A DNA stretch of 64,000 nucleotides, taken from NCBI GenBank assembly GCA_030745875.1, contig JASLNT010000083.1:3501-67500 (forward strand), given 5' to 3'. Within the stretch, counting starts at the first letter, position 1. Every line of letters starts with the position of its first letter. Both the position numbers and the translations under genes were made by a program. This DNA comes from Phycisphaerae bacterium (GTDB lineage: Bacteria > Planctomycetota > Phycisphaerae > SM23-33). This document shows, piece by piece, positions 1-64,000 of this stretch. Below the pieces are notes generated by a model. The model made no database searches, was not told where the DNA came from, and worked only from the letters and a program-made list of their open reading frames with translations.

Positions 1-2
1 CC

Positions 3-3000
3 GACCACGATCTGCTCGTCGTCAACGGAGCGTTGAATCTCGACTCCACGTGGAACGTCGCTATCAGCGAGGCCGCCGGCGCACTGGGCGGTATCGTTCC
101 CGCCGACCAGATCGACATCATCACCTTCACCAGTGTTGTCGACGGGCTGCAGACTTACGCCATCGACACCTCGGCGATAGACAGCAACCTGCTGTGGGAC
201 GCCTCCGGCGCCACGCTGGGAATCGACGCCGACAGCGTCTTCATCACCGGACTTACGGTGGACATTGTCAACCCCGTCGACACCTACACCTGGGATAACG
301 ACGTTACCCCGGATGCATGGAACGTCGGAACCGAGTGGTCCAAGGGCGGATTCCCCGATTCCGGACCTCCTACGATTACCGACAAGGCTATCGTGGCCGC
401 TGGAATCGCACAGGTGAACAGCAACCAGGCCATTCACACCCTCGAAGTCACCGGTACGGGCGCCGTGGACGTTCAGTCCAACACCCTGTCGGTGACCAAC
501 GACATCGACCTCAACGCCGGCTCGCTGACGATCGGCGCCGCGGGCATTGTTGACCAGGTCAACATCCTGAACGCCACCGGCGGTACGCTGAACGTTACAG
601 GTCAGGTCACCGCCAAGCAGGTTACGCTGGCCACCACCACGAACCTGAACAGCGGCGCGATCCTGAACGCACAAACGGTCGCCATCACCGCCGGAACCAC
701 CACGGTGGACAACGGTGTGACGGTCAACGGCGACTTCACGGTTGACGGCGGAACGCTGGCGATCACGGGCAACGTGGCCCTCGACAGCATCGTCTACAAC
801 TCCGGTTCGTTCAACTTCGGCGGAGTGGGCAACACTCTGACGGTTGGAACTTACAGGCAGAACGGCGGATCCTCCGCTCTTGCCGCCAACGACTTCCTCG
901 TCGCCGGCGACTACGAGCTGAACGGCGGAAGCGTCGGTTTTGCGATGACCGGAGCAGGCAGCAATGTCACCACTCTGGCAAGCACGACTCTCGCCGGCGG
1001 ATTCACCCACACCTACACCGGTGTGACCGAGAATAAGGGCGGCACGTTTGTCGTGGATTCAGCTATCACCGCGACCGAAGCGCTGGACCTCAGCGCCGGT
1101 ACGACGAATCTGAACGCTGCGGTCACCACGACGGCGGTCGGCGAGCGCACCATCATCACCGCCATCGACGCCATCAGGCACCTGGGTTACCACACAGGCC
1201 CCAACGGCGTGATGGACCTTAACAACAACAACTCAGGCGGCATGATGGGCGGCGGAGACCCGACGGCGGGTCCCACCTTCTTCGGCGAATCGCTGCTGAC
1301 CAGCGGACCCGGAAACCGCGGACTCGACTTCGACAACGACGGCGACTTCATCAACACCGGATCCATCGGACAGGGCGACCAGTACTCGAACATGTGGTTG
1401 GCTTATGTGAACGTCAGTGCGGCCAATGCGGGCAACTGGACCTTCCGCAACGCAGGCGACGACGATCGCGGCGGAATCTGGCTCGACCTGGACCAGGACG
1501 GCGTGTTTGAGTCCAGCGCAGCGGGACTCGGATCGAACCGCGGCGAGCAGCTTTCATGGGAAGACGGCGGCGGAAAGACCGTCAGCCTTGCTGAAGGCAA
1601 GTATCTGGTCGCCTTTACGCATGCAGAAGGCACCGGCGGATCGAGAGCGGACTTCCGCTTCAACAACCCGACCCTGGGCGGCGAGCAGATCGTTAAGCCC
1701 GCCAATCCCGCACAGGCCGGAATCTGGTCCGTTGGCGGTACTGGAGTATCAACGAACATCGGCGCCACGGCTACGCTGAACATCAACGCAACCGGCGCCC
1801 TGACCACCGACGGCATCAAGATCGACGGTACGTTGAACCTCAACGCCGGCGGAACAGTGAGCACCGGAGCGGTTGCAGTTAACGGTGCGGCGAACATTAA
1901 CGGAGACGGATTGGGCGCCACCAGCGTCGTTGTCAACAGCGGAGCTGTGGCGACACTCGCCCACGGCGATGCTGTCAGCAATGCGGGCCTGATCCGTGAA
2001 GTTCCGCTTACCGCCGAAAACGGCGGCATTATTAAGATCACCAACGCAGGCGGACTGAACCAGTCGTCGCAGATGTTGATCAAGACTTACGGCGGTCTGT
2101 CCGGAGACATCAGCAATCTGACGTTCTCCGACAGTCAGGGCTCGGGTCTTGTCACCTTCCAGAACGACGCCCTGCTGATGCCGACCGCCGGCGCCGTGCC
2201 GACCCCCGCGCAGCTCGGTGCTGTCAAACTGCTCTACGGTGTCCAGACTTCGGGCACGAACGTTGCAGCAGGCGAAACCGTTGAAGCTATCGGCGGGACC
2301 ACCGTGTTCCGCGGAGCCTACTTCGGCGCCGGAATCTACGGCGGCGGAGACTATACCGGTACGCTGACCGGACAGGTTGGTTCGGCTGAGAACATGGCCG
2401 TTGTCATCAACGGACAGGAGATTAAGTTCAACACCGGTGCGACGTTCGCCTCAGACACGGGCACCACCGATGTTACGGTGATGCAAGGCGGTCGTATGAC
2501 CGTCAACGGCAACGCCGGCGGCCTGGGCGATATCAATGCCACAGGCTTCTACGATCCGTTCGACGGATCGGGAATGAACACCACCGGGCAGTCGATCTTC
2601 CGCGTGCAGGGCAACGACAAGTTGCAGAACGGACAGGACATCCGCATCGAAAAGGGCCTGTTCAACACGTACGGAACCGAATGGCCCGTAACCGGCGGAG
2701 CAACGGTCACAGTGACCTTCGGACCGCTGGGCGGAATGGCCCCCTTGGACTGGGGCAACAACCAGTGGGCTTGCGATCACATCAGACGCGGCAGCTACAT
2801 CTTTGAGGCCGGCAGTTACATGATGCTGAACAACGCCAACAGGTTGTCGCAGAGCGAATCCCGATGGGGCATCGATCCCGGCGCCTACGTCGCAATCCGC
2901 GACAACGTAGCGCTTCAGAATATCGATCCCAGAGGTCTTGACGGAGTCCGTCGCGAACTGGACAACGTCAACTGGATCATCGGCGGAGCCGACCAGCTCA

Positions 3001-6000
3001 GCCAGGTCCATATGGGCGAAGGCAGGAGAATCGCGAAGTTCTACAACCAGAACGACCGTCTCCACGACAACGTGGACATTCTCCCCAGTGTTTCGGCGCC
3101 TCCGACGTTCGTGATCTTCTCCAGCACCGGCGGCGGATTCAACAGCAACGGTGTCGGCGGCGATCTGAACCTCGACGCTGAGATCAAGCTGCCCGGCGTT
3201 GATATCTTCATCAATGACGGACTGCAGTCTTCAGATCACTGGATCACCATGCCGATGAACGAAAACGACATGACCCTCAGGACTCTGAAGACCGACGGAC
3301 GGGTCAATATCGACGGCGTGACCGTTCAGGCTGACGATATCACCGTCCGCGAGGGTTACCTCCGGTTCGGCAGCAACGAGCGGAATATGGCCCCGACCCT
3401 TACCGGTAAGATTGACGTTTGGGACAACTCCGAACTCGAAATCTACGCCGGACGCGACGAAGGCGCCGGTTCGACCGCCGCCACCAACGCAGCGCTGATG
3501 CGTTACAAGGTTGAGAACGACACGCTGACTCCCGGCGGAGTCAACCTCAGCCAGGGCGCCATGCTGTTGCTGTTCTACCGCGGACTTGAGTCTGCTTCTC
3601 CGATCGGTGGAAATCAGAATGAAGTTCAGCAGGGACACACCACCGCTACGCCGCATGTCGTGAACCAGACGATCAACGTGCTGGGAACCGGCGATGTGGT
3701 CGGCCAGGGCAGGACCTGGAGCGGTTTCGCGATGACCCTCCTGCGCTTCGACGAAGAAGCCGGCGACGGGAATAACGACAACCACGTAATCTTCCCGAAC
3801 ATCATTCTGAACGAAGGCGCCCACGTTGGCGTCCAGCGGAGCAACGTGGACCGCGAAGAACTCCGCCTCGGCGTGACCCTTAAGGGCAACGCCCTGATGG
3901 AGCGCGAGAACGACGAATGGAGCTTCGAGGACGTAAGCGTTGAGGTCCCCGGTGTTGACGAGTACACCCTCAAGCTCAACCGCGACGGAAACGGCGGCCA
4001 GATTGACGTGTACGGTACGATCGGACAGGGCGTGACGATTATGCCTGAAGATACGACCCTGGACTTCAACTGGGGAGCGGACATGGAAGACGGCGCCTTC
4101 GCCGCCAACCTTGGCAAGCTCACCCCCGGAGCTCCCGGATCGGGCGGTTTCCTGAGAGCCTTCACCGGTTCGGACGGTAACAACCCGATGACCGGCGGAA
4201 CGTGGCTGATCGGCGGAAACGAAGATGCTGAAGTACGCGTCAACGACGCACTGCTTCCCGACCCGCAGATCGTCAACAACTTCGGAACCACGATCAAGGT
4301 TCTGTCCGACGGAACGGGCACGCGCGACGGACTTATCCGCACGCAGCGAGGCCTTAACCTTGACGACGCAAATGACGTGCCCGGCATGGTCGTGTACGCC
4401 AACATCGTACTCGACGCCGACGCGACAGCCCAGGTTGATCGCTCCAACGGCACGGAGTACAACATGTTGAGAGTTGACACCGGCACAGGCGGCGGCGCCC
4501 TTAACGCCAACTGGGGCGGACACACCTTCAACATGGAAGAGATCACCGGCGCCGGTCGGTTGTACAACGGTAACTTCAGCGTTTCGTCGATCCTGGCTCC
4601 CGGAGCCAGCGCCGGCACGCTTACCGTCGCCAACCTGACCACGGAAACCGGTTTGGTCTACGAGATGGAGTTCGGACTGGGCGCCGAGGACTCGATTGCA
4701 GTCGAAGGCAACCTTGTAATCAACGACGGATGGACGCTGAAGATTCTGTCTGACGGCGGATTCTCAGACCCCGCCGCCGAATACGACATCTACACCTGGA
4801 CCGGAGCCGGTACGGTGACGCTGGACGGCGGCGATCCGACGCTTCTGGACGCCACGACCTACACCATCGACACCAGTGCTGTCGGTTGGGGCGGAGTTGG
4901 CGTGTTGAACTACGATCTGGCCGGCAAGCGTATCTTCCTGACGGGCATCAGCGCAATCGATGCTCTTGAGTGGGACGCTGGCGTTGTCGGTACGTGGAGC
5001 ACGGGTGTGAATTGGAGCACGGACACCGTTCCGGCCGCCAATTCGATAGCCCAGATCGCCCAGGCTGGAACGGCGACAGTCGCCAGTTCCGGACAGATCG
5101 CATACGCACTGTCGATCTCGAGCGGTACGCTTGACGTCAACGCCGCAGGCGCCGACCTGTCAATCACCACCGACCTCGAACTCGACGGAACGTTCTTCGA
5201 CGTCGTAGTCGCAAATGTGACCGAAGGCACGCTGAATATCGGCGGAGACCTGAATGTTGCTCCGACCGACACCGGTACGGTTAACGTCGAAGCGGCCGGT
5301 CTTGCAAACGCCACCAACGCCAACGTTGGCGCCGGCGGTATCCTGAACGTGACCGGCGGAACGCTGGCTGCGAGCAACGATGTTGACAACGCCGGAAACG
5401 TGACGATCACCGGTACGGTCAATGTCGGCAACGACATGAACAATAGCGGAACGACGACTGTTGTCGGCGGCGACCTGAACGTGACCAACACGTTGACCAC
5501 GTCGGGCACCCTGACGGCGAATTCCGGTAATGTTAATGCGACGACGCTGAACAGCTCCGGTACGACGGACCTGTCCGGAGCCGGCGGAACGATCGGCACG
5601 GTAAACGTGACCGGTGGAACCACCACGCTGGCCTCACCGACGATCACTGATCTTAACGTGACCGACGGTACGCTGAACACCGCCAGCACCACCGTGACGA
5701 ACATGACGGTTAACGGTGCTACGGCTATCGTGAACACCACCGGCGCCGCGGCCGCCAGCGACCTGCAGATGGTCGACGGCACGGTGAACCTGACCGGCGG
5801 AAATCTGAGTGTTGCGACCACCAAGCTTACCGGTGGCGCCATCAACACCCAGACCAACAAGCTGGTCGTATCGAACACCGCGACGGTTAACGGCAACATC
5901 ACGATCGTCAAGACGTCCGGAGCGGACTTCGACCTGGTCGGCACGAACGTTTCGGTTCCCGCCGCAATGGGCGACCGTGCGGTCATGCTGAACGGCGGAA

Positions 6001-7562
6001 CGGTTACGATCACCCCGCCGGCAGTCGGTGAATTCACCGCAGCCGAAGTCAACAACGGCAACCCGATTCGTCATCCTGTCGCACCGGATGTCCTCTGGGC
6101 TGAGTCGGGCGGAACCCACAGCCTCCTCGGCAGCGGAGCCGATGTCTGGGGCAATAATGATAACTTCACCTTTGTCTACCAGGAGTTTGATGCTGGCGAC
6201 GATATCGATATCTCCGCCCACCTTAATGACGGAGTATCCTTTACCTCCAATCCTGCCGGCAACGCAGGCGTGCACGCCTGGGCCAAGGCCGGTCTGATGA
6301 TTCGCCAGTCCCTTACGTTTAACTCGCGCAACGTAGCCGAGATTATCGCCGCCAACGACGGAAACGGTATCAACGCCCAGGCTCGCAGGACCGACGGAGC
6401 CGGCACGGCCGGTTCGAACGCTACGGGCCCGAGAATTAACCACGGCGACGATGTGTACTTGAGACTTACCTACACCGCTGCGACGAAGACGTTCCAGACG
6501 TACTACAGCGACGATCCCAGCGGTGCGGGCTGGACCCTTCACAGTAATCCGTTGCTGATGGACGGCGGTCAGGACATGACCGGAACCATCTACGTCGGAA
6601 TGGCTGTGACTGCACATGACGTCAACAGGCTGACCGGAGCTACGTTCAGCGAGCTGGAAGGCTTCAAGACCGCAGCGGCCGGGCTGAGCATGCCCTTCAC
6701 CGAGATAAACGCCGTCGAAACATCGACAGCCGCTATCCCGCTGGAGCTGGTTGGACCGGTGGAGCTTGGCGGTGTGACTACAGCAGCCGGCAAGACGCTG
6801 ACGATTGATTCACCCGCGGCGGACATCCAGTTGACGAACCTGACCCTCGGCGGCGGATCGCTGACCCATTCGACGCAGGCAACTGGCGTCGGATCGACGG
6901 CCGTGACGATTGAAGTTAGCGGCACAGCAACCGCAGGCGACGGAATCGCGACGCTGGGCGACTACGTCAATGACTTTGAGAACACCAACCTGACGCTGGC
7001 CGACGGTGCGACGTTTGACTGGACCTTCGGCGCCGGCGCCGACAACTACCTTGACGTAGGCGGCGACGTGGTGATCTCTGACAACGTCACGATCCAGCTG
7101 CAGGACGGCGGCGGTTCGGCAAGCGGTGTGGATGTCCAGCTGATGCAGGCGTTCGGATACACCCTGAGTGCTGTGAATGTCACCGTTGTGGCGCCCGCGG
7201 CGTCGAGCTGGACCTTCGGAGCCCTCGAAGTTGACGGCGACTTCCTGGTGCTGCGTAACCTGTCAACGGGCGTGGTTGTTGCAGTGCCCGGCGACACCGA
7301 CGGCGACGACGATGTCGACGACGAGGATCTGGCGAACTTCCAGGCCCAGTTCGGTCTGAAGGGCGCCGGAAACACCGCTGACTTCGACGACGACGGCGAT
7401 GTTGACCTTGACGACTTCGCGACGATCCGAGCCAACTTCGGCACGGGCGTGACTCCGGCTCCCGTGGCGCCTGACTTCTCGGCGACACCCGAACCGGCGA
7501 CGATGAGCCTGCTGGCCATCGGCGGTCTCCTGGTCATCCGCAGACGTCGCAGGAAGGCGTAA
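3..7562 (+). CDS. Giant PEP-CTERM surface protein (5'-truncated): beta-strand/autotransporter-passenger-like repeats, PA14-like and lectin-like domains, dockerin-like Ca-binding pair
   Basis: Frame is open from position 3, so the true start lies upstream of the window. Over 2500 aa, G/T/N/D-rich. C-terminus TPEPATMSLLAIGGLLVIRRRRRKA is a PEP-CTERM signal, preceded by GDTDGDDDVDDEDL...ADFDDDGDVDLDDF. Confidence 0.9.
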   Translation, partial: DHDLLVVNGALNLDSTWNVAISEAAGALGGIVPADQIDIITFTSVVDGLQTYAIDTSAIDSNLLWDASGATLGIDADSVFITGLTVDIVNPVDTYTWDNDVTPDAWNVGTEWSKGGFPDSGPPTITDKAIVAAGIAQVNSNQAIHTLEVTGTGAVDVQSNTLSVTNDIDLNAGSLTIGAAGIVDQVNILNATGGTLNVTGQVTAKQVTLATTTNLNSGAILNAQTVAITAGTTTVDNGVTVNGDFTVDGGTLAITGNVALDSIVYNSGSFNFGGVGNTLTVGTYRQNGGSSALAANDFLVAGDYELNGGSVGFAMTGAGSNVTTLASTTLAGGFTHTYTGVTENKGGTFVVDSAITATEALDLSAGTTNLNAAVTTTAVGERTIITAIDAIRHLGYHTGPNGVMDLNNNNSGGMMGGGDPTAGPTFFGESLLTSGPGNRGLDFDNDGDFINTGSIGQGDQYSNMWLAYVNVSAANAGNWTFRNAGDDDRGGIWLDLDQDGVFESSAAGLGSNRGEQLSWEDGGGKTVSLAEGKYLVAFTHAEGTGGSRADFRFNNPTLGGEQIVKPANPAQAGIWSVGGTGVSTNIGATATLNINATGALTTDGIKIDGTLNLNAGGTVSTGAVAVNGAANINGDGLGATSVVVNSGAVATLAHGDAVSNAGLIREVPLTAENGGIIKITNAGGLNQSSQMLIKTYGGLSGDISNLTFSDSQGSGLVTFQNDALLMPTAGAVPTPAQLGAVKLLYGVQTSGTNVAAGETVEAIGGTTVFRGAYFGAGIYGGGDYTGTLTGQVGSAENMAVVINGQEIKFNTGATFASDTGTTDVTVMQGGRMTVNGNAGGLGDINATGFYDPFDGSGMNTTGQSIFRVQGNDKLQNGQDIRIEKGLFNTYGTEWPVTGGATVTVTFGPLGGMAPLDWGNNQWACDHIRRGSYIFEAGSYMMLNNANRLSQSESRWGIDPGAYVAIRDNVALQNIDPRGLDGVRRELDNVNWIIGGADQLSQVHMGEGRRIAKFYNQNDRLHDNVDILPSVSAPPTFVIFSSTGGGFNSNGVGGDLNLDAEIKLPGVDIFINDGLQSSDHWITMPMNENDMTLRTLKTDGRVNIDGVTVQADDITVREGYLRFGSNERNMAPTLTGKIDVWDNSELEIYAGRDEGAGSTAATNAALMRYKVENDTLTPGGVNLSQGAMLLLFYRGLESASPIGGNQNEVQQGHTTATPHVVNQTINVLGTGDVVGQGRTWSGFAMTLLRFDEEAGDGNNDNHVIFPNIILNEGAHVGVQRSNVDREELRLGVTLKGNALMERENDEWSFEDVSVEVPGVDEYTLKLNRDGNGGQIDVYGTIGQGVTIMPEDTTLDFNWGADMEDGAFAANLGKLTPGAPGSGGFLRAFTGSDGNNPMTGGTWLIGGNEDAEVRVNDALLPDPQIVNNFGTTIKVLSDGTGTRDGLIRTQRGLNLDDANDVPGMVVYANIVLDADATAQVDRSNGTEYNMLRVDTGTGGGALNANWGGHTFNMEEITGAGRLYNGNFSVSSILAPGASAGTLTVANLTTETGLVYEMEFGLGAEDSIAVEGNLVINDGWTLKILSDGGFSDPAAEYDIYTWTGAGTVTLDGGDPTLLDATTYTIDTSAVGWGGVGVLNYDLAGKRIFLTGISAIDALEWDAGVVGTWSTGVNWSTDTVPAANSIAQIAQAGTATVASSGQIAYALSISSGTLDVNAAGADLSITTDLELDGTFFDVVVANVTEGTLNIGGDLNVAPTDTGTVNVEAAGLANATNANVGAGGILNVTGGTLAASNDVDNAGNVTITGTVNVGNDMNNSGTTTVVGGDLNVTNTLTTSGTLTANSGNVNATTLNSSGTTDLSGAGGTIGTVNVTGGTTTLASPTITDLNVTDGTLNTASTTVTNMTVNGATAIVNTTGAAAASDLQMVDGTVNLTGGNLSVATTKLTGGAINTQTNKLVVSNTATVNGNITIVKTSGADFDLVGTNVSVPAAMGDRAVMLNGGTVTITPPAVGEFTAAEVNNGNPIRHPVAPDVLWAESGGTHSLLGSGADVWGNNDNFTFVYQEFDAGDDIDISAHLNDGVSFTSNPAGNAGVHAWAKAGLMIRQSLTFNSRNVAEIIAANDGNGINAQARRTDGAGTAGSNATGPRINHGDDVYLRLTYTAATKTFQTYYSDDPSGAGWTLHSNPLLMDGGQDMTGTIYVGMAVTAHDVNRLTGATFSELEGFKTAAAGLSMPFTEINAVETSTAAIPLELVGPVELGGVTTAAGKTLTIDSPAADIQLTNLTLGGGSLTHSTQATGVGSTAVTIEVSGTATAGDGIATLGDYVNDFENTNLTLADGATFDWTFGAGADNYLDVGGDVVISDNVTIQLQDGGGSASGVDVQLMQAFGYTLSAVNVTVVAPAASSWTFGALEVDGDFLVLRNLSTGVVVAVPGDTDGDDDVDDEDLANFQAQFGLKGAGNTADFDDDGDVDLDDFATIRANFGTGVTPAPVAPDFSATPEPATMSLLAIGGLLVIRRRRRKA

Positions 7563-7573
7563 ATAGTAACCAA

Positions 7574-7618
7574 GGCGAACCGGCCCGGGTCGCTTCGAAC
7601 GCGGCCCGGCCGGACGCC
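7574..7618 (+). other. GC-rich stem-loop just after the PEP-CTERM stop (3' stabiliser or processing hairpin)
   Basis: ccggcccgggtcgc / gcggcccggccgg inverted repeat flanked by ggcg/cgcc; no U-tract follows. Confidence 0.45.
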
Positions 7619-7645
7619 ACATTCAACTTTTACAACAAGAATAGT

Positions 7646-7802
7646 TGGTAGTCTGCAAATGTCTCTCCTCAAGGCTTGATGGTGCGGAGCTTGTTGCTCC
7701 GAACGGATTCACAAATGTGATTGTCAGCCGTTGGCCGCCAAGCCTAATATACCCGACTGTCGGGTTCGCAAGAGCCCGGCGGTAAGACCACGCAGATTAT
7801 CA
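7646..7802 (+). ncRNA. Candidate structured non-coding RNA, family unassigned (6S-like topology possible)
   Basis: Nested helices 7646-7656/7792-7802, 7672-7683/7734-7745, 7685-7690/7696-7701, 7702-7706/7728-7732 and 7756-7767/7772-7783 (GCAA tetraloop). Multiple G-U pairs favour the + strand. An intrinsic terminator follows immediately. Confidence 0.5.
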
Positions 7803-7806
7803 TTCT

Positions 7807-7841
7807 CGGGCGAGTCCGTTAGCGGACTCGCCCGCTTTTTT
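7807..7841 (+). terminator. Rho-independent terminator
   Basis: Perfect 12-bp stem cgggcgagtccg-ttag-cggactcgcccg followed by cTTTTTT. Confidence 0.85.
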
Positions 7842-7906
7842 ATGTACGGATTCGCAAACTCCCGAGCGCAATTGCAGGTCGTTTTCACATTCCCTGGAAA
7901 AAAGAC

Positions 7907-7934
7907 TTGCAGGACTCGGCGAGTCTGATAGAAT
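7907..7934 (+). promoter_or_regulatory. Putative sigma70 promoter of the rpsP operon
   Basis: TTGCAG-N16-TAGAAT with an extended -10 TG, about 70 nt upstream of rpsP. Confidence 0.5.
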
Positions 7935-8005
7935 ACTCGATTCCCAACATTAATCGGTTAGTCCATGCTACCTAAGCGGTAGCGAGATACTTTGGAGATT
8001 TATAC

Positions 8006-8257
8006 GTGGCGGTTCGATTGAGATTGAAAAGGATGGGCCGGCGGCATCGCAGCTTCTTTCGCTTAAACGCGATGGATTCCCGCGTGCCCCGTAACGGCAA
8101 GGCTATCGAGGAATTGGGTTGGTACGATCCCAACGCCAAATCCGCCGAGAAGCAGGTTTCGCTGAATCGCGAACGGATCGAGTACTGGTTGAGCGTAGGA
8201 GCCCAGCCCAGCGACACCGTTAGCGATCTGCTGAAGCGCAACGGTATCGGCCAATAA
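8006..8257 (+). CDS. rpsP: 30S ribosomal protein S16
   Basis: MAVRLRLKRMGRRHRSFFR...PRNGKAIEELGWYDP...GAQPSDTV signature. Confidence 0.97.
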   Translation: MAVRLRLKRMGRRHRSFFRLNAMDSRVPRNGKAIEELGWYDPNAKSAEKQVSLNRERIEYWLSVGAQPSDTVSDLLKRNGIGQ

Positions 8258-8298
8258 CGGTCGGTCCGCGCCGTTAGCGTAAAGGAGCCCGCACTGCG

Positions 8299-9018
8299 AT
8301 GTCATTGCGTATTGATATCCTTACGCTGTTTCCCGAGATGTTCGAGGCGTTTTGCTCCACGAGCATCGTCGGACGCGCCGGTCAGCGGGGTCTTGTGGAC
8401 ATTCGCGCGACGAATATTCGGGATTACGCCGCCGATTCCTACAGGACCGTTGACGATTCGCCGTACGGCGGGGGGCCCGGGATGGTGATGATCTGCCAAA
8501 CCGTATTCGACGCCGTCGCGGACGTCCGCAAACAGGCCGGTTCTGACGGAAAAGTGATAATGCTCACGCCTCAGGGCGAGCCCCTGACGCAGTCGACTGC
8601 CCGAAAGCTGGCTGGCGAGGACCACCTGGTCCTTCTGGCGGGGCATTACGAGGGCTTTGACGAGCGGATCCGCACTGGTTTGGCGGATATGGAAATAAGC
8701 CTGGGCGACTTTGTGCTCTCAGGCGGCGAGGTGGCGGCGATGGCGGTTTGCGATAGCGTTATCCGCCTGTTGCCCGGAGCCTTGGGAAAAGACGAGTCGG
8801 TGGAAGAAGAGTCGTTCAGCGCGGGCCTGCTGGAGTATCCGCAATACACCAGACCGCAGGTCTTCGAAGGCATGGAAGTGCCCGAAGTGCTGCTGTCGGG
8901 GCATCACGCCAGGATTGTGCAGTGGCGCCTCGAACAGGCCGAACAACGCACCAGAGACCGCAGACCGGATCTCTGGAAAGCTTACCAGGAACAGTCGGAA
9001 ACCAGGAAAGAAGAATAA
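8299..9018 (+). CDS. trmD: tRNA (guanine37-N1)-methyltransferase
   Basis: [40 protein letters not shown] and [10 protein letters not shown] motifs. Confidence 0.97.
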
Positions 9019-9079
9019 CCGCAGAATTCAGGATCGAACACCGCCGCACGCGGTGGTATCCATTGACGGGAGTGTCATC

Positions 9080-9457
9080 GTGAGCCAGGAATTACTAAAA
9101 AAAGCCACCCAAACGAGCATGAAAACCGACCTGCCGAAGTTTGAAGTAGGCGACACCGTTGAAGTGTCGGTCAGGATCATTGAAGGCGATAAAGAACGCC
9201 TGCAGATGTTCGGCGGCGTGGTGATCCGTATAAGCGGTCACGGAATCAGCGAGACATTCACCGTCCGCAGGATAGTCAACAAGCAGGGCGTCGAACGTAC
9301 GTTCCCCCTCCACAGCCCCAAAGTCGCCGACGTGAAGGTCCTTCGAGGCGGTAGAACGCGCCGGGCCAAGCTGTATTTCCTTCGCGACCGTGTGGGCAAG
9401 GCCACCCGCCTCAAGCAGGTCGCACGCCAGAAGAAAGCGGCCAATCCTGAGGCGTAA
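9080..9457 (+). CDS. rplS: 50S ribosomal protein L19
   Basis: FEVGDTVEV...EGDKERLQMFGGVVI...GVERTFPLHSP...RRAKLYFLR. GTG start at 9080 with GGGAG upstream. Confidence 0.95.
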   Translation: MSQELLKKATQTSMKTDLPKFEVGDTVEVSVRIIEGDKERLQMFGGVVIRISGHGISETFTVRRIVNKQGVERTFPLHSPKVADVKVLRGGRTRRAKLYFLRDRVGKATRLKQVARQKKAANPEA

Positions 9458-9462
9458 GCTTT

Positions 9463-9879
9463 ATGTGGCCTTTTCGGCGGGCCAAGTCGCTTGGGCAGCG
9501 CGGTGAAAACCTCGCGGCGCGAACGCTCAAGCGAAAAGGCATGAAGATACTGGCCGCCAACTACCGCTGCCCGTCGGGCGAAATAGATATAATCGCCCTC
9601 GATCGGAGTACGCGTCGTGATTCCGGACGTGAGACCATTGTCTTCGTGGAAGTCAAGACTCGCTCGGACGACGCCTACAATGCCCCTGAATCGGCCGTAG
9701 ACGCCCGCAAGAGGCGTCGAATCCGCAAAGCCGCCCGTTACTACCTCTCACACTATCCGACCCGGCAGTACGCTGTTCGCTACGACATAGTCGCCATCGT
9801 GGCGCCGCGCGACGCCAAACCGCGGATTAAGCATATCGAGGCGGCGTTTTCATCCACTCCTGATCCGGACGGCCTTTGA
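9463..9879 (+). CDS. yraN: YraN family (UPF0102) putative endonuclease
   Basis: GQRGE, NYRCPSGEIDII, VFVEVKTR and RYDIVAI motifs; usual position downstream of rplS. Confidence 0.9.
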   Translation: MWPFRRAKSLGQRGENLAARTLKRKGMKILAANYRCPSGEIDIIALDRSTRRDSGRETIVFVEVKTRSDDAYNAPESAVDARKRRRIRKAARYYLSHYPTRQYAVRYDIVAIVAPRDAKPRIKHIEAAFSSTPDPDGL

Positions 9880-9881
9880 AT

Positions 9882-10661
9882 ATGAACCTGATAGACACGC
9901 ACTGCCATCTGGCCGACAGACGTCTGGGACGGAATATCGACCAGGTCATCGCCGACGCAGCGGCCGCGGGGGTTCGCTTGATGATCTCCGCAGCAGCAAA
10001 CCTGCCCGACGCGAAGATAGCGGCGGATATCGCATCGAAGCATGATGAGGTTTATTGCACCGCAGGCGTTCATCCGCATCACGCAGCCGAGCAGGGCGAC
10101 AGTTATCTGGACGATATCGAGAAACTCGCCGCATGCGAGCGGAACGTCGCAATCGGTGAGATCGGGTTGGACTATCACTACGACTATTCTCCCCGCCCGC
10201 GTCAGCAGGAGGTGTTTGCCCAGCAGCTCAAACTGGCTGAGAGGCTGGACAAGGTTATCGTGATCCACACTCGTGAGGCGTTTGATGATACGATGGCGAT
10301 TATCCGGGAGTCCGGTGTCGACGGGGCCTGGCTCGTGTTCCATTCGTTTACCGGCGGGGCGGGGGAGGTCCGCGAAATTCTCGATATCGGAGCGATGGTG
10401 AGTTTCTCGGGTATCGCGACATTCAAAACCGCCGACGACATCCGCGCCGGAGCTCTGATCGTGCCTGAGGATCGTATTCTCGTCGAAACCGACTCACCGT
10501 ACCTTTCGCCCGTGCCTGTGCGCAACGCCAGGGTGAACCAGCCGGCGCACGTTGCACACGTTGCGCGGTGTCTTGCTGATCTGCGCGGGGTAGACGTTGA
10601 ACAGTTCGCCGAGCAGACCACTGCAAACGCCAAACGCTTCTTCGGAATCCAGCCCGCGTAG
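9882..10661 (+). CDS. tatD: TatD family metal-dependent hydrolase
   Basis: DTHCH, GVHPH, AIGEIGLDY, IHTRE and LVETDSPYL motifs. Confidence 0.92.
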   Translation: MNLIDTHCHLADRRLGRNIDQVIADAAAAGVRLMISAAANLPDAKIAADIASKHDEVYCTAGVHPHHAAEQGDSYLDDIEKLAACERNVAIGEIGLDYHYDYSPRPRQQEVFAQQLKLAERLDKVIVIHTREAFDDTMAIIRESGVDGAWLVFHSFTGGAGEVREILDIGAMVSFSGIATFKTADDIRAGALIVPEDRILVETDSPYLSPVPVRNARVNQPAHVAHVARCLADLRGVDVEQFAEQTTANAKRFFGIQPA

Positions 10662-10822
10662 TTCGGGGTATCCTCCGTGTCGGACGGCGATGAATTGCGG
10701 ATTAACCGTTACAAAAGTCCACTGGCGGCGTTAACCCGTGTATGATGTGCGTCTGTCCGGGCGCAGATGGGCGTGTTGGCCCGGGAATATCCATTCAGGC
10801 GGTGTTTCAAGAAAGGATCAGT

Positions 10823-12718
10823 ATGGTCTCAACGAGCGGCACGCGGCGAGCATTTCTCAAGACTGTCGGGCTTGGCGCGGCGACAATGGCGATTCCCCGC
10901 GCAGCATCAGCCCGGGACAAGAGCGCAGAGCGTCCGAATATCCTGTGGCTGGTTAGCGAAGACAACGGTCCGTTCCTGGGCTGCTACGGATACAAGAACG
11001 CGATCACACCGCATCTGGACAAGCTTGCAGCCGAGGGCGTGCTCTACGAAAACGCTTTCGCCAACGCCCCGGTGTGTGCTCCGGCCCGCTCGACGATCAT
11101 CACGGGCATGTACCCTCCGTCCATGGGCACCCAGCACATGCGAAGCAAGAATGCGATCCCCGAGACGATCAAGTTTTTCCCGCAGTATCTTCGCGAGGCG
11201 GGCTACTACACGACCAACCGTTCGAAGACCGATTACAACATCGCCAAGCTGCCCAAGGGCACGTGGGATGTTTGTTCGGGCGGCGGACACTGGAAAGGCC
11301 GGAAGAAAGGCCAACCGTTCTTCAGCATTTTCAATATCGGCACGTCGCACGAGAGTTGTCTGCATCGCGGGACGAAGGCGACGAAACAGGATCCGGCGAA
11401 AGTTGAACTTCCCCCGTACCACCCCGATACGCCGGAGTTCCGCAACGACTGGGCGTATTACTATGAGCGGATCACGCAGATGGACTCGCAGATGGGCGCG
11501 ATTCTGGCTGAGTTGGAGAAAGACGGGCTGGCCGAAGACACTATCGTAATCTACTACGCCGACCACGGCGGGGTGCTTGTGCGGTCCAAGCGGTTCCTGT
11601 TCGACTCCGGAACGCACGTGCCCATGATCGCCCGCTTCCCGAAGAAGTATCAGCACCTTGCTCCGGGCAAGCCCGGAACGCGGACCGACCGTCTGGTGAG
11701 CTTCATTGATCTGGCGCCGTCAATGCTCTCGCTGGCGGGGATAAAGATCCCCGATTACATACAGGGCGAAGCGTTCCTGGGGCGTCAGGCGGCCAGGCCG
11801 CGAGACTACGTGTACTTGTTCCGCGGACGGATGGACGAGCGATACGATTTCGCACGTGCGGTCCGGGATAAGAAGTACAAGTACATCCGCAACTACATGC
11901 CGCATCTTCCCTGGGGCCAACACCTCGACTACCTCTGGCGGTCGAAGTCAACCCAATCGCTCTGGAAGGAGCATCTCGCCGGGAGGCTCAAGGGCGCCGA
12001 GAAGCGATTCTTCGAGCCTAAGGCGACCGAAGAACTCTACGACACCAAGGCCGACCCGCACGAGGTTAACAATCTGGCGGGCGATCCGGCGTGTGCTGAT
12101 GTTCTCAAACGTATGCGTGAGGCCCAGCTAGAATGGGCTGTCGATATTCACGATATCGGCTTCCTGCCGGAAGGCGAGTTTATCGCCCGGTCGGAAGGCT
12201 CGACGGTGTTCGAACTGGCCAGGGATAAGAAGAAATACGATCAGGCGGCGTTGATGGCGGCCGCCGATATCGCCAACGCTCGCGATTCCAAGCGACTGGG
12301 CGAGCTTATTAAACTGCTGGGCGATAAGGATTCCGGCGTGAGGTACTGGGGCGCCATCGGGTGTTTGTCGCTGGGCGACGCTGCGGCTGGGGCGAGCGAT
12401 GCGCTTAAAAACGCGCTGGACGATTCGTGTCCGAACGTTCGCATCGCAGCCGCTGAATCGCTCTGTTCGATGGGCAAGAGCGACAAGGCCCTTGGCGTGT
12501 TGGTTGAGGCGTTGGGACATTCAAACGTTAGAGTCGCTCTCCACGCCGCCAATGCTTTGGACTATCTCGGCGACAAGGCGAAAGGCGCAGTCGAGGCGAT
12601 GAAGAAAGCCAAAGGCGACGGATACGTGGAACGTACGGTCAGGTGGGCCCTGGGAGAGCTTGGTGAGAAAATGCCTCCCCCGCCGCCCAGGCAGAGACGC
12701 AGACGCAAGAAGAAATAG
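10823..12718 (+). CDS. Tat-exported formylglycine-type sulfatase with C-terminal HEAT repeats
   Basis: TRRAFLK signal, PNILWLVSED, CAPARS (CxPxR) and DHG motifs; HEAT-like repeats at the C-terminus. Start taken at the ATG after AAGGA. Confidence 0.88.
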   Translation: MVSTSGTRRAFLKTVGLGAATMAIPRAASARDKSAERPNILWLVSEDNGPFLGCYGYKNAITPHLDKLAAEGVLYENAFANAPVCAPARSTIITGMYPPSMGTQHMRSKNAIPETIKFFPQYLREAGYYTTNRSKTDYNIAKLPKGTWDVCSGGGHWKGRKKGQPFFSIFNIGTSHESCLHRGTKATKQDPAKVELPPYHPDTPEFRNDWAYYYERITQMDSQMGAILAELEKDGLAEDTIVIYYADHGGVLVRSKRFLFDSGTHVPMIARFPKKYQHLAPGKPGTRTDRLVSFIDLAPSMLSLAGIKIPDYIQGEAFLGRQAARPRDYVYLFRGRMDERYDFARAVRDKKYKYIRNYMPHLPWGQHLDYLWRSKSTQSLWKEHLAGRLKGAEKRFFEPKATEELYDTKADPHEVNNLAGDPACADVLKRMREAQLEWAVDIHDIGFLPEGEFIARSEGSTVFELARDKKKYDQAALMAAADIANARDSKRLGELIKLLGDKDSGVRYWGAIGCLSLGDAAAGASDALKNALDDSCPNVRIAAAESLCSMGKSDKALGVLVEALGHSNVRVALHAANALDYLGDKAKGAVEAMKKAKGDGYVERTVRWALGELGEKMPPPPPRQRRRRKKK

Positions 12719-12726
12719 ACACGCCG

Positions 12727-12756
12727 TGCGTCCGTGGTTTAGAATCCACGGGCGCA
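12727..12756 (+). other. Intergenic stem-loop
   Basis: tgcgtccgtgg / ccacgggcgca 11-bp stem; no clear U-tract. Confidence 0.35.
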
Positions 12757-12806
12757 GCGTGCGGAATGAAACGCAGACGATAATTTGACAACACAGGAGT
12801 TGGCCA

Positions 12807-14060
12807 ATGAAAAAACAGAAAACCGAAATGACACGACGCGGTTTGATGAAGGGCGCAGCAGCGGCTGCGGCGTCGGCCGCGACGATCTCGATAGTCCCCA
12901 GCCACGTACTAGGCGGCCCGGACAGGCCTGCGGCGCCCAGTGATACGTTCGGTGCGGCTTTGATCGGCTGCGGCAGTAGAGGGGGCGGGACGTTTCGAGA
13001 TCTCAGCGGTAAGCACGGTCTGAACATCAGGGACTTGGCGCGATGCGACGTGAAGTACGTTGACAAGTGCGACAACAAGAAAATCTACACCGACTTCCGC
13101 CGCGTGATGGAGCGCAAGGATATCGACATCATTGCGATTGCGACTCCGCCTCACTGGCACGCGTTGATCAGCATTGCTGCAATGGAATCCGGCAAGGACG
13201 TCGTATGCGAGAAGCCCATGACGCGATTCGTCGGCGAGGGGCGCGCAGTGGTCAATGCCGCCAAACGTTACGGGCGTATCTTCCAGGTGGGCACGTACGG
13301 GCGATTCGGAATGGCTACAAGCAAGGGAACCAATGCGATGACCCGCAAGATCATGTCCAGCGGGTTGCTGAAGAAGACCCAGGCGGTCTACGTGCATCGC
13401 GGCGGGTTAAAGGTCAAGCAGTGGTCCGGTCGGGTCGATCTTGCTCCTCAGCCCGTTCCCTCCAGCCTCGATTGGGATATGTACTGCGGCCCGAGCCCGC
13501 TGAAACCGTACGTTTCGCGTCGCACGGGCGGTACGCACCGCGGATACTGGGACTACGACGGCGGCGGTCTGGGCGACATGGGTCAGCACAAGTTCGACCC
13601 GATCAACTTCCTGCACGGTAAGGACAACACCGGTCCCGTCGAGATTGAGACTCACGCGCCGCCGGCGCATCCGGAGGCCGCCGGCATGTGGGGATGGTCA
13701 AAGCTTACGTACGCCGACGGGTTTACGCTGGTTGTCGAGAGCGGAGAGTGGGGCGAGCCGAGCGGAATAAAAAGAAGGCATCCTACCCTCGACGAATTGA
13801 GCCCCGAAGATCAGGAAAAGATCAAAGCCATGCCGGACCAGGGACCGTTAGTGGGTTTCGGAGAGGCCGTCAAAACACGCAGGCAACCGGGCGGGCACGC
13901 CGAAGCCGCACACCGCACCGTTTGCATTATGCACCTTACCAATATATCCATTCGCGTTGGGCGAAAGATCAAATTCGACCCGGTCACCGAACAGATTATC
14001 GGTGACGAAGAGGCCAATCGCCTCGCCCACCAGCCGATGCGGGCGCCATGGCATCTGTAG
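12807..14060 (+). CDS. Tat-exported Gfo/Idh/MocA family oxidoreductase
   Basis: TRRGLMK signal, IGCGSRG, IATPPHWH, CEKPM and DMGQH motifs. Confidence 0.88.
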   Translation: MKKQKTEMTRRGLMKGAAAAAASAATISIVPSHVLGGPDRPAAPSDTFGAALIGCGSRGGGTFRDLSGKHGLNIRDLARCDVKYVDKCDNKKIYTDFRRVMERKDIDIIAIATPPHWHALISIAAMESGKDVVCEKPMTRFVGEGRAVVNAAKRYGRIFQVGTYGRFGMATSKGTNAMTRKIMSSGLLKKTQAVYVHRGGLKVKQWSGRVDLAPQPVPSSLDWDMYCGPSPLKPYVSRRTGGTHRGYWDYDGGGLGDMGQHKFDPINFLHGKDNTGPVEIETHAPPAHPEAAGMWGWSKLTYADGFTLVVESGEWGEPSGIKRRHPTLDELSPEDQEKIKAMPDQGPLVGFGEAVKTRRQPGGHAEAAHRTVCIMHLTNISIRVGRKIKFDPVTEQIIGDEEANRLAHQPMRAPWHL

Positions 14061-14099
14061 ACAGAGAACCAAAACGCGAACAGCAAAAGGAATATATCA

Positions 14100-14966
14100 A
14101 TGGCAGCTTCAGATAAACTGAAAAAACTCGTGGAACAAATGCCCGAGGCGGACGGGACTAGCGGAAAAAGCGGGAAGAAGGGAAGGAGAAAGTCGTCCGG
14201 TACGCTGACCGGTCCGTCGTGGTCAGAGGCGGCGCCGGTTTTCGATGAGGTGCTCAAGGGCGGAAGCGAAAGCATCGTGGGTTTGATTGGTATGCTCTCG
14301 GCGACCGACGACGGTAAGGATATTAAGCCTCGCTACATGATACACGCGCTGACCACCTACGCCTGTACTCCGGGTAAGGATGCGGCTCGCGCGTGCGTCG
14401 CTGGCGCGATTACTTCGCAACTGGCTGGGCAGTCCAAGGACAACCAGGCCTTCCTGATGCGACAACTGCAACTCTGCGCCGATGCGAAAGCCGCGCCGGA
14501 GTTGGGGAAGTTCCTGTGCACGAAAGATCTCTCTACTCCGGCGGCATACGCGTTGACGGCGATTGGGAAAGACGCCTTGCCCCAGCTTCGCGCCGCCTTG
14601 CCGAAGGCCAAGGGCTCGTGCCTGCTTGATGTGGTCCAGGCCTTGGGAGTGTTGGGTGATGAGAAGTCCGTCGAAGGTCTCCGGAAAGCCGCCGCCGATT
14701 CCGATCGCGAGGTTCGCATCTCGGCCGTTCGGGGCCTGGCGAACATCGGTGACGCAGGTTCGGCGGATGTGCTGATCAAGGCTTCCGATGCGAAAGGCGC
14801 CTGGGAGAGAATTCAGACGGCCAAGGCGTGCCTTGTGCTGGCTGAGAAACTCAACGCTGCGGGCAAGAAGTCGGACGCCCAGAAGATATATAAGCATCTG
14901 CGGAATACTCGAAAAGATGCGGGCGAGAAATATCTAGCCGATCTGGCGATAGCGGCGCTGGCGTAG
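14100..14966 (+). CDS. HEAT repeat protein
   Basis: Ala/Leu-rich helical repeats (ALGVLGD, VRISAVRGLANIG). Confidence 0.75.
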   Translation: MAASDKLKKLVEQMPEADGTSGKSGKKGRRKSSGTLTGPSWSEAAPVFDEVLKGGSESIVGLIGMLSATDDGKDIKPRYMIHALTTYACTPGKDAARACVAGAITSQLAGQSKDNQAFLMRQLQLCADAKAAPELGKFLCTKDLSTPAAYALTAIGKDALPQLRAALPKAKGSCLLDVVQALGVLGDEKSVEGLRKAAADSDREVRISAVRGLANIGDAGSADVLIKASDAKGAWERIQTAKACLVLAEKLNAAGKKSDAQKIYKHLRNTRKDAGEKYLADLAIAALA

Positions 14967-15098
14967 CGATGAACCTGCGGCGCGCTGACATTATGTTGAC
15001 GTGATTCAAGCGGTCGGCGACAGTTGAGAACAATGTTGTCGACCGCTTCACGTCCGGCCCGGTGCAATCCATACTACTTTTTACCGGCGGATGCGAAT

Positions 15099-16382
15099 AT
15101 GACACAGGAAGCGAAGAAGCAAACTATCCGGGTTCTTACGGTGACGTTCTGTCTGGCGTCTCTGGCGTGGGTTTCGCAGTTGTCGGCCGAGAAGGCGGGC
15201 GTAAAGGCGACCTGGCCGCAATTTCACGGGCCCGATCGCAGCAATGTTTCGCCTGACAAGGGGCTTCTGAAGAGATGGCCCGCCGAAGGTCCGAAACTGA
15301 TATGGAAGTACGACAAGTGCGGCGCGGGATTTGCGACGGTCACGATTGTCGACGATATGATCTTCACTTCGGGTGATTTTGGAAAGATACAGAAGGTTCT
15401 TGCGCTGGATCTGGATGGGAAGTTGCTTTGGGAGGCCCGGAACGGCGAGAGTTGGCGGGGGCCTTATCCCGGCGCCAGGACGAATCCGACATACAGCGAC
15501 GGGGCGGTTTACCAGATGAATCCGCACGGGCGGTTGGCGTCGTTTGACGCCAAGTCGGGCAAGGAGCTGTGGGCTGTTGAACTCCAGAAGGAATTCGGGC
15601 CCAGCCCCAGACGCTGGGCGATGTCCGAGAATGTGATAGTTGAAGGCAAGGTCCTTTACTGTTGCCCGGGCGGTGAGAAGGGCAGGATTGTCGCACTGGA
15701 TAAAGCTACGGGCAAGACTATCTGGGCGAATACGGAGATTCCGCAGGCGTCGGCGTATTGCTCGCCGATTATCGCTACTCACAATGGCGTGCGGCAGGTG
15801 ATTAACCTGATGACAAAATCAGTTGTCAGCGTGGACGCCAAGACAGGCAAGTTCCTCTGGAGCCACAAGCACATAACCAAACACGATCAGAACGTGACCT
15901 CTCCGATATTCACCAACGGGCTGGTGTGCGTATCGAGCGGGCACAAAACCGGTACGAGGTTCCTGAAGATCGCTTCGGACAACCGCAGCGTGAAAGAGAT
16001 CTGGTTCAACCAGGATCTCGACAATTGTCATGGCGGTCTGTTGCTGGTGGACGGACACCTCTACGGGACGGGATGCAGAATGTCTCCCCTCGGAATGGTC
16101 TGCGTCAACGCCAAGTCAGGCAAGACTGTGTGGAATTTCCGCCCGCTGTCCAAGATCTCGCTGACGTATGCCGACGGGATGATGTACGGAATGAACGATC
16201 GAGGGAAGGTGTGGCTGGTCAAAGCCGACTCCACCGCATGCAAGATAGTCAGCCGGTTTGACCTCCCCAGGTCCAGCCGCGCGCCCACACTGGCGCACCC
16301 GGTGGTTTTTAACGGTCGATTCTATCTCCGAAGCGGAAGCGACCTGCACGTGTACGACGTTCGCGGGTCCGCATCGAAGTAG
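15099..16382 (+). CDS. Secreted PQQ-binding-like (BamB-type) beta-propeller protein
   Basis: Signal peptide, WPQFHGP, repeated A-x-D-x-x-T/SGKxxW motifs, HPVV..GRFYLR. Confidence 0.8.
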   Translation: MTQEAKKQTIRVLTVTFCLASLAWVSQLSAEKAGVKATWPQFHGPDRSNVSPDKGLLKRWPAEGPKLIWKYDKCGAGFATVTIVDDMIFTSGDFGKIQKVLALDLDGKLLWEARNGESWRGPYPGARTNPTYSDGAVYQMNPHGRLASFDAKSGKELWAVELQKEFGPSPRRWAMSENVIVEGKVLYCCPGGEKGRIVALDKATGKTIWANTEIPQASAYCSPIIATHNGVRQVINLMTKSVVSVDAKTGKFLWSHKHITKHDQNVTSPIFTNGLVCVSSGHKTGTRFLKIASDNRSVKEIWFNQDLDNCHGGLLLVDGHLYGTGCRMSPLGMVCVNAKSGKTVWNFRPLSKISLTYADGMMYGMNDRGKVWLVKADSTACKIVSRFDLPRSSRAPTLAHPVVFNGRFYLRSGSDLHVYDVRGSASK

Positions 16383-16405
16383 GGGCTCGGCGATCCTTTG
16401 ATGTT

Positions 16406-16942
16406 TTAGTCCTGGCAGGAGCCGCAACTGGTGCACATGCTCTTGAAGAAGGCCAGGAACGCGAACAACAATCCGAGTATGCACAGTCCGGCCGCCGGTT
16501 GGGCCAGCAACACCAAGGCTGCTTTGGCATCTCCGGTGCTTCCCAGTCCCGGAGCCTTCAGGGCGGCGAGCATCCAGAACACCGAGTAGCCCAGAGAACC
16601 GAGCCCCAGGCAGAGCGAACCTGCAAATTTGCAGAATGAGCAGCTGCTGACAACGCCCAGGAGCAGCGCAACCGCCAGTGCGATCGCGCCCAATCCGGCT
16701 GCATGCATATGTGCTCGCTTGAAGTAGACCCACGACTTATCGGTGATCTTTTTCATTTTGGCTTCGTCGCCTTTGTAGACCGTTTCCTTCACGGCGGCGG
16801 CTTCAGATTTGAGGTGACCTTTGACGTCGTCTTCAAAGAGCCCGAAGGTCGCTCCCAGGGCGAAGGAATAAAGGATCGTCAGCATGGCAAAAAACGTGCC
16901 GAGTTTTGCGGGCTTTATTTTGGCGATGGCGATATTACTCAT
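16406..16942 (-). CDS. Hypothetical membrane protein (about 4 TM helices)
   Basis: Hydrophobic segments and RAHMH motif; ATG preceded by GAGG. Confidence 0.7.
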   Translation of the reverse strand: MSNIAIAKIKPAKLGTFFAMLTILYSFALGATFGLFEDDVKGHLKSEAAAVKETVYKGDEAKMKKITDKSWVYFKRAHMHAAGLGAIALAVALLLGVVSSCSFCKFAGSLCLGLGSLGYSVFWMLAALKAPGLGSTGDAKAALVLLAQPAAGLCILGLLFAFLAFFKSMCTSCGSCQD

Positions 16943-17047
16943 TGTTGCCTCTTTCGTTGTCTGGTGAGATTACAGGTTGCCCTGAACGCCATTATTACGT
17001 TCGAGGTGTCAGTATTCTACGCATGTCAACATGCGCGTCCAGTACAA

Positions 17048-17075
17048 TTGACAGAATCCGCCGTCTTGCTATGAT
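17048..17075 (+). promoter_or_regulatory. Putative sigma70 promoter
   Basis: TTGACA-N16-TATGAT with an extended -10 TG, upstream of the 17104 gene. Confidence 0.55.
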
Positions 17076-17103
17076 GGAAGCACCGAACTGAGGATATTCG
17101 AGT

Positions 17104-18009
17104 ATGAAAAGGATCGTTCTCACGATTGTGTGGTTGTCGGCGGCGGTATTGCCCCCGGTTGGGGCGGCGGTGATCCGAACCGTTCCTCGTCCGGGAGAGT
17201 CCACCACCAGGCCCGCCGCCACATCGCGTCCAGCCGGGACGAGCAAGTTGTCTATCCGTATTATGCGGGATGACTGGGGCGACGCTGGAACGGCTGATAT
17301 TCACAGAGTTCTTAAATCGGCGGCCGGTGAATTGTGGAGGAGCTTCCCCGACCGACGCCTGCATCCGATCATAGTCCAGCGAGGCCGACGGGCGCCAATA
17401 ACCCTTTATCGAAGAGGTCCCAAGGGCGAATATCTGATAAAAGTGACCACCAAGGGACGTTACTGGTGCCAATTCGCCTACCAGTTTGCACACGAGTTTT
17501 GCCATGTTCTGGCGAACTACTCGCACAAAACGCCCGTTGCGAATAAGTGGTTCGAAGAATCGCTTTGCGAAATGGCGTCGATTTATTCGATGCGTCGTAT
17601 GGCGATCACGTGGAAAACATCGCCTCCGCACTCGCACTGGAGGAGTTACGCCGCCGATATACAGGCCTACGTAGACGACCTGCAGGGGCCCGAGGATAAA
17701 CTCCCCAAGGGCAAGACGCTCGCCGCGTGGTACAAAGAGAATCGCACCGCACTGCGAAGGGCTCCTTGCCTGCGCGACAAGAACAGGATCGTCGCCAACA
17801 GTCTGATAGGCTTGTTCGAGGCCAGTCCGGAGCATTGGCCGGCGATAGGGTATCTGAATTCCGGCAAGCCGGTCTCGGACAGTCTCCAGGGCCACCTTGC
17901 CAACTGGTATCGCCAAACGCCCGCCAGGCACAGGAAGATTGTGGGCGACATCATCAAGAGGTTTGAACTCAAGATTCCCCAGATTCCGCTGAAGAAGCAG
18001 GCGTCGTGA
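17104..18009 (+). CDS. Secreted protein, putative zinc metallopeptidase (gluzincin-like)
   Basis: Signal peptide; AHEFCH (HExxH) followed by WFEESLCE; GAGG RBS. Confidence 0.65.
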   Translation: MKRIVLTIVWLSAAVLPPVGAAVIRTVPRPGESTTRPAATSRPAGTSKLSIRIMRDDWGDAGTADIHRVLKSAAGELWRSFPDRRLHPIIVQRGRRAPITLYRRGPKGEYLIKVTTKGRYWCQFAYQFAHEFCHVLANYSHKTPVANKWFEESLCEMASIYSMRRMAITWKTSPPHSHWRSYAADIQAYVDDLQGPEDKLPKGKTLAAWYKENRTALRRAPCLRDKNRIVANSLIGLFEASPEHWPAIGYLNSGKPVSDSLQGHLANWYRQTPARHRKIVGDIIKRFELKIPQIPLKKQAS

Positions 18010-18898
18010 TGCGGCGCGCCTTAGTCAGGAGCATCTTAACCAGAAGTACGGTCAGGTAGAGCCCCGCCGCCAGAACTATGATTATTGCGCCCGAGGGGAG
18101 ATTCGGCCCGTAACTTATCGCCAGCCCGGTCGTAGTCAGCGCCATCGACAGCAGCACCGCCAGAACCATGACCTGCCACATCCTTCGGGCGAACTGTCCG
18201 GCGATGGCTACGGGTATGGTCAGCAGGGCGATGACCATTACTATACCCACCACAGAGACAAGCAGAACCACTGTTAGAGCTGTCAGGCACAGCAGTGTGA
18301 GGTAGTGAAGTTCGACGCGCACCCCGCGTGTGCGAGCAAATTCTTCGTCGAAGCAGATTGCGACGAACTGTTTGTAGAGCAGCAGCGACACGATGATGAC
18401 CGCGGCGTCGAGAATGGCGATTGGTATGAGTTTGGCGGGCGATACGACCAGAATGTCTCCGAACAAATAGCCCATCATGTCCTGCTGATATCCGGGCGTG
18501 GCGGAGATGAAGAGCACTCCAATCGCCATGCCGGATGCCCACAATGCGCTGATGACGGTGTCCTCTCTCTGCTTGAATCTGAGCGACACCACGCCGATTA
18601 TCACCGCGGCCAGCAAAGCTGCTACGATGGCTCCGGACAGGGGGGTGACCCACTGGACGCCCCATATTGGATCGACAAACGACCAGTCCAGCGCCTTGTG
18701 ACAGTAGATTGCCGCCCCCATACCGCCCAACACGCAGTGGGCGATGCCGCCGGCTAGATAAGTGATGCGTCTTGTGACCACATACGTGCCGACCACTCCG
18801 CAGGCGATGCTGGTTAGTAGTCCGACGCCGAGGATGCTGAGCAATACCGGTGATGCGCCAGCTAGTTCAGACTGTAATGTGCGGATGAAATCACTCAT
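17969..18898 (-). CDS. znuB: Zn/Mn ABC transporter permease
   Basis: GIAHCVLGG, YLFGDIL, FDEEFA and VGIVMVIALL motifs; adjacent to the ATPase and binding protein. Confidence 0.88.
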   Translation of the reverse strand: MSDFIRTLQSELAGASPVLLSILGVGLLTSIACGVVGTYVVTRRITYLAGGIAHCVLGGMGAAIYCHKALDWSFVDPIWGVQWVTPLSGAIVAALLAAVIIGVVSLRFKQREDTVISALWASGMAIGVLFISATPGYQQDMMGYLFGDILVVSPAKLIPIAILDAAVIIVSLLLYKQFVAICFDEEFARTRGVRVELHYLTLLCLTALTVVLLVSVVGIVMVIALLTIPVAIAGQFARRMWQVMVLAVLLSMALTTTGLAISYGPNLPSGAIIIVLAAGLYLTVLLVKMLLTKARRITTPASSAESGES

Positions 18899-19688
18899 GA
18901 TGCGGCTGGGGATCTCCGGAATGGTCTTGGCAGTTGTGATCGTGCCTGACGAGCATTATGTCGTGTCCGTACAGGTCCTGCATTAACTCACCGGTAAGTT
19001 CGGCCGTCGGATGCACTGCAACCGACCCATGCACGCATACGACCTTGTCAACCAGTTGTGAAACGAATCCGACATCGTGCGAGACCATCACGAGCGTGAG
19101 TTTCTCGCTCAGTTGTTCCAGAAGTTGATGAAAATCCGCTTCGACGCCTATATCCAGATTGGCTGTGGGTTCGTCCAGGAGCAGCAGCTCTGGTTTCGAT
19201 GCAAGGGCGCGGGCTATCAGCACTCGCTGTCTCTGTCCGCCCGACAAGTCTGAGAACGCCCGTCTGGCCAGGTCTCCCAGCCCGACTGCCTCCAGCGCCT
19301 CGCCAGCCGCCAGGCGGTCGCTGCGGCGATAAGGTCCGAGCACGTTCGTCTGCCCGATGCGGCCCATAAGTACGACGTCAGTGACGCTCACGGGGAATTT
19401 CGGATCGAATGCGGCGTGCTGGGGAGCGTATCCGACGTATTTGCGCCGGGCCGACGGCTGACCTCCGAGCACACGCACCTGTCCCCGCGTCGGGTGAAGC
19501 AGTCCGAGAATCAGTTTAACCAGCGTTGTCTTGCCCCCGCCGTTAGGCCCGACCATGCAGACCTTCTGCCCGGCCGAAATAGATAGATTGACATTCTGCA
19601 GCACGCACACGGATCCATACGAGAACCAAAGGTTGCGGATGTCAACGGCGAGGCCTTCAGGCTTTGAGTGTGAGTGCGATGGTGACAT
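18891..19688 (-). CDS. znuC: Zn/Mn ABC transporter ATP-binding protein
   Basis: GPNGGGKT, LSGGQRQR, LLLDEPT and SHD motifs; His-rich ends. Confidence 0.9.
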   Translation of the reverse strand: MSPSHSHSKPEGLAVDIRNLWFSYGSVCVLQNVNLSISAGQKVCMVGPNGGGKTTLVKLILGLLHPTRGQVRVLGGQPSARRKYVGYAPQHAAFDPKFPVSVTDVVLMGRIGQTNVLGPYRRSDRLAAGEALEAVGLGDLARRAFSDLSGGQRQRVLIARALASKPELLLLDEPTANLDIGVEADFHQLLEQLSEKLTLVMVSHDVGFVSQLVDKVVCVHGSVAVHPTAELTGELMQDLYGHDIMLVRHDHNCQDHSGDPQPHHE

Positions 19689-19697
19689 TGCGGATTC

Positions 19698-20585
19698 CTA
19701 CTGTTGCAGGGCCTTTTGAAGTTCTTCGGCAATGTGTTCGAGATTGTTGATGTAATCGGCCGACAGTGGATCCAACACCACCACCTCTCCGCCAATTTTG
19801 TCTGCGATTATGGCTGCGGCTCGATGAGAAAACTGGGGTTGAACGAAGATCGCTCTGGCTCGGGCGGATTTGGCGCGGTCGATGAGATCGCCTATTCGCC
19901 TTGGTCCGGGAGACTTGCCTTCGTGCTCGACGGCCTCTTGCTTCAGCCCGTAAGCTTCAGCGAGATGTCCGAACGCCGGATGGAACACGAAGAATGTTCT
20001 CCCTTTGAACGGCGCCAGTATTTTGGCGAGCCGAACGTCGAGATCATCCAGGTCTTCGTGCAGTTGACGGAGATTCCTGCGGTAGTCGTCGGCGTGGGGC
20101 GGATCGAGTTTGCATAGTTCCAGACAGACACCGCTGGCGAGAGTTTTCGATAGTTTTGGCGACATCCAGACATGGTTGTCTCCACCGTGTCCATGATGGT
20201 CATGCGTTTCGATGTCCTTTGCGACATTGACGACTCTAAGTTGCGAATTGCCCCACGACAGCCTTGATGAGATGATCTGTCCGAAGTCGGAACCCGCGCA
20301 GAGCAGCAGGCCGCCCCGGCTGAGTTTGACGACCTGCTTGGGGGTTGGCGTGTAAGTGTGAGGGTTTCCGCCCGGAGCAATCAGCACATTCACCGTTATG
20401 TGTTTTCCGGCGATCCGACGGGCGAAGTACGCCAGCGGGGCCACACTGACGAACATCTGGGGCTTGTCCTGGTCGGGCGATTCCTCCCGCCAACCGCACC
20501 CGCTGGTCGCAATCAGTATCGCAAGCAGCAGCACTATGGTGGTCTGGACGGCGACAATTATTGTTTTTCGTGTCTGCTCGGGCAT
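19698..20585 (-). CDS. znuA: Zn/Mn ABC transporter substrate-binding lipoprotein
   Basis: NPHTYTP, His-rich loop HDHHGH, NHVWMSP, FHPAFG and LDPL motifs; start taken at ATG 20585. Confidence 0.88.
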   Translation of the reverse strand: MPEQTRKTIIVAVQTTIVLLLAILIATSGCGWREESPDQDKPQMFVSVAPLAYFARRIAGKHITVNVLIAPGGNPHTYTPTPKQVVKLSRGGLLLCAGSDFGQIISSRLSWGNSQLRVVNVAKDIETHDHHGHGGDNHVWMSPKLSKTLASGVCLELCKLDPPHADDYRRNLRQLHEDLDDLDVRLAKILAPFKGRTFFVFHPAFGHLAEAYGLKQEAVEHEGKSPGPRRIGDLIDRAKSARARAIFVQPQFSHRAAAIIADKIGGEVVVLDPLSADYINNLEHIAEELQKALQQ

Positions 20586-20614
20586 TTTCGCCCCTCCGGT
20601 ACGCCGGAGTCCCC

Positions 20615-20977
20615 TTAGACGTCGGTTACTGTGCAACGGGACGTGTCGGACTCCCAGATCGTTATCGCCGAAAGTCCCGGCAGGTTCGGGGCGATCTTTC
20701 GCCATAGATACCGCCCCAGCAGTTCGCTGGTGGAATTGGCCAGCCCCGGAATGTCGTTCAGGTTGCGATGGTCCAACTCGTCAAGGACGGTTCCGACCAC
20801 GCGTTTGATGTCTCCGAAATCGATCACCCATCCTGTTTCCGGATCGGGAGCGCCGGTGACATGTACGTCAACGCGATAACTGTGTCCGTGAAGACGGCTG
20901 CACTTGTGCTCCTGTGGAACGTTTGGCAGGGAATGCGCCGCCTCGAATCGGAACGTTTTAACCAGTTCTGCTTGCAT
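20615..20977 (-). CDS. queD: 6-carboxytetrahydropterin synthase
   Basis: FEAAH, CSRLHGHSY, DFG and LDH..LN motifs. Confidence 0.93.
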   Translation of the reverse strand: MQAELVKTFRFEAAHSLPNVPQEHKCSRLHGHSYRVDVHVTGAPDPETGWVIDFGDIKRVVGTVLDELDHRNLNDIPGLANSTSELLGRYLWRKIAPNLPGLSAITIWESDTSRCTVTDV

Positions 20978-20981
20978 TTCT

Positions 20982-21632
20982 TTAGACTCCGTGGTCTTTG
21001 TCCGGCCAGATGATCTTATGCAATTGTACGCCCATCCGCACGGGTAAATTGTCTTGGAGTATCCATTGCGCCAGGTCCGCCGGGTCGATGAGTCCGGCCG
21101 CGGGAGAGAAGATAACCGTGCAGCGATCGTTCAGCGAATGTTTGGTTACTGTGTTCTGGGCGAAGTCGTAGTCTTCGCGAGAGGCGATTACGAACTTCAC
21201 CTCGTCGGTTGAGCGAAGGTGTTTGATGTTGGCCCACAAGATCCGGTCGGTCTGGTCGCTGCTGGGGCATTTGAGATCGACTATGCGAACCACTCGTTCA
21301 TCAATCTGCGATATGTCCAGCGAACCGTTGGTTTCCAGCAGGGTCTCGAATCCGGCGTCACAGAACGCCTCCAGGAGTTCGGCGGCTCCGCTCTGATGAA
21401 GCGGTTCTCCACCGGTCAACTCCACTAGTGGGCAGCCGAGCCGGCTGACATGCGTGAGTATGTCGTCCACGGACATCTCATCGCCTTCGGTTATGGCATG
21501 GCGTGTGTCGCACCAGGAGCAGTCCAGATTACACCCGGTAAGCCGCACCAGCACGCAAGGAACTCCCGCACGAGTTCCCTCTCCCTGTATGCTCAGTATT
21601 ATCTCATTTACTATGAGGCGGTTGTTTTGCAA
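20982..21632 (-). CDS. queE: 7-carboxy-7-deazaguanine synthase (radical SAM)
   Basis: SIQGEG, GCNLDCSWCDT, TGGEP, ETNG and QLHK motifs; adjacent to queD. Confidence 0.92.
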   Translation of the reverse strand: MQNNRLIVNEIILSIQGEGTRAGVPCVLVRLTGCNLDCSWCDTRHAITEGDEMSVDDILTHVSRLGCPLVELTGGEPLHQSGAAELLEAFCDAGFETLLETNGSLDISQIDERVVRIVDLKCPSSDQTDRILWANIKHLRSTDEVKFVIASREDYDFAQNTVTKHSLNDRCTVIFSPAAGLIDPADLAQWILQDNLPVRMGVQLHKIIWPDKDHGV

Positions 21633-21647
21633 TGTACGATCTCTGCG

Positions 21648-22940
21648 TTAGTGTTTTCGTCGATTGAGCAGGCGCAGGGGCCAGGGCTTCCGCCCGAGCA
21701 CTCTAGGGCGCCACAGTGCGTCGATTGTCGGTGTGAAGGTGTTCATCGCCAGGATCGCCGTGAAACACGCAAACGGAACCATCCAGAACATCCTGAGGCA
21801 CATAGCGACCACGCCGCATCCGATTCCGAATATGATCTGTCCGCCCGTAGTGCTTGGTCGGCAGGTCATTTCAGTAGCCAGGAAGAACGCCGCCAGCATC
21901 AATTCACCAGTAAGCAACTGATAGCATACGTAGACGAATCCCACGTCGAATCCTTCGGACACAATAGGCATCCACACTTTGTGGGCCTGTCCATCGGGTC
22001 GGGCCAGGTAAACCGGCGCTATTGCCGCCACGACTGCCGCCGACAGGATGAAAGCCACCGGCAACTGCCACTTGACGTAATGTCTATAGACCAGATACAA
22101 GCCCGCGACGATGATGACAATGATGCATGTTTCCCCGATTGCTCCGGTCCGTGCGCCGTAAAGGAGCTCATTTATGCGGGGCATCTGCATTATGACGGAC
22201 GGCTTGAGTTGTTTCATGTCAGGCAGATGGTCTTTGGGCGGGGGGGGTTGACCGTGGCGATATGCTCTTCGGCCGTGCCTGAAGGCAAGAACGCTGAATG
22301 CAGGCTCTTCGGCGTTGGCGAGTTCCATGAGCAGCGCTCCGGGCGGTCTGGTGCGGAATGCGTGTACGTCGGACGGCGTGGTGGCTTCAGCCCATTTACG
22401 CAATTCTCTGGGTGGTCCGGTGATCGTGATGTCTCCGGTAACCAGTTGCCGACGAGCAAGGATCGACCAATGCCTCGGATTCGCTACGGAAGGAAAGACC
22501 ACCACCACCGCCAGCCATCCCACCAGTGCGGGCTGCCATAGGAAATGCCCGACACCGCCGAACATGACCTTACCGACGATAATGGCGAAGGCGGCTCCTA
22601 TCAGCGGTACGTACCACGGTACGAATGCAGGCAGCGTAAGGGCCAGGAGCAGCCCGGTTAGGTACGCGTGCGAGCGCCCCAGGAGAGCGGGCGTTCGCGT
22701 TACGGCGTAGTAACCACGTTCGATAAGAGCGCACGATGTAATAGAGATTATTGCGACAATCAGCGCCCTCCATCCAAACAGCACGACACCGGCGAGCAGC
22801 GGACCGCATGCGGCGGCGAAAGTCACCGCAAAAATCGTTCGGACGGCTTCGGGAGCCCGGTAAAACGGAGCCGTGTAAACCGCGGCCGGATCGAGTGTCG
22901 AACCGCCCGAAGGCAAGTTATCTGTCTTGGAGGCCGTCAT
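21648..22940 (-). CDS. rnfD: RnfD/RsxD-like membrane subunit (divergent)
   Basis: LLLALTLP, KVMFGGVG..WQPALVG, GAIGET and AFFLATE motifs; canonical [S/T]GAT flavinylation motif not seen. Confidence 0.75.
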   Translation of the reverse strand: MTASKTDNLPSGGSTLDPAAVYTAPFYRAPEAVRTIFAVTFAAACGPLLAGVVLFGWRALIVAIISITSCALIERGYYAVTRTPALLGRSHAYLTGLLLALTLPAFVPWYVPLIGAAFAIIVGKVMFGGVGHFLWQPALVGWLAVVVVFPSVANPRHWSILARRQLVTGDITITGPPRELRKWAEATTPSDVHAFRTRPPGALLMELANAEEPAFSVLAFRHGRRAYRHGQPPPPKDHLPDMKQLKPSVIMQMPRINELLYGARTGAIGETCIIVIIVAGLYLVYRHYVKWQLPVAFILSAAVVAAIAPVYLARPDGQAHKVWMPIVSEGFDVGFVYVCYQLLTGELMLAAFFLATEMTCRPSTTGGQIIFGIGCGVVAMCLRMFWMVPFACFTAILAMNTFTPTIDALWRPRVLGRKPWPLRLLNRRKH

Positions 22941-22942
22941 CG

Positions 22943-24274
22943 CTATTGGGACCTCTTATCTCCGGCTGTTGTAGCGTGGATTGCGGCCAGTTTCAGTTGG
23001 CGGACCCGCTGCATTAGCGGCAGGCGTGCGGGGCAGATGTAGCTGCATACGCCGCAGCCGACGCACGCCGAGACGTCAGATCGTCTGGCGTGTTCAACCA
23101 GCGATAATTCGAAATCGTCGTTCAATGCTGCTACGTTAAGACGTGCGGGGCAGTGATCTGTGCACCACCCGCATCGTATGCATTGGCTCGACGGCGTGTA
23201 GGGGCTTGGTGTTATCGACAGTACGGCGTCGGTGGCCGGTGTTACAACCGTTGTGTCATTGCACAGCATCCCGACCAGAGGCCCGCCGTGTATGACGATC
23301 GGATCGTCTGAGTCAATGACATCCAGGCACCGTGTTCCAAACGGCAGGAAGTAGTTTCCGTCTTTGTGTCTGGTCGAGCCGGAAACGGTGACTATGCGTC
23401 CGGCGAGTCTCTGGGCGCAGGCTGTCCAGCGGTATACCGCGAAGCATGTTGCTGGATCAATAACCGCTACTTGCACGTCCATGGGTGTCCGGCCGGGGGG
23501 GACGCTTCGTCTGGTAAGTACTTTGGTGAGTATCGTATCGGCTTCGGTGGGGTATTTGTGTGAGAGAGCTACTTGGGTGATGTTGTATTCAGCGGCCGGA
23601 GCCGCAAGATCGCGATAGGCGTCTGTGCGACGCCGCGGAACCACCAATGCTGCGTTGTTTATTCCAGTGGCGCGGGCCAATATCGCCAAACCCTCGACCA
23701 CCTCGCGACCGAATTCAACCAAGAGACGGTGATTCGTGGTCACCAGGGGCTGCTGTTCCATTGCGTTTGCAACAAGCAGATCGCAGGATTTGGAACGCGC
23801 CTGGAGCACCCACCGGGCCAATGGAATCGCGCCGCGACAGTGGACCATGATTTGCCCCTCGGTGATACGATCCCAAAGGGCCGCTTCGTCGAGATTACGC
23901 CAGTTCGGTTTAATCGGATCATCCTTGGGCAACTCGATCGTCGAAGTGATTTTCAAATCGATGGCTTGCGACATTCTCATGCTGTATCGCCCGGCGACTT
24001 CAACAGTGGATAAACCGGTTACTATCCCACCAGCCGGTGCGAAGATGTCGGGTGTTTCATTACCGGCGGCTGCGATGAGTTCGCCCGCAGTGACTTTCTG
24101 ACCTTCTTCTACGACAGGAGAAACGGGCGCACCTTCGTTTCGCCCCAAAGGCAGTGACAGTCGCTTTTCCCGGTCCCAAACTCCGATCGGAGCGTTGAGC
24201 GTAGAGCCCTTGTCGTCGGGCAGGTCTATCCCGCCGGAGAACGTTCCAAATCGTCTAATCTTGGGGCCACGCAT
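22943..24274 (-). CDS. rnfC: RnfC/RsxC-like subunit (divergent) with 2x[4Fe-4S]
   Basis: N-terminal FSGGI..PDDK, KYP, GGPL, CIRCGWCTDHCP and CVGCGVCSYICP; the FMN/NADH glycine loop is degenerate. Confidence 0.75.
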   Translation of the reverse strand: MRGPKIRRFGTFSGGIDLPDDKGSTLNAPIGVWDREKRLSLPLGRNEGAPVSPVVEEGQKVTAGELIAAAGNETPDIFAPAGGIVTGLSTVEVAGRYSMRMSQAIDLKITSTIELPKDDPIKPNWRNLDEAALWDRITEGQIMVHCRGAIPLARWVLQARSKSCDLLVANAMEQQPLVTTNHRLLVEFGREVVEGLAILARATGINNAALVVPRRRTDAYRDLAAPAAEYNITQVALSHKYPTEADTILTKVLTRRSVPPGRTPMDVQVAVIDPATCFAVYRWTACAQRLAGRIVTVSGSTRHKDGNYFLPFGTRCLDVIDSDDPIVIHGGPLVGMLCNDTTVVTPATDAVLSITPSPYTPSSQCIRCGWCTDHCPARLNVAALNDDFELSLVEHARRSDVSACVGCGVCSYICPARLPLMQRVRQLKLAAIHATTAGDKRSQ

Positions 24275-24350
24275 TACTGAATGGTACCGGATGCGACCGC
24301 CCGGGTCCAGAACCGCCGCTGCTGCGTATGAACTACCGGATTTGGTCGGC

Positions 24351-25367
24351 TTATGGGTTCTTGGCGGATCGCTGTTGGAACTGTGCTTTCAGCGAAGGAT
24401 TCACGAATTCCACGTTTGCGGCTTCTGAGAGTTTCTCGAGCAGACGGTTCCCTGCGCTGCGGATCATCTGCTCCTTGAGTTCGGTGGCGATTTTGTCCTT
24501 CTCGTCAGCGTACTTGACCTTCTTGGGTTCAATTATCTTGTCGAGCCTGAGTACGTGGAATCGGCTTGCGACCTGAACCGGATCTGAAATCTCTCCAATC
24601 TTTGTCATCGCCAGGGCGACTTGCTTCAGGGCTGGCGACACTTGCGTCGTGTTCTGACCGATCGGGGGGAGTTGGCCTCCGGTCTTGCCGGTGGGATTCA
24701 CAGAGTATTGCTTGGCTAGAGCGGCGAAATCCCTCGTGGCGGCCAGAGATTTAACCAGCTTTGCGACCACGTGTTCCTTGGTCTCCACATGGCTTACGAC
24801 GACCATTCGTCCGTGCCGCTTGTCGAATGCGGCGCGCACGGCCTCGTCCGGGACCTCAAAATCCGCGCCGATCATCTTGCGGAGGAGAGCGTTCCGCCGC
24901 ATGATCAGCGCCCATGTACTGTACGTGACGTTGCGCGACGTGAGCAACTGGTTCAGCATCTGCTGGCGTTCGGCGTCGCTGTTGGCCATGGCAAACGTCA
25001 GTTTCAACGCCCGCTCATGTTCTTCTTCAACCTCTTTGTCGCTTACTATAATGCCCTTTGAAGACGCCGCCTGCTTGACGATCTCCGTACGAAGTATCTG
25101 TTGAGCGATCGCCAATCCATACCCATCGACGAGTATGCTGTGGAGTTGGTCCATCGCGATTGATTTGCCGTTTATGACGGCCATTACTTCACTGGGCGCT
25201 CGAATGACGGCGGGGGCTGGTTTGTTGATCGGCGGAACGGTCGGCTGCGTAGTGGCGGCCTTCGGCGGATCGGCAGGGGGCGGGGGGGGCGGTGAGCTGC
25301 GGATCCAGCCGCATCCTAGAACGCCCGTCAGTATCGAGAATACCATGACTGCTAAAACTGTTCGCAT
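24351..25367 (-). CDS. PrsA/SurA-like parvulin-type foldase lipoprotein
   Basis: Lipobox-like VLGC; FAALAKQYS, GGQL and GEISDPV...FHVLRL motifs. Confidence 0.8.
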   Translation of the reverse strand: MRTVLAVMVFSILTGVLGCGWIRSSPPPPPPADPPKAATTQPTVPPINKPAPAVIRAPSEVMAVINGKSIAMDQLHSILVDGYGLAIAQQILRTEIVKQAASSKGIIVSDKEVEEEHERALKLTFAMANSDAERQQMLNQLLTSRNVTYSTWALIMRRNALLRKMIGADFEVPDEAVRAAFDKRHGRMVVVSHVETKEHVVAKLVKSLAATRDFAALAKQYSVNPTGKTGGQLPPIGQNTTQVSPALKQVALAMTKIGEISDPVQVASRFHVLRLDKIIEPKKVKYADEKDKIATELKEQMIRSAGNRLLEKLSEAANVEFVNPSLKAQFQQRSAKNP

Positions 25368-25421
25368 AGGTTGTTTCCTCTGGGACCAGAGTATCGTCGC
25401 GGGGCTTTGGCGTCAATGGCG

Positions 25422-27800
25422 TTAGCTGTGCAATGAACCCTTCTGGCCGGTGCGCCCCGTTAATGCGATGAAAGCAGGAAGCACCAACGGTCGTACTACG
25501 AACGAATCGATCAGCATTCCCAGCGCCATCGCAAATCCAAGTTGTTTCAGCAGCGCCATGTCGCCGACCATCAGGCTTCCAAGAGTTGCGGCCATTATTA
25601 GCCCGCACGAGGATATCACCGGACCGGTGTAGACGATCGCGTGTCGACAGGCTCGCCGCGGTTTCATGCGGCGGGCTTCCTGAGAAACTCTCGCCGCTAG
25701 GAAGATATTATAGTCCTGCCCGACGGCCATCATGATCACAAACAGGAATATTTCCACTTTCCAGTCAAGCCCCGCAACGCCGAGCAGGCCGGTGAACACC
25801 CAGTATGTGATCCCGAGAGTACTCCAATAGCTTAGCAGCGTGGAAAAGACCATGAATCCTGAAAGTATCACATCCTTCAGCAGCAGCCATACAATTAGGA
25901 ATATCACACCCAACGCCAAAGCCGCAATGCGGTAGAAGTCGGCGCTGGTTACGGTGCGGATATCCATGGTTTGGGCGGTGGCTCCGGCGATGTGCACGCT
26001 GGCCTTGAAGTTCTCGGCGGTGAGTTGATCGACCAGTACGTTCCGTATTTCCGCCACTATGCTCATCGCCTGAATTGTCATTGCAGGCTTGTCCAGAATG
26101 ATCTCGAGCCGCATGGCCGTGCGGTCGGCGCTGACATACTCCTTGAAAGTTCTGGCCCTCACGCCATTTCGCACCAATTTGGCGGCCAGCAGTCGTGCTT
26201 CCTCCTCAAGTATGTCCATCATGCTGCGCTGCTTTGGTTGGGATTGCGGTGCGTCGGGCGGATTGTCCGTTAACGCTGCTTCAAAAAGCTCCCTGGTTGC
26301 GCTGTCAATGTCCCTGCCCAGAGGCGTAGTGAGGCTGCGGATATCGTGAACCGCTTTGGTTGGACTGTTGCTGATGTCACTGATCGCAGAATCTATTCTC
26401 TCCGATAGCCCCAGCCACCGTTTATCTTCAACCTCGACCGAGTCGGTTGATTCTATAAGCACGTTTACTGGTGCGATCTCGCCGATAGGCCAGTGGGCCT
26501 GCACTGTTCTTGCTCCCTGTGCGGCCTCGTAGCTGCCGTCCAGGTCCGCAAGCGTGTCGTACATCCATCTCAGATTGGCCCCCCTGACGGCGGGAATCGT
26601 AAGCAGCACCAACGCAATCGCCAGAACGGTTCCCGGTCGGGCCGTGACCACGGATGCGATACGTTGCCACACCACCGATCTTGCAGTGGCGAGCTTCTGA
26701 TCGACCCGACCCGGATGCGAAGGCCAGTATATCCGCTCGCCAATTATCACCACGACTGCAGGAACGAGCGTGACAACTGCAGACAAGGCCACGAGGAGCG
26801 CTACGGCGATGGCTGGTCCGGCGCTGCAGAATAGACCGTAGTTCGCGAATGTCAACATCATGAGTCCGGCGGTGTCCGTGCCGGCCGACGCAAGGAGCGC
26901 CGAGAATGTATGATTCAGTGCTTCGCTGGTGGCCTGGCGGTGCGGGAGGCCCGAAATGAGAAACTCGCGTTGGCGGCTCATCAGCAGCAACGTGTAGTCT
27001 GTTCCCGCGCCGTACAGGAGTACGATAGTGAAGATCGTCTCAGCCAGGCCAGTGCTCATGCCCAGATAAATGTTGCCCATTTTCAGAAGGGTAAGGGCGA
27101 TTATCGCTGCAGCCGATATCCCGCCCAACGGCACTAACGCTGCAAGCGGAGCCCGGTAGATCAACAGCAGGATAAGTACGACGGCGGCGATGGTTACGGC
27201 GAACGTGTGCAGGTGGCTCTTCTGGGCTGCGCGGGCGTAGTCCAGCCCGAATGCGCTGGATCCGGTTACCGAAGCCGACAAACCTTCGGGAAATCCGGGT
27301 TCCTCTTCGGCTAGGATCGATCGAACGTGTCTGACAATTCGCGCCGATCGTGACGTGATGAAATTTGCGGGGATGTTAATTCTGATCAGCGCGGCTTGCC
27401 CATCCGGGGTGGCCTTGGCGATGTAAGGGTTACTTTTGCGGGGAACGAGGAGGGCGTGTGGACTTCTGAAACTCACGCCGTCGAGATCCTCGGGTCCGCT
27501 TAATTCGTCCGATCGTTTGGCGATTCGTTCAGCCAGAGCTTTGATAGCAGCGAAGTCCTTCTCGGTAAGCGCCTGTCCTCTGCGACGGAGAACGACTACT
27601 GCTTCGGACAGTCCAACGGTGTGGCCGAAGTGTGTGGTGAGCTTGGTAACCGCCATGCGAGTAGGCGTCTCGGGCGGCAGGAAGGAAGTAGGCTCCTTGC
27701 GCGCAGAGCTCTCATCCGGTTTCAGACAGATCGCCAAGGCGACCGCAAGAAGCCATGCGATCACTATGGGCCAACGGTATTTCGCAACGAATTCGCCTAT
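25422..27800 (-). CDS. MMPL family (RND) transporter
   Basis: Two TM bundles, GAGTDY and AVGQDYNIFL motifs, G.VISSCGLIMAAT. Start is either GTG 27764 or a non-canonical ATA at 27800. Confidence 0.85.
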   Translation of the reverse strand: MGEFVAKYRWPIVIAWLLAVALAICLKPDESSARKEPTSFLPPETPTRMAVTKLTTHFGHTVGLSEAVVVLRRRGQALTEKDFAAIKALAERIAKRSDELSGPEDLDGVSFRSPHALLVPRKSNPYIAKATPDGQAALIRINIPANFITSRSARIVRHVRSILAEEEPGFPEGLSASVTGSSAFGLDYARAAQKSHLHTFAVTIAAVVLILLLIYRAPLAALVPLGGISAAAIIALTLLKMGNIYLGMSTGLAETIFTIVLLYGAGTDYTLLLMSRQREFLISGLPHRQATSEALNHTFSALLASAGTDTAGLMMLTFANYGLFCSAGPAIAVALLVALSAVVTLVPAVVVIIGERIYWPSHPGRVDQKLATARSVVWQRIASVVTARPGTVLAIALVLLTIPAVRGANLRWMYDTLADLDGSYEAAQGARTVQAHWPIGEIAPVNVLIESTDSVEVEDKRWLGLSERIDSAISDISNSPTKAVHDIRSLTTPLGRDIDSATRELFEAALTDNPPDAPQSQPKQRSMMDILEEEARLLAAKLVRNGVRARTFKEYVSADRTAMRLEIILDKPAMTIQAMSIVAEIRNVLVDQLTAENFKASVHIAGATAQTMDIRTVTSADFYRIAALALGVIFLIVWLLLKDVILSGFMVFSTLLSYWSTLGITYWVFTGLLGVAGLDWKVEIFLFVIMMAVGQDYNIFLAARVSQEARRMKPRRACRHAIVYTGPVISSCGLIMAATLGSLMVGDMALLKQLGFAMALGMLIDSFVVRPLVLPAFIALTGRTGQKGSLHS

Positions 27801-27930
27801 CGGTTTGCTCCCGTATTATCCGTCCCTCCTGTGCGATGCAGGACAGAAGTTAGCGATTCTACCCTCGTCGGGCAAGCGGACTTCTCCGATAATCTTTGTT
27901 TGCCCCCGCCGCCAGGCCGTTCTGTGTTTC

Positions 27931-28968
27931 TCACATCTTGACTTTGATTCCGCTTTCCTTCCAAGTTTTGACCAGATCGGAGAACTCCTTCAGTAGGATT
28001 TTGGTCTGGTTGGCGGCGTCCTGGAGGTTGTTGTAAAGTTTAGGATCGCTAAGCAACCTGCCCGCCGTGCCTTCGCCTTTTTCCAGCTTTAGAGCCACCC
28101 GGTTAATCGTCGACAACAGTGTTGAAATCTTCTCGGCGTCGTCGATGAGCTTCAGAGCAAGTTGATCCACGCGCTTGCCGACTGCTTCTGCGGATCCGGA
28201 CGCCTTGACGAACGATTTGCGAGTTTCGTCGGCAAAATCTTTCATCGCCTCCATTGCCTTGTTGGCTTTGTCTGTCGCAGTCGCGAGATTCGCCAGCGAG
28301 GCCTTGATGTTGGTCTGGTTTTCGACATCTCCGAATATTTTCGCCAAACCCTCCAGAGTCGCGTCGAGGTTGCGTAATGTTCCAGCCAAGCCCTTGCGCC
28401 TCGTAGTGGCGGCCGGGGACGTACTTGGCCCGGTGGTTGTCGCAGGTCCGTCCTCGGTCTCCAAGAGCTTGTTGAGGTTCGCCGCGAGTGTCGACAGACC
28501 TTCCAACGCCGGAGCTAATTCATCGGGGAGCATGCTCGCCTGCTTTGCGTGGCCGACAATTGTGTCAGGCGTGGTTTTGGAGAGATTCGAGTCCTTTCCC
28601 GGCGGTATGTCGCCCTCGATGGAGAACTCAAGCCACGGGCGCCCCACAAACGCCGGCTTGGTCACCCATAGCACAGTATTTGACGGCAGGGTTATTTCCC
28701 GGTCGATCAGTGCAGTCAGCGTCACTCCCTTGTACGGGTCTTGCGGATCTGTAAACGACAGTTCTGAGACCGTACCCACTGCCTTTCCCGCGAGATGTAT
28801 CTTGTCTCCGATCTCCACCTGGGCTCTGGCTTCCATGCGGACTCGCAAGCTGTACCCGCTTTTCAGCAGCGTTGGTAAGCCGGTAAACAGGATGATCATC
28901 CATCCCAGCAGCAACATCGCTACAATGACCGTCAGGCCAACCATCAGGTTCTTTGCGTGCTCTGTCAT
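27931..28968 (-). CDS. mlaD: MlaD/MCE family substrate-binding protein
   Basis: N-terminal TM helix, MCE-like beta domain, helical tail and GEGTAGRLLSDPKLYNNL. Confidence 0.85.
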   Translation of the reverse strand: MTEHAKNLMVGLTVIVAMLLLGWMIILFTGLPTLLKSGYSLRVRMEARAQVEIGDKIHLAGKAVGTVSELSFTDPQDPYKGVTLTALIDREITLPSNTVLWVTKPAFVGRPWLEFSIEGDIPPGKDSNLSKTTPDTIVGHAKQASMLPDELAPALEGLSTLAANLNKLLETEDGPATTTGPSTSPAATTRRKGLAGTLRNLDATLEGLAKIFGDVENQTNIKASLANLATATDKANKAMEAMKDFADETRKSFVKASGSAEAVGKRVDQLALKLIDDAEKISTLLSTINRVALKLEKGEGTAGRLLSDPKLYNNLQDAANQTKILLKEFSDLVKTWKESGIKVKM

Positions 28969-29774
28969 AAGCCTGGCTCCGTGCCCGTTGTGGTGAACTG
29001 TTCTGTTTGAAGTTCCGCCAGTTCTGCTTCGCTGGCCTGACCGTCTATGAATCTCATTACGGTTTCGTTATCAATGTCGTCCAGGCCTTCGGGGGTTGTG
29101 TCTACTATGAAATGCCCTTCATTAAGCATGACGATCCGATCGCCCACTTTTCTGGCCGAAGCCATGTCGTGCGTCACCACGATCGCTGTTGTGCCCAGGG
29201 CGTGTTGGAGCTTGATTATCAGTTCATTGATGAGGTCCGCGCGAATCGGATCGAGACCGGTGGTGGGTTCGTCGTAGAGGATGGCTTCAGGGCTCATGGC
29301 TATTGCTCGAGCGAGGGCGACGCGTTTCTTCTGACCGCCTGACAATTCCTCGGGAAACTGGTCCTGGAGCCCGTCGAGTCCCACCAGTGACAGGACGGTG
29401 CGGCACTTGGCTATTCGTTCAGCCCGCGTTCCGATGGCGTGTTCGTCGAGCGGGAAGCATACGTTTTGCCCAACCGTCATCGAGTCGAAGAGAGCTCCGC
29501 CCTGAAACAGGAATCCGATACGCGATCTGACCTTCGTGAGCTTGCGCTCGGGCAGTGCGGATACTTCGTAGTGGCGGAAGTAGACCTTGCCCTTGTCCGG
29601 TTTGAGCAATCCTACTATGTGTCGCAGCAGTACGCTCTTACCGCAACCGGATGGTCCGATGATTACGGTCGTTTCGTGCGGGGCGATATCGAGACTGACC
29701 CCGCAAAGAACAGGGTGTGAATTGAACGTCTTATACACGTTCTGCAATCTTATAACTGGTTCGGTCTGTGCCAT
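28965..29774 (-). CDS. mlaF: MlaF/Mkl-type ABC ATPase
   Basis: GPSGCGKS, FQGGALFDSMTV, LSGGQKKRVALARA and YDEPTTGLDP motifs. Confidence 0.88.
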   Translation of the reverse strand: MAQTEPVIRLQNVYKTFNSHPVLCGVSLDIAPHETTVIIGPSGCGKSVLLRHIVGLLKPDKGKVYFRHYEVSALPERKLTKVRSRIGFLFQGGALFDSMTVGQNVCFPLDEHAIGTRAERIAKCRTVLSLVGLDGLQDQFPEELSGGQKKRVALARAIAMSPEAILYDEPTTGLDPIRADLINELIIKLQHALGTTAIVVTHDMASARKVGDRIVMLNEGHFIVDTTPEGLDDIDNETVMRFIDGQASEAELAELQTEQFTTTGTEPGL

Positions 29775-29835
29775 TGTCACAAATGCCTGTATTCGGCCGG
29801 AGGGTCAGGCCGCATATGCATCCAATCGACCGGTG

Positions 29836-30300
29836 CTATGGATCTGTCAAGACCAGCATCATCGCGATTTCGTCGCAAGCTTCGGATTTGGAACACGCCA
29901 GACACTCTCGCCACACCTTCTCGGGCAGGTCGTGGCGGTCGATTACTTCAAATCCCTGTCGCTGGAAGAAGGCCTGCTCGTACGTCAGCGTAAAGAGCCT
30001 TCTTACGCCCATGCGACGGGCATCTTCAATGGCTGCTGACAGGAGACGTCCGCCGATGCCCTGTCCGACCATGTCGGGAGCGACAGCCAGCGATTTTACT
30101 TCCGCCAAATCGGACCAGAATATGTCCACCGCAACGCATCCGACGATCTGTCCGTTATCATCGCTGGCGACTTGGAATTCTCGCAATGCATTGTAGGCGC
30201 TCTCCATGCTTCTGTGGAGCATGAGACCTCGCTCGGCATAGTAGGTAATCAGCGAGCATATCGCTTCGGCGTCAACGGTTTGTGCATAGCGCAACATCAT
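29836..30300 (-). CDS. GNAT N-acetyltransferase (short ArgA-like amino-acid acetyltransferase)
   Basis: LAEVKSLAV, GQGIG, FTLTY..FF and LPEKVWRECLAC..CDE motifs. Confidence 0.8.
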   Translation of the reverse strand: MMLRYAQTVDAEAICSLITYYAERGLMLHRSMESAYNALREFQVASDDNGQIVGCVAVDIFWSDLAEVKSLAVAPDMVGQGIGGRLLSAAIEDARRMGVRRLFTLTYEQAFFQRQGFEVIDRHDLPEKVWRECLACSKSEACDEIAMMLVLTDP

Positions 30301-30359
30301 ATCTGATATTCTATATCCGGGCGGTGTCCGTGTGCTGAAAAAAATGGCTCGCCCGGCGT

Positions 30360-31544
30360 TTATTCGGCGCAGGCGTCGCGGACACTTGCAAATGCGTTCA
30401 TTGCCTGGTCGATATCCTCGGTGCTGTGGGCTGCGGATATCTGCACTCGAATGCGGGCCTGGCCCTTGGGCACGACCGGATAGCTGAATCCAATCACGTA
30501 TATCCCCTCCTCCAGCAGCATCGAGGCCATCTTCGTCGCCAGGGCGGCCTGCCCGAGCATGATCGGAACGATCGGATGATCGCCTTGCGGTATATCGAAG
30601 CCTCGCTGGGCCATTCCCGCACGGAAATACTTCGTGTTGGCTTCCAGGCGATCGCGCAGTTCCGTTGATTCAGAGAGGATGTCCAGCACGGCCAGGCTGG
30701 TCGCCGCGATAGCCGGTGCGAGTGTATTGGAAAACAGGTAGGGGCGGCTCCTCTGGCGGAGCAGATCTATGATTTCCTGTCGCCCGGAGGTCAGCCCGCC
30801 CGATGCCCCGCCAAGGGCCTTGCCCAACGTACTGGTTATCACGTCAACGCGTCCCATAACGCCTCTATACTCGTGCGTACCCCGCCCTCGGGCTCCGATG
30901 AAACCCGTCGAATGAGAGTCGTCGACCATTACCGCCGCGTCGTATTTGTCAGCCAGATCGCAAATCGCCTCGAGGTTGGCGATAGTTCCATCCATCGAGA
31001 AAACACCATCAGTGGCGATCATACGCATGCGCGCGCCCGATGCTTCCTTGAGTTTAGCCTCAAGATCGTCCATGTCGCTGGTGGCGAATCTGTATCTTTG
31101 AGCCTTGCACAGGCGCACCCCGTCTATAATGCTGGCGTGGTTCAGTGCGTCTGAGATTATGGCGTCGTCAGGACCCAGGAGAGTTTCGAACAACCCCCCG
31201 TTGGCGTCGAAGCATGAACTGTACAGGATAGTGTCGTCCATACCGAGGAATTCACTCAGCTTGGCCTCGAGTTGCTTGTGCAGTTCCTGCGTTCCGCAGA
31301 TGAACCGCACGCTGGACAAACCGTACCCCCAATGCTCGTAACTGGCCCGGGCCGCTTCGATCACGCGCGGATCGCTGGCCAGTCCCAGGTAGTTGTTCGC
31401 GCAGAAGTTTAATACCTCACGTCCGCCGACCACGGCCACTCGCGCGCCCTGCGGCGTAGACAGTACGCGTTCTTCTTTGTACAGGCCGCCCTGTCTGATT
31501 TCGTTCAGGACGCCTGCGATTACTGTTTTCATTGAATCAAACAT
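30360..31544 (-). CDS. kbl: Glycine C-acetyltransferase (2-amino-3-ketobutyrate CoA ligase)
   Basis: [35 protein letters not shown] and RPYLFSN motifs; next to tdh. Confidence 0.96.
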
Positions 31545-31573
31545 GTTTCATTCCTCTTGCGGTGGTTGGCGGG

Positions 31574-32611
31574 CTACTTCTCGGCCCAGTTGAGCACTAC
31601 TTTTCCTGATTGTCCCGACCGCATGACCTCGAAGCCCTCGGCGAAGTCCGTGTAGTCGAACTGGTGGGTGATTATCGGAGAGATGTCCAGACCGTTCTGG
31701 ATCATGGCGGTCATCTTGTACCACGTTTCGTACATCTCGCGTCCGTAGATGCCCTTGATCGTAAGGCTGTTAAACACCACCAGATCCCAGTTGATCTCTG
31801 TTCTCGGGAGGATGCCCAGAAGCGCAACCTTTCCCCCGTGACACATGTTCGCCAAGAGTTCTTCAAAGGCGTTCGGTACGCCCGACATTTCCATGCCAAC
31901 GTCGAAACCCTCCTTCATGCCCAGTTGTTTCTGTGCGTCGGCGATCGATCCTTTGCTTACGTCCAGTGCTATGGTGACGTCGACTTTGCGAGCGAGTTCC
32001 AGGCGATAGGGGTTCACATCCGTGATAACGATATGCCTTGCTCCGGCATGTCTGGCGATAGCTGCGGCCATGATGCCTATAGGCCCGGCTCCGGTGATCA
32101 GGATGTCCTCTCCGAGCATGTCGAAGCTAAGGGCCGTGTGCGCCGCATTGCCCAGCGGATCGAAACAACTGATGATCTCCAGCGGTATATCCGGATCAGC
32201 CGGCCAGACGTTGGTGACCGGGATACACAGATACTCGGCGAATGCGCCAGGGCGATTCACACCTACGCCGCTGGTGTTGGGGCACAGGTGGCGCCGTCCG
32301 GCAAGACAGTTGCGGCATCGTCCGCAGACCAAGTGGCCTTCACCGCTGACCAGGTCGCCGGGCTGGTAGTCATGCACATTGTTTCCGAACGCCTCGATAA
32401 CGCCGACGAATTCGTGACCTACGTGCATTGGTATGGGTATGGTCTTTGCAGCCCATTCGTCCCAATTCCAGATATGTACGTCCGTACCGCAGATACTCGT
32501 GCGGAGAATTCGGATCAGCACGTCATTGGGCCCTACCTCGGGCACGGGAACCTCTTCGAGCCACAGCCCCTCAGTCGGGCGAGCTTTTACTAACGCCTTC
32601 ATCATCTTCAT
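31574..32611 (-). CDS. tdh: L-threonine 3-dehydrogenase
   Basis: [31 protein letters not shown] and [13 protein letters not shown] motifs. Confidence 0.96.
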
Positions 32612-32840
32612 TGAACATCTCCTGTCCGGCTGTTTTCACTGCAGCCGGGGGTATTTGGGCCATCTTATCACCAACTGACGATTCTGCAAGTTACTATTGG
32701 ATGGCAATATCAGTTACGATGGCGGTTTGGTTATTCCCGATTGAAAAGGTGTATATTCTGCGGGTTCTTGTGAGCAATTGGGGGTGCGACAAATAATTTT
32801 CCATTGGCCAACCAGCGGCTTGCGCATATACTAATGTTTG

Positions 32841-33608
32841 ATGTCGGAATCGCAATATCCAACAAGGGTTGTAGTCGAGCAGACTGCACAAGGGGCAACA
32901 GAATTTGTGGCGGATCTGGTGCGCAAGATCATCTGTGACTCTGTTGACAGGAACGGTTCGTGTAAGATTGCGTTGGCGGGCGGGACTACTCCCCATGCAC
33001 TTTATAAGCAGTTGGCCCGAGAGGGCGTCAGCAGCGATGTGCCATGGCAGGAAGTGGATGTGTTTTTTGGTGATGAGCGAGATGTTCCGCACGATCATGT
33101 GGAGAGCAACTTCCGTATGGCCCAGCGTGCGTTGCTGGATCACGTACCGGTGAGTCCCGGGCGCGTTAATCCCATGCCCGCCGACAGCGACGACCTGCAC
33201 GGTGCGGCCGAGCGATACGAACAGCTTATTCGGGAGAGAGTGCCCACGCTTCCCGACGGGATCCCCAGTTTCGATCTGATTCTACTGGGCATGGGCGGGG
33301 ACGGACACACCGCCAGCCTGTTCCCTTTTACCGATGCTCTTGCTGAAAGAGAGCGGTTGGTTGTTTCGCACTTCGTTCCGGTTTTGGGGCGAAGAAGAAT
33401 GACGTTCACGTTTCCGCTGATAAACGCTGCCCGGAATATCGTGGCGTTGGTGACGGGCGCCGACAAGGCTGAAGCCATTTCAATTATCTTGGGCGATGAC
33501 GAAGAACTGCGAGCGGACCTGCCGTTTTCCATGATCCGGCCGACTTCAGGGGAGTTCCGCCTTGTGATGGACATCAACGCGTCGCGACTAGTGGAAAAAC
33601 ACGCATGA
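32841..33608 (+). CDS. pgl: 6-phosphogluconolactonase
   Basis: ALAGGTTP, FFGDERDVP, SNF, LLGMGGDGHTASLFP and RMTFT motifs. Confidence 0.93.
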   Translation: MSESQYPTRVVVEQTAQGATEFVADLVRKIICDSVDRNGSCKIALAGGTTPHALYKQLAREGVSSDVPWQEVDVFFGDERDVPHDHVESNFRMAQRALLDHVPVSPGRVNPMPADSDDLHGAAERYEQLIRERVPTLPDGIPSFDLILLGMGGDGHTASLFPFTDALAERERLVVSHFVPVLGRRRMTFTFPLINAARNIVALVTGADKAEAISIILGDDEELRADLPFSMIRPTSGEFRLVMDINASRLVEKHA

Positions 33609-33618
33609 TCGGCGCCTG

Positions 33619-34662
33619 CTAATCGGCGGCGTCATTTTTTCGCATCGCCAGCGCTCCGGTCGGACAAGCCTCCACGCATCGTGCCCCCGCTTTCTGAAGC
33701 GCTTGGGAAACATCTCTGTCCAACGCCGGCGCCACCTGGACGCCGAAGCCTCTGCCCACGAACGACAGTGCGTACTCTTCACCCTCCTGTGCGGTGATTC
33801 GCACACACAGACCGCAGCAGATGCACTTGCCCGGTTCGTAGATAACGTCGGGATGTTCGAGATTCTGCATGAATTCGCGGCGTTCGGTTCGGAAGTGTGC
33901 AGGTTTGGCTTGGTAGGCTTCGCTGTAGTCGCGGAGTCTGCAGTTGTCGGCTTTTCGGCAGTCGCAGTGCATGCAGCGTTCGGCTTCGGCGGCGGCTTCA
34001 GCGGGGGTGTATCCGGTGCTCGGATCTGCGGGGATTACTTGAGGATCAGGTGATATGCCCACCATGAAGCGCTCCAGTTCCGTTTCGGACAACTTGCCTA
34101 TGTGCACCGAGAAGCGGTGGGCCGCCGGGGCTTGGCTTGCCGTTTCGAGGTCGCCGGCGTGGGCTGCGACATATTTCAGCAGCAGGTCTATCGCGACGGG
34201 CTCATCCTGCCGTGCGCGGCGACACGCTCGCCGCGGTTTTGTCCCGTCAATGTCCGCCAGGCTTCCGGTAAGCAGCCCGGCTGCTGCGGCTGGATCGCCT
34301 GCGGCGATATGACGGATCACTGCGGGGATGTTCGCCTTGTTGGGATCGGCCATCTGGCAGGGGGCGATGCAGTCTCCAACATGGTCGCTGAGAAGCAGTT
34401 CGAGATTAGTCCGCCGCGCGACTTTCACCGCATCGCTGCTGGCGTCGATCCGCATGCCCTCGGCGACCAGGGTTGCGCATGCGGGTACGAGATTCTCGCG
34501 TCCGTCTACGGCGACTACGCAGACCATACACGATGTGCACGCCGGCACGTCGGGCAGAGAGCACATTGTGGGAATCTCGATCGCCAACTCGGCTGCGGCG
34601 TCTACTATGGTGGCGCCGTTGCGGACTTCGATCTCTCGGTTGTCTATGATCAGTTTCGGCAT
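33619..34662 (-). CDS. Fe-S protein, NuoG/HydA N-terminal-like ([2Fe-2S] plus [4Fe-4S]), no catalytic domain
   Basis: IPTMC..CTSCMVC..PAC; H..DCIAPC; ERCMHCDC..NCRL; KCICCGLC..CVEACPTGAL. Only 347 aa. Confidence 0.75.
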   Translation of the reverse strand: MPKLIIDNREIEVRNGATIVDAAAELAIEIPTMCSLPDVPACTSCMVCVVAVDGRENLVPACATLVAEGMRIDASSDAVKVARRTNLELLLSDHVGDCIAPCQMADPNKANIPAVIRHIAAGDPAAAAGLLTGSLADIDGTKPRRACRRARQDEPVAIDLLLKYVAAHAGDLETASQAPAAHRFSVHIGKLSETELERFMVGISPDPQVIPADPSTGYTPAEAAAEAERCMHCDCRKADNCRLRDYSEAYQAKPAHFRTERREFMQNLEHPDVIYEPGKCICCGLCVRITAQEGEEYALSFVGRGFGVQVAPALDRDVSQALQKAGARCVEACPTGALAMRKNDAAD

Positions 34663-34665
34663 GAC

Positions 34666-37020
34666 TTAGTCAATTCGTACTGCGTTTTCGGGGCAGATGG
34701 CTTTGCACGCATTGCAGCGGGTGCATTTTTCGGGATCTATCTCGTGTTTTCGGTAGGGTGTCATTCCAATTGCGTCCGACGGGCACTGCTGGGCGCACAA
34801 TGTGCATCCGATGCAATCGTCAGTGATCGAATAAGTTATTAGGGCCTTGCATCGTCCGGCGGGGCAGCGGCCCTCAAGATGCGCTTCGTATTCCTGGCGG
34901 AAATATTCCAGCGTCGACAGCACGGGGTTTGGCGCGGTCTTGCCCAGTCCGCAGAGGCTGCTCTTCTTCACGCTCCGGGCCAATTCCTCCAGGCGTTCGA
35001 GGTCTCCGTTGCGTCCGTGACCTTCGCACAGTCGGGTCAGGATATCGAGCATGCGGCGCGTTCCGATACGGCAGGGGGTGCACCGTCCGCACGACTGGTC
35101 CTGCGTGAACTCGAGGAAGTACCGCGTGATGTCGACCATGCAGTCCGAATTGTCGAGCACTACAAGTCCGCCGGAACCCATCATTGCGCCCACGCTTGTC
35201 AGGGCTTCGAAATCTACGGTCGTGTCGCTGAGCGTGCCCGGTACGCATCCGCCCGACGGACCGCCTATCTGGACGGCTTTGAATGTATTATCGCCCGCGA
35301 TGCCTCCGCCGATTTCATCGACTATTTCACCTATGGTTATGCCCATCGGCACTTCGATCAGCCCGCCCCGGGCGATCTTGCCCGCCAGCGAGAACACTTT
35401 TGTGCCCTTGGACGTCTCGGTGCCCATTTCGGCGAACGCGTCGGCCCCGTTGCGGATGATCCAGGGCACGGTGGCGAACGTTTCTGTGTTGTTGACGAGC
35501 GTGGGCTTGTCCCACAGACCGCTCTGGGCCGGGAAGGGCGGTCTGAGCACGGGCATGCCTCGCTTGCCCTCGATAGAAGCCAGCAACGCGGTCTCCTCAC
35601 CACAGACGAACGCTCCGGCGCCTTCCATTATCTTCAGGCTCAAGCTATGTCCGCTACCGAGAATGTCTTCGCCCAGCAGACCGCGCTCCATGCATGTGTC
35701 GATCGCCTGCTTCACGCGACGCACAGCCAGCGGATACTCCGCCCGAATATATAGATACCCCTCGTGGGCTCCGACCGTTCGTGAGGCGATTACCATTCCC
35801 TCAATCACTCGATACGGATACGATTCGAGAATCATCCGGTCCATGAACGCGCCCGGGTCGCCCTCGTCACCGTTGCAGACAATGTACTTGGTCGGGTTGT
35901 CCGTCTCGGCCACCAGTCGCCACTTCACTCCGGTGGGGAATCCGGCTCCGCCTCGACCGCGCAGTCCGCTGGCGATCACGGCGTCGATGGTCTCGGCGGG
36001 ATCGGCTTTGGCGAGAATCTGCTTCATCGCGTCGAAACCGCCGTGAGCGATATACTCTTCGATGTCCACCGGATTGATGTATCCGCAGCACTCGGTGGCG
36101 ATGTGTTTCTGTCGAGACAGGAAGTCGGTGACAGGCTTGTCGCGGGGATCTATGTACCTGCGATCCGCTGCGCCCCAGCCCTGATCGGTAAGCAGACTGT
36201 CCACACCATGACGGAGCGTTGCGGTAAGTCTTCCGAATATCCCGGTGGGCTTTATGTGTTTGCGGACGATCGCTTCGGCGTCCTGGGGATCGACTCTGTC
36301 GTACAAGTGCGATGTATTGTCGGGAGTTACTAACTCCACAAGCGGAGTCCGGTGACACATGCCGATGCACCCGACGGGCTTTATGACCGCTTTGGCGTGG
36401 TTTCTTTCGACCGCGTCGCTCATAGCGCGGTATATCTTTTCGCTGCCGCTGGCCACACAGCACGACCCCAGACCGATACGCACCTCCGTCATATCGTTGG
36501 CGACATCGATCCCGATCCCCGAACCGATTTCAGCCGGGTGTTTGTCCGCGGCCGCAAGGAAGTCCTGCAGCATCTTGGGGATGGTGTCGGTTGTGAGATG
36601 TCCGTAAGTCAGGTGATCGATCTGCACGGCCGGGGCGAGCGTGCAGCAGCCCAGACATGCGACTTTCTGCACGGTGAAAAGTTCGTCGGCGTCTGTGTCC
36701 TCACCGTCTGTCAGACCCAGGTGACGATCGAGCGCGTCGTGTATGTCCTGGGCTCCTTTCACGTGACACGCCGTTCCGTGGCATACGCCGATCATATGCT
36801 TGCCCACGGGCTTGTGGCGGAATTGAGTGTAGAAGGTCGATACGCCCGTGACCTGGGCGGGTGTGATGTCGGTGTTGTTGCAGAGGTATTCAAGTGCTTC
36901 GGGAGGCAGGTAGCGGTAGTGGGTCTGGATCGCCTGAAGAATAGCAATCACCGAGTCGGGACCACGCCCGATGCTCCCAATCGCTTCGTCCACGAATTTC
37001 AGGTCAACGTCCTGGCTCAC
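34666..37020 (-). CDS. Fused NuoE-like + thioredoxin-like [2Fe-2S] + NuoF/HydB-like NADH-binding flavoprotein with C-terminal 2x[4Fe-4S]
   Basis: CHGTACH/CLGCC; GRGGAGFP; GDEGDPGAFMDR; CGEETAL; GGPSGG; SCGRCTPCR; CIGCTLC and CTRCNAC. Confidence 0.88.
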   Translation of the reverse strand: MSQDVDLKFVDEAIGSIGRGPDSVIAILQAIQTHYRYLPPEALEYLCNNTDITPAQVTGVSTFYTQFRHKPVGKHMIGVCHGTACHVKGAQDIHDALDRHLGLTDGEDTDADELFTVQKVACLGCCTLAPAVQIDHLTYGHLTTDTIPKMLQDFLAAADKHPAEIGSGIGIDVANDMTEVRIGLGSCCVASGSEKIYRAMSDAVERNHAKAVIKPVGCIGMCHRTPLVELVTPDNTSHLYDRVDPQDAEAIVRKHIKPTGIFGRLTATLRHGVDSLLTDQGWGAADRRYIDPRDKPVTDFLSRQKHIATECCGYINPVDIEEYIAHGGFDAMKQILAKADPAETIDAVIASGLRGRGGAGFPTGVKWRLVAETDNPTKYIVCNGDEGDPGAFMDRMILESYPYRVIEGMVIASRTVGAHEGYLYIRAEYPLAVRRVKQAIDTCMERGLLGEDILGSGHSLSLKIMEGAGAFVCGEETALLASIEGKRGMPVLRPPFPAQSGLWDKPTLVNNTETFATVPWIIRNGADAFAEMGTETSKGTKVFSLAGKIARGGLIEVPMGITIGEIVDEIGGGIAGDNTFKAVQIGGPSGGCVPGTLSDTTVDFEALTSVGAMMGSGGLVVLDNSDCMVDITRYFLEFTQDQSCGRCTPCRIGTRRMLDILTRLCEGHGRNGDLERLEELARSVKKSSLCGLGKTAPNPVLSTLEYFRQEYEAHLEGRCPAGRCKALITYSITDDCIGCTLCAQQCPSDAIGMTPYRKHEIDPEKCTRCNACKAICPENAVRID

Positions 37021-38714
37021 TTGGTTTGTTCCTCAATGCAGTACAGATGCGTCTTGCCCCGAATGTACATCCTGCCCTCGGCAAACGCGGGAGACGTATC
37101 GCAAGCCTCTCCGAGGTCTGCTTTGCCCAGTTCCTTCAACTCGCGTCCCGTTCCCACGATATAGACCTTGCCTTTGCGACTGATCAGGTATATTCGATCG
37201 CCCGCCATTGCAGGCGACGCATAGAATGAAGCCTCGAAATCCTTGTGCCACAATCGCTTGCCAGTCTTGACGTCCAGGCACGAGAACTCGCCCTCAGACA
37301 TCATCCAAACCAGCTTTCCATCGGACAGCGGGCTGCACGTGTCGGGCAGAGATTCATCGAACTCCCACTCGACGTGCGTCTTGGTGACGTCGCCCTTGCC
37401 GTTGGGGCGGATGGCGGCGATTTTCGATGAGACGTTCGTTGCGAACACCAGTCCGGCTGCGTATATGGGCGATGGCCCGCCGTCACCGTCCAGGCAGTCG
37501 ACTCTCCAGATTTCCTTACCGTCTGCGGGATTGTAGGAGATGACAAATGGGTTGGCGCACGTGATGAGTTGATCTCCGGATTCGACCGGTGCGATAATTG
37601 GTGTCGGCCAGGACGAGCCGACGGGTCTTTTTGTCCGCCACAACTCCTCGCCCGTATCCGCATTCAAGCCGATCAGAACGCTGAGTTTGTCGTCTATATC
37701 ACCCTGGTCCAATTGTATTATCAGGTTCTTCTTCCAGAGCACAGGCGAGGACGCGTGTCCGTAGAAGTTGTCCGGCGTACCGATGTGTTTCCGCCATACG
37801 ATTTTTCCGAATACGTCCAGGCACGCCACGTCACCGTTGGCGAACATGACGAATATTCTGCTGTTTTCGGTGTCGATCACGGGCGTGGGTGCTGCGTATG
37901 TCGTATCGTCCTCCATCACGCCTTCGGGCACTTTCTGGCTCTTTTCCTTGTCTCCGGTGATCGATTTACGCCAGGTGATCTTGCCGGAAAGAGCGTCGAA
38001 ACAATAGACTTCGCGCGTCTTCTTGTTAGCTCCGGTAAGGAATACGCTGTTGTCCCATATGGCGGGGGAACTCTGCCCGTTAAGCGGTACGACCACTTTC
38101 CATGCGATGTTCACCCCTTCGACACCATCGAATGTCAGAGGTACGTCGGTGTAGGGCGATATCCCGCTGGCGCCAGGACCGCGGAAGCCCGGCCAGAGCC
38201 CTTTGGCTTGCGATCGAGTGGAGACTTTTCTGGTGAGTATCGGCACGGCCAGTGCGGTCGCCGTTAAAGCTATCGCAATCAAACCAATGCCAACACGCCC
38301 CAGGAGTCCGGAAAGCATGTCGTTGCCGCCTCTGGAGGCTCCTGTAGGCATCGGCGGCTTCTTGCGGGCGGAAATCGCCAATGCGGCGGATCCGGCGAAC
38401 AGGCTCGCTCCGACCAGAAGCAGCCACACTCCCGTCCTCAGTATCCTCCAGGTCCTGAAGAATTCCTTGCGGAGTGCGAGGTCCTCACGGCGGAGTTCAT
38501 CGATGATCGTCTGCGAAGTGGAATCGGCCGCCAACTCGTTGCGAAGCTGTTCCAGTCTCGGGTGGTTTGTTGGGTTGGAAGCTGCATTAATCCGCCATGA
38601 TCTGGCCAGCACGACCGCGACAAACAGCGTGAATGCTCCCGTTACTATGGCCGTTCCCAATGTAGCTCGCCGCCACATCACCGAGCTACTGCTGTTTGAT
38701 GCTGTGCGGTCCAT
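37017..38714 (-). CDS. Membrane-anchored PQQ-binding-like beta-propeller protein
   Basis: Three N-terminal TM helices, WPGFRG, repeated TG..W and SP motifs. ATG 38714 overlaps the upstream stop (TGATG). Confidence 0.8.
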   Translation of the reverse strand: MDRTASNSSSSVMWRRATLGTAIVTGAFTLFVAVVLARSWRINAASNPTNHPRLEQLRNELAADSTSQTIIDELRREDLALRKEFFRTWRILRTGVWLLLVGASLFAGSAALAISARKKPPMPTGASRGGNDMLSGLLGRVGIGLIAIALTATALAVPILTRKVSTRSQAKGLWPGFRGPGASGISPYTDVPLTFDGVEGVNIAWKVVVPLNGQSSPAIWDNSVFLTGANKKTREVYCFDALSGKITWRKSITGDKEKSQKVPEGVMEDDTTYAAPTPVIDTENSRIFVMFANGDVACLDVFGKIVWRKHIGTPDNFYGHASSPVLWKKNLIIQLDQGDIDDKLSVLIGLNADTGEELWRTKRPVGSSWPTPIIAPVESGDQLITCANPFVISYNPADGKEIWRVDCLDGDGGPSPIYAAGLVFATNVSSKIAAIRPNGKGDVTKTHVEWEFDESLPDTCSPLSDGKLVWMMSEGEFSCLDVKTGKRLWHKDFEASFYASPAMAGDRIYLISRKGKVYIVGTGRELKELGKADLGEACDTSPAFAEGRMYIRGKTHLYCIEEQTK

Positions 38715-40006
38715 CAGGAGTCTCCTCCATCCCGGGGCGGTCTGTTGCGCGGGTCTACGGGGCAGAATTCGAAGCATCTTCCACATGCGACGCACGAGGT
38801 CCTGTCGGCTTGATAGTCTTCTCGAGTTCTTCGGGTCGAAAGCGCGATGAGTTTCAGCGCGATGACAAGTCCTATGAACGCTCCGGCCCAGCCTCCGCCC
38901 CGTGCGACATTGCCCCGGATTTCTGCGGCTTCGGTGTCTAGTTCTTCGGTGGATCGCCCTGATTCTCTAAACGCTTGGCTGGCGTCGGTTGTGTCGGACA
39001 CTTCCCGCGCTTCTTCTCGCTTTATGCGTTCGGCCAGGCGGACTGTCGGATGCATTCTCGCCATGGACGGAGCCGTGTACACCATGATCCAGACGCTGCC
39101 GGCGACAATCAGTGGGGCCGCAACCAGCATGCACAGCAATCCAAGCATCCCTCGTTTGCGGTTCTCTGGGAGTTTGTCGATATTTGGCGCCTCTATGGCG
39201 CCGAACGGGCATGCATTTTCGCAGAGTCGGCATTTGATGCACTCGTCGGGTGTGATTGTAACGCGACGCCACGACAGCTTTGACGCCCAACCAAGCAGCA
39301 GTCCGTACGGACAGAGGAAGCGGCAGTACGGGCGACCTACGAACATGCTTATCACCAGGAAACACGCTCCAAGTATCAGCATGCCCGCCGGACCGTTCAG
39401 GCGGAACAACGCTATGAAAGGATCGTAGCGACAAATTACGTATGCGCTGCCCGTGGCCGCAAACAGTACGGCGAGCGCCAGGTAAACGCAGGGCAGTATT
39501 CCCAACGCGTGACGAAGCAATCCCGGCAGGCGAAACGGGCGGAAGAGAACGAGTTCCTGCATCGCGCCCAGCGGACATACCGACGCGCAGAACGCTCTAC
39601 CGAAGAACAGCGTGAATACTAGCGGAAGGATGAAGAATACAATCACCCCCAGCGATATTACGGCGGCGGGATTAAAGACCGCCTCGGCCATCGACTGGAT
39701 TGCTCCGATCGGGCAGACGCAGCCCTGTCGATAGAAGCCGAAGTAAACCAGTGAAGCGACGCACAGCATCCATATGCCTTTGCGACTGCGTAGCTTAAGT
39801 GCAAGGAATGCTGCGAGCGTGAGCGCAGCAGCCAGTATTGCGATATCCACAATTGGTGGGATTTCGTGCGTGATTTCCGGCATGGACGCAGGCGGCTGGA
39901 CGTAGTCCGAGCCCAGGTCCGGGGGCGGATACTTGAACGCTTCCTTGCCCGAGGCCCCGACAGCCGTCGACAGAAGCACCAGAATGCCGGCTGCGATGAG
40001 TCTCAA
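38714..40006 (-). CDS. Polytopic membrane Fe-S protein (NapH/NosR/RdxA-like)
   Basis: CVCPIG, FCASVCPLG and YCRFLCPYG motifs; CIKCRLCENACP and CVACGRCFEFCP. TTG start overlaps the upstream TGA. Confidence 0.82.
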   Translation of the reverse strand: MRLIAAGILVLLSTAVGASGKEAFKYPPPDLGSDYVQPPASMPEITHEIPPIVDIAILAAALTLAAFLALKLRSRKGIWMLCVASLVYFGFYRQGCVCPIGAIQSMAEAVFNPAAVISLGVIVFFILPLVFTLFFGRAFCASVCPLGAMQELVLFRPFRLPGLLRHALGILPCVYLALAVLFAATGSAYVICRYDPFIALFRLNGPAGMLILGACFLVISMFVGRPYCRFLCPYGLLLGWASKLSWRRVTITPDECIKCRLCENACPFGAIEAPNIDKLPENRKRGMLGLLCMLVAAPLIVAGSVWIMVYTAPSMARMHPTVRLAERIKREEAREVSDTTDASQAFRESGRSTEELDTEAAEIRGNVARGGGWAGAFIGLVIALKLIALSTRRTREDYQADRTSCVACGRCFEFCPVDPRNRPPRDGGDS

Positions 40007-40578
40007 GAGTTATGCTCCGGGCCTTGTTCCAGCCAGTATGGGTGTTGTGCGGGCCGCCGGACGAACGCCTGGGCCGGGCAGGCGGTGGCGATTGTGCATT
40101 CGTTACAGTTGGTGCAGCGGTCCTGGTCGACCTGGAGGAATAGCGAACCATTGCCCTCCTTGCAGCCTTTCACGCAGATTCCGCACCCCGTGCATCTAGC
40201 GGGATCTATAGTGTATTCATAGCTGTCCTCCACCACGTGCTCGCGGATAATCGCATCGGTGGGGCAGAGTTGGAATTCGACGCCGGCATGACTTCTTGCT
40301 CCGCTGGACCCGGATTTGTAGTATCCGAAACAGAAATTGCATCGTCCGCACTTGGCGAATTCGTGTGCGCATTTGACGGCTGACTCCATCAGCACGCAGT
40401 GCGTGGCGCAGTTTCCGCATGCGGTGCATTTTGTCGGATCTATCTGCCAGACCGATCGCCTGAGCGATACGCCTCTTGCCGCCGCTACCGCCAGAGCGCC
40501 CAGGCCCGCTACGCATACTCCGCGCGTAGTGGTCCGCAGGAAGTTTCTCCGGGTCAGCTTGTTATGTCCGTTACTCAT
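40003..40578 (-). CDS. Twin-arginine polyferredoxin (about 4x[4Fe-4S])
   Basis: TRRNFLR plus hydrophobic stretch; CTACGNCATHC, CGRCNFC, CTGCGICVKGC and CTNCNEC..ACP. Confidence 0.8.
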   Translation of the reverse strand: MSNGHNKLTRRNFLRTTTRGVCVAGLGALAVAAARGVSLRRSVWQIDPTKCTACGNCATHCVLMESAVKCAHEFAKCGRCNFCFGYYKSGSSGARSHAGVEFQLCPTDAIIREHVVEDSYEYTIDPARCTGCGICVKGCKEGNGSLFLQVDQDRCTNCNECTIATACPAQAFVRRPAQHPYWLEQGPEHNS

Positions 40579-40780
40579 TGTGTTGTTTAATGGCGGCTTG
40601 TGCTGCGGGAAGGTCGCATCGCCCAAGGAGCTTGCACGACCTGCAACCCGTCGATTCAGTACATTCGCGCGAAGCTGACCTGCCGGCCAGTATAATCGCT
40701 CCGCCTGCGATAGAGCCCAGGGCGGCGGTTCGCCCCAGGCCGCGGATGAATTCTCTACGCGTTGTAGTCGGGCGTGTCAC
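40571..40780 (-). CDS. Small twin-arginine Cys-rich protein
   Basis: TRREFIR plus TM segment and C-x6-C-x2-C-x5-C; overlaps both neighbouring genes. Confidence 0.65.
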   Translation of the reverse strand: MTRPTTTRREFIRGLGRTAALGSIAGGAIILAGRSASRECTESTGCRSCKLLGRCDLPAAQAAIKQHNE

Positions 40781-41817
40781 CTTGATGCTCCTGTAGTGGG
40801 GCGGGGCGCGATCTTGCGTTTGAATATCCTCAGCGTCTTCCTGATCGGGTCCAGCACCAGGATACGACCATTACGATCGACGGCGATGTCGGGCACGATG
40901 TTGGTGTCTTTGGGCTGATCGGTGAACTCGTTCGGACCAGCCGCTACGTTATTAAGCTTCCCTTCGGGGCTGTAGACCTTGACTCGTTGGAGAGTTTTTT
41001 CGTACGTTACGATGCTCCCGTCGCCCAGGACCGCTATAGCAGCCGGGTTGCAGCATCCGTAGAACTTGGTTATGTCGGATCCCTCTGAGCCCCAACTCTT
41101 CAGGATATCGCCATAGCTGTCGCGAACTTGCACCAGAGATCGCCCCGGGTCCACCGTTAGAAGTTCGCCTTTGCCTGTCAGTGCAACGTCAAGATGCGGA
41201 CTGGGTACGTTGAACCCGCTCATGAAAGCTCCAGAGTCGTCGCGCCCGTTCTTGTAGGTTCGCTCGCCAGTCTTGCGGTCGTATCGCATAATAACGCGGT
41301 TTCCGGCATCAGCGGCGTATACGTATTGGTCCGAGACCGCCAGCGACACCAGGTGGGCCTTATCGTTCAGCGTTTCCCACTGGGTCTGCTGTTTTCCGTC
41401 GGCGGTTACTACTGCGATGGTGTTCCTGGCCGCTACGTATATTGTTCCGCCCGTCGAGGCCAGGGCCTGCGGTGCAAACGGCAGGTCTGCTCGCCTGATC
41501 TCCTGTCCTTCGGGTGACAGGATTGCGATCGCCTTATCGCCTGCCAGACAGATATTTCCGTCGTCAAGCACGGTCAGGGCGACAGGTGAATCCATCCCCG
41601 TCGGGAAAGCTGGAAGCGACTCCTGCCATTTCACCAGCGACAGATCGAATTTCTTAAGCTTCTGGAAAGCCTTGTCGTAGTCTCGCCCCGTGCCAGCGCC
41701 ATTGTCGCCCGTCGGGTCCATTAGACTAAACGCCGCCCAAACCGCGATCCCCACCGCAGCCAGTACGGCCAGCGATATCAACAGATCGTTCATTTTGCGG
41801 TTGGGCTGTTCGGTCAT
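40777..41817 (-). CDS. Membrane-anchored NHL-repeat beta-propeller
   Basis: N-terminal TM helix; YAADAGNRVI, DIAVDRNGRILVLD and FYGCCNPAAIAV. Confidence 0.78.
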   Translation of the reverse strand: MTEQPNRKMNDLLISLAVLAAVGIAVWAAFSLMDPTGDNGAGTGRDYDKAFQKLKKFDLSLVKWQESLPAFPTGMDSPVALTVLDDGNICLAGDKAIAILSPEGQEIRRADLPFAPQALASTGGTIYVAARNTIAVVTADGKQQTQWETLNDKAHLVSLAVSDQYVYAADAGNRVIMRYDRKTGERTYKNGRDDSGAFMSGFNVPSPHLDVALTGKGELLTVDPGRSLVQVRDSYGDILKSWGSEGSDITKFYGCCNPAAIAVLGDGSIVTYEKTLQRVKVYSPEGKLNNVAAGPNEFTDQPKDTNIVPDIAVDRNGRILVLDPIRKTLRIFKRKIAPRPTTGASR

Positions 41818-43352
41818 GGTCGTTGTTTCGCGGGTGTCTTTGCAGGTTTCGGGGCGTTTGGATCACGCAGATCCAGGCAGAGCATTTTCGTAAGGTCTCG
41901 CAGGATCAGCCTCCCGTCGGCGATCGCCATTGGCGCCCATGCTTCGTGGCCATCAAACACTTGAGCTTTGGCCAGTTCCTTCCAGCCCGCCGGTGTCGCA
42001 CGGGCCATTGTCAGCATTCCCGTCTTCCCATCCAAAGCCAGTATCTTGCCGTCTGCTATCAGATACGGCCCGAGTTCAAACTTATTCTCAGGTCCGCTGG
42101 ACCAGAGTCGCACACCGTCGAGGTTCATGCATATCATCTGCTGCCTGGCTTGGCCTGCGTTATTGGTCAGCACTCCATAGAGATGCTTTTCGTACAGCAA
42201 GGGGGTCTGCTGGATCGAGCCGAATATACCCGGTCCGCGTCGGAACGCCTCAACTGCGATTGACTCGCCGTCATCGTTCTGCTTTATCTTGAGCATGAGG
42301 CATCCGGCTTTGTAAGCTGCACTGAGGAATATCTGTTCGTCGCCGATAATCACAGGCGAGGGCGACAGCGCCGGTGTGACCTGCCAGTCCTTGAATCTCC
42401 AGATTATCTTGCCGTCCTCGGCCGAAACACCCACTACGCCTCCGGTGGTGCAGTAGATGTACATTCTCGTGCCCCAGTGTTCAAGCGGCATGATCGACGA
42501 GTGGGTCATCAACAACTTGTCCGGATTAGGCGTTTCCCAGAGTATTTCACCGGTTTCACAGTCTCGGGCGAGCATTAGCGCCTTGGCTCCGCCGGGCGCC
42601 AGCACCGCCACCTTGCGCTGAATAGTCTTGTCGCCTTCTTCAACTTCAATCGTATCGATCAGCGGACATTGGGCGCTGTACCATTCAGGTATAACCGCGC
42701 CGTATTTCTTTACAAGGTCCATCGTCCAGATTGGCTTGCCGGTAACAGCGTTGAGGCAAAGGACGTGGCCTTTGGGGCCTATGGTTACAACGAAGCGGTC
42801 AGTGACAGCGGGCACGCTGCGAGACACGCCATGCGATCGGCGAATAGGGATATGGTACCATTGTCTCCATATCTCGCTTCCGTCGACCAGTGAAAGACAT
42901 CTCAGCAGGTCGCCTTTCTGTGATTCGTCGACAGGATCCTTCGTGCCGGCGGGTCGGCCTTCGTAGTAGTCCAGAACGTATACGCGCCCCTTATGGATAG
43001 CGGCTCCACCGTAGCCCTGCCCCAAATCCAGTGACCAGAGAACCTTCGGTCCGCCCGCAGGCCACGATTCGGCAAGCGGGGTCTCCTCGACGCTAACGCC
43101 ATCGAGGCTGGAATTGCGGAATTGCGGCCAGGAGCCTGTCATGCCCTCGGGAGCCTTGCCGACGCCAGGAGTGAACTTACCGGGCAAATCGACCTCAAAC
43201 ACCTTAACAGGCGGGGCGTCAAACTCCTCACGCAGCGATAGATCGTCCGGACCCGCCCCCGACAGCCAGGCATAGCAGACCGCTACCCCTGTAACAGCAA
43301 ACAGCAACGGTATCAGGATGGCTATATTGAACGCTCGCATTATTGTTCGCAT
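41814..43352 (-). CDS. PQQ-binding-like beta-propeller protein
   Basis: Signal/TM segment, WPQFRN, GPKVLW and WAPMAIADGRLILRD. Confidence 0.8.
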   Translation of the reverse strand: MRTIMRAFNIAILIPLLFAVTGVAVCYAWLSGAGPDDLSLREEFDAPPVKVFEVDLPGKFTPGVGKAPEGMTGSWPQFRNSSLDGVSVEETPLAESWPAGGPKVLWSLDLGQGYGGAAIHKGRVYVLDYYEGRPAGTKDPVDESQKGDLLRCLSLVDGSEIWRQWYHIPIRRSHGVSRSVPAVTDRFVVTIGPKGHVLCLNAVTGKPIWTMDLVKKYGAVIPEWYSAQCPLIDTIEVEEGDKTIQRKVAVLAPGGAKALMLARDCETGEILWETPNPDKLLMTHSSIMPLEHWGTRMYIYCTTGGVVGVSAEDGKIIWRFKDWQVTPALSPSPVIIGDEQIFLSAAYKAGCLMLKIKQNDDGESIAVEAFRRGPGIFGSIQQTPLLYEKHLYGVLTNNAGQARQQMICMNLDGVRLWSSGPENKFELGPYLIADGKILALDGKTGMLTMARATPAGWKELAKAQVFDGHEAWAPMAIADGRLILRDLTKMLCLDLRDPNAPKPAKTPAKQRP

Positions 43353-43370
43353 TATAGCAGAATCCGTCTG

Positions 43371-46300
43371 CTATTCACTCCGTAACGCCCCCAATCTTTC
43401 GCCTCGTATCGTCAGCAGTCCAGCCAGTGCTATCCACAGCACGCCAAGAACCAGCATAGCTAATACGGTAGCACCCAGAGACGTGTAAGGCAAGCTTCCG
43501 CCTGCGGATCTTATCACCGGTCCGATCGCCACCAGCGCCGCGCCCAAACCACACGATACGCCCATCACCAGCAGGCCCGCATGCTCGATCAGCAGCATTT
43601 TGCGAATAGTTGAATTCTCGAACCCCACCGCCCAAAGCACGGCCAATTCACCGCGACGCTCCATTATGTTACGCACCACCACCAGCCCCAGGCCAACCGT
43701 GCCCAGCACCAAGCCCAGAGATCCGAGCACTTGGAACATGGCCATATAAGTTGACTGGACGGTGTTGAACGCCGCCAGACGGTCGACGGCTGATGAGGCT
43801 TCCATACCTACATCGCTCATGGCTCTGTTGAGTTGCTTGACCAGGGGCCCGGCGCGACCGGTCGCTGCTTCAGCCAAGAACACTCGATTACCGGATGAAC
43901 TGACGTATCGTTGCGTGAAGTGGTCCTGCGAGATCAGCAGCGAGCCCTGGAAGATCGAGTTGGCGATCTTTGCGACGATTTGTACTTTGAACTGCTCTCC
44001 TCGCTCGTCGACAAACTCCAGCGACTCGCCCAGCGATTTGCCAAGCGCCCATCGCACAGTGGCTTCGTCGCCTATGGCGGGCACGATGTCTGGTCCGAGA
44101 TCAGCATTCAGGAGTTCCCACGGATTTGTATCAGCGGACGGTTCTTGCGTTGCTATGAATGTGAATCGCCCGCGGAGGTCTTCAGGTTTCACGCCGATTA
44201 TGCGTGGTGACTGGGCGCGGTTCAGATTCAGGCAATTGGCCTGATCTCCGTCGCGCAGGCGCATGTGTACGATCGAGGCGGCGTTCCAGGGGCCTTCATC
44301 GAGACCGAAGGGCTCCCTGCCTTCAGGCGTGTTGAGATTTCCGAACACCGGGAGGGACGATTCGCCAAACAATGCGAACCCGCCCGTTCCCGACGTAGGC
44401 TTTTCGACATCGTCCAGAGGGCTTGCCTGGTTGGCTCCGACGGCGATGACCATGGATACTCCACAGGCGATAATTGCAACGACGCCCAGCGACCGCCCGG
44501 GCCTTCGTCCAGCCCCGCGCAAAGCGATATCCATGAGCGACATTCTTCGGCCTGATAGCTTTACAGCCGCCCGCCCCAACCATGTTCGGCAGGCCGACAA
44601 CAACGCTATCAGCAGGAGGAAGCCTGCAGCAAAGAACGCCCCGGTCTGTGAACTGATACACGCCAGGGCGGCGATTCCAGCGGCGACGCACGCTGCGGCG
44701 GTGAGAAAGCTCGGATCCTTCCGCAACGGTTTGGCCTGCTTGGCTGGGGGTGTGGGGGATATATTATCCAGCAGGTTGCGGATTTCCCGGCGGAACTGCC
44801 TTCGCAGCACTATCAGGATCGCCGTCATCGCTACGGCAAATGATGATACGGCTCCGATGATCATCGTCATCGAAGTTGCGTGGAAATCAATAGCTGCGGA
44901 AGTTACGGCCCCCCGCCATATCGTCGCCAGGCCCCCGAGGACCATTCGAGTGTAGAGGATTCCTCCAGGCAACCCAATTGCGACCGCTATCAGCGCCAGC
45001 ACCGCGCCTTCGGAAACCACGATGCGCCTGACGCGTCTTTGCGTAAAGCCCACGGCCAGCATTAACCCAAGTTCGCTCGTTCGTTGGCGGACGCCCAGTG
45101 CGAACACCATCGCCGCCAGCAGAACCGCCGCACCGACCAGGAACATGCTCAAACCCAGGAAGAGCTGCCCGAAATCCAATGCCTCCGAAGCTGCGGTGCG
45201 GGCTCGAGCAGCAACGTCGCCGAATGTCAGCCCCAGCTGGCTGGGCGTTAGTTTCTTGTGGATTGCTGTCTCGTAATCCTTGGCGGTTAGTTCATTCTGC
45301 CTAATTGCAGTCAGGTCGCCAAAACGATTGGACCAGAGTTTCCGACCGGCGGCCAGGGATATGATCGCCTTGGGCGTACCGCGATAGTCCTTCCAGTACG
45401 CCCGGTCTTCGTCCTGTATCTTGCGTTTGTCGATCTTGACGCCCGGATCCCATGCGCGGCAGTCGGCGGCTCCGGAGAGTCCGGGAAAATCGGGCATTAG
45501 GTCGCGATCGAGCAGTTCCGAATCATTGGGGATGACTTTTGCGATTTTGAAGAGGGCGGTGTGCTCCGTGAGTTTCCGCATGGGCCCCAGTACGTAGTAT
45601 TTGATGGCGAGCGTGTCGCCCGGCGCGGCCGACAGGTCGTCAGCCAGCCACTTGCTGACGATCGCCTCGTCATCGCCGAGGGCCTGGTCGGCGCTGATGA
45701 GAGGTCCCCGTGCGGTAATGGTGGAGTAGGGGGTTGTACGGTCTGCTACACTTAGTTCATTTGCAAAATACGTAAGGACACCTTCGGGTGGAGCCTGCGG
45801 GGCGACGGTTTGGGCGGCTTGGACAACCGCCGGATGCAGGAAGATGCGATTGCTGCGAACTTCCACAGTCTTGCTATTCGGTCGTTCTTTCCGCCCGCAG
45901 TCTTGCACTTTCACACCGATGTCGTCGAGCGTCCATACGCTAGCCAACGCCTGATCGGCCGCTTTGGCGGAGGCGCCGTTGGCGAGCAATAGATTCGCCC
46001 TGCCCGACAGGTCGATTTTTTTCGCCAGCCAGTCCAACTGCAGATATGCGTTGAGCGGAGCGGCCTGGTCGGCTCGCAGGCTGAATCGTCCGAATTGTTC
46101 GGGTCGGACTATTGCTGCGATCTTCAGGCGGACCGTCACCGCCGCGTCGGACGTGCGCGACAGCGGAGCGTCACGCGACACTGTTGAGGGTTTCGACACT
46201 GTCAACAGCATCTCCTGGCCGGGTTTCAGGCCCAGGCGTTCAGCCAGCGGTTCATTAACAGCGACCTCTCCGTCTTTGAGTTCAGCGATGCCGGATGGCG

Positions 46301-46667
46301 GCCTCGGGGCGAGTTTCCAGAATGCCTGGCTAACGCCGAGAACGTTTACATTGCCTGTGCGGCGTTTTGAATCTTCGCTGTGCACTCCAACGCCGGGCAG
46401 TTGAATCGCGGCGGCGACTTTTGCATTCAGTATGTGCGCCAACTTGTCGCCCAGATTTGCTCGGAAGAAGTTGTCCCCGCCGTCCAGAGCGACTGATACG
46501 TCGCCCAGGCGGACGCGAGCGGTCCGGTGCAGTGTTCCGGAGACCGAATCTCCGACCAGCAGAGCTCCGGTGAGGACAGCCGTTGCGACGGCGGCTGCTC
46601 CTATCACGCCGATGTGGGTCCTGCGATAGAACCACAGACTGCGGGCGATTAGATCGATGAACTTCAT
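43371..46667 (-). CDS. FtsX/LolC-like ABC exporter permease (duplicated, 1098 aa)
   Basis: Two MacB/FtsX halves, each with R..ELG/A.L.AVGF motifs and a large periplasmic loop. Confidence 0.85.
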   Translation of the reverse strand: MKFIDLIARSLWFYRRTHIGVIGAAAVATAVLTGALLVGDSVSGTLHRTARVRLGDVSVALDGGDNFFRANLGDKLAHILNAKVAAAIQLPGVGVHSEDSKRRTGNVNVLGVSQAFWKLAPRPPSGIAELKDGEVAVNEPLAERLGLKPGQEMLLTVSKPSTVSRDAPLSRTSDAAVTVRLKIAAIVRPEQFGRFSLRADQAAPLNAYLQLDWLAKKIDLSGRANLLLANGASAKAADQALASVWTLDDIGVKVQDCGRKERPNSKTVEVRSNRIFLHPAVVQAAQTVAPQAPPEGVLTYFANELSVADRTTPYSTITARGPLISADQALGDDEAIVSKWLADDLSAAPGDTLAIKYYVLGPMRKLTEHTALFKIAKVIPNDSELLDRDLMPDFPGLSGAADCRAWDPGVKIDKRKIQDEDRAYWKDYRGTPKAIISLAAGRKLWSNRFGDLTAIRQNELTAKDYETAIHKKLTPSQLGLTFGDVAARARTAASEALDFGQLFLGLSMFLVGAAVLLAAMVFALGVRQRTSELGLMLAVGFTQRRVRRIVVSEGAVLALIAVAIGLPGGILYTRMVLGGLATIWRGAVTSAAIDFHATSMTMIIGAVSSFAVAMTAILIVLRRQFRREIRNLLDNISPTPPAKQAKPLRKDPSFLTAAACVAAGIAALACISSQTGAFFAAGFLLLIALLSACRTWLGRAAVKLSGRRMSLMDIALRGAGRRPGRSLGVVAIIACGVSMVIAVGANQASPLDDVEKPTSGTGGFALFGESSLPVFGNLNTPEGREPFGLDEGPWNAASIVHMRLRDGDQANCLNLNRAQSPRIIGVKPEDLRGRFTFIATQEPSADTNPWELLNADLGPDIVPAIGDEATVRWALGKSLGESLEFVDERGEQFKVQIVAKIANSIFQGSLLISQDHFTQRYVSSSGNRVFLAEAATGRAGPLVKQLNRAMSDVGMEASSAVDRLAAFNTVQSTYMAMFQVLGSLGLVLGTVGLGLVVVRNIMERRGELAVLWAVGFENSTIRKMLLIEHAGLLVMGVSCGLGAALVAIGPVIRSAGGSLPYTSLGATVLAMLVLGVLWIALAGLLTIRGERLGALRSE

Positions 46668-47362
46668 CTGCTGGTTTCCAGTTCGCTCAGGGTTCCATCG
46701 CGCAGTTCCATTACACGATCCATCCGCCCAGCCAGATCGGATGAGTGTGTCACCACGATAAGAGTTGTTCCTTCACTGCGGTTGAGTTCAACCAGAAGTT
46801 CTATCAGGGATTCGGATGTTTGCCTGTCGAGTGAGCCCGTTGGTTCGTCGGCGAGCAGCAAAGAGGGTGCGTTAATCAACGCTCGAGCGAGCGCAACTCG
46901 CTGCCGTTCTCCTCCCGAAAGCAGCGGGGGTTTGTCATCGGCCCGGTCGGCGAGAGCGACGCGTTTGAGCAGTTCGACGGCACGGCCCGAAGAATCGGCT
47001 CCCACGCTTCCTGACGCCAGGGCTGGCAGGAGTACGTTCTCGAGAACCGTACACTGGGGCAGAAGATGATGTTGTTGAAACACGAATCCGATACGGCTGC
47101 GTCTGATCTCCGCCAGTTGGGCGGCTTTGAGAGTTGTCAGATCACGCCCGCCCAGGCGCACCGTTCCGCTCGTGGGCCGGTCCAGTGCTCCGATAAGATT
47201 CAGCAACGTGCTCTTGCCCGATCCGGACGGGCCGACAATCGCCACCGCTTGCCCGGCAGGTATGGTCAGGGAGATATCGTCGAGCACAGCGGCGGCGGAA
47301 TCGCGAGCCTGAGAATAAGTTTTGGAAACACCCGTGAGTTCGAGGAGTACTTGATCGTTCAT
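46664..47362 (-). CDS. LolD-like ABC ATPase
   Basis: GPSGSGKS, IGFVFQ.HHLLP, LSGGERQRVA, ADEPTGSLD and VTH motifs. Confidence 0.9.
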   Translation of the reverse strand: MNDQVLLELTGVSKTYSQARDSAAAVLDDISLTIPAGQAVAIVGPSGSGKSTLLNLIGALDRPTSGTVRLGGRDLTTLKAAQLAEIRRSRIGFVFQQHHLLPQCTVLENVLLPALASGSVGADSSGRAVELLKRVALADRADDKPPLLSGGERQRVALARALINAPSLLLADEPTGSLDRQTSESLIELLVELNRSEGTTLIVVTHSSDLAGRMDRVMELRDGTLSELETSR

Positions 47363-47378
47363 GTTATCTCGCAGGAAT

Positions 47379-48542
47379 CTATTTTCGCCCAAAGGCGTAG
47401 ATGTATCCGTCCTGGCAGCCGATTACAAATTTACCGTCCGCGACAGCCGGACACGACGTGATCGCCTCGCCGATTCTGTAACGCCACAACTCCTTGCCTT
47501 CCGCCAGAGATAGAATGTACAGGCGTCCGTCTTCGCTGGCGGCCAGAACCTTGGCTCCGCATATTACAGGAGAACTGTCGACCTGGTCCTTCGTACGGAA
47601 CCGCCATTTCGTCTTGCCGGTCTTGCGGTCAATACAATGCACTCGTTTGTCGCGTCCTCCGACTACTACGTATTTCGCTCCCACCGCAGGTGACGCGAAG
47701 AAGGGTTGTTCGCCCGCTCCATACTTCCAGAGCGTCTTACCGCGTTTGAGATCCACCTTCAGCAGTTCACCGTCGTAGTGCCCCACGAACGCTTCGCCGC
47801 CGGCCAGTGCAGCCGATGAGGCGATATACGAGCCGATTTCGATCTTCTTGACCGCCTTGCCTGTGGCGGTTGAAACCACGTGCAGTATCCCGTCGCAGCC
47901 GCCGAACACCACCTTTCCGTCGGCCACGGCGGGGGCTCCGTTGATGAAATACTCGGTTTCGTAAGTCCAGCACTTCTTGCCCGTCTTCGCGTCGACACAG
48001 TGGAGGAAATTGTCGTAACTGCCCACGAGTATTCGCAGACTGTCGCCTTCACGCGAATAGTTGGCCGATCCGAGTATTCGGTCGTCGGCTTTGTACTTCC
48101 AGAGCTGTTTGCCCGTCTCAGCCGACAGGCAGTGCAGATCGCCATTGTCCGTGCCGACGATGACCATACCGTCGATCGCCAGCGGCGGGGCGCTTACGGG
48201 TTCATCGGCCTTGAAAGACCATATCTTCTTACCATCGGCGAGGGACAGTGCGTAGAGATTCTCATCATCGCTGCCGACGAATACCCTCTGCTTGCTGATG
48301 ACAGGCGATGACACGACCGCATCTCCTGTCTTGAACCGCCACAGCAACGAAGGCTTATCGGGCAGTTTGCCTGCTGCGATGCCGGTAAGAGAGGGCTGAC
48401 CGCGGAATATCGTCCAGTCACCCGCCGGGCCGGAGGTCGGTTGCGAAATGGCGGCCGGCTTGGCTGGGGGCGTAGGAGCTGCGTGTATCCAAACGCATAC
48501 CGCCGCAACAAACAGCATCGCAAGCACTATAGTGTAACGCAT
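47379..48542 (-). CDS. Secreted PQQ/BamB-like beta-propeller (regular eight-bladed type)
   Basis: Signal peptide; regular SSP..VGSDD..L.A..GK..W repeats. Confidence 0.82.
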   Translation of the reverse strand: MRYTIVLAMLFVAAVCVWIHAAPTPPAKPAAISQPTSGPAGDWTIFRGQPSLTGIAAGKLPDKPSLLWRFKTGDAVVSSPVISKQRVFVGSDDENLYALSLADGKKIWSFKADEPVSAPPLAIDGMVIVGTDNGDLHCLSAETGKQLWKYKADDRILGSANYSREGDSLRILVGSYDNFLHCVDAKTGKKCWTYETEYFINGAPAVADGKVVFGGCDGILHVVSTATGKAVKKIEIGSYIASSAALAGGEAFVGHYDGELLKVDLKRGKTLWKYGAGEQPFFASPAVGAKYVVVGGRDKRVHCIDRKTGKTKWRFRTKDQVDSSPVICGAKVLAASEDGRLYILSLAEGKELWRYRIGEAITSCPAVADGKFVIGCQDGYIYAFGRK

Positions 48543-48661
48543 ATCTATTATCCTCACTCACATCATACTCGGGCCAATTGCTTGCCTAAAGAGCAATTGT
48601 CGTCATAATGGAGAAAAGCGAGCCGGTGGCGAATTTGGCGCCTTCTATTAAGGAGAACGTA

Positions 48662-50095
48662 ATGCAGGCCAACAGAATGCACCGTTTGGTGATAGTTTCG
48701 GCGATTTTGCTGGGTTTTTCAACCGGTCCGACCATTGCGGCTCCCGCCGGGCGGGTAGAAAGAGACTCTCTCCCGCAAGTGCTGATCATTGGGGATTCGA
48801 TATCGATTGGTTACATGAAGGCCTTGTCGGAATTGCTGAAGGACAAAGCGATAGTCCGCCATAATCCCGGCAACGCCGGACACACCGGTATGGGCCTGTC
48901 GAATATCAAGCGGTACATCGGCAAGACCAAGTGGGATGTTATCCACTTTAACTGGGGACTGTGGGATCTGTGCTACCGAAACTCGAAATCGAAGAACCAA
49001 GGCCGTCGCGACAAGGTCAACGGCAAGCTCACGCACACGCTCGAGCAGTACCAAGCCAATCTTCACAAGCTCGTGAAGGAACTGAAAACCACCGACGCCA
49101 AACTGATCTGGGCGTCGACTACACCTGTGCCTGACGGAGAGGCCGGGCGCGTCAAGGGCGACGAACTGAAGTACAACGCTGTTGCAGCAAAGATAATGGC
49201 TGAAAACAAGATCGCGATCAACGATCTGCACGCCCATATGACGAGACGATTGGAGGACTTCGAAAAGAAGGGCAACGTGCATTTTGATGCGGCTGGTTCG
49301 AAGCACCTTGCAGAGAAAGTCGCCGCGGAGATACTGAAAGTTCTCCCCGCCAAGGCCGACTCAAGACAGGGCGTTTCGACTTTTCCGGGCAAGATTGGCA
49401 AGTGGAACGGTTTTACGATACATGATTTCAGGCTCGACGGGCGCGGATGCCGCCTAGTTGTTCCCGACAAACCTGCTCCCGCTCGCCCGTGGATATGGCG
49501 GGCGAGGTTCTTCGGACACGAGCCGCAGACCGACATTGCACTTCTGAAGAAGGGTTTTCACGTTGCCTACATAGGCGTTGGCGGTCTGTACGGAGCTCCT
49601 CCGGCGGTCAAAGTCTGGGACGGGTTCCACAAGTATCTCACAACCAAACACAAGCTTGCGGCCAAACCCGCGTTGGAGGGCATGTCGCGAGGCGGACTGA
49701 TTATTTACAATTGGGCGGCGAAGAATCCTGACAAGGTCTCGTGCATTTACGGAGACGCACCGGTGTGCGACATTCGAAGCTGGCCGGGCAAGAAGGGGGT
49801 CGGATGCATGAAGGTGTACGGCATCACTGTTGAGCAATTGGACGACTTCAAAGAGAATCCGATAGATCACCTCGCCCCAATGGCCAAAGCGAAGGTGCCG
49901 CTGCTCATAGTTGCAGGCGATGCTGACCGGGTGGTGCCCATCAAGGAAAACGCCCTGGTCATGAAGGAACGCTACGAGAAACTCGGCGGTCCGATCAAGT
50001 TAATCGTCAAGAAAGGCGTCGACCATCATCCCCACAGCCTTAAAGACCCTACGCCTATAGTTGAATTCATTCTGAAGCATACACCGCTTAAGTAG
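48662..50095 (+). CDS. Secreted SGNH/GDSL hydrolase fused to an alpha/beta hydrolase
   Basis: IIGDSIS, HFNWGLWD and NVHF; second domain GMSRGG, D and HHPH; AAGGAG RBS. Confidence 0.82.
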   Translation: MQANRMHRLVIVSAILLGFSTGPTIAAPAGRVERDSLPQVLIIGDSISIGYMKALSELLKDKAIVRHNPGNAGHTGMGLSNIKRYIGKTKWDVIHFNWGLWDLCYRNSKSKNQGRRDKVNGKLTHTLEQYQANLHKLVKELKTTDAKLIWASTTPVPDGEAGRVKGDELKYNAVAAKIMAENKIAINDLHAHMTRRLEDFEKKGNVHFDAAGSKHLAEKVAAEILKVLPAKADSRQGVSTFPGKIGKWNGFTIHDFRLDGRGCRLVVPDKPAPARPWIWRARFFGHEPQTDIALLKKGFHVAYIGVGGLYGAPPAVKVWDGFHKYLTTKHKLAAKPALEGMSRGGLIIYNWAAKNPDKVSCIYGDAPVCDIRSWPGKKGVGCMKVYGITVEQLDDFKENPIDHLAPMAKAKVPLLIVAGDADRVVPIKENALVMKERYEKLGGPIKLIVKKGVDHHPHSLKDPTPIVEFILKHTPLK

Positions 50096-50104
50096 ACAGG
50101 CCGC

Positions 50105-51583
50105 CTACTCTTCGTAGAACCTGTAGTTCTTGTGGTTGTGCAGATGCTTCTTCACCGCGTCGGGCTCCCTGTATGCGTCCAGCCAGCGCTTGCCCTTTTT
50201 GGTCTTGAAGTGCGGATGGTTCTCGAGCAGGGCGGGGTACTTGCTGAGTATTGCGGCAAACTCTTTGCGGGCTTTGGCGTGTTCGGGTGAATTGCTCACC
50301 AGCTTGTAACCCTTGCCGAAGCGATTGTCGCCGCAGAAATAGAATCTCCCCTGAGGCATCGACAGGATGGGATTGACAACTTCCAGCATGTATTGTTTGG
50401 TTCGTACGAGTTGGGTCGCGGCAATGCAGCTGTATATCCAATCACGATGGGTCTCGCTCACGCCGGTGAGGAACGGTTTGAGACTCTTACCGTCGATGTG
50501 GTATTTCTCCGGAAGGGTCGCCCCCGCGTAATCGCAAAATGTCGGGAGGAGATCGGAAAAGTCCATCAATTCATCGGTGGCTCCACGTTTCTTGACGCCC
50601 GGTCCGCACACTACAAACGGTACGTGGCAGCCTCGTTCCACGCCACGCGATTTGGCGGTGACGGCCGTACCGTTGTCGCCGCAGAATATGATGAGCGTTC
50701 GATCGGCCAGACCCAGATCGGTCACCTTCTTGATAATTCGCCCGACCAGAAGATCGATGTACTCGTTAAGTGCTACGAAACGTGCGTCGGCTTCTTCGGC
50801 TGTGGCGGGCTTGCCCATCTCACCGACTCTTCCTCGCAACGGCGTGGTCGTGACGCCGTCGCGCGTTCCATGAGGAGCCACCATCGGGTAGTACGCCAGA
50901 AACGGTTTGTCTTTGCTGCGTTCGATGAAGTCGCAAATGAAGTTGGTGAAGATGTCAGGCCCGAAATCATTAGCTCCGGTCTTCACGAGTTTGTGATTCT
51001 GAACGATCGAAGGCTGCCAGAAGCGAGGATGATCTCCATCACCATTGTACATTGCCTTGTATTTGGACTTGCCGGGCAGTTTGTCAATTTCCCTGGATCC
51101 CTCCCAGAGACAGTACTCGTCGAATCCTCCGTGTTTGGAATACGGCATGTTCGCCCCGCAATGCCATTTGCCCGCGATGGCGGTTGCGTATCCGGCGTCC
51201 TTGAGTAGTCTTCCGAAGCTCAGATTCTGTTCGAGCAGTCGGCGACTCTTGCCGAGCCATAATCCGTTGTGATAAACTCCCGATGTGTTGCCGTACCGTC
51301 CGGTCATCACTAATGCTCGAGACGGCGCGCAAATCGCCGACGCCCATGCCGTGCGGAACATAACCCCGTCGGTCGCTATGCGATTGATGTTTGGGGTGCG
51401 TGTCTTCCGCAGTCCGTAACAGCTGAACATCTCAGGACTGACGTCGTCGGCCATGATGAATACGATATTCATCTTTCTGTTGGTCGGAGATACTGTCTTT
51501 CGCGGCTTGCCGAGCAGAGCCTTTGGAAGCAATGCGGCGGTTCCGGCGAACCCGATTGTCCTGAGGAAGTTACGTCTATTCAT
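50105..51583 (-). CDS. Tat-exported sulfatase-family hydrolase
   Basis: NRRNFL, NIVFIMADD, CAPSRA, AGKWH and DNG motifs. Confidence 0.88.
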   Translation of the reverse strand: MNRRNFLRTIGFAGTAALLPKALLGKPRKTVSPTNRKMNIVFIMADDVSPEMFSCYGLRKTRTPNINRIATDGVMFRTAWASAICAPSRALVMTGRYGNTSGVYHNGLWLGKSRRLLEQNLSFGRLLKDAGYATAIAGKWHCGANMPYSKHGGFDEYCLWEGSREIDKLPGKSKYKAMYNGDGDHPRFWQPSIVQNHKLVKTGANDFGPDIFTNFICDFIERSKDKPFLAYYPMVAPHGTRDGVTTTPLRGRVGEMGKPATAEEADARFVALNEYIDLLVGRIIKKVTDLGLADRTLIIFCGDNGTAVTAKSRGVERGCHVPFVVCGPGVKKRGATDELMDFSDLLPTFCDYAGATLPEKYHIDGKSLKPFLTGVSETHRDWIYSCIAATQLVRTKQYMLEVVNPILSMPQGRFYFCGDNRFGKGYKLVSNSPEHAKARKEFAAILSKYPALLENHPHFKTKKGKRWLDAYREPDAVKKHLHNHKNYRFYEE

Positions 51584-51700
51584 GCCTGATGACCTCGCGG
51601 TGGTTGTCAGACTATATAATACTCGCTTGAGTGCGAAGATGAAACGATCAAGACATCCGACTGGATGTTCTATCCCCCGATGTTAAGGCTGAGCGTGGGG

Positions 51701-52117
51701 CTAGAGCCCGTTGTGTCCGGCGGTATTGGGAGTAATCACCCCTGTTGCTGCGTTGTAAGCCCATCCTTCTCCGGCAGCTCCGGTCGTTTTGACGGCTTCG
51801 GTGAGATCATCAACAAATGGATTTGCCGGAAATATGTGTAAATACGGGCCAAATGAGCCCGAGGGGTTGAGCGTACCGTCAGCATCCGTTCTCTGGGTTA
51901 ACTGCTTATTGGGGTTTGTGGGATACGTTTCATTGTGATGCATCTTGTATAATTCCAATTGTGCGCGGATCGACTGCAGATTCGACAGTAGATTGGACAT
52001 CTTCGATTCTTCTGCGGCGTTGGTGAACTGGGGTATCACAATAGCAGCCAAGAGGCCAAGAATGACCACTACGATAAGGATTTCAACCAGTGTAAACGCT
52101 GTCTTACTGCAACTCAT
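51701..52117 (-). CDS. Prepilin-type (GspG-like) pseudopilin
   Basis: AFTLVEILIVVVILGLLAAIVIP N-methylation motif; QLELYK..H..YP and GPYL...P.NPF. Confidence 0.88.
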   Translation of the reverse strand: MSCSKTAFTLVEILIVVVILGLLAAIVIPQFTNAAEESKMSNLLSNLQSIRAQLELYKMHHNETYPTNPNKQLTQRTDADGTLNPSGSFGPYLHIFPANPFVDDLTEAVKTTGAAGEGWAYNAATGVITPNTAGHNGL

Positions 52118-52310
52118 TAGGCGTCCTCCGCTTGCTTCGACACGGCCTGTAATGCTTGTTCACTCCTGCTTTCATGCCCTGCGTCGACCCTGATATAGGC
52201 TTTATCGGCAAAAAAACGGGCCGGTGGAATTAGACAGTAAGATTTTTCCGAGTTTTTCAGTCGTTGATATTCTCAGATTTGGACAAGCGATGGCGCGAAC
52301 GAATGCAGAA

Positions 52311-52334
52311 CCGGGCGCGAAAAGTCGCGCCCGG
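52311..52334 (-). terminator. Putative terminator hairpin downstream of the Gfo/Idh/MocA pair
   Basis: Perfect 10-bp stem ccgggcgcga-aaag-tcgcgcccgg; weak U-tract. Confidence 0.45.
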
Positions 52335-52381
52335 CCGGGATTGCAGACTAACTTGGTTGAAAATGACGTGGATCTGGAGAT

Positions 52382-53689
52382 CTAGAGCGTCCAGGGCGAT
52401 CGCATCGATCGTGACCTCAGGCGGTTAGCCTGGGAGTCGTCGATGAATTCCTCTTTGTCCGGATTCCAGCGAACTTTGCGCCCCAGGTCCATTGCGATAT
52501 TGCCTAAGTGGGCTAGGCAGCAGCATCTATGACCGATTTCGGCCGGGAAGTACGGATCTTTGCGAGTACGGACACAGTCAAGGAAGTTTCGCTGCTCTCC
52601 GTTGCCTTTGAACAGGTGGATCTCATCCGGTCCTATTATGCTGTTTGCGATCTTTGGCGAACTGGCTTTGAGTGGTCCGCGCCATCCGCGGTTTTCGACC
52701 CACCCTTCAGTTCCCTCAAATCTCAGATTCACGCCTCCGGAATCGACTATCATTCGCACTCCGTTAGCGTAGAGGTATTCGATGTGGTAGGTGTGGGCGG
52801 TGTCGTACAGCCCGTCTTTGTGGGCCAATCCGTGACCTTCGATTTCGATCGGACCTGTGTGTTCAGTGTCGTTGGCCCATTGTGCGGTGTCGAACAGGTG
52901 GGCTCCCCAGTCGGCGAGCTGTCCGCCGGAGTAGTCGCGAATCCAGCGGAAATGGTAGTGGCATCGGTCTTTGGTGTAGGGAGCCCACGGCGCCGGTCCC
53001 AGCCACATGTTGTAATCGAATCCTTCGGGCACAGGTTGAGGCGCGGCGTGCCCCTTGTTTCCCGGGCCTGAAGGCAGCGAGACCCGAATTGTATGCAGCT
53101 TTCCGATACGTCCGTTGCGGACGAGTTCGGCCATTCGATGGTAAACACCTATCGAGCGGTCCTCGGTGGACAGCTGGAATACCGTTCCATAGCGTTTTAC
53201 GGTATCAGCGATGGCGCGACCTTCTTCAATGGTGATCGTTGGTTTTTCGCATTCGATGTCTTTTCCGGCGCGTGCCGCCGCCACCGCCATTGGAGCGTGC
53301 CAGTGGTCCGGCGTCGAGATCATCACCGCGTCGATGTCGTCGCGTGCGATAACCTCTCTCCAGTCGCCTGTGAGGGCGCAGCCCTTGAAGCCGCTGCCAT
53401 ACACCCTTTTGACCAGGTTATCGGCATTGATCATTCGGGGTTTGTCAACGTCGCACAGGACTACGGCCTGTGAGTCGCGAAGGCGGAGGAAGCTCTGAAG
53501 GTTCATCCCCACGCCGTGGCTGCCCGTACCGATGAATCCCATCGCTATTCTCTCGCTGGCTGCGGTGGCGCCGTCTTTGCCCAGAGCTGCTGACGGTACG
53601 TAGCTGGGCAGTGTAATGGCGGCTCCAGCGGCTGCGACGCCCTTTAGAAACCCTCGGCGAGTAACGGATGCGGTATTTACCCTAGCCAT
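52382..53689 (-). CDS. Tat-exported Gfo/Idh/MocA oxidoreductase
   Basis: TRRGFLK, STPDHWH, CEKP and DWGAH motifs. Confidence 0.88.
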   Translation of the reverse strand: MARVNTASVTRRGFLKGVAAAGAAITLPSYVPSAALGKDGATAASERIAMGFIGTGSHGVGMNLQSFLRLRDSQAVVLCDVDKPRMINADNLVKRVYGSGFKGCALTGDWREVIARDDIDAVMISTPDHWHAPMAVAAARAGKDIECEKPTITIEEGRAIADTVKRYGTVFQLSTEDRSIGVYHRMAELVRNGRIGKLHTIRVSLPSGPGNKGHAAPQPVPEGFDYNMWLGPAPWAPYTKDRCHYHFRWIRDYSGGQLADWGAHLFDTAQWANDTEHTGPIEIEGHGLAHKDGLYDTAHTYHIEYLYANGVRMIVDSGGVNLRFEGTEGWVENRGWRGPLKASSPKIANSIIGPDEIHLFKGNGEQRNFLDCVRTRKDPYFPAEIGHRCCCLAHLGNIAMDLGRKVRWNPDKEEFIDDSQANRLRSRSMRSPWTL

Positions 53690-53726
53690 GATGAATCCTT
53701 TTGCTATGATTATGCTTTGTTTTTCG

Positions 53727-55061
53727 TCAGATATTCCACGGCGCCCTATGGGCGCGAGACAACATCTGGTTGGCCTCGTCGTCGTTAGTGAAACGCTCAG
53801 TCCCCGGGTCCCATTTCAACTTACGCCCGAGAATCATCGCAATATTGCTCAGCAGGCAGACTGTGGTGGAACTGTGAGCTGCATGAATGGGCGATACCGT
53901 TTCACCTCGAGACCGCACGCACTCGACAAAGTTCCTGTCGTCGTTGGACGCTTCGTAGAGATGGATTTCATTCGGGCCGATGACGGACTTCAGCAGTGAT
54001 TTGTCGCCCGCGTCGAGACCCTTGAATCTGCTTGCGAATATCCACCCGTCCGAGCCTTCAAAGCGAATGCCTTCCGCCCCCAACTTCCACTGACTGCTGT
54101 CGATGAAACGCACTTTCACGTCGTCGGCGTATCGCATCGAGACGTTCCACTTCAGCGGCGTGTCGTGCGGACCTTCAGTAGCGTAGACGCCTACGCCTTC
54201 GATCTCGAGCGGACCGGTGCGGTCGGCGTCCATCGCCCAGTGGGCTATGTCCATCGGGTGGATGCCCCAACCTGCGACGAAACCGCTGGCCGCGTAATCG
54301 GAAATGAACCAGTGCCCGTTGCCCAGACACGGGCCGGGCGTAAACGGAACTTTCGGAGCCGGTCCCAACCAGAAATCGTAATCCAGGTGATCCGGCGCCG
54401 AGGTCGGTTGGACAGGCCTAGCCGCTCGCCCGCCTGGAGCGCCGACGCTTACAGTATGGAGCCTCCCGATTCGCCCGTTTCGAACCAATTCGCAGGCGTA
54501 CCGCAAATGCGCCATCGCACGCTGTTCCGTACCGTGCTGGAAGACCGCCGAATATCGCTGGACGATGTCTTTGAGGGCTCGGCTTTCGCCTATGCTGATG
54601 GCCAGGGGCTTCTCGACATAGATGTCCTTGCCGGATCTGACCGCCGCCATGGCGATCGGAACGTGCCAGTGGTCCGGTGTGGCGACCATTACCGCGTCAA
54701 TATCGTTGCGCAAGATTACTTTGCGGAAGTCATTGTAGGCGTCGCAGCCCTTGTAGTCGCTTTTTGGGCGAGTCTTGGCGTAGTAACTGTTTACTGTGCT
54801 TTGGGCTCGCTTGCGTCTCTGGGCGTTTACGTCGCAAACCGCGACGACCTGTCCGGCGTTCGTTCGCAGCAGGCCGTTGGTGTCGAGCATTCCCCGCCCG
54901 CCGACTCCGATACACCCGAGGGTGACTCGCTCCGACGGCGCCACAGTCCCGTTCTTGCCCAGGGCCTGCGACGGTATGTAGGCCGGTAAGGAGATAACCG
55001 CCCCCGTCGCTGCGAGGTTTTTGAGGAACGTTCGACGACAGGTTGTGTGTTTTCTTAACAT
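53727..55061 (-). CDS. Tat-exported Gfo/Idh/MocA oxidoreductase
   Basis: RRTFLK, ATPDHWH, VEKPL and GWGIH motifs. Confidence 0.88.
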   Translation of the reverse strand: MLRKHTTCRRTFLKNLAATGAVISLPAYIPSQALGKNGTVAPSERVTLGCIGVGGRGMLDTNGLLRTNAGQVVAVCDVNAQRRKRAQSTVNSYYAKTRPKSDYKGCDAYNDFRKVILRNDIDAVMVATPDHWHVPIAMAAVRSGKDIYVEKPLAISIGESRALKDIVQRYSAVFQHGTEQRAMAHLRYACELVRNGRIGRLHTVSVGAPGGRAARPVQPTSAPDHLDYDFWLGPAPKVPFTPGPCLGNGHWFISDYAASGFVAGWGIHPMDIAHWAMDADRTGPLEIEGVGVYATEGPHDTPLKWNVSMRYADDVKVRFIDSSQWKLGAEGIRFEGSDGWIFASRFKGLDAGDKSLLKSVIGPNEIHLYEASNDDRNFVECVRSRGETVSPIHAAHSSTTVCLLSNIAMILGRKLKWDPGTERFTNDDEANQMLSRAHRAPWNI

Positions 55062-55089
55062 GTTCTCGCCAGTTCTATCGGCAATTCGC

Positions 55090-56508
55090 TTAGAAAGACA
55101 ACAGGCACTGCCATATATACATGTTGCCCAGAGCGTCTACGTTCTCCCAGATCGTCCTGACCAGCGCCTCATCCCCTGATATCTCGGGCAGTTCGGTCTT
55201 CTTCTGGTCCCATGGAACGCAAACGCCCGGTGCGACGGACGATCTCGCCCAGTCGGGGTTGTCTATTCCGCTGGCCTGCGCCTGTCCGGCGCTTGGCGGT
55301 GACGAACTGGATGAGTAACCGCCGTATTCGCGGGCCGCATCAGTCATGGCCTTCATGTTTTCTACGGTGGCGGCGTTCTGGACGATTGCGCTTGCGTCGA
55401 GTATGTATCCGCCGTCTTGTGCCACGCCTTCGATTACCTTCTTGACCACTTCGCGCACCTGATCGGCCGTTCCGTGGGCCAGCAACGACGTGGGGATTCC
55501 GCCTGAGAGGCAGAATTTGTGTCCGATCTTGTCATGCACTTCGAATATGTCCGCATTGTCCACGTGATACACGATCGACGTGTCGGGCAGTTCGGCGAAG
55601 CTGTCGAGATGGTGGTTCCAGTTGCCTTCGGCGTAGAAGAGCGTCTGGCGCCCGGCGCTCCATAGTTCCTGTATGATCGGTTTAAGCGTCGGCCAGTGAA
55701 ATTCGGCGAACTGGTCGGGCGAAATGAATGGTACGCAACTGCGGTGCATCCAGTGACCGATCGGAACTGTTCCGGTTGGGTCGCTGCTGCCCATCGCCAC
55801 CGCCAGCAAGTGCGGGGCAAGGGCCTCGCAAGCGGCGAGCACTTTCTTCGGGCGTTCGACCAGATCGGTTATCAGCCCAAGATATCCGCGAAGCTTGTCG
55901 GCGAGTATGTCCAGCGGGGCCTTCAGAATCCCCGCTATCGCCGACACCGTCCCGGACTCTTCGCGCAACTGTTGAGCCTGTCCCCCGAATGCGGTGAAGT
56001 ACTGCATCATCGCCATGCCGCCCTTTACGAATGACAAGTTGTTGCGATAGGTCGACGGTTGCCCAGGGGCGACTACATCGTTGCAGACTCGCGGCAGCCA
56101 TACGTTGTAGAGGAAGCCCGTGGGATCGTCTATGAGGGCGTCGTATTCGTCGGCGGCCATGAAGGCCTGACCTTCGGGCGGTTCGAGATATTGAAAGCCC
56201 GTGTTCTTGTCTATGTCGATACCGGGCGCAGCGTAGTAGTTCAGCCCGACCGCCTGGGTAAGGCCCGTCCAGACGTAGACCATATTGCCCACGACTGCGT
56301 CCCAGTCGAAATCGGCGGCGCATATGCGTGCGGCTTCGAACGCCTTGTTGTAATCGTGGGTGACTTCCTGGCAGGTGAATCCGGCGTATTTCGCGGTGAA
56401 CTCAGCGACGAACGGTCGGATAGGGACCATGTCGGGCTTCCCGTTTCTCATCGCCGTCGTGTAGCGATTCAGGCGTTCATTGTAGAGTTGCTGCATGTCC
56501 TGGGCCAT
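55090..56508 (-). CDS. Uroporphyrinogen decarboxylase-like / corrinoid methyltransferase (MtaA/CmuA superfamily) protein
   Basis: KPDMVP, FISPDQFAEFHWPTLK, EGNW, CLSGGIP..LL.GT..V, GGYIL and ENMKAM (URO-D TIM-barrel C-terminus). Confidence 0.75.
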   Translation of the reverse strand: MAQDMQQLYNERLNRYTTAMRNGKPDMVPIRPFVAEFTAKYAGFTCQEVTHDYNKAFEAARICAADFDWDAVVGNMVYVWTGLTQAVGLNYYAAPGIDIDKNTGFQYLEPPEGQAFMAADEYDALIDDPTGFLYNVWLPRVCNDVVAPGQPSTYRNNLSFVKGGMAMMQYFTAFGGQAQQLREESGTVSAIAGILKAPLDILADKLRGYLGLITDLVERPKKVLAACEALAPHLLAVAMGSSDPTGTVPIGHWMHRSCVPFISPDQFAEFHWPTLKPIIQELWSAGRQTLFYAEGNWNHHLDSFAELPDTSIVYHVDNADIFEVHDKIGHKFCLSGGIPTSLLAHGTADQVREVVKKVIEGVAQDGGYILDASAIVQNAATVENMKAMTDAAREYGGYSSSSSPPSAGQAQASGIDNPDWARSSVAPGVCVPWDQKKTELPEISGDEALVRTIWENVDALGNMYIWQCLLSF

Positions 56509-56538
56509 ATTCGACTCCTTAATCCTGCCGATTGTTTG

Positions 56539-58308
56539 CTACTGATTTTCGGGTATGACGGCGCATTTGGCAAGAAATCTGTTCAACGCCGACACCGTGA
56601 ATATCCTCGGATACAACTCCTCGTAGTACCACAGCTTGGCGAAATACAGACCAATTGGCGCCGGCGGGAGCCTGGTTCCCTGCTCCGTATGTTCGACCAA
56701 CCACGCCGCGCCGTTCCTGACAGCGTCCGCCCCCGAACCGGAGCAAAGCAGAGCATCAACTGCTAGAGCGGTTTCTTCTATCGACGACTCGACCGATTTG
56801 TCACCTCCCCATCCGCCGTCATCGTTCTGTGCGGTGGTCAACCACTCGATTGCTCGGGCGATCATGTCGGAGGGTATTTCGACATCCGTCTGACTGAGCC
56901 CGGAAAGCACGCGAGCGGTTCCGTAGGTGGGGTTGGCCTGGTCGGGCGATTCCTCATTACCGAACCAGAGCGGGCGCCACGATCCGTTGTCACGCTGCTG
57001 GCCGGCGAGATACTCAACCGCTCGCGCTGATGCTCGTTTGATCTTGGCGGTCAGCTGGCGGTCGAAACTCCTCCGCCATACGCCCCATGCTCCCAGGGCG
57101 TGAGCGGTGATGTCCGGGCAACTGTGGTCGAACGGCAGTTTGCCCCATCCGCGACAGAACGTTGGTATCCCGCCGTCGCGATTCTGCAGATCGACCAGCC
57201 ACTTGGCGCCGGCCGCCGCTGCTTTGACGACTTCAGGCGCCTCGGGGGACAAGTTGTGCAGTGCTATCATGGCTCCGGCGGTGTCGTCGGCGTCGGGAAC
57301 CGCGCCGGATAGGGGGCTCCATGCCCATCCGCCGGGCGCCGCGTGCGTGTATGGGTGAACCGCCGTGTAATGCTGGTCCATAAGCCAGTCAGTGATGGTC
57401 CGGGTCTCTTCGTCGCCCAGAGGAGCTCCGATGCAGAGAGCGTTCACTGACAGCGTGGTCACCCACGTGGACAGGTTAGTGTCGATCGGCCATGAACCGT
57501 CCGGACGTACGGTTGATGTAAGGAAATCGACGCAGGATGTTGTCACGGGATGATCGTTCAGCCCAGCTGACGCCAGCGACATCGCCACGAACGAAGTAAT
57601 CGGCGCCGCTTCGAGGTACCCGCCGCCCATCGGTTGGATCGCTCGAAGCTTCTTCAGCGTGCGGTGGCGAGCGAGATGTCGAACCAGCCTTACCGCCGGG
57701 TTTCGCGACGGGCGATGGAAATGGCGCACCTGACCGATCGCTATCAGCGCCGGAAGGGCGTAGCTGACCACGGGCATTCCGAGGAAACTGAAGCTCTTAT
57801 GTGGAAGTGTCGCGAGTTCAAACGGGAGCGGTGGTACAAGGTCCCACGCTTCGGGTTCGTCGCCCAGGCGTCCGCCAATGGCGCACATAGTCAGGATTGG
57901 GGCGGCGAATGTTCGGTCGGCTCCGTAGATATCCGCCAGTGAGGCGGCGATTTGCTTCGGTTGGAGCGAGCCTATGCGGTCGGTCAGCCAGCTTTCTGCT
58001 CGCGCGATCACATCTGATGGCTCGACCTCGAGCGCCGACCAGACCAGCAGTGTCGTCGGAAGGTTGCTCTGGCTTTGTGGAGTATCGCCCCAGGCTCCGT
58101 CTTCATTCACATGGTCGACAAGCCATTTGCGTCCATTGGAGATCAACTGCCCGTGAGCATTGGGATCAACGCTTGCCAGGGCCCGCACTGCGGTGGCGGT
58201 CGATAGGGCGCTGCTTGACAGTTGTCCGGCCCATCCGCCGCTGGTCTCGCGCAATGCCATGAGTCCGTTTACGGCCGCCGCCAGTGTTGTCTTGACAGCC
58301 TCAATCAT
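56539..58308 (-). CDS. Squalene-hopene cyclase-like class II terpene cyclase
   Basis: Catalytic PDADDTA (DXDD), QW repeats (QNRDGG, QRDNGSW, QNDDGGWG), SCPDIT and YGT motifs. Confidence 0.8.
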   Translation of the reverse strand: MIEAVKTTLAAAVNGLMALRETSGGWAGQLSSSALSTATAVRALASVDPNAHGQLISNGRKWLVDHVNEDGAWGDTPQSQSNLPTTLLVWSALEVEPSDVIARAESWLTDRIGSLQPKQIAASLADIYGADRTFAAPILTMCAIGGRLGDEPEAWDLVPPLPFELATLPHKSFSFLGMPVVSYALPALIAIGQVRHFHRPSRNPAVRLVRHLARHRTLKKLRAIQPMGGGYLEAAPITSFVAMSLASAGLNDHPVTTSCVDFLTSTVRPDGSWPIDTNLSTWVTTLSVNALCIGAPLGDEETRTITDWLMDQHYTAVHPYTHAAPGGWAWSPLSGAVPDADDTAGAMIALHNLSPEAPEVVKAAAAGAKWLVDLQNRDGGIPTFCRGWGKLPFDHSCPDITAHALGAWGVWRRSFDRQLTAKIKRASARAVEYLAGQQRDNGSWRPLWFGNEESPDQANPTYGTARVLSGLSQTDVEIPSDMIARAIEWLTTAQNDDGGWGGDKSVESSIEETALAVDALLCSGSGADAVRNGAAWLVEHTEQGTRLPPAPIGLYFAKLWYYEELYPRIFTVSALNRFLAKCAVIPENQ

Positions 58309-59177
58309 TACGCCAGATTCCCCAACGCCAGCAGGCCGTAGAATGTGTATTCGCAGTCGAGTGTCTCATCCCCTTCGTGGCCCCGGAATCCGCCGCGGGA
58401 CGACCAGAGGGAGTCGCAGAAGTCCAGGCATCGCTGGCGGACATTGTCAAGATTCGCCCCGCAATGTTCCAATGCGTGCAGACTGACGGCCGTAGAAAGC
58501 AGATCCGCCATGGGCGCGCCGCCCCACGCTCCCATTCCTCCATCAGGTCCGATCTGTTCGGCAAGCCATGTGCAGGCGGCTTGGTTCGTTGGTTGCCCAA
58601 GATGTCGCAAGGTTGTCATCGCCGCCGCTGTAGCCGGGGCCGATGCGCCCGGAATCTCCGTGGAATTTCCAAATCCGCCTTCTGGCCTTTGGAGGTTCGC
58701 CAAAGCGTTCGCCATTGCATCAGGATCGCTCAATGCTGTTCCGATGTCCTGATATGCTCCCAACGCCAAGAAGCACCCGTACGCTGTGCCCGTAACTTGG
58801 GCGGGGCTTTCAGCATAGGCTCCGTCATCGCTGCGGTACGCTTCGATACGGCTGACTATGGCCTGGGCGTCTCCGGTTAGCCCCAGCGCCGCGCCGCATC
58901 GCACCAAGCACGCCATGTGCACCAAGTCCAGATCCGAGCCACCGCCGAACGACGCCATCCACGGTTCTACAGCGTCTTTCGGCAGGCGGGCGTCAAGTGC
59001 GATCAGAGACTCCAGGGCGAAGAGCGTGTAATAGAGGTCCGGTTGGTCCGCTCGTCCGCGGAATCCTCCCGCCGGAGTGAGTTGGCCGGTGACAAAGCTG
59101 ACGACCAGCGAGGTCGATTCACCCAGCAGATTCGCCGAGCGTTTTGCGGCTGTCAGCATTTCTTGACGGATCGTCAT
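58308..59177 (-). CDS. Prenyltransferase/squalene-oxidase repeat protein (single alpha/alpha barrel, GGTase-beta-like)
   Basis: Repeats GGFRGR..DLYYT, DGAY, QRPEGGFG and GGFRG..DCEYTFY; coupled to both neighbours. Confidence 0.78.
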   Translation of the reverse strand: MTIRQEMLTAAKRSANLLGESTSLVVSFVTGQLTPAGGFRGRADQPDLYYTLFALESLIALDARLPKDAVEPWMASFGGGSDLDLVHMACLVRCGAALGLTGDAQAIVSRIEAYRSDDGAYAESPAQVTGTAYGCFLALGAYQDIGTALSDPDAMANALANLQRPEGGFGNSTEIPGASAPATAAAMTTLRHLGQPTNQAACTWLAEQIGPDGGMGAWGGAPMADLLSTAVSLHALEHCGANLDNVRQRCLDFCDSLWSSRGGFRGHEGDETLDCEYTFYGLLALGNLA

Positions 59178-60741
59178 CGCAGCAGCTCATGATCTCGAAG
59201 TCGCAGAAGATCTTGCCCACCATCCGTCGCAGCAGCGCCTTGAGGTCTGAGTTGGTCAGAGAGTCGAGGCACTCGATGGCGGTCGTTTTGTATTGCTCGA
59301 GCAGGTCGGTTGCGGCCTGCAGGGGGGGCGTTTTGGCGGCGTCGGCCAGGGCATTGAGGATATTTGGGCACAAGTGCTCGTCCCGCGAATCGTCCGATGC
59401 CGTTAGATGATCGTCGATATCGTCGTGTATCTGATAGGCTATGCCCAACGCGCGGCTGAACTGGTGCAGTACGCCAGTGAGTTTGTCGTCCCCGCCGGCG
59501 CATATCGCGCCGATCTGGAGCGCTACGTCGAACGCCGGAGCCGTCTTTTGGGCGAATATCTCGATCACCTGCTCGGGCGTGAGTGTTATCGGATCGCGCG
59601 CCCAAACCAGTTCGGCGCCTTGACCGAGGCAGAGCGTTCTGTGACCCGCCGACGCCACCTGCATCATTCGTACTCGCTGACTGTCCGAAACGTCGGCTTC
59701 GGACAACAGGCGGTATCCCTCGCCGATCAGCAGGTCGCCTGCGTTGATCGCGATCTCCACACCGTGTTCTTCGTGGACGGTGGGGCGGCCGTAGCGGGTG
59801 GAGTCGTGGTCTTCAATATCGTCGTGGATCAGCGAAGCCTTGTGGAAACATTCGACTGCAACGCCCGACCAAGCCAATCCCTCGGGCAAATCACCAAGCG
59901 CGGCGCCCGTAATTGCCTGGTAAACTCCCGCAGCCAGGAAAGGTCTCCATCGCTTGCCGGAACCGGCCAGCCAGTTGTGGGCGATCTGTTCTGTGCGGTC
60001 GGTGGGGGCTCCCATCCGTGTTGAAAGCGCCTCGATGGTGAACCAGGAGTCAACTGTGTCCCGCAGTGATTGCAGGTCCTGTCGCGCCGATTCGCTTTCA
60101 CTCGAGCAGGTAATCGCCTCGTGGACCCAGGCGGTGTCAACTGTCGTGTCGCAGCAGCCGTCACCCAGTAGCGGAATCGCCAAGCCCGGTACGGCGCCGG
60201 ATTCCATGTAGGGGAAGACCTTCTCGAGCATAGACATGCAACTGACGCCAATGATCGCCTGGACCTGCCCGGATTCTATCAGGCTCATAACCACCGGCGA
60301 GCCCTCCGCCACCAGCATTGCATATCCGAGTTCTTCGGCCTCGTTCTGGAGTTCGGCGATATCGCATCGTCCGCAGCGGCTGCAGACCAGACCGATATCA
60401 TCAAGGTGACCTTCACAATCGTCAGAATGTCGCAGGCATTGCGGCAGCAGGAGTAGTCGGCGGTCGAAGGGTATGGATGCTACGGTGCTTCGCCATGTTG
60501 CGTTATGGATAAGGATCGCCAGGAAGTCGCGGTACTCGTCTTCCTGCTGCGTTTTTGCAAGCAGTTCATCGGCGCAACTGCGGAGTTGGTCGAGCGACAG
60601 GGGTGCGGTGAGTTTTCGCTCGACAGCAAAATCATCAGCCGCCTGTCGCAAAACATTGCGCACAGCCTTCCGCAAAGGGACAGCGCGACCCACATCGCCC
60701 GGGCCGCTACTCTGCATCGATCTGTCAGCCGAATCATGCAT
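59119..60741 (-). CDS. DUF116-like Cys-rich domain fused to a trans-polyprenyl diphosphate synthase
   Basis: LLLPQCLR..C..CSRCGRC..GVSC..GCCDT, then GKRWRP, SLIHDDIED..RYG (FARM), GQ..E, KT and YQIHDDIDD (SARM). Confidence 0.85.
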   Translation of the reverse strand: MHDSADRSMQSSGPGDVGRAVPLRKAVRNVLRQAADDFAVERKLTAPLSLDQLRSCADELLAKTQQEDEYRDFLAILIHNATWRSTVASIPFDRRLLLLPQCLRHSDDCEGHLDDIGLVCSRCGRCDIAELQNEAEELGYAMLVAEGSPVVMSLIESGQVQAIIGVSCMSMLEKVFPYMESGAVPGLAIPLLGDGCCDTTVDTAWVHEAITCSSESESARQDLQSLRDTVDSWFTIEALSTRMGAPTDRTEQIAHNWLAGSGKRWRPFLAAGVYQAITGAALGDLPEGLAWSGVAVECFHKASLIHDDIEDHDSTRYGRPTVHEEHGVEIAINAGDLLIGEGYRLLSEADVSDSQRVRMMQVASAGHRTLCLGQGAELVWARDPITLTPEQVIEIFAQKTAPAFDVALQIGAICAGGDDKLTGVLHQFSRALGIAYQIHDDIDDHLTASDDSRDEHLCPNILNALADAAKTPPLQAATDLLEQYKTTAIECLDSLTNSDLKALLRRMVGKIFCDFEIMSCCDDDPSRNADSRKTLGESAG

Positions 60742-60754
60742 GGGTAATACAAAT

Positions 60755-60784
60755 TATAATACTATAAGCTCTGCAAAGCCAAGC
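60755..60784 (-). promoter_or_regulatory. Possible internal sigma70 promoter ahead of the prenyl synthase
   Basis: AT-rich spacer; on the minus strand TTGGCT-N18-TATAAT just upstream of ATG 60741. Confidence 0.3.
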
Positions 60785-60855
60785 AAATCCTGGATCTCAT
60801 TGGTTATCTGGGGCGTGGGTTCGCCAGCGATTGCCAGTTGTCGCCGCATCCAGAG

Positions 60856-61845
60856 TCAACGCAATGCCGACTCGGGAATTTCCCAAGCCGCCAGCCCGAC
60901 CCCGCCCAGATTTCGCAGGGGGAGTTCAAGGCGATAGGGACCAGCCGACGCATCCGGCAGTTCAAAGATAAGTATATCTCGGATTGTCTTTCCAGGCCCC
61001 AACGGCGCCGATAGGGCGACGCCTCCAGAAGGATGCGTGTCCGGTCCGAAGTCCACGCGATTGTAGAAAATGTCGTTCGCATCGCTTAGCGAGGCGAACG
61101 TGCGCTCCCTCGATGACGCGTCACCGCGGAGCGTGATGTAGGTGATCTGTCGATATTGGTCGGGGCGAGTCGAAGTGTTCGACGCCTCGATGGAGATCAT
61201 GAGGAACTTGTCCTGGCTTCGCTTGTTGCCAGTGACGCTGCTGAGCGGTACGTAATCGATCTTCACGGCGAGCACCTTCAGGGAACGGTCGTCCCATTGG
61301 CGTCCGACGCCGATCGGCAGAACAGCGGCGGGCGGGGCGACCGGCGCCGGTCTTGTTGCGGGGGCGGGGGCCGGTCGTGCGGGCTCTGCGGGAGGTTCCG
61401 GAGTCGCGTCCGTGCGATCGCCCGAGAACAGCGAGAAGTATATCGCCACCCCGCAAATCGCGACGCCCAGGAACGGAAGTTCTACATTCTTCTTCCAACT
61501 GCGTCGTGATGCGACGCGGGACATGGCGGCTGAGGCGATACCGATCACACCGATCAGGACGGTCGGCAGGTAAGGGATCGGATACCACAATGTCAGGCAC
61601 GCGATGACGCCTATGACGATCCCCGCGACTCCAAATATCTTCGCTGGGCTTATTCGCATTTCGGTGATATTCATCACTGGTTTGAACGTTTCAGATTGTC
61701 CGGCTTGCTGCTGGGTGACCGCCTGCGGGCGGGAGCGAGGGACGACGGTGAGCGTCCCGCAATTGGGGCACCTGTCGTGCTTGCCGATCATGTCCTCGGG
61801 CGAAGTCATCGTACCCTGGCATCTTGGACAAGTGTAAGAGATCAC
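60856..61845 (-). CDS. Hypothetical membrane protein: N-terminal Zn-ribbon, 3 TM helices, Pro-rich linker, DUF4352-like Ig domain
   Basis: CPRC..CPNC, hydrophobic helices and L.PG......L.FELP; GTGA overlap with the radical SAM stop. Confidence 0.68.
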   Translation of the reverse strand: MISYTCPRCQGTMTSPEDMIGKHDRCPNCGTLTVVPRSRPQAVTQQQAGQSETFKPVMNITEMRISPAKIFGVAGIVIGVIACLTLWYPIPYLPTVLIGVIGIASAAMSRVASRRSWKKNVELPFLGVAICGVAIYFSLFSGDRTDATPEPPAEPARPAPAPATRPAPVAPPAAVLPIGVGRQWDDRSLKVLAVKIDYVPLSSVTGNKRSQDKFLMISIEASNTSTRPDQYRQITYITLRGDASSRERTFASLSDANDIFYNRVDFGPDTHPSGGVALSAPLGPGKTIRDILIFELPDASAGPYRLELPLRNLGGVGLAAWEIPESALR

Positions 61846-63389
61846 TTACCGGCCTCCCCGTTTCGTGCGGCGATCTGTTTTGCGATGCGGCGGAAGTTCT
61901 TCCGCCAGGCTCTCACTTCGGTCTTGCCGAGCAACTGGAGCAGTGCTCGCTTGAACCAACTTACCCCGCCGGCCCGTTGGTTGTCCCAGAAAAGATCCGG
62001 GACTCGCTTGAAGTTGTTTTCGTAGCAGACGGTGTATAGTTCGAGGTGATCGGCGGTCATGGCCGATACGGAAAACGCTTCGTTCGAGGCGGTCTGGGGT
62101 TCGTAGAATATCGGGAATATCACCACGTTCTTGGCCACCAGATCCTTAACGAGTTGCAGAGTGTCTGCTACGTCGTCGGGTGTTTCGCCCGGCAGGCCCA
62201 GAACTACGCTGAATACCGGATAGAAACCCGTGCGGATCATCTTGTCGGCGGCTTTGCGGACCATGTCGCCCCAGTCGCCAGGGTCGTACGGCGCCATCTT
62301 GCCCGACCCGTTTGCCGCCACCAGATTCCCATTGGCGGACTCGACGCCCATATTCACCCAGAGGTATTCCGAGGGGCGCGACCAGGTCAGAAGACGGCGG
62401 ATTTCGCGGAGTTGATCGTCTTCGTACTGCAGCACCGACGAGATGTTGCCATGGTCGATCTGCATGAAACCCAGGCCATCGATCCGCCGCATTTCCTCCA
62501 GCAGGCTGCGAAGGGCTTCGAAGTTCACCTTCCCGCTGACGGCGCCGTATCGGAAGAAATCCTCGCTGCCGCTGACTACGGACGTAAAACCGGCCGACAC
62601 ATTTGTCTGCAGGTCGGCCAGAATTGTCTCGTGAGGCAGGTGATCCATCTTGACCTTGCCCATCGTGCAGAATCCGCATCCGTTTCCACAGCCGCGCGAC
62701 AGTTCGACAATACCCAGCATGGATGCTCCGGTGATGGGGCGGATCCGGTTGGCGGATGTGCCTTCGGCGACGACATGCGGCTCAACGGTGCGGCCGTCTA
62801 CGATGTCGCGAACCATCTGCGGTCCAATCTGCTCGAAGTAGCCCTCGAAGACGACGTCAATGCCCTGCGATTTGACCGCTTCTTCGTTGCGAGCCCACTG
62901 CCAGGCTCCGGCGCCTCCGGCGACTACGGTAAAGTCGTATTTTGCTTTGGCGGCTTTTACGGCGTGCATCATCCGCCTGGTCCATCGGGCCGTGTACAGT
63001 TCACCGCTCCAGAACGCTGTCGTGGTGGTGTTGCTCATTCCCTGTCCGAGCGGATCTGACGAACTGACGCCGACGACCTTCGTCCACGGGCCCAGCAGTC
63101 CTCCGAGGGCTTCCGGAGTCGTGCAGACAACGTCATCGGGTCCCAGGTCGGTCTGGTCGAGAATGGCGGCCTGGACGCGCCGGAGCCCCAGCGGGGCGGC
63201 CAGTGCGCGACCCGCCGGGTCGACGGACATCTTCGGCGACAGGAGATGCCGCATAGCGATTTGCGGCGCCTTGGAGGTCTGCATCGTCGCGAAAATGCCC
63301 TCGAACAGCACTTTGTACCTTGCGCTGAGTGTGCGGTCGGCCACCAGGACAACGGCGGGACGGCGAGGATTGGAGGAGTCAGTCTGCAT
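61842..63389 (-). CDS. Radical SAM protein with an N-terminal B12-binding-like domain, resembling the archaeal GDGT ring synthase (Grs) family
   Basis: SRGCGNGCGFC (CxxxCxxC), GGAGAWQ, GVES and GLPGET motifs; ATG 63389 with GAGGA RBS overlapping the upstream gene. Confidence 0.8.
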   Translation of the reverse strand: MQTDSSNPRRPAVVLVADRTLSARYKVLFEGIFATMQTSKAPQIAMRHLLSPKMSVDPAGRALAAPLGLRRVQAAILDQTDLGPDDVVCTTPEALGGLLGPWTKVVGVSSSDPLGQGMSNTTTTAFWSGELYTARWTRRMMHAVKAAKAKYDFTVVAGGAGAWQWARNEEAVKSQGIDVVFEGYFEQIGPQMVRDIVDGRTVEPHVVAEGTSANRIRPITGASMLGIVELSRGCGNGCGFCTMGKVKMDHLPHETILADLQTNVSAGFTSVVSGSEDFFRYGAVSGKVNFEALRSLLEEMRRIDGLGFMQIDHGNISSVLQYEDDQLREIRRLLTWSRPSEYLWVNMGVESANGNLVAANGSGKMAPYDPGDWGDMVRKAADKMIRTGFYPVFSVVLGLPGETPDDVADTLQLVKDLVAKNVVIFPIFYEPQTASNEAFSVSAMTADHLELYTVCYENNFKRVPDLFWDNQRAGGVSWFKRALLQLLGKTEVRAWRKNFRRIAKQIAARNGEAGK

Positions 63390-63999
63390 CTGTGTTGGAT
63401 TCCTCGTCATTGTTTTCGCTCTGGGTGTTGCACGAGCATCCGGGCGCTTGGCATTGCGAAGCGCGGTCGCAAATCTTGCGAAGTTCATCGGGCGACATCG
63501 CCGCGAGCACTTCAGGCGGGACTCCCAGGCGGTCGGCCGGATCAACCGGTGGGGGCGTCGCGTCGTCATCTCGTGTGGGCGAGAATCGTTGACCGGCGGA
63601 CCGCTTGCGAAGGCGGTCGTAGACATCGCCCCGCTTGAGGGCGTCGAGGTCAACGGCTGGACCATTGGAATCCTCGGGCACATCATCGCCGTCGATCGGG
63701 GCCTGATCGTATTTTGGGAAGATAATTGCGGATTTCGGGCAGATTCTGGCGCAGGCGGGACATAGATTCTTGCACGCGGCGGGTTTGGATACGATGGCCT
63801 TCTTGTCGGGCGAGAGCGTGAACGTTCCGAACAGGCAGAAGTTCAGACACTGGAGACAATCAACGCATCTGTCGCGATCGATTACCGGGAACCATGGCGG
63901 CCAATCGGTGTCGTGGACGACTGTGTCGATCTGGTTTTCGGCGCCGTCCGGGGCGGGCTCCGCGTTTAGGGCGGCGAGGATGTCCTGTGCGTTTAGGCG
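63379..63999 (-). CDS. Ferredoxin-domain protein, 2x[4Fe-4S] (5'-truncated by the window edge)
   Basis: Manual translation upstream of the listed ORF gives WFPVIDRDRCVDCLQCLNFCLFG...CKNLCPACARICPKSAIIFPKY; the frame is open to the window end. Confidence 0.82.
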   Translation of the reverse strand, partial: RLNAQDILAALNAEPAPDGAENQIDTVVHDTDWPPWFPVIDRDRCVDCLQCLNFCLFGTFTLSPDKKAIVSKPAACKNLCPACARICPKSAIIFPKYDQAPIDGDDVPEDSNGPAVDLDALKRGDVYDRLRKRSAGQRFSPTRDDDATPPPVDPADRLGVPPEVLAAMSPDELRKICDRASQCQAPGCSCNTQSENNDEESNTDAD

Positions 64000-64000
64000 G

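Follow-up and report, generated by a model that had tools for sequence, protein, structure and literature searches.

A putative non-squalene isoprenoid cyclization module genetically coupled to an ABC extractor and an apparent NADH-to-periplasm iron-sulfur wire in Planctomycetota

We analyzed a stretch of 64,000 nucleotides (hereafter, the window) from a marine planctomycete whose genome is 89.5% complete. ORF and family searches confirmed all 18 co-oriented minus-strand genes that a first-pass annotation had listed in the window, seven in block A and 11 in block B, including that of the 69-aa twin-arginine Cys protein (Table 1). The propeller gene at the upper end of block B was likewise confirmed, whereas its longest ORF starts at 48557 and not, as had been given, at 48542. 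Start and stop codons overlapped by 4 nt at six of the ten junctions of block B, as determined from the coordinates. The gap between the blocks spans 6.5 kb and contains five unrelated genes, of which one lies on the plus strand. Thus, A and B do not form one operon in the window genome. In the sister genome G104, the two modules were spread over three contigs.

Table 1. Genes and intervening region of the locus, listed from the upper end of block A downwards.
Feature	Product	Position	Strand	Family evidence and remarks
A07	Ferredoxin-like protein, 301 aa	63379 to window-equivalent 64284, past window end (64000)	-	Pfam Fer4_10/Fer4_6/Fer4_9
A06	Radical SAM protein, B12-binding-like N-terminal part	61842..63389	-	PF04055 (8.5e-09)
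A05	Zn-ribbon and TM protein, 329 aa	60856..61845	-	Lineage-specific insert, outside conserved cassette
A04	DUF116::trans-polyprenyl diphosphate synthase	59119..60741	-	PF01976 (1.2e-34), PF00348 (3.3e-39)
A03	Stand-alone alpha/alpha-toroid, 289 aa	58308..59177	-	PF00432 (2.3e-12); Atlas structural clusters
A02	'SHC-like' class II terpenoid cyclase, 589 aa	56539..58308	-	PF13243 (1.1e-40), PF13249
A01	URO-D/MtaA-like protein, 472 aa	55090..56508	-	PF01208 (1e-22); lineage-specific add-on to block A
Spacer	GDSL/S9 hydrolase (+), sulfatase, N_methyl protein, two Tat GFO/IDH/MocA oxidoreductases	48608..55061	mixed	Pfam; outside system
B10	Exported BamB-like PQQ_2 propeller, eight-blade type, 392 aa	47379..48557	-	PF13570 (5.9e-78), PF13360
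B09	LolD/MacB-type ABC ATPase	46664..47392	-	PF00005
B08	Duplicated FtsX-type permease, 1098 aa	43371..46667	-	PF02687, two stretches
B07	Membrane-anchored PQQ_2 propeller, 512 aa	41814..43352	-	PF13360 (3.7e-17)
B06	N-terminally anchored six-blade NHL propeller	40777..41817	-	PF01436
69-aa protein	Small Tat-signal Cys protein, 69 aa	40571..40780	-	ORF; C-x5-C-x2-C-x5-C
B05	Tat-exported polyferredoxin, 207-aa ORF	40003..40578	-	Fer4 families
B04	NapH/NosH-like membrane Fe-S protein	38714..40006	-	PF12801 (7.3e-16)
B03	PQQ_2 propeller after N-terminal TM helices, 592 aa	37017..38795	-	PF13360 (1.4e-24)
B02	NuoE-NuoF-2x[4Fe-4S] fusion	34666..37020	-	PF01257, PF01512, PF10589
B01	NuoG-N/NfnA-N-like Fe-S subunit, 347 aa	33619..34662	-	PF13510; PRK12814 N-terminal part (1e-52)

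The five spacer genes were found between or beside the modules in genus g1 only. A05 matched no Pfam family, and a tblastn search found homologues in no genomes but the close relatives G104 and L042. A01 was present in the same two genomes, with weak homologues close to the cluster in L067, G217 and G208, and was found in none of 10 syntenic relatives. The genus-specific additions are the URO-D-like gene, the Zn-ribbon gene, an Opp importer and the 6.5-kb spacer. The first-pass annotation had counted the URO-D-like and Zn-ribbon genes as parts of the system; being confined to genus g1, they fall outside the conserved set.

The conserved core of module A is a ferredoxin, a radical SAM protein, the DUF116::polyprenyl synthase, the single-toroid protein and the 'SHC-like' DxDD cyclase. 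These genes occurred in this order in 44 of 80 loci, distributed among Planctomycetota, Verrucomicrobiota, Acidobacteriota, Hydrogenedentota and others. Among the 121 genomes of the class sample, the fusion was present in 34 and the cyclase in the same 34. The ferredoxin A07 comprises an N-terminal domain without a family match and a 2x[4Fe-4S] domain. In relatives, too, its gene precedes that of the radical SAM protein, and in some genomes its counterpart is split into a protein of 118-133 aa and a ferredoxin. The longest ORF of A06 encodes 614 aa (end at 63686), and alignments to its homologues begin only at residue ~107-112 of this ORF; counted from M100, the protein has ~515 aa. A06 matched TIGR04013-like (4.1e-21) and MiaB-like (6.3e-10) proteins, both below the family cut-off. 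In other genomes, its slot is occupied by a 396-aa SPASM/NirJ-like radical SAM protein, to which BLASTP detected no pairwise similarity.

Both domains of A04 were present in 120 of 120 homologues among the matches listed, and a 25-sequence alignment revealed that seven Cys of DUF116 (including CxxCxxC) and the DDxxD motifs are invariant. The AF2 model of DUF116 (pLDDT 82.6) had no significant neighbour in the PDB. A03 adopts the prenyltransferase/SHC-repeat fold and was always encoded beside the fusion or the cyclase or, in the interleaved arrangement, directly before the ABC genes; comparison of its orthologues revealed neither a DxDD motif nor an invariant Cys. The catalytic motif of A02 is DADD, in which D339, D341 and D342 were invariant in 11 sequences. 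The 'SHC-like' clade that includes A02 has been published as one of unknown function, and its non-squalene context is reportedly noted in a supplement (PMC7306690).

In the window's own genome (89.5% complete), we found neither a PF00494 squalene/phytoene synthase gene (Sqs/HpnC/HpnD) nor a second cyclase. These gene contents and motifs suggest that module A probably makes a ring-shaped isoprenoid lipid without squalene. The synthase would build a regular (head-to-tail) chain of presumed polyprenyl length, which would then be cyclized by protonation and tailored by radical/Fe-S chemistry, giving a cyclic isoprenoid lipid of non-squalene origin.

Module B begins with an ABC extractor. B10 carries a signal peptide, and its synteny with the ABC genes is kept in relatives. 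B09 scored 260.4 bits against LolD (cut-off 307.75) and 227.7 bits against MacB. The permease B08 had an ADOP-like match (1.5e-12), contains 97 residues that were invariant in 14 orthologues, and resembles those of type VII/MacB-LolC-like mechanotransmission ABC systems. The predicted extractor would be a MacB/LolCDE-type ABC machine working with a BamB-like propeller.

The remaining eight genes of module B apparently encode a heme-free, quinone-independent iron-sulfur wire from NADH to the periplasm. B07 is the first gene of this redox core, a position conserved in relatives. B06 possesses an F-x-GCCNP motif, whose GCCNP was invariant in 21 sequences; its AF2 model (pLDDT 87.1) has an N-terminal helix at residues 7-32, and its PDB neighbours are generic NHL domains. 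Apart from this Cys-Cys, alignments of the propellers revealed no conserved metal- or cofactor-binding residues. The 69-aa protein matched no family. Of 14 relatives checked, 12 had a small Cys ORF with an RR motif at the same site, flanked by the NHL and ferredoxin genes. B05 has an RR motif and 16 Cys that, like its likely start M17, were invariant in 19 sequences; the 16 Cys are consistent with four [4Fe-4S] clusters in a NapG/MauM-like protein. B04 contains two CX3CP and two [4Fe-4S] motifs, all conserved, and scored 42.7 bits against the napH subfamily (cut-off 213).

At the NADH end of the proposed wire, the best solved relatives of B02 were 9bov_B (2.9e-215), 9n5u_B NfnB and 8oh5_B, indicating an NADH-FMN subunit of the HydB/NfnB type found in Bfu-family enzymes. 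Alignment of B01 with the NfnA/StnC-type chains of 963-1178 aa was confined to their residues ~6-175 and 584-699; B01 does not have any large catalytic or NADPH-binding part. The wire is supported by natural single-ORF fusions, namely of a NapH-like protein (Fer4_5) to NuoE (2Fe-2S_thioredx) in two genomes (G046 and G009) and of a NapH-like protein to a PQQ_2 propeller in one genome (G057). The Bfu-type NADH flavoprotein, formed by the NuoEF fusion and the NuoG-N-like subunit, would dock onto the NapH-like membrane protein. Electrons may then pass to the two Tat-exported Cys proteins and from these to the membrane-anchored propellers, including the NHL protein with its invariant vicinal Cys-Cys. 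As for quinones, MenA and MqnA had no match in the 89.5%-complete genome, and the sole match to MenD was below the family cut-off.

The first-pass annotation had proposed contiguity of A and B in other anaerobes as a test of their connection, and the outcome was strongly positive. The genes of A and B formed one string in 10 of 10 loci that were fetched because both markers shared one contig. In the class sample, 31 genomes possessed both modules, which were adjacent in 17, separate in 6 and undecidable because of contig ends in 8. Contiguous or interleaved A and B genes were found in at least seven arrangements (A>ABC>core, core>A, interleaved, A>core>ABC, head-to-head, fusion>core and the split form of the window), in 11 families of Planctomycetota and in a second phylum. 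In the latter, both markers lay within 6 kb of each other in 4 of 10 genomes, and the cyclase gene adjoined that of the FtsX permease in L120 and that of the 512-aa propeller in L118. The cyclase alone adjoined B in G394, G275, G126 and L118, and in the interleaved form the toroid gene directly precedes the ABC genes, with the fusion on its other side. These cases suggest that A and B are linked through the product or the exporter.

As the first-pass annotation had anticipated, the modules are not independently distributed. A accompanied B in 34 of 43 genomes, compared with its occurrence in 42 of 258 genomes without B; the corresponding figures in the second phylum were 10 of 13 and 9 of 188. 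The odds ratios (19, and 66 in the second phylum) are not corrected for kinship, and common ancestry inflates the underlying counts. B occurred without A in 9/43 genomes and, in the second phylum, in 3/13, including the complete or ~99%-complete genomes G044 (complete, in one contig), G018 and G043. Most B-only genomes of the class sample showed no canonical SHC either. Given these B-only genomes, the wire cannot depend on this lipid. A occurred without B in 42/76 and 9/19 genomes, and also in most loci of Verrucomicrobiota and Acidobacteriota. Since each module is also found alone, their partnership is facultative, and the earlier idea of one joint pathway was too strong for modules that are autonomous. 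Because the two gene sets are neighbours or interleaved in many relatives, they probably work together. We found no description of this coupling in the literature. Contrary to the first-pass annotation's candidate undescribed system, module A is partly described, its cyclase belonging to a published clade (PMC7306690). Overall, the earlier interpretation was partly supported.

We consider there to be an even chance that the two autonomous, genetically coupled modules are related as client and machine, the lipid of A being served by the extractor and wire of B. The ABC machine would extract the lipid to the outer membrane face or the outer membrane. There, the wire would link the modules through presumed reductive chemistry that acts on the lipid or takes place next to it, and would re-oxidize NADH in a fermentative anaerobe without quinones. 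A redox-active group is not expected in a plain cyclized polyprenoid, which counts against reduction of the lipid by the wire. The modules are separate transcription units in the window, which counts against the client reading, as do the genomes with only one of the modules, the dispersal in G104 and the propellers' lack of conserved metal- or cofactor-binding residues beyond the NHL Cys-Cys. No RNA run was found to contain the sequence.

It is possible, though in our judgement unlikely, that A and B are functionally independent neighbours without a shared substrate: A would make a membrane lipid, and B would serve the envelope as a general redox and export machine, for example by passing electrons of NADH to a periplasmic acceptor or by maintaining the envelope. 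Their proximity would then reflect shared ancestry, envelope co-regulation or inertia of genome organization. The many genomes with one module alone agree with this explanation, as do the window and G104, in which the modules are split with no sign of decay. However, the proximity outlasts the rearrangements across families and the second phylum, the enrichment of A among B-bearing genomes is strong, and inertia does not readily explain the interleaved toroid or the lone cyclase kept beside B. We regard as improbable a connection through electron supply instead of cargo, in which the flavoprotein of B would bifurcate NADH electrons. The low-potential branch would reduce the ferredoxin of A, driving the radical SAM protein and the DUF116 Fe-S domain, and the high-potential branch would exit via the NapH-like protein to the periplasm. 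B02 and B01 are indeed closest to chains of Nfn/Stn and HydABC, electron-bifurcating enzymes of solved structure, A always includes a ferredoxin of its own along with a radical SAM protein needing low-potential electrons, and in the core>A form the NuoG-like gene is followed by one propeller gene and then the ferredoxin gene. However, cyclase or toroid alone adjoins B without ferredoxin or radical SAM genes in the four genomes named above, most carriers of A do not have B, and B01 does not have the part in which the second nucleotide site of Nfn/Stn lies, which weakens the case for the putative bifurcation.

It is very doubtful that B requires a lipid cofactor or anchor from A, which could be a carrier dissolved in the membrane as part of the wire or a terpenoid bound to an exported protein, for example at the NHL Cys-Cys. 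Such a role would fit the rarity of B without A compared with the frequency of A without B, the apparent absence of menaquinone genes, the invariant GCCNP, and the membership of the toroid in PF00432, a family with the protein-prenyltransferase-beta-type fold. It conflicts with the complete or ~99%-complete B-only genomes and with a cyclized polyprenoid not being redox-active. Further, protein prenyltransferases have a Zn-site Cys, which the toroid does not have because none of its Cys is invariant, and the NHL domain is exported whereas the enzymes of A have no signal peptide. Finally, an ordinary hopanoid (SHC) locus with its other hpn genes elsewhere in the genome is disfavoured and extremely unlikely. 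A02 does possess both the N- and C-terminal SHC Pfam domains and the DxDD motif; however, it scored only 113.7 bits against the hopene cyclase model TIGR01507 (cut-off 431.1), and the PF00494 gene and second cyclase were not found in the genome. These results agree with the earlier suggestion of a cyclase other than an ordinary SHC. Canonical SHCs of other Phycisphaerae matched A02 at residues ~240-580 only (30-38% identity), in contrast to full-length matches at 47-55% identity in several phyla, and the cyclase gene always stood beside that of the polyprenyl synthase in the loci compared.

The open reading frame listing and family scans confirmed the gene content that the first-pass annotation had assigned to both blocks: an isoprenoid cassette (module A) and a module B made up of a MacB/LolD-type ABC part and a core encoding a putative NADH-to-periplasm Fe-S wire. 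At six of the ten junctions in block B, neighbouring genes overlap by 4 nt. The 6.5 kb between the blocks holds a hydrolase gene on the other strand, a sulfatase gene, an N_methyl protein gene and two genes of GFO/IDH/MocA oxidoreductases, and an Opp-type ABC importer is encoded upstream of block A. A single operon of A and B was rejected for this genome. Eight sequencing runs containing the sequence were listed, all of them seawater metagenomes marked "DNA?", with no RNA run among them.

Genes of blocks A and B in the window, and fused or substituted genes in fetched loci of other genomes (L-handles)
Region	Gene	Position	Strand	Product
Block B	eleven genes	33619-48557	minus	
Block B	1		minus	exported PQQ_2 propeller, 392 aa (prop392)
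Block B	2		minus	LolD/MacB-type ABC ATPase
Block B	3		minus	permease, 1098 aa, two FtsX domains
Block B	4		minus	second propeller, 512 aa (prop512)
Block B	5		minus	NHL propeller
Block B	6	40571-40780	minus	69-aa ORF, twin-arginine signal and four Cys
Block B	7		minus	Tat-signal polyferredoxin
Block B	8		minus	NapH-like membrane Fe-S protein
Block B	9		minus	third PQQ_2 propeller, behind TM helices (prop592)
Block B	10		minus	NuoE-NuoF-ferredoxin fusion (B02)
Block B	11		minus	NuoG-N-like protein, 347 aa (B01)
Block A	seven genes	55090 to beyond window end		
Block A	1			ferredoxin-like protein, 301 aa, completed from contig
Block A	2			radical SAM enzyme
Block A	3			Zn-ribbon/TM protein
Block A	4			DUF116::polyprenyl synthase fusion
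Block A	5			alpha/alpha-toroid protein, 289 aa
Block A	6			SHC-type cyclase, 589 aa, DADD motif
Block A	7			URO-D-like protein
L019		13437-15095	minus	NapH-like::NuoE
L038		10362-12020	plus	NapH-like::NuoE
L035		10594-13599	minus	NapH-like::PQQ_2 propeller
L024		4672-5862	minus	SPASM/NirJ-like radical SAM in cassette slot
L025		9565-10755	plus	SPASM/NirJ-like radical SAM in cassette slot
L009		10895-12082	plus	SPASM/NirJ-like radical SAM in cassette slot

The names carried by homologues assign the organism to the Phycisphaerae. The association of the two modules was examined in 121 genomes of the class, which were searched with the DUF116::synthase fusion, the cyclase and the NapH-like protein. 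The same 34 genomes carried both the fusion and the cyclase (34/34), and 44 had a strong NapH-like match; both modules were present in 31, A only in 3, B only in 13 and neither in 74. The first-pass annotation had asked whether the blocks are contiguous in unrelated anaerobes or never co-occur. The markers lay on one contig in 12 relatives, and all ten loci fetched from these carried A and B as one gene string, most commonly in the order ferredoxin, radical SAM, fusion, toroid, cyclase, prop392, ABC, FtsX, prop512, NHL, Tat ferredoxin, NapH-like, prop592, NuoEF, NuoG-like. When the flanks of 14 more A loci were added, the modules were adjacent in 17 of the 31 genomes with both and clearly separate in six (the sister genome G104, G028, G062, G038, G001 and G019); in the other eight, the loci were ended by contig edges.

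Among 301 genomes sampled across Planctomycetota (NHL marker, E <= 1e-60, alignment A2; cyclase, E <= 1e-80, alignment A1), the NHL marker was found in 43 and the cyclase in 76, with both in 34, B only in 9 and A only in 42. In other classes, the full A-to-B string recurred in G291. Further, the cyclase alone stood in front of B (G394, G275 and G126), the B-core was followed by A (G217 and G168), or A came first, the B-core next and the ABC genes last (G125). G319 is interleaved, like G012 and G022, and G353 is arranged head to head; in G046, the fusion stands directly before the B-core. Counting the last form and the split form of the window, the modules are close in at least seven arrangements, spread over 11 families. 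A Victivallales locus led to a second phylum, from which 201 genomes were sampled; in these, the NHL marker was found in 13, the cyclase in 19 and both in 10; the two markers lay within 6 kb in four of these ten. The cyclase gene adjoins the FtsX permease gene in one Victivallales locus and prop512 in one Lentisphaerae locus. The odds ratios for co-occurrence were 59, 19 and 66 in the class, Planctomycetota and second-phylum samples, respectively, but these statistics are overstated because relatedness was ignored.

Each module also occurs by itself. From at least 577 stretches of the species collection that matched the cyclase, 80 loci were taken. The fusion and toroid genes lie directly upstream of the cyclase gene in 44 of these, and only eight have clear B genes beside the cyclase (L050, L057, L060, L071, L074, L075, L118 and L120); most carriers in Verrucomicrobiota, Acidobacteriota and Planctomycetia therefore have A alone. 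Conversely, B was found without A; examples are G044, which is a complete genome, G018, G043, G076, G081 and G082, only some of which encode a canonical SHC. Thus, the modules are autonomous and their partnership is facultative.

The URO-D-like and Zn-ribbon genes, which the first-pass annotation had placed in block A, were absent from all ten A-B strings, as were the Opp importer and the spacer genes. All of these were found only in G104 and one close named relative and are lineage-specific insertions. The layout of the window is a split version of a contiguous ancestral A-B order. The genes of the 6.5-kb spacer were rejected as parts of the system, as were the Opp-type importer and two unknown genes upstream of block A; the URO-D-like and Zn-ribbon genes were rejected as members of the core. 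Weak homologues of the URO-D-like protein (24-29% identity) adjoin the cluster in unrelated lineages (L067; G217:C11 near 16505-16930; G208:C110 near 15622-16236), so the gene in the window may be an accessory that recurs and not mere chance. Upstream of the Opp importer, a 562-aa protein (L002:9673-11361, minus strand) has a weak AMMECR1/AmmeMemoRadiSam-A-like match (1.1e-06) that is far below the cut-off.

The cyclase has the two-domain SHC fold (Pfam matches PF13243 and PF13249), and its DxDD motif is DADD at residues 339-342, with D339, D341 and D342 invariant in 11 sequences. It might have been an ordinary SHC with hpn genes elsewhere in the genome, an outcome that the first-pass annotation had envisaged. 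However, it scored 113.7 bits against the hopene-cyclase model TIGR01507 (cut-off, 431.1) and 117.1 bits against TIGR01787 (cut-off, 322.7). Canonical SHCs of other Phycisphaerae aligned to its C-terminal half only (30-38% identity); full-length matches (47-55% identity) came from Verrucomicrobiota, Planctomycetia, Acidobacteriota, Hydrogenedentota, Sumerlaeota and Lentisphaerae. The window's own genome (89.5% complete) contained neither a second cyclase nor a match to PF00494, the squalene/phytoene synthase family of Sqs and HpnC/HpnD, which a control search found in 8 of 14 reference genomes. No protein of block A or B reached the HpnH, HpnG or HpnN models, and an MMPL protein encoded at 25422-27764 scored 53.3 bits against HpnN (cut-off, 751.85). 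We therefore rejected an ordinary SHC/hopanoid locus: the cyclase is below the hopene-cyclase cut-off, no squalene supply was found in the 89.5%-complete genome and no hpn genes were found in blocks A and B.

A clade of class II cyclases termed "SHC-like" (550-700 aa, catalytic residues retained) ranges over PVC bacteria, Acidobacteriota and others, and the available excerpts of the two papers describe a genomic context pointing to a probable non-squalene precursor, with no demonstrated function (Santana-Molina et al. 2020, PMC7306690; Mol Biol Evol 2025, PMC12414744). Judged by taxon range, length and context rather than by a tree, the cyclase of the window appears to fit this clade of unknown function. 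The two share a two-domain SHC-type cyclase, the catalytic residues and a context indicating a non-squalene precursor. In contrast to those excerpts, which treat the cyclase alone (PMC7306690; PMC12414744), we find it in a cassette of five genes with Fe-S and radical SAM members. In Planctomycetota and a second phylum, this cassette is linked genetically to an exporter and a putative wire from NADH to the periplasm. A review of Planctomycetota does not mention the cyclase. Cyclase orthologues in four genomes (G039:C15, G119:C11, G077:C61 and G019:C195) are open frames of 703-807 aa that match in two to four pieces, which suggests large insertions inside these proteins.

The hopanoid pathway consists of Sqs/HpnCDE, Shc, the radical SAM enzyme HpnH and the RND exporter HpnN. 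Its logic resembles the one proposed for the locus: a class II enzyme cyclises, a radical SAM enzyme tailors, and a transporter dedicated to the lipid carries it to the outer membrane. However, no squalene synthase was found in the genome, and the precursor would come from the adjacent trans-polyprenyl synthase; the exporter of the locus is of the MacB/LolC ABC type rather than RND; and its Fe-S wire has no known counterpart in hopanoid loci. The Bacillus sporulenol/C35 sesquarterpene pathway (HepST, YtpB and SqhC) resembles the one proposed for the locus in that a polyprenyl diphosphate synthase of the regular, head-to-tail kind, and not squalene synthesis, supplies the SHC-family cyclase. 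In contrast, no YtpB-type class I step was found in the locus, the cyclase clade differs, and the Bacillus pathway is not known to have a DUF116 Fe-S domain, stand-alone toroid, ferredoxin or radical SAM enzyme. SqhC is mentioned in the excerpts of PMC12414744 and PMC7306690.

The synthase half of the DUF116 fusion retains both DDxxD motifs. The residues that we presume to govern chain length, at -5/-4 before the first motif, are the small Ala-Ser. The DUF116 half contains seven invariant Cys, including CxxCxxC. Its AF2 model (pLDDT, 82.6) retrieved nothing among solved structures at E <= 0.001, the best match being to B12-binding parts of methionine synthase (E = 4.5e-3; TM, 0.24), and the literature matches listed gave no lead to its function, those richest in the term concerning VPS13. 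Neither a DxDD motif nor an invariant Cys is present in the toroid; it retrieved artificial repeat proteins only in a PDB sequence search and clusters of its own family only in an Atlas structural search. Two enzyme types without detectable pairwise BLASTP similarity occupy the radical SAM slot, namely the B12-like/MiaB-like enzyme of the window and, in other genomes, a SPASM/NirJ-like enzyme of 395-396 aa; the position is fixed, and the enzymes that replace each other there are not orthologous. In other phyla, the cassette is also accompanied by genes of GcvH-like protein, CobW-like GTPase, cysteine-desulfurase-like class V aminotransferase and thioredoxin. Such flanking genes, often outside Phycisphaerae (L053:3662-4807, L053:11875-13023, L063:3210-3680 and L045:12343-12882), hint at chemistry involving sulfur or Fe-S clusters. 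The gene immediately upstream of the ferredoxin gene of module A is often an additional PQQ_2 propeller gene with 23-30% identity to prop512, also in loci that have no B next to them (G063, G070, G055, G036, G103, G089, G125 and others). G055 (C5 and C23) has the string fusion, toroid and prop392 without the cyclase gene, which is on another contig.

Type VII ABC systems such as LolCDE, MacB and DevBCA act on lipoproteins or lipids at the outer leaflet. The locus resembles them in its LolD/MacB-like ATPase and in FtsX-type permease domains with large periplasmic loops, but both FtsX halves (PF02687 twice) are fused in the single permease, and the ATPase scored 260.4 against LolD, below the cut-off of 307.75, and 227.7 bits against MacB. 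No MacA/TolC-type adaptor or partner family was found among the locus proteins; a BamB-like propeller gene takes the place of that partner.

The NapH-like protein has TM helices, two PF12801 matches, and GRxFCxxVCPLG, RPYCRxLCPYG and two Cys4 motifs conserved in 17 sequences; the Tat polyferredoxin has an RR signal and 16 invariant Cys. The pairing of a NapH-type protein (two CX3CP and two [4Fe-4S] motifs) with a Tat 16-Cys polyferredoxin is shared with the quinol dehydrogenase modules NapGH, NosGH and MauMN. However, the proteins of the locus are far below the family cut-offs (napH, 42.7 against 213.05; mauM_napG, 19.1 against 178.85), and no NapAB, NosZ or MauAB-type terminal enzyme was found in the cluster, where the partners are cofactor-less-looking PQQ_2/NHL propellers and the 69-aa Tat protein. 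This small protein is conserved in 12 of the 14 relatives checked. The NHL protein consists of an N-terminal helix and a generic six-blade propeller and carries the invariant motif F-x-GCCNP; a fold search with its model retrieved generic NHL domains only. Further, the window's genome (89.5% complete) had no MenA or MqnA match, and its sole MenD match was below the cut-off; it therefore probably lacks the quinol donor usual for NapGH, despite having three UbiA-family genes. The donor appears instead to be an NADH flavoprotein.

By its Pfam domains, B02 comprises a NuoE-like part, NuoF with an FMN/NADH site and a C-terminal 2x[4Fe-4S] part, and its closest solved chains are NfnB/HydB, which align over nearly the full length (9bov_B, 2.9e-215; 9n5u_B, 4e-208; 8oh5_B, 3.3e-204). 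B01 (347 aa here, against 512-663 aa in most relatives) can be aligned with NfnA/StnC-type chains of 963-1178 aa only at their residues ~6-175 and 584-699 and is without their large GltD-like NADPH-binding/catalytic part. The pair resembles the Bfu flavoproteins, namely the NfnABC/StnABC transhydrogenases and HydABC hydrogenases (PDB 9bov, 9n5u, 8oh5 and 7q4v), B02 corresponding to NfnB/HydB and B01 to the N-terminal Fe-S part of NfnA/StnC; where those enzymes have a soluble catalytic subunit, the module has a membrane conduit and exported proteins instead. Three natural fusions are new here: NapH-like::NuoE forms one 552-aa ORF in both G046 and G009, and NapH-like::PQQ_2 propeller one 1001-aa ORF in G057. 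An assembly or frameshift artefact is possible for such ORFs; NapH-like::NuoE was seen twice independently. From the three fusions, we argue that the flavoprotein, the NapH-like conduit and the propeller would form one complex; those of NapH-like with NuoE also point to direct NADH input into the NapH-family conduit. A complex prediction for the NHL periplasmic domain and the Tat polyferredoxin gave no answer (score, 0.03; mark, 0.32) and carries no weight here. Our literature search found no paper on a Phycisphaerae NapH/NuoEF system or on NADH input into a NapH-family conduit.

Judging from gene content and neighbourhood, we take the locus to be a facultative partnership of a putative squalene-independent cyclic-polyprenoid pathway, a MacB-type extractor and an NADH-to-periplasm Fe-S wire. 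The tie looks product-level, because the A genes that abut B are those of the cyclase or toroid and their B neighbours are often the ABC genes. A reducing role of the wire, any effect of it on the lipid and the direction assumed for its electrons are inferences, as are the structure of the product and the length of its chain. A and B could alternatively be independent neighbours, a reading in which each module's occurrence alone has to be set beside a proximity kept through many different rearrangements, which is hard to explain without a functional tie. The product of A might also serve B as a lipid cofactor or anchor, although some genomes have B without A. Otherwise, the Bfu module could supply electrons to the radical SAM branch of the cassette.

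Beyond the facultative partnership, A and B might together form one trans-envelope machine of quinone-free anaerobes, in which a Bfu-type flavoprotein would split NADH electrons and send one branch through the NapH-type conduit to exported propellers that act on or with a polycyclic regular polyprenoid, made by A and delivered by the MacB-type pump. We regard this joint reading as improbable. If true, it would give NapH-family proteins a quinone-independent role, explain their cytoplasmic clusters, a puzzle in the literature, and reveal what the orphan "SHC-like" cyclases make. This compound could be a tricyclopolyprenol-type precursor of the "orphan" tricyclic terpane biomarkers, which has long been proposed according to an excerpt of PMC9247107; any cyclised regular polyprenoid would bear on the source of these biomarkers.

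In the excerpts of PMC12414744 and PMC7306690, the "SHC-like" cyclases are an open problem, a whole clade in cultured bacteria without known substrate or product. The locus offers a defined five-gene set for expression and, as a new clue, the tie of this set, in anaerobic Planctomycetota and a second phylum, to an ABC extractor of the lipid type and to an electron route into the periplasm that is NADH-driven, without heme and apparently without quinones. These ideas are testable since cultured carriers exist, at least one with both modules (the strain behind L066/G408, whose genome has them at a great distance from each other) and one with A only (L100).

Further envelope, lipid-traffic and energy genes lie downstream of block B on the minus strand (19698-29780), encoding MlaF-like and MlaD/MCE-like proteins, an MMPL-family RND transporter (780 aa), a PpiC/SurA-like isomerase, RnfC, RnfD and a ZnuA-like binding protein. 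A 2519-aa open frame (3-7562, plus strand) that matches no Pfam family at E <= 1e-5 runs off the window start.

Follow-up and report, generated by a model that had tools for sequence, protein, structure and literature searches.

The window analysed here, a stretch of 64,000 nt from a Phycisphaerae bacterium (GCA_030745875.1, JASLNT010000083.1:3501-67500; genome 89.5% complete), contains a cassette of five genes that is inherited as one unit across several bacterial phyla. The genes encode a class II terpenoid cyclase, a stand-alone barrel, a prenyl synthase fused to a DUF116 domain, a radical SAM enzyme and a ferredoxin. As the cyclase and its own synthase nearly always accompany the ferredoxin and the radical enzyme, the gene set likely makes a ring-bearing lipid without squalene or oxygen. 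We put the odds slightly better than even (roughly 0.55) that the product is a cyclic polyprenoid membrane lipid made in this way, with an obligatory radical C-C step. We infer the product, the order of the steps and the family links of both types of radical SAM enzyme.

Gene content and co-inheritance

The synthase (59119-60741), the barrel (58308..59177) and the cyclase (56539..58308) are three minus-strand ORFs that overlap by 59 nt and 1 nt, respectively, just as a sequence-only reading of positions 56539-60741 had described. The genes are real, but the three-gene core proposed in that reading omits two core genes upstream, for the radical SAM enzyme (61842..63389, minus strand) and the ferredoxin (63379..64000, minus strand, running past the window to C83:67784). 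With a core of five genes, the suggested co-expression of three would leave out the ferredoxin and the radical SAM enzyme, which are linked as tightly as the barrel. The ferredoxin (301 aa, Pfam Fer4) combines a Cys-containing N-terminal domain with a 2[4Fe-4S]-type domain, and 8 Cys are present in 49/50 rows. The gene inserted at 60856..61845 (minus strand), which encodes an N-terminal CxxC..CxxC ribbon and hydrophobic segments and has no Pfam match, lies outside the core; among loci L005-L104, its homologues are confined to the two nearest ones, L005 and L006. Contigs from three public seawater DNA runs show neither indel nor joint in 56400-64000. In two runs 30/30 bins of this region were covered, in one 25, and a 2-base variant on one short contig was seen in two of the three.

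Co-occurrence was assessed in 201 planctomycete genomes, 50 with the cyclase and 151 without. A radical SAM enzyme of one of two types is present in all 50, and each type in 0/151 of the others. The ferredoxin is found in 49/50 versus 0/151, the DUF116-synthase in 48/50 versus 1/151, and the barrel, at E 1e-10, in 46/50 versus 0/151; three of the four genomes missed at this threshold (G048, G064, G086) later proved to have a divergent barrel. Since the genomes are related, these counts overstate independence. Cyclase relatives, with hosts in Planctomycetota, Verrucomicrobiota, Bacteroidota and Acidobacteriota, are encoded in 559/599 pattern-matched stretches of GTDB contigs. Together with the near-perfect three-gene co-occurrence, this indicates that the arrangement is not due to chance.

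An associated ABC module (43371..48557, minus strand, Pfam) consists of a beta-propeller (47379-48557), an ABC ATPase (46664-47392) and an FtsX-type permease of 1098 aa (43371-46667). The permease occurs in 49/50 cyclase genomes versus 13/151 others, and close to the cassette in several loci. The module is a candidate exporter.

These data bear on the most ordinary explanation, in which a housekeeping quinone side-chain synthase merely sits beside a divergent squalene-hopene cyclase (SHC) that uses squalene from elsewhere. The incompleteness of the genome and the long-chain-type residues of the synthase would be compatible with it, but the genome encodes an IspA-type synthase and a separate long-chain-type synthase on other contigs, the cyclase falls outside SHC and SqhC, and the five genes are co-inherited almost perfectly. 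We consider this explanation very improbable, and it is largely refuted by the co-occurrence data. The housekeeping role, named in the sequence-only reading as one of two cases that would overturn it, was rejected on account of the two other synthases.

Cyclase, synthase and the precursor chain

The cyclase has two domains (PF13249 and PF13243) and, as claimed from the sequence, 589 aa, a DADD motif (DxDD, residues 339-342) and QW-type repeats. D339, D341 and D342 are kept in 65/65 aligned relatives, and H403 and the aromatic residues W282, W330, W448, F556 and W560 are also present. The closest solved relative is the SHC of A. acidocaldarius (1gsz; profile alignment E 2.5e-42), in which D374/D376/D377, H451 and F365 align with D339/D341/D342, H403 and W330 of the cyclase. 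In 1gsz these positions are the DxDD, the activating His and part of the aromatic pocket. By this alignment, the cyclase has all three features of a canonical SHC. However, it scores 113.7 bits against a cut-off of 431.1 for the canonical Shc model TIGR01507. In a quick tree (midpoint root, no bootstrap, built without epoxy-polyprenyl cyclase references or the published clade's own sequences), 21 cassette cyclases are separated by a branch with SH-aLRT 99 from 11 SHC-type and 2 SqhC-type rows. A canonical SHC identity was rejected on these grounds, in line with the earlier reading: the cyclase forms its own clade and is not nested among SHCs. A tblastn search found no second cyclase in the 89.5%-complete genome of the window; elsewhere there were only weak partial PF13243 matches.

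By its hosts, catalytic residues, nearby polyprenyl synthase and length within the range of 550-700 aa, the cyclase fits the clade of class II cyclases described as 'SHC-like' or of 'unknown function' (Santana-Molina et al. 2020, PMC7306690; PMC12324236). Passages in these papers already suggest a non-squalene precursor for the clade, with its function stated as undemonstrated. The polyprenyl precursor proposed from the sequence is not a new idea, and the cyclase may or may not act directly on a polyprenyl diphosphate. The cassette differs from the published description in having a ferredoxin, a slot for a radical SAM enzyme, DUF116 and a solo barrel. None of these is mentioned in the passages and supplement text consulted, where 'radical SAM', 'prenyltransferase' and 'DUF116' do not occur; the gene-context Fig. 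S10 may show some of them. PMC12324236 states that the substrate used by these cyclases has yet to be discovered, and that it must be known before one can say whether triterpenoid cyclases first acted on alkenes or on epoxides.

The synthase (540 aa) contains PF01976 (DUF116) at residues 64-210 (E 1e-34) and PF00348 at residues 251-447 (E 3e-39). It shows the hallmarks of a trans-isoprenyl diphosphate synthase, with conserved Arg/Lys, an all-helical fold that matches GGPP synthases (Z 31.6), and the two Asp-rich motifs that had been noted, HDDIED at 306-311 and HDDIDD at 439-444, the second of which begins with Asn in 17/57 rows. Ala302 and Ser303 occupy positions -5 and -4 ahead of the first Asp-rich motif. 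Small residues at this place are associated with chains longer than C15, of C20 or more. The Cys-rich N-terminal domain is likewise borne out: 8 Cys lie within residues 102-197, and 7 (102, 109, 120, 123, 126, 168 and 196) are conserved, all together in 56/57 rows. In the one genome with the synthase and without the rest of the cassette (G108), four of these are gone and three are left, so that the DUF116 Cys, in this one case, decayed when the cassette was lost. DUF116 is probably an Fe-S site in the cassette, with Zn as an alternative metal.

Squalene synthases are unlinked to the cassette, since PF00494 (squalene/phytoene synthase) occurs in 31/50 cyclase genomes and 77/151 others. In agreement with the absence noted earlier, the 89.5%-complete genome of the window yielded no PF00494 (0/1; control search positive in 8/14), nor was squalene epoxidase or heme-copper oxidase found in it. 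Squalene could be available in the 31 genomes that encode PF00494. It is improbable, in our view, that squalene synthase has a substitute in the joint action of the radical SAM enzyme, the ferredoxin, DUF116 and the barrel, with two prenyl units coupled to a squalene-like hydrocarbon that the cyclase would turn into a hopanoid-like triterpene. The close relation to SHC, with catalytic and aromatic residues kept, the lack of a PF00494 match in 19/50 cassette genomes, and the ability of Mss, a probable relative of one radical SAM type, to couple two chains all speak for such a replacement. Retention of PF00494 in the other 31 genomes, in some together with a canonical SHC (G086, L072), speaks against it, as do the residues ahead of the first Asp-rich motif, which by the rule above would mean chains longer than C15. 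Moreover, the published sister clade is described as using head-to-tail chains (PMC12324236, section 6).

The cassette shares with the sporulenol pathway (HepS/T, YtpB, SqhC) and the epoxy-polyprenyl cyclases (Lon15, AtoE, Bra4, PlaT2) a dedicated chain synthase, a step between synthase and cyclase, and, as proposed, the cyclisation of a head-to-tail chain. It differs by a cyclase apart from SqhC, by the absence of a class I synthase or epoxidase among conserved neighbours, and by its Fe-S and radical partners. With the hopanoid pathway (HpnCDE or Sqs, Shc, HpnH/HpnJ/HpnP/HpnR, HpnN) it has in common a two-domain DxDD cyclase, a radical SAM partner and a transporter. In contrast to that pathway, there is no link to a head-to-head synthase; the cassette has its own DUF116-fused synthase, an extra barrel and a ferredoxin, a radical SAM enzyme other than HpnH, and an FtsX-type ABC permease in place of HpnN. 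In hopanoid synthesis, HpnH is responsible for adenosylation, and HpnP and HpnR for methylation.

Two families of radical SAM enzymes in one slot

The radical SAM enzyme of the window, here termed type B, has 515 aa with CxxxCxxC at 234-241 and is homologous along its whole length to B12-domain radical SAM proteins of archaea. Among the 50 cyclase genomes, 35 have the other type, type A, and 14 have type B; in the remaining genome, G012, a fragment of type B lies at the end of its contig. None of the 201 genomes carries both, and the two types do not align significantly (best E 6.5). Another 41 genomes with the cyclase, mainly from Verrucomicrobiota, have no radical SAM gene in the retrieved flank; 39 of these have type A elsewhere and none a cassette type B, and neither type was found in 2/41, which may be incomplete. 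On the 44-row cyclase tree (quick, no bootstrap) the type switches 3 times, at least 2 of the switches being forced by well-supported branches (2-3 overall). The either/or use of two unrelated families thereby offers a natural experiment on a chemical step that both would carry out.

Type B is 25-29% identical over its full length (E 1e-41 to 1e-53) to proteins of Thermoplasmata, Thermoprotei, Bathyarchaeia and Ca. Nitrosopelagicus, and an Atlas model for a cluster of radical SAM proteins from Nitrososphaerota resembles it with TM 0.89. These archaeal relatives may be Grs, to judge by their taxa and N-terminal motif. By taxa, length and this motif, type B appears related to archaeal GDGT-ring-synthase-like proteins; the taxa have been reported to hold GrsA matches (in part of PMC11868695). 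Type B resembles GrsA/GrsB in size class and in the N-terminal extension before the CxxxCxxC core, a comparison made via the archaeal proteins, but forms its own bacterial branch outside the named archaeal proteins (quick tree, no bootstrap) and sits in a cyclase cassette. All 14 type B matches among the 201 genomes adjoin cassette genes, which calls for caution in lipid-biomarker work with Grs-like matches.

The window does not carry type A. Proteins with the complete set of Mss motifs, as given in the supplement of PMC13159169, show 29-34% identity to type A (E about 1e-50), and type A shares with Mss C[NQ]xxCxGC (29/29 rows), GGE (29/29) and xEPC (27/29). Of the strict Mss blocks (CNxxCxGC, GGE, W..PxQR, DF and VEPC), CNxxCxGC is present in 22/29, GGE in 29/29, VEPC in 9/29 and PxQR in 0/29. 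Type A is also shorter (about 400 aa) and has DAYWD for DFWND. By length and published motifs, it would be a sister subfamily of Mss. Proteins of the Mss motif type occur in 17/151 genomes without the cassette and in 0/50 with it. Mss and Grs each form C-C bonds on lipid chains (PMC13459092, in sections 2.2 and 2.4). As type A lacks PxQR and type B is on its own branch, both are separate subfamilies, and their chemistry may differ from that of Mss and Grs.

The radical SAM enzyme might instead only decorate the finished rings of the same squalene-free polyprenoid, by adenosylation or methylation, with types A and B differing by lineage. For this there is precedent in hopanoid pathways (in part of PMC13459092), and type B shows low-level likeness to B12-domain methylases (TIGR04013, 75 bits versus a cut-off of 251). 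We nevertheless regard it as unlikely. When type A is compared with the radical SAM genes next to canonical SHCs of planctomycetes, E is only about 1e-8, versus about 1e-50 for the Mss-motif proteins, and HpnH (TIGR03470) has no match over cut-off in the genome of the window. The strict A-or-B occupancy fits one common step better than two optional decorations.

The solo barrel and a proposed pathway

As described earlier, the barrel (289 aa, PF00432) has no DxDD. Its AF2 model (pLDDT 96.7) is a complete (alpha/alpha)6 barrel like the beta subunits of FTase and GGTase-I/II and MstE, with Z of 23-26 to protein prenyltransferase beta subunits (best match GGTase-I beta 1n4p_B, Z 25.8, rmsd 2.8 over 262 residues) and 19 to MstE. 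R42, D47, Y49, Y50, Y133, D225, D274, E276, Y277 and Y280 are conserved (63-65 of 65 rows), whereas no Cys reaches 80% conservation in the 65 rows. The Zn ligands of protein prenyltransferase beta subunits are Asp-x-Cys and His; by repeat register, the corresponding positions are D225-L-L227 and Y277. No alpha subunit is found among the conserved neighbours. Monodomain class II cyclases of the MstE type have a DxD general acid in their barrel; here there is neither DxDD nor DxD, and the conserved D274-x-E276 lies, by sequence, in a different repeat, the last one. Because of the prenyltransferase-beta fold and the conserved Asp, Glu, Tyr and Arg residues, the barrel is likely catalytic. Two roles had been suggested from the sequence, prenyltransferase or partner subunit. 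Fold and conserved residues suit a catalytic role, but the barrel lacks the Cys for the Zn-thiolate chemistry of protein prenyltransferases. As for a partner subunit, the model of the cyclase-barrel complex lends weak support to binding: it scored 0.32 versus 0.00 for the best control, a mark reached by 116/157 solved versus 2/215 mismatched pairs (at 0.60 or below, 18 solved and both mismatches), with at least 80% of contacts agreeing between runs and partner pLDDT of at least 89.

The nearness to protein prenyltransferases could also mean that the barrel attaches a prenyl group to a protein or to an acceptor on a carrier, such as a GcvH-like protein, and that the end product is a terpenoid or cofactor which is tethered and may contain sulfur. 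Longer operons in many loci do add a GcvH-like protein (carrier Lys kept in 22/22 rows, of which 3 are spurious ORFs), together with a CobW-type GTPase and a cysteine desulfurase. However, these accessory genes are missing from the genome of the window and others (CobW-type: 35/50), the former has no orthologue-level GcvH-like match, and the barrel lacks the conserved Cys. We hold this to be quite improbable.

In the squalene-free pathway that we favour, the synthase would make an all-trans polyprenyl diphosphate, joined head-to-tail and at least C20 in length, as its small residues suggest. The barrel would remove or transfer the diphosphate end by its carboxylate/tyrosine set to give a membrane-soluble prenyl lipid, and the DxDD and His of the cyclase would protonate the terminal alkene and so close the rings. 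Fed by the ferredoxin and probably also by the DUF116 Fe-S site, the radical SAM enzyme would abstract H from an unactivated chain and form a C-C bond that would either close another ring or tie the chain to a second one. The proposal leaves the order of barrel, cyclase and radical SAM steps free; export would be by the FtsX-type ABC module. Co-inheritance defines the minimal gene set for expression. The cyclase alone may give nothing, as it would need its Fe-S and radical partners and probably anoxic handling.

More tentatively, and on balance doubtfully, the product could be a hybrid or membrane-spanning lipid, a cyclised polyprenoid that is cross-linked to another chain or given additional rings. 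Class II cyclisation would then be combined with archaeal-style radical chemistry in a third route to ring-bearing membrane isoprenoids, for which Mss-like and Grs-like enzymes would have been recruited repeatedly and interchangeably, and the barrel would represent a novel type of prenyl-transfer enzyme that is free of Cys. An orphan terpane biomarker, the cheilanthanes for instance, might derive from the product, and the GrsA-like signal reported in Planctomycetota might partly stem from this pathway and not from ringed brGDGTs. The cassette is present in about a quarter of the sampled planctomycete genomes (50/201) and in many Verrucomicrobiota and Acidobacteriota, and in view of this wide carriage its product may be an abundant, unrecognised lipid.

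The five-gene unit and its neighbourhood

The cassette is real, widespread, and has already been described in part in print. Among the best 80 of 559 relatives, the neighbourhoods show a recurring order of ferredoxin, radical SAM protein, DUF116-synthase, barrel and cyclase, and these five genes are the inherited unit. In the same neighbourhoods it often has genes for a GcvH-like protein, a CobW-type GTPase and a small Cys protein ahead of it and one for a cysteine desulfurase alongside.

Co-occurrence was counted in one fixed set of 201 Planctomycetota genomes that are at least 85% complete. Cyclase orthologues (E < 1e-50) are present in 50 of them; five genomes with cyclase matches at the SHC level only (E about 1e-21 to 1e-24) were grouped with the 151 others. 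The barrel occurs in 46/50 cyclase genomes against 0/151 others, and the ferredoxin in 49/50 against 0/151. DUF116 fused to the synthase, counted at E < 1e-25 with a long ORF and thus leaving aside weaker, short stand-alone DUF116 ORFs, is found in 48/50 against 1/151, and an FtsX-type permease in 49/50 against 13/151. The CobW-type GTPase was detected in 35 genomes in a search confined to the 50. Since the genomes are kin and hence not independent, the counts are given with no test statistic.

The three ORFs of the sequence-only reading, with their motifs and overlaps, were all recovered by ORF and domain analysis of the window. The window (G000:C83:3501-67500) belongs to a 6.2 Mb genome, 89.5% complete, and the loci nearest to it come from Planctomycetota/Phycisphaerae MAGs. 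The cassette is free of indels in contigs from three sequencing runs. A search of public runs places the window DNA in seawater metagenomes, and the matches listed include no public RNA run.

Two adjacent genes are not core members. One, at 60856-61845 (minus strand) between the genes for the radical SAM protein and the synthase, encodes 329 aa with hydrophobic segments and a CxxC..CxxC ribbon at the N-terminus; it was rejected because it is present in the closest loci only. The PF01208 (URO-D/MtaA-CmuA-like) gene directly downstream of the cyclase (55090-56508, minus strand) is a local passenger, restricted to the three closest loci, L005-L007. Promoter and terminator scans of the window gave chance-level numbers (4 vs 3.8 and 9 vs 8.4, respectively), and a TTGGCT-18-TATAAT site at 60782-60753, after the inserted ribbon gene, should be read against this background.

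Many carriers (L059:3210-5245, 11794-12936, and others) encode a GcvH-like protein that retains the lipoyl-type Lys. Accessory genes in many carriers also include a CobW/HypB-type GTPase, a DndA/IscS-like cysteine desulfurase, and a Cys protein of 130 aa that is homologous to the N-terminal portion of the window's ferredoxin. This accessory set, which possibly serves Fe-S supply or protection, has no orthologue-level match in the window's genome. A 140-aa Cys protein yielded no solved relative. In about 20 Verrucomicrobiota loci, and at L022:9559-9972 and L056:3940-4353, a DCC1-like thiol-disulfide oxidoreductase (PF04134) directly precedes the cyclase, and the cassette is split. In one gene-order type (L053:13622-14161, L076:13892-14431, L051, L104), the synthase is followed by a 179-aa protein with no Pfam or PDB match, which we presume to resemble chorismate-lyase-like proteins.

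A proposed pathway and its prenyl-handling proteins

We consider it somewhat probable (roughly 55%) that the five-gene set makes a cyclic polyprenoid lipid with a radical C-C step. The genes, their motifs, their joint inheritance and the mutually exclusive radical SAM types are observed, and the pathway steps are predicted. The synthase would make a long head-to-tail prenyl diphosphate, the barrel would remove or transfer its diphosphate end, and the cyclase would close rings by alkene-initiated cyclisation. The radical SAM protein would form a C-C bond, powered through the ferredoxin and perhaps also DUF116, and the ABC module would export the product. That the product is instead tethered to a carrier appears very unlikely to us.

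The cyclase retains the DxDD motif, the His and the aromatic residues of SHC, and scores well under the SHC, OSC and tetrahymanol family cut-offs. The phylogeny called for by the sequence-only reading, a quick tree of 37 rows that contains no OSC or epoxy-polyprenyl reference, places the cyclase and 20 relatives on one side of a branch, outside the SHC- and SqhC-type rows. It fits an orphan clade that has already been published: the part of PMC12324236 available to us assigns no function to this cyclase clade, makes it the sister group of the epoxy-polyprenyl cyclases, and notes a shift in rate at the dimer surface of the SHC type. The main inference of the sequence-only reading, a non-squalene polyprenyl precursor, is already in print for this clade (PMC7306690). 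A paper describing the five-gene set was not found in the literature searched, outside which most subscription journals lie, and Fig. S10 of PMC7306690 may show further neighbours of the cyclase. The available parts of bioRxiv 2023.10.20.563219 and PMC12324291 hold nothing bearing on the cassette, and in that of the V. spinosum essential-genome paper (PMC12283558) we found no mention of it.

Two apparent cyclase fusions were discarded. A barrel-cyclase protein (P0001, 654 aa), the sole match among 7996 longer candidates, reads as frameshifted sequence, and a radical SAM-cyclase protein in genome G074 spans an N gap.

The cassette could be a radical substitute for squalene synthase, which we regard as distinctly improbable. 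The absence of squalene synthases noted in the window extends to the genome: at 89.5% completeness, no squalene/phytoene synthase family member (PF00494), squalene epoxidase or heme-copper oxidase subunit I was found in it, and HpnH had no match above the cut-off. PF00494 is present in 31/50 cyclase genomes and 77/151 others. A housekeeping synthase beside a divergent SHC is barely credible: the genome has an IspA-type synthase on contig C58 and a long-chain-type synthase on contig C17, in agreement with the fused enzyme not being the housekeeping one.

All seven DUF116 Cys residues are kept in 56/57 rows. The exception comes from G108, a 99% complete genome in which the synthase (L110:7622-9472) is present and searches for the cyclase, barrel, ferredoxin and radical SAM genes gave no match, in a family that otherwise keeps the cassette (8/9). 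The G108 protein has lost four of the seven Cys and retained the synthase motifs. Cys loss together with the absence of the other cassette genes suggests, on this one genome, that the putative DUF116 metal site is tied to the rest of the cassette. An eighth Cys, C521, was not counted as core (33/57 rows). Whole-protein fold searches returned matches from the synthase domain and established none for DUF116, for which an Atlas lead reached 0.77. Programmed frameshifting at the 59-nt synthase/barrel overlap was dropped as an idea, because the overlap varies or is missing in relatives; the C-terminal Cys is retained where the overlap is missing. Short stand-alone DUF116 ORFs also occur as tandem pairs apart from the cassette (G146:C175, G193:C346, G035:C136).

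The barrel is modelled as a complete toroid (pLDDT 96.7), whose structural matches are better among protein prenyltransferase beta subunits (Z 23-26) than among cyclases (Z 19-22). In 65 rows, which take in divergent copies and one gene counted twice, R42, D47, Y49, Y50, Y133, D225, D274, E276, Y277 and Y280 are kept in 63-65, and no Cys is conserved. The conserved residues come after loops at helix starts in the repeats, and may form a catalytic face. As for the suggested partnership with the cyclase, the complex prediction reached 0.32 against 0.00 for the best control, which leans slightly towards an interaction and leaves the partner role tentative. In calibration, 116 of 157 solved and 2 of 215 mismatched pairs passed the mark; those at 0.60 or under comprised 18 solved pairs and both mismatches.

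The radical SAM position

Two families fill this position. Type A (L059 query, E < 1e-80) is found in 35/50 cyclase genomes and type B (window protein as query) in 14/50, each against 0/151 others. They occur together in no genome, and in the fiftieth genome a fragment of type B lies at the end of a contig. All 14 type B matches adjoin at least one further cassette gene. Among 41 further cyclase genomes, picked because their fetched flanks had no radical SAM gene, 39 encode type A elsewhere and two encode neither type; one of the 41 also encodes a type B-like protein, distant at 26%. On a 44-row cyclase tree, in which five labels are genome-level rather than from adjacent genes, the type switches three times, and two of the switches are forced by branches with SH-aLRT of at least 95. 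No alignment was obtained between the two families.

We take type B to resemble GDGT ring synthases (Grs) and type A to resemble membrane-spanning lipid synthases (Mss). With a profile built from 12 type B proteins, a search among 1.84 billion gave 191 representatives at E <=1e-30. The named distant homologues are archaeal (among them Thermoplasmata, Thermoprotei, Bathyarchaeia, and a 575-aa Ca. Nitrosopelagicus protein), and align over the full length at 25-29% identity. GrsA matches in Nitrosopelagicus, Thermoplasmata and 94/684 Planctomycetota MAGs (class Phycisphaerae) are reported in the available part of PMC11868695. The cassette enzymes form a separate branch of their own, and no solved structural relative of type B was found. 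S. acidocaldarius GrsA was absent from the best 120 matches of the archaeal-homologue search, and the NCBIfam searches gave no model for either Grs or Mss. Seventeen of the other genomes hold more distant type A relatives (E 1e-38 to 1e-50), tallied separately. Five of the 17 were fetched (L105-L109, from G057, G035, G015, G187 and G070), and have most or all Mss motifs from the part of the PMC13159169 supplement at hand; this group is present in 17/151 genomes without the cassette and 0/50 with it. By the same motifs, type A retains some and lacks PxQR. Both family links are indirect, since type B is likened to Grs via archaeal homologues and reported taxa rather than a characterised GrsA, and type A to Mss via published motifs rather than a characterised Mss sequence.

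According to the available part of PMC13459092, Grs and Mss both form C-C bonds on inert lipid chains, and this is the one property common to both unrelated families. The alternative that the radical SAM protein only decorates a finished ring system seems rather unlikely. For the product of a radical C-C step in a cyclic polyprenoid, cheilanthanes are a speculative candidate: in the portion of bioRxiv 10.64898/2026.01.29.702649 available to us they are described as having no characterised pathway, and as also able to arise from hopanoid breakdown. Outside bacteria, the archaeal Halorussus plasmid NZ_CP119811.1 (L123) encodes, between ABC and MMPL transporter genes, a protein of the cyclase fold that has a DWDD motif.
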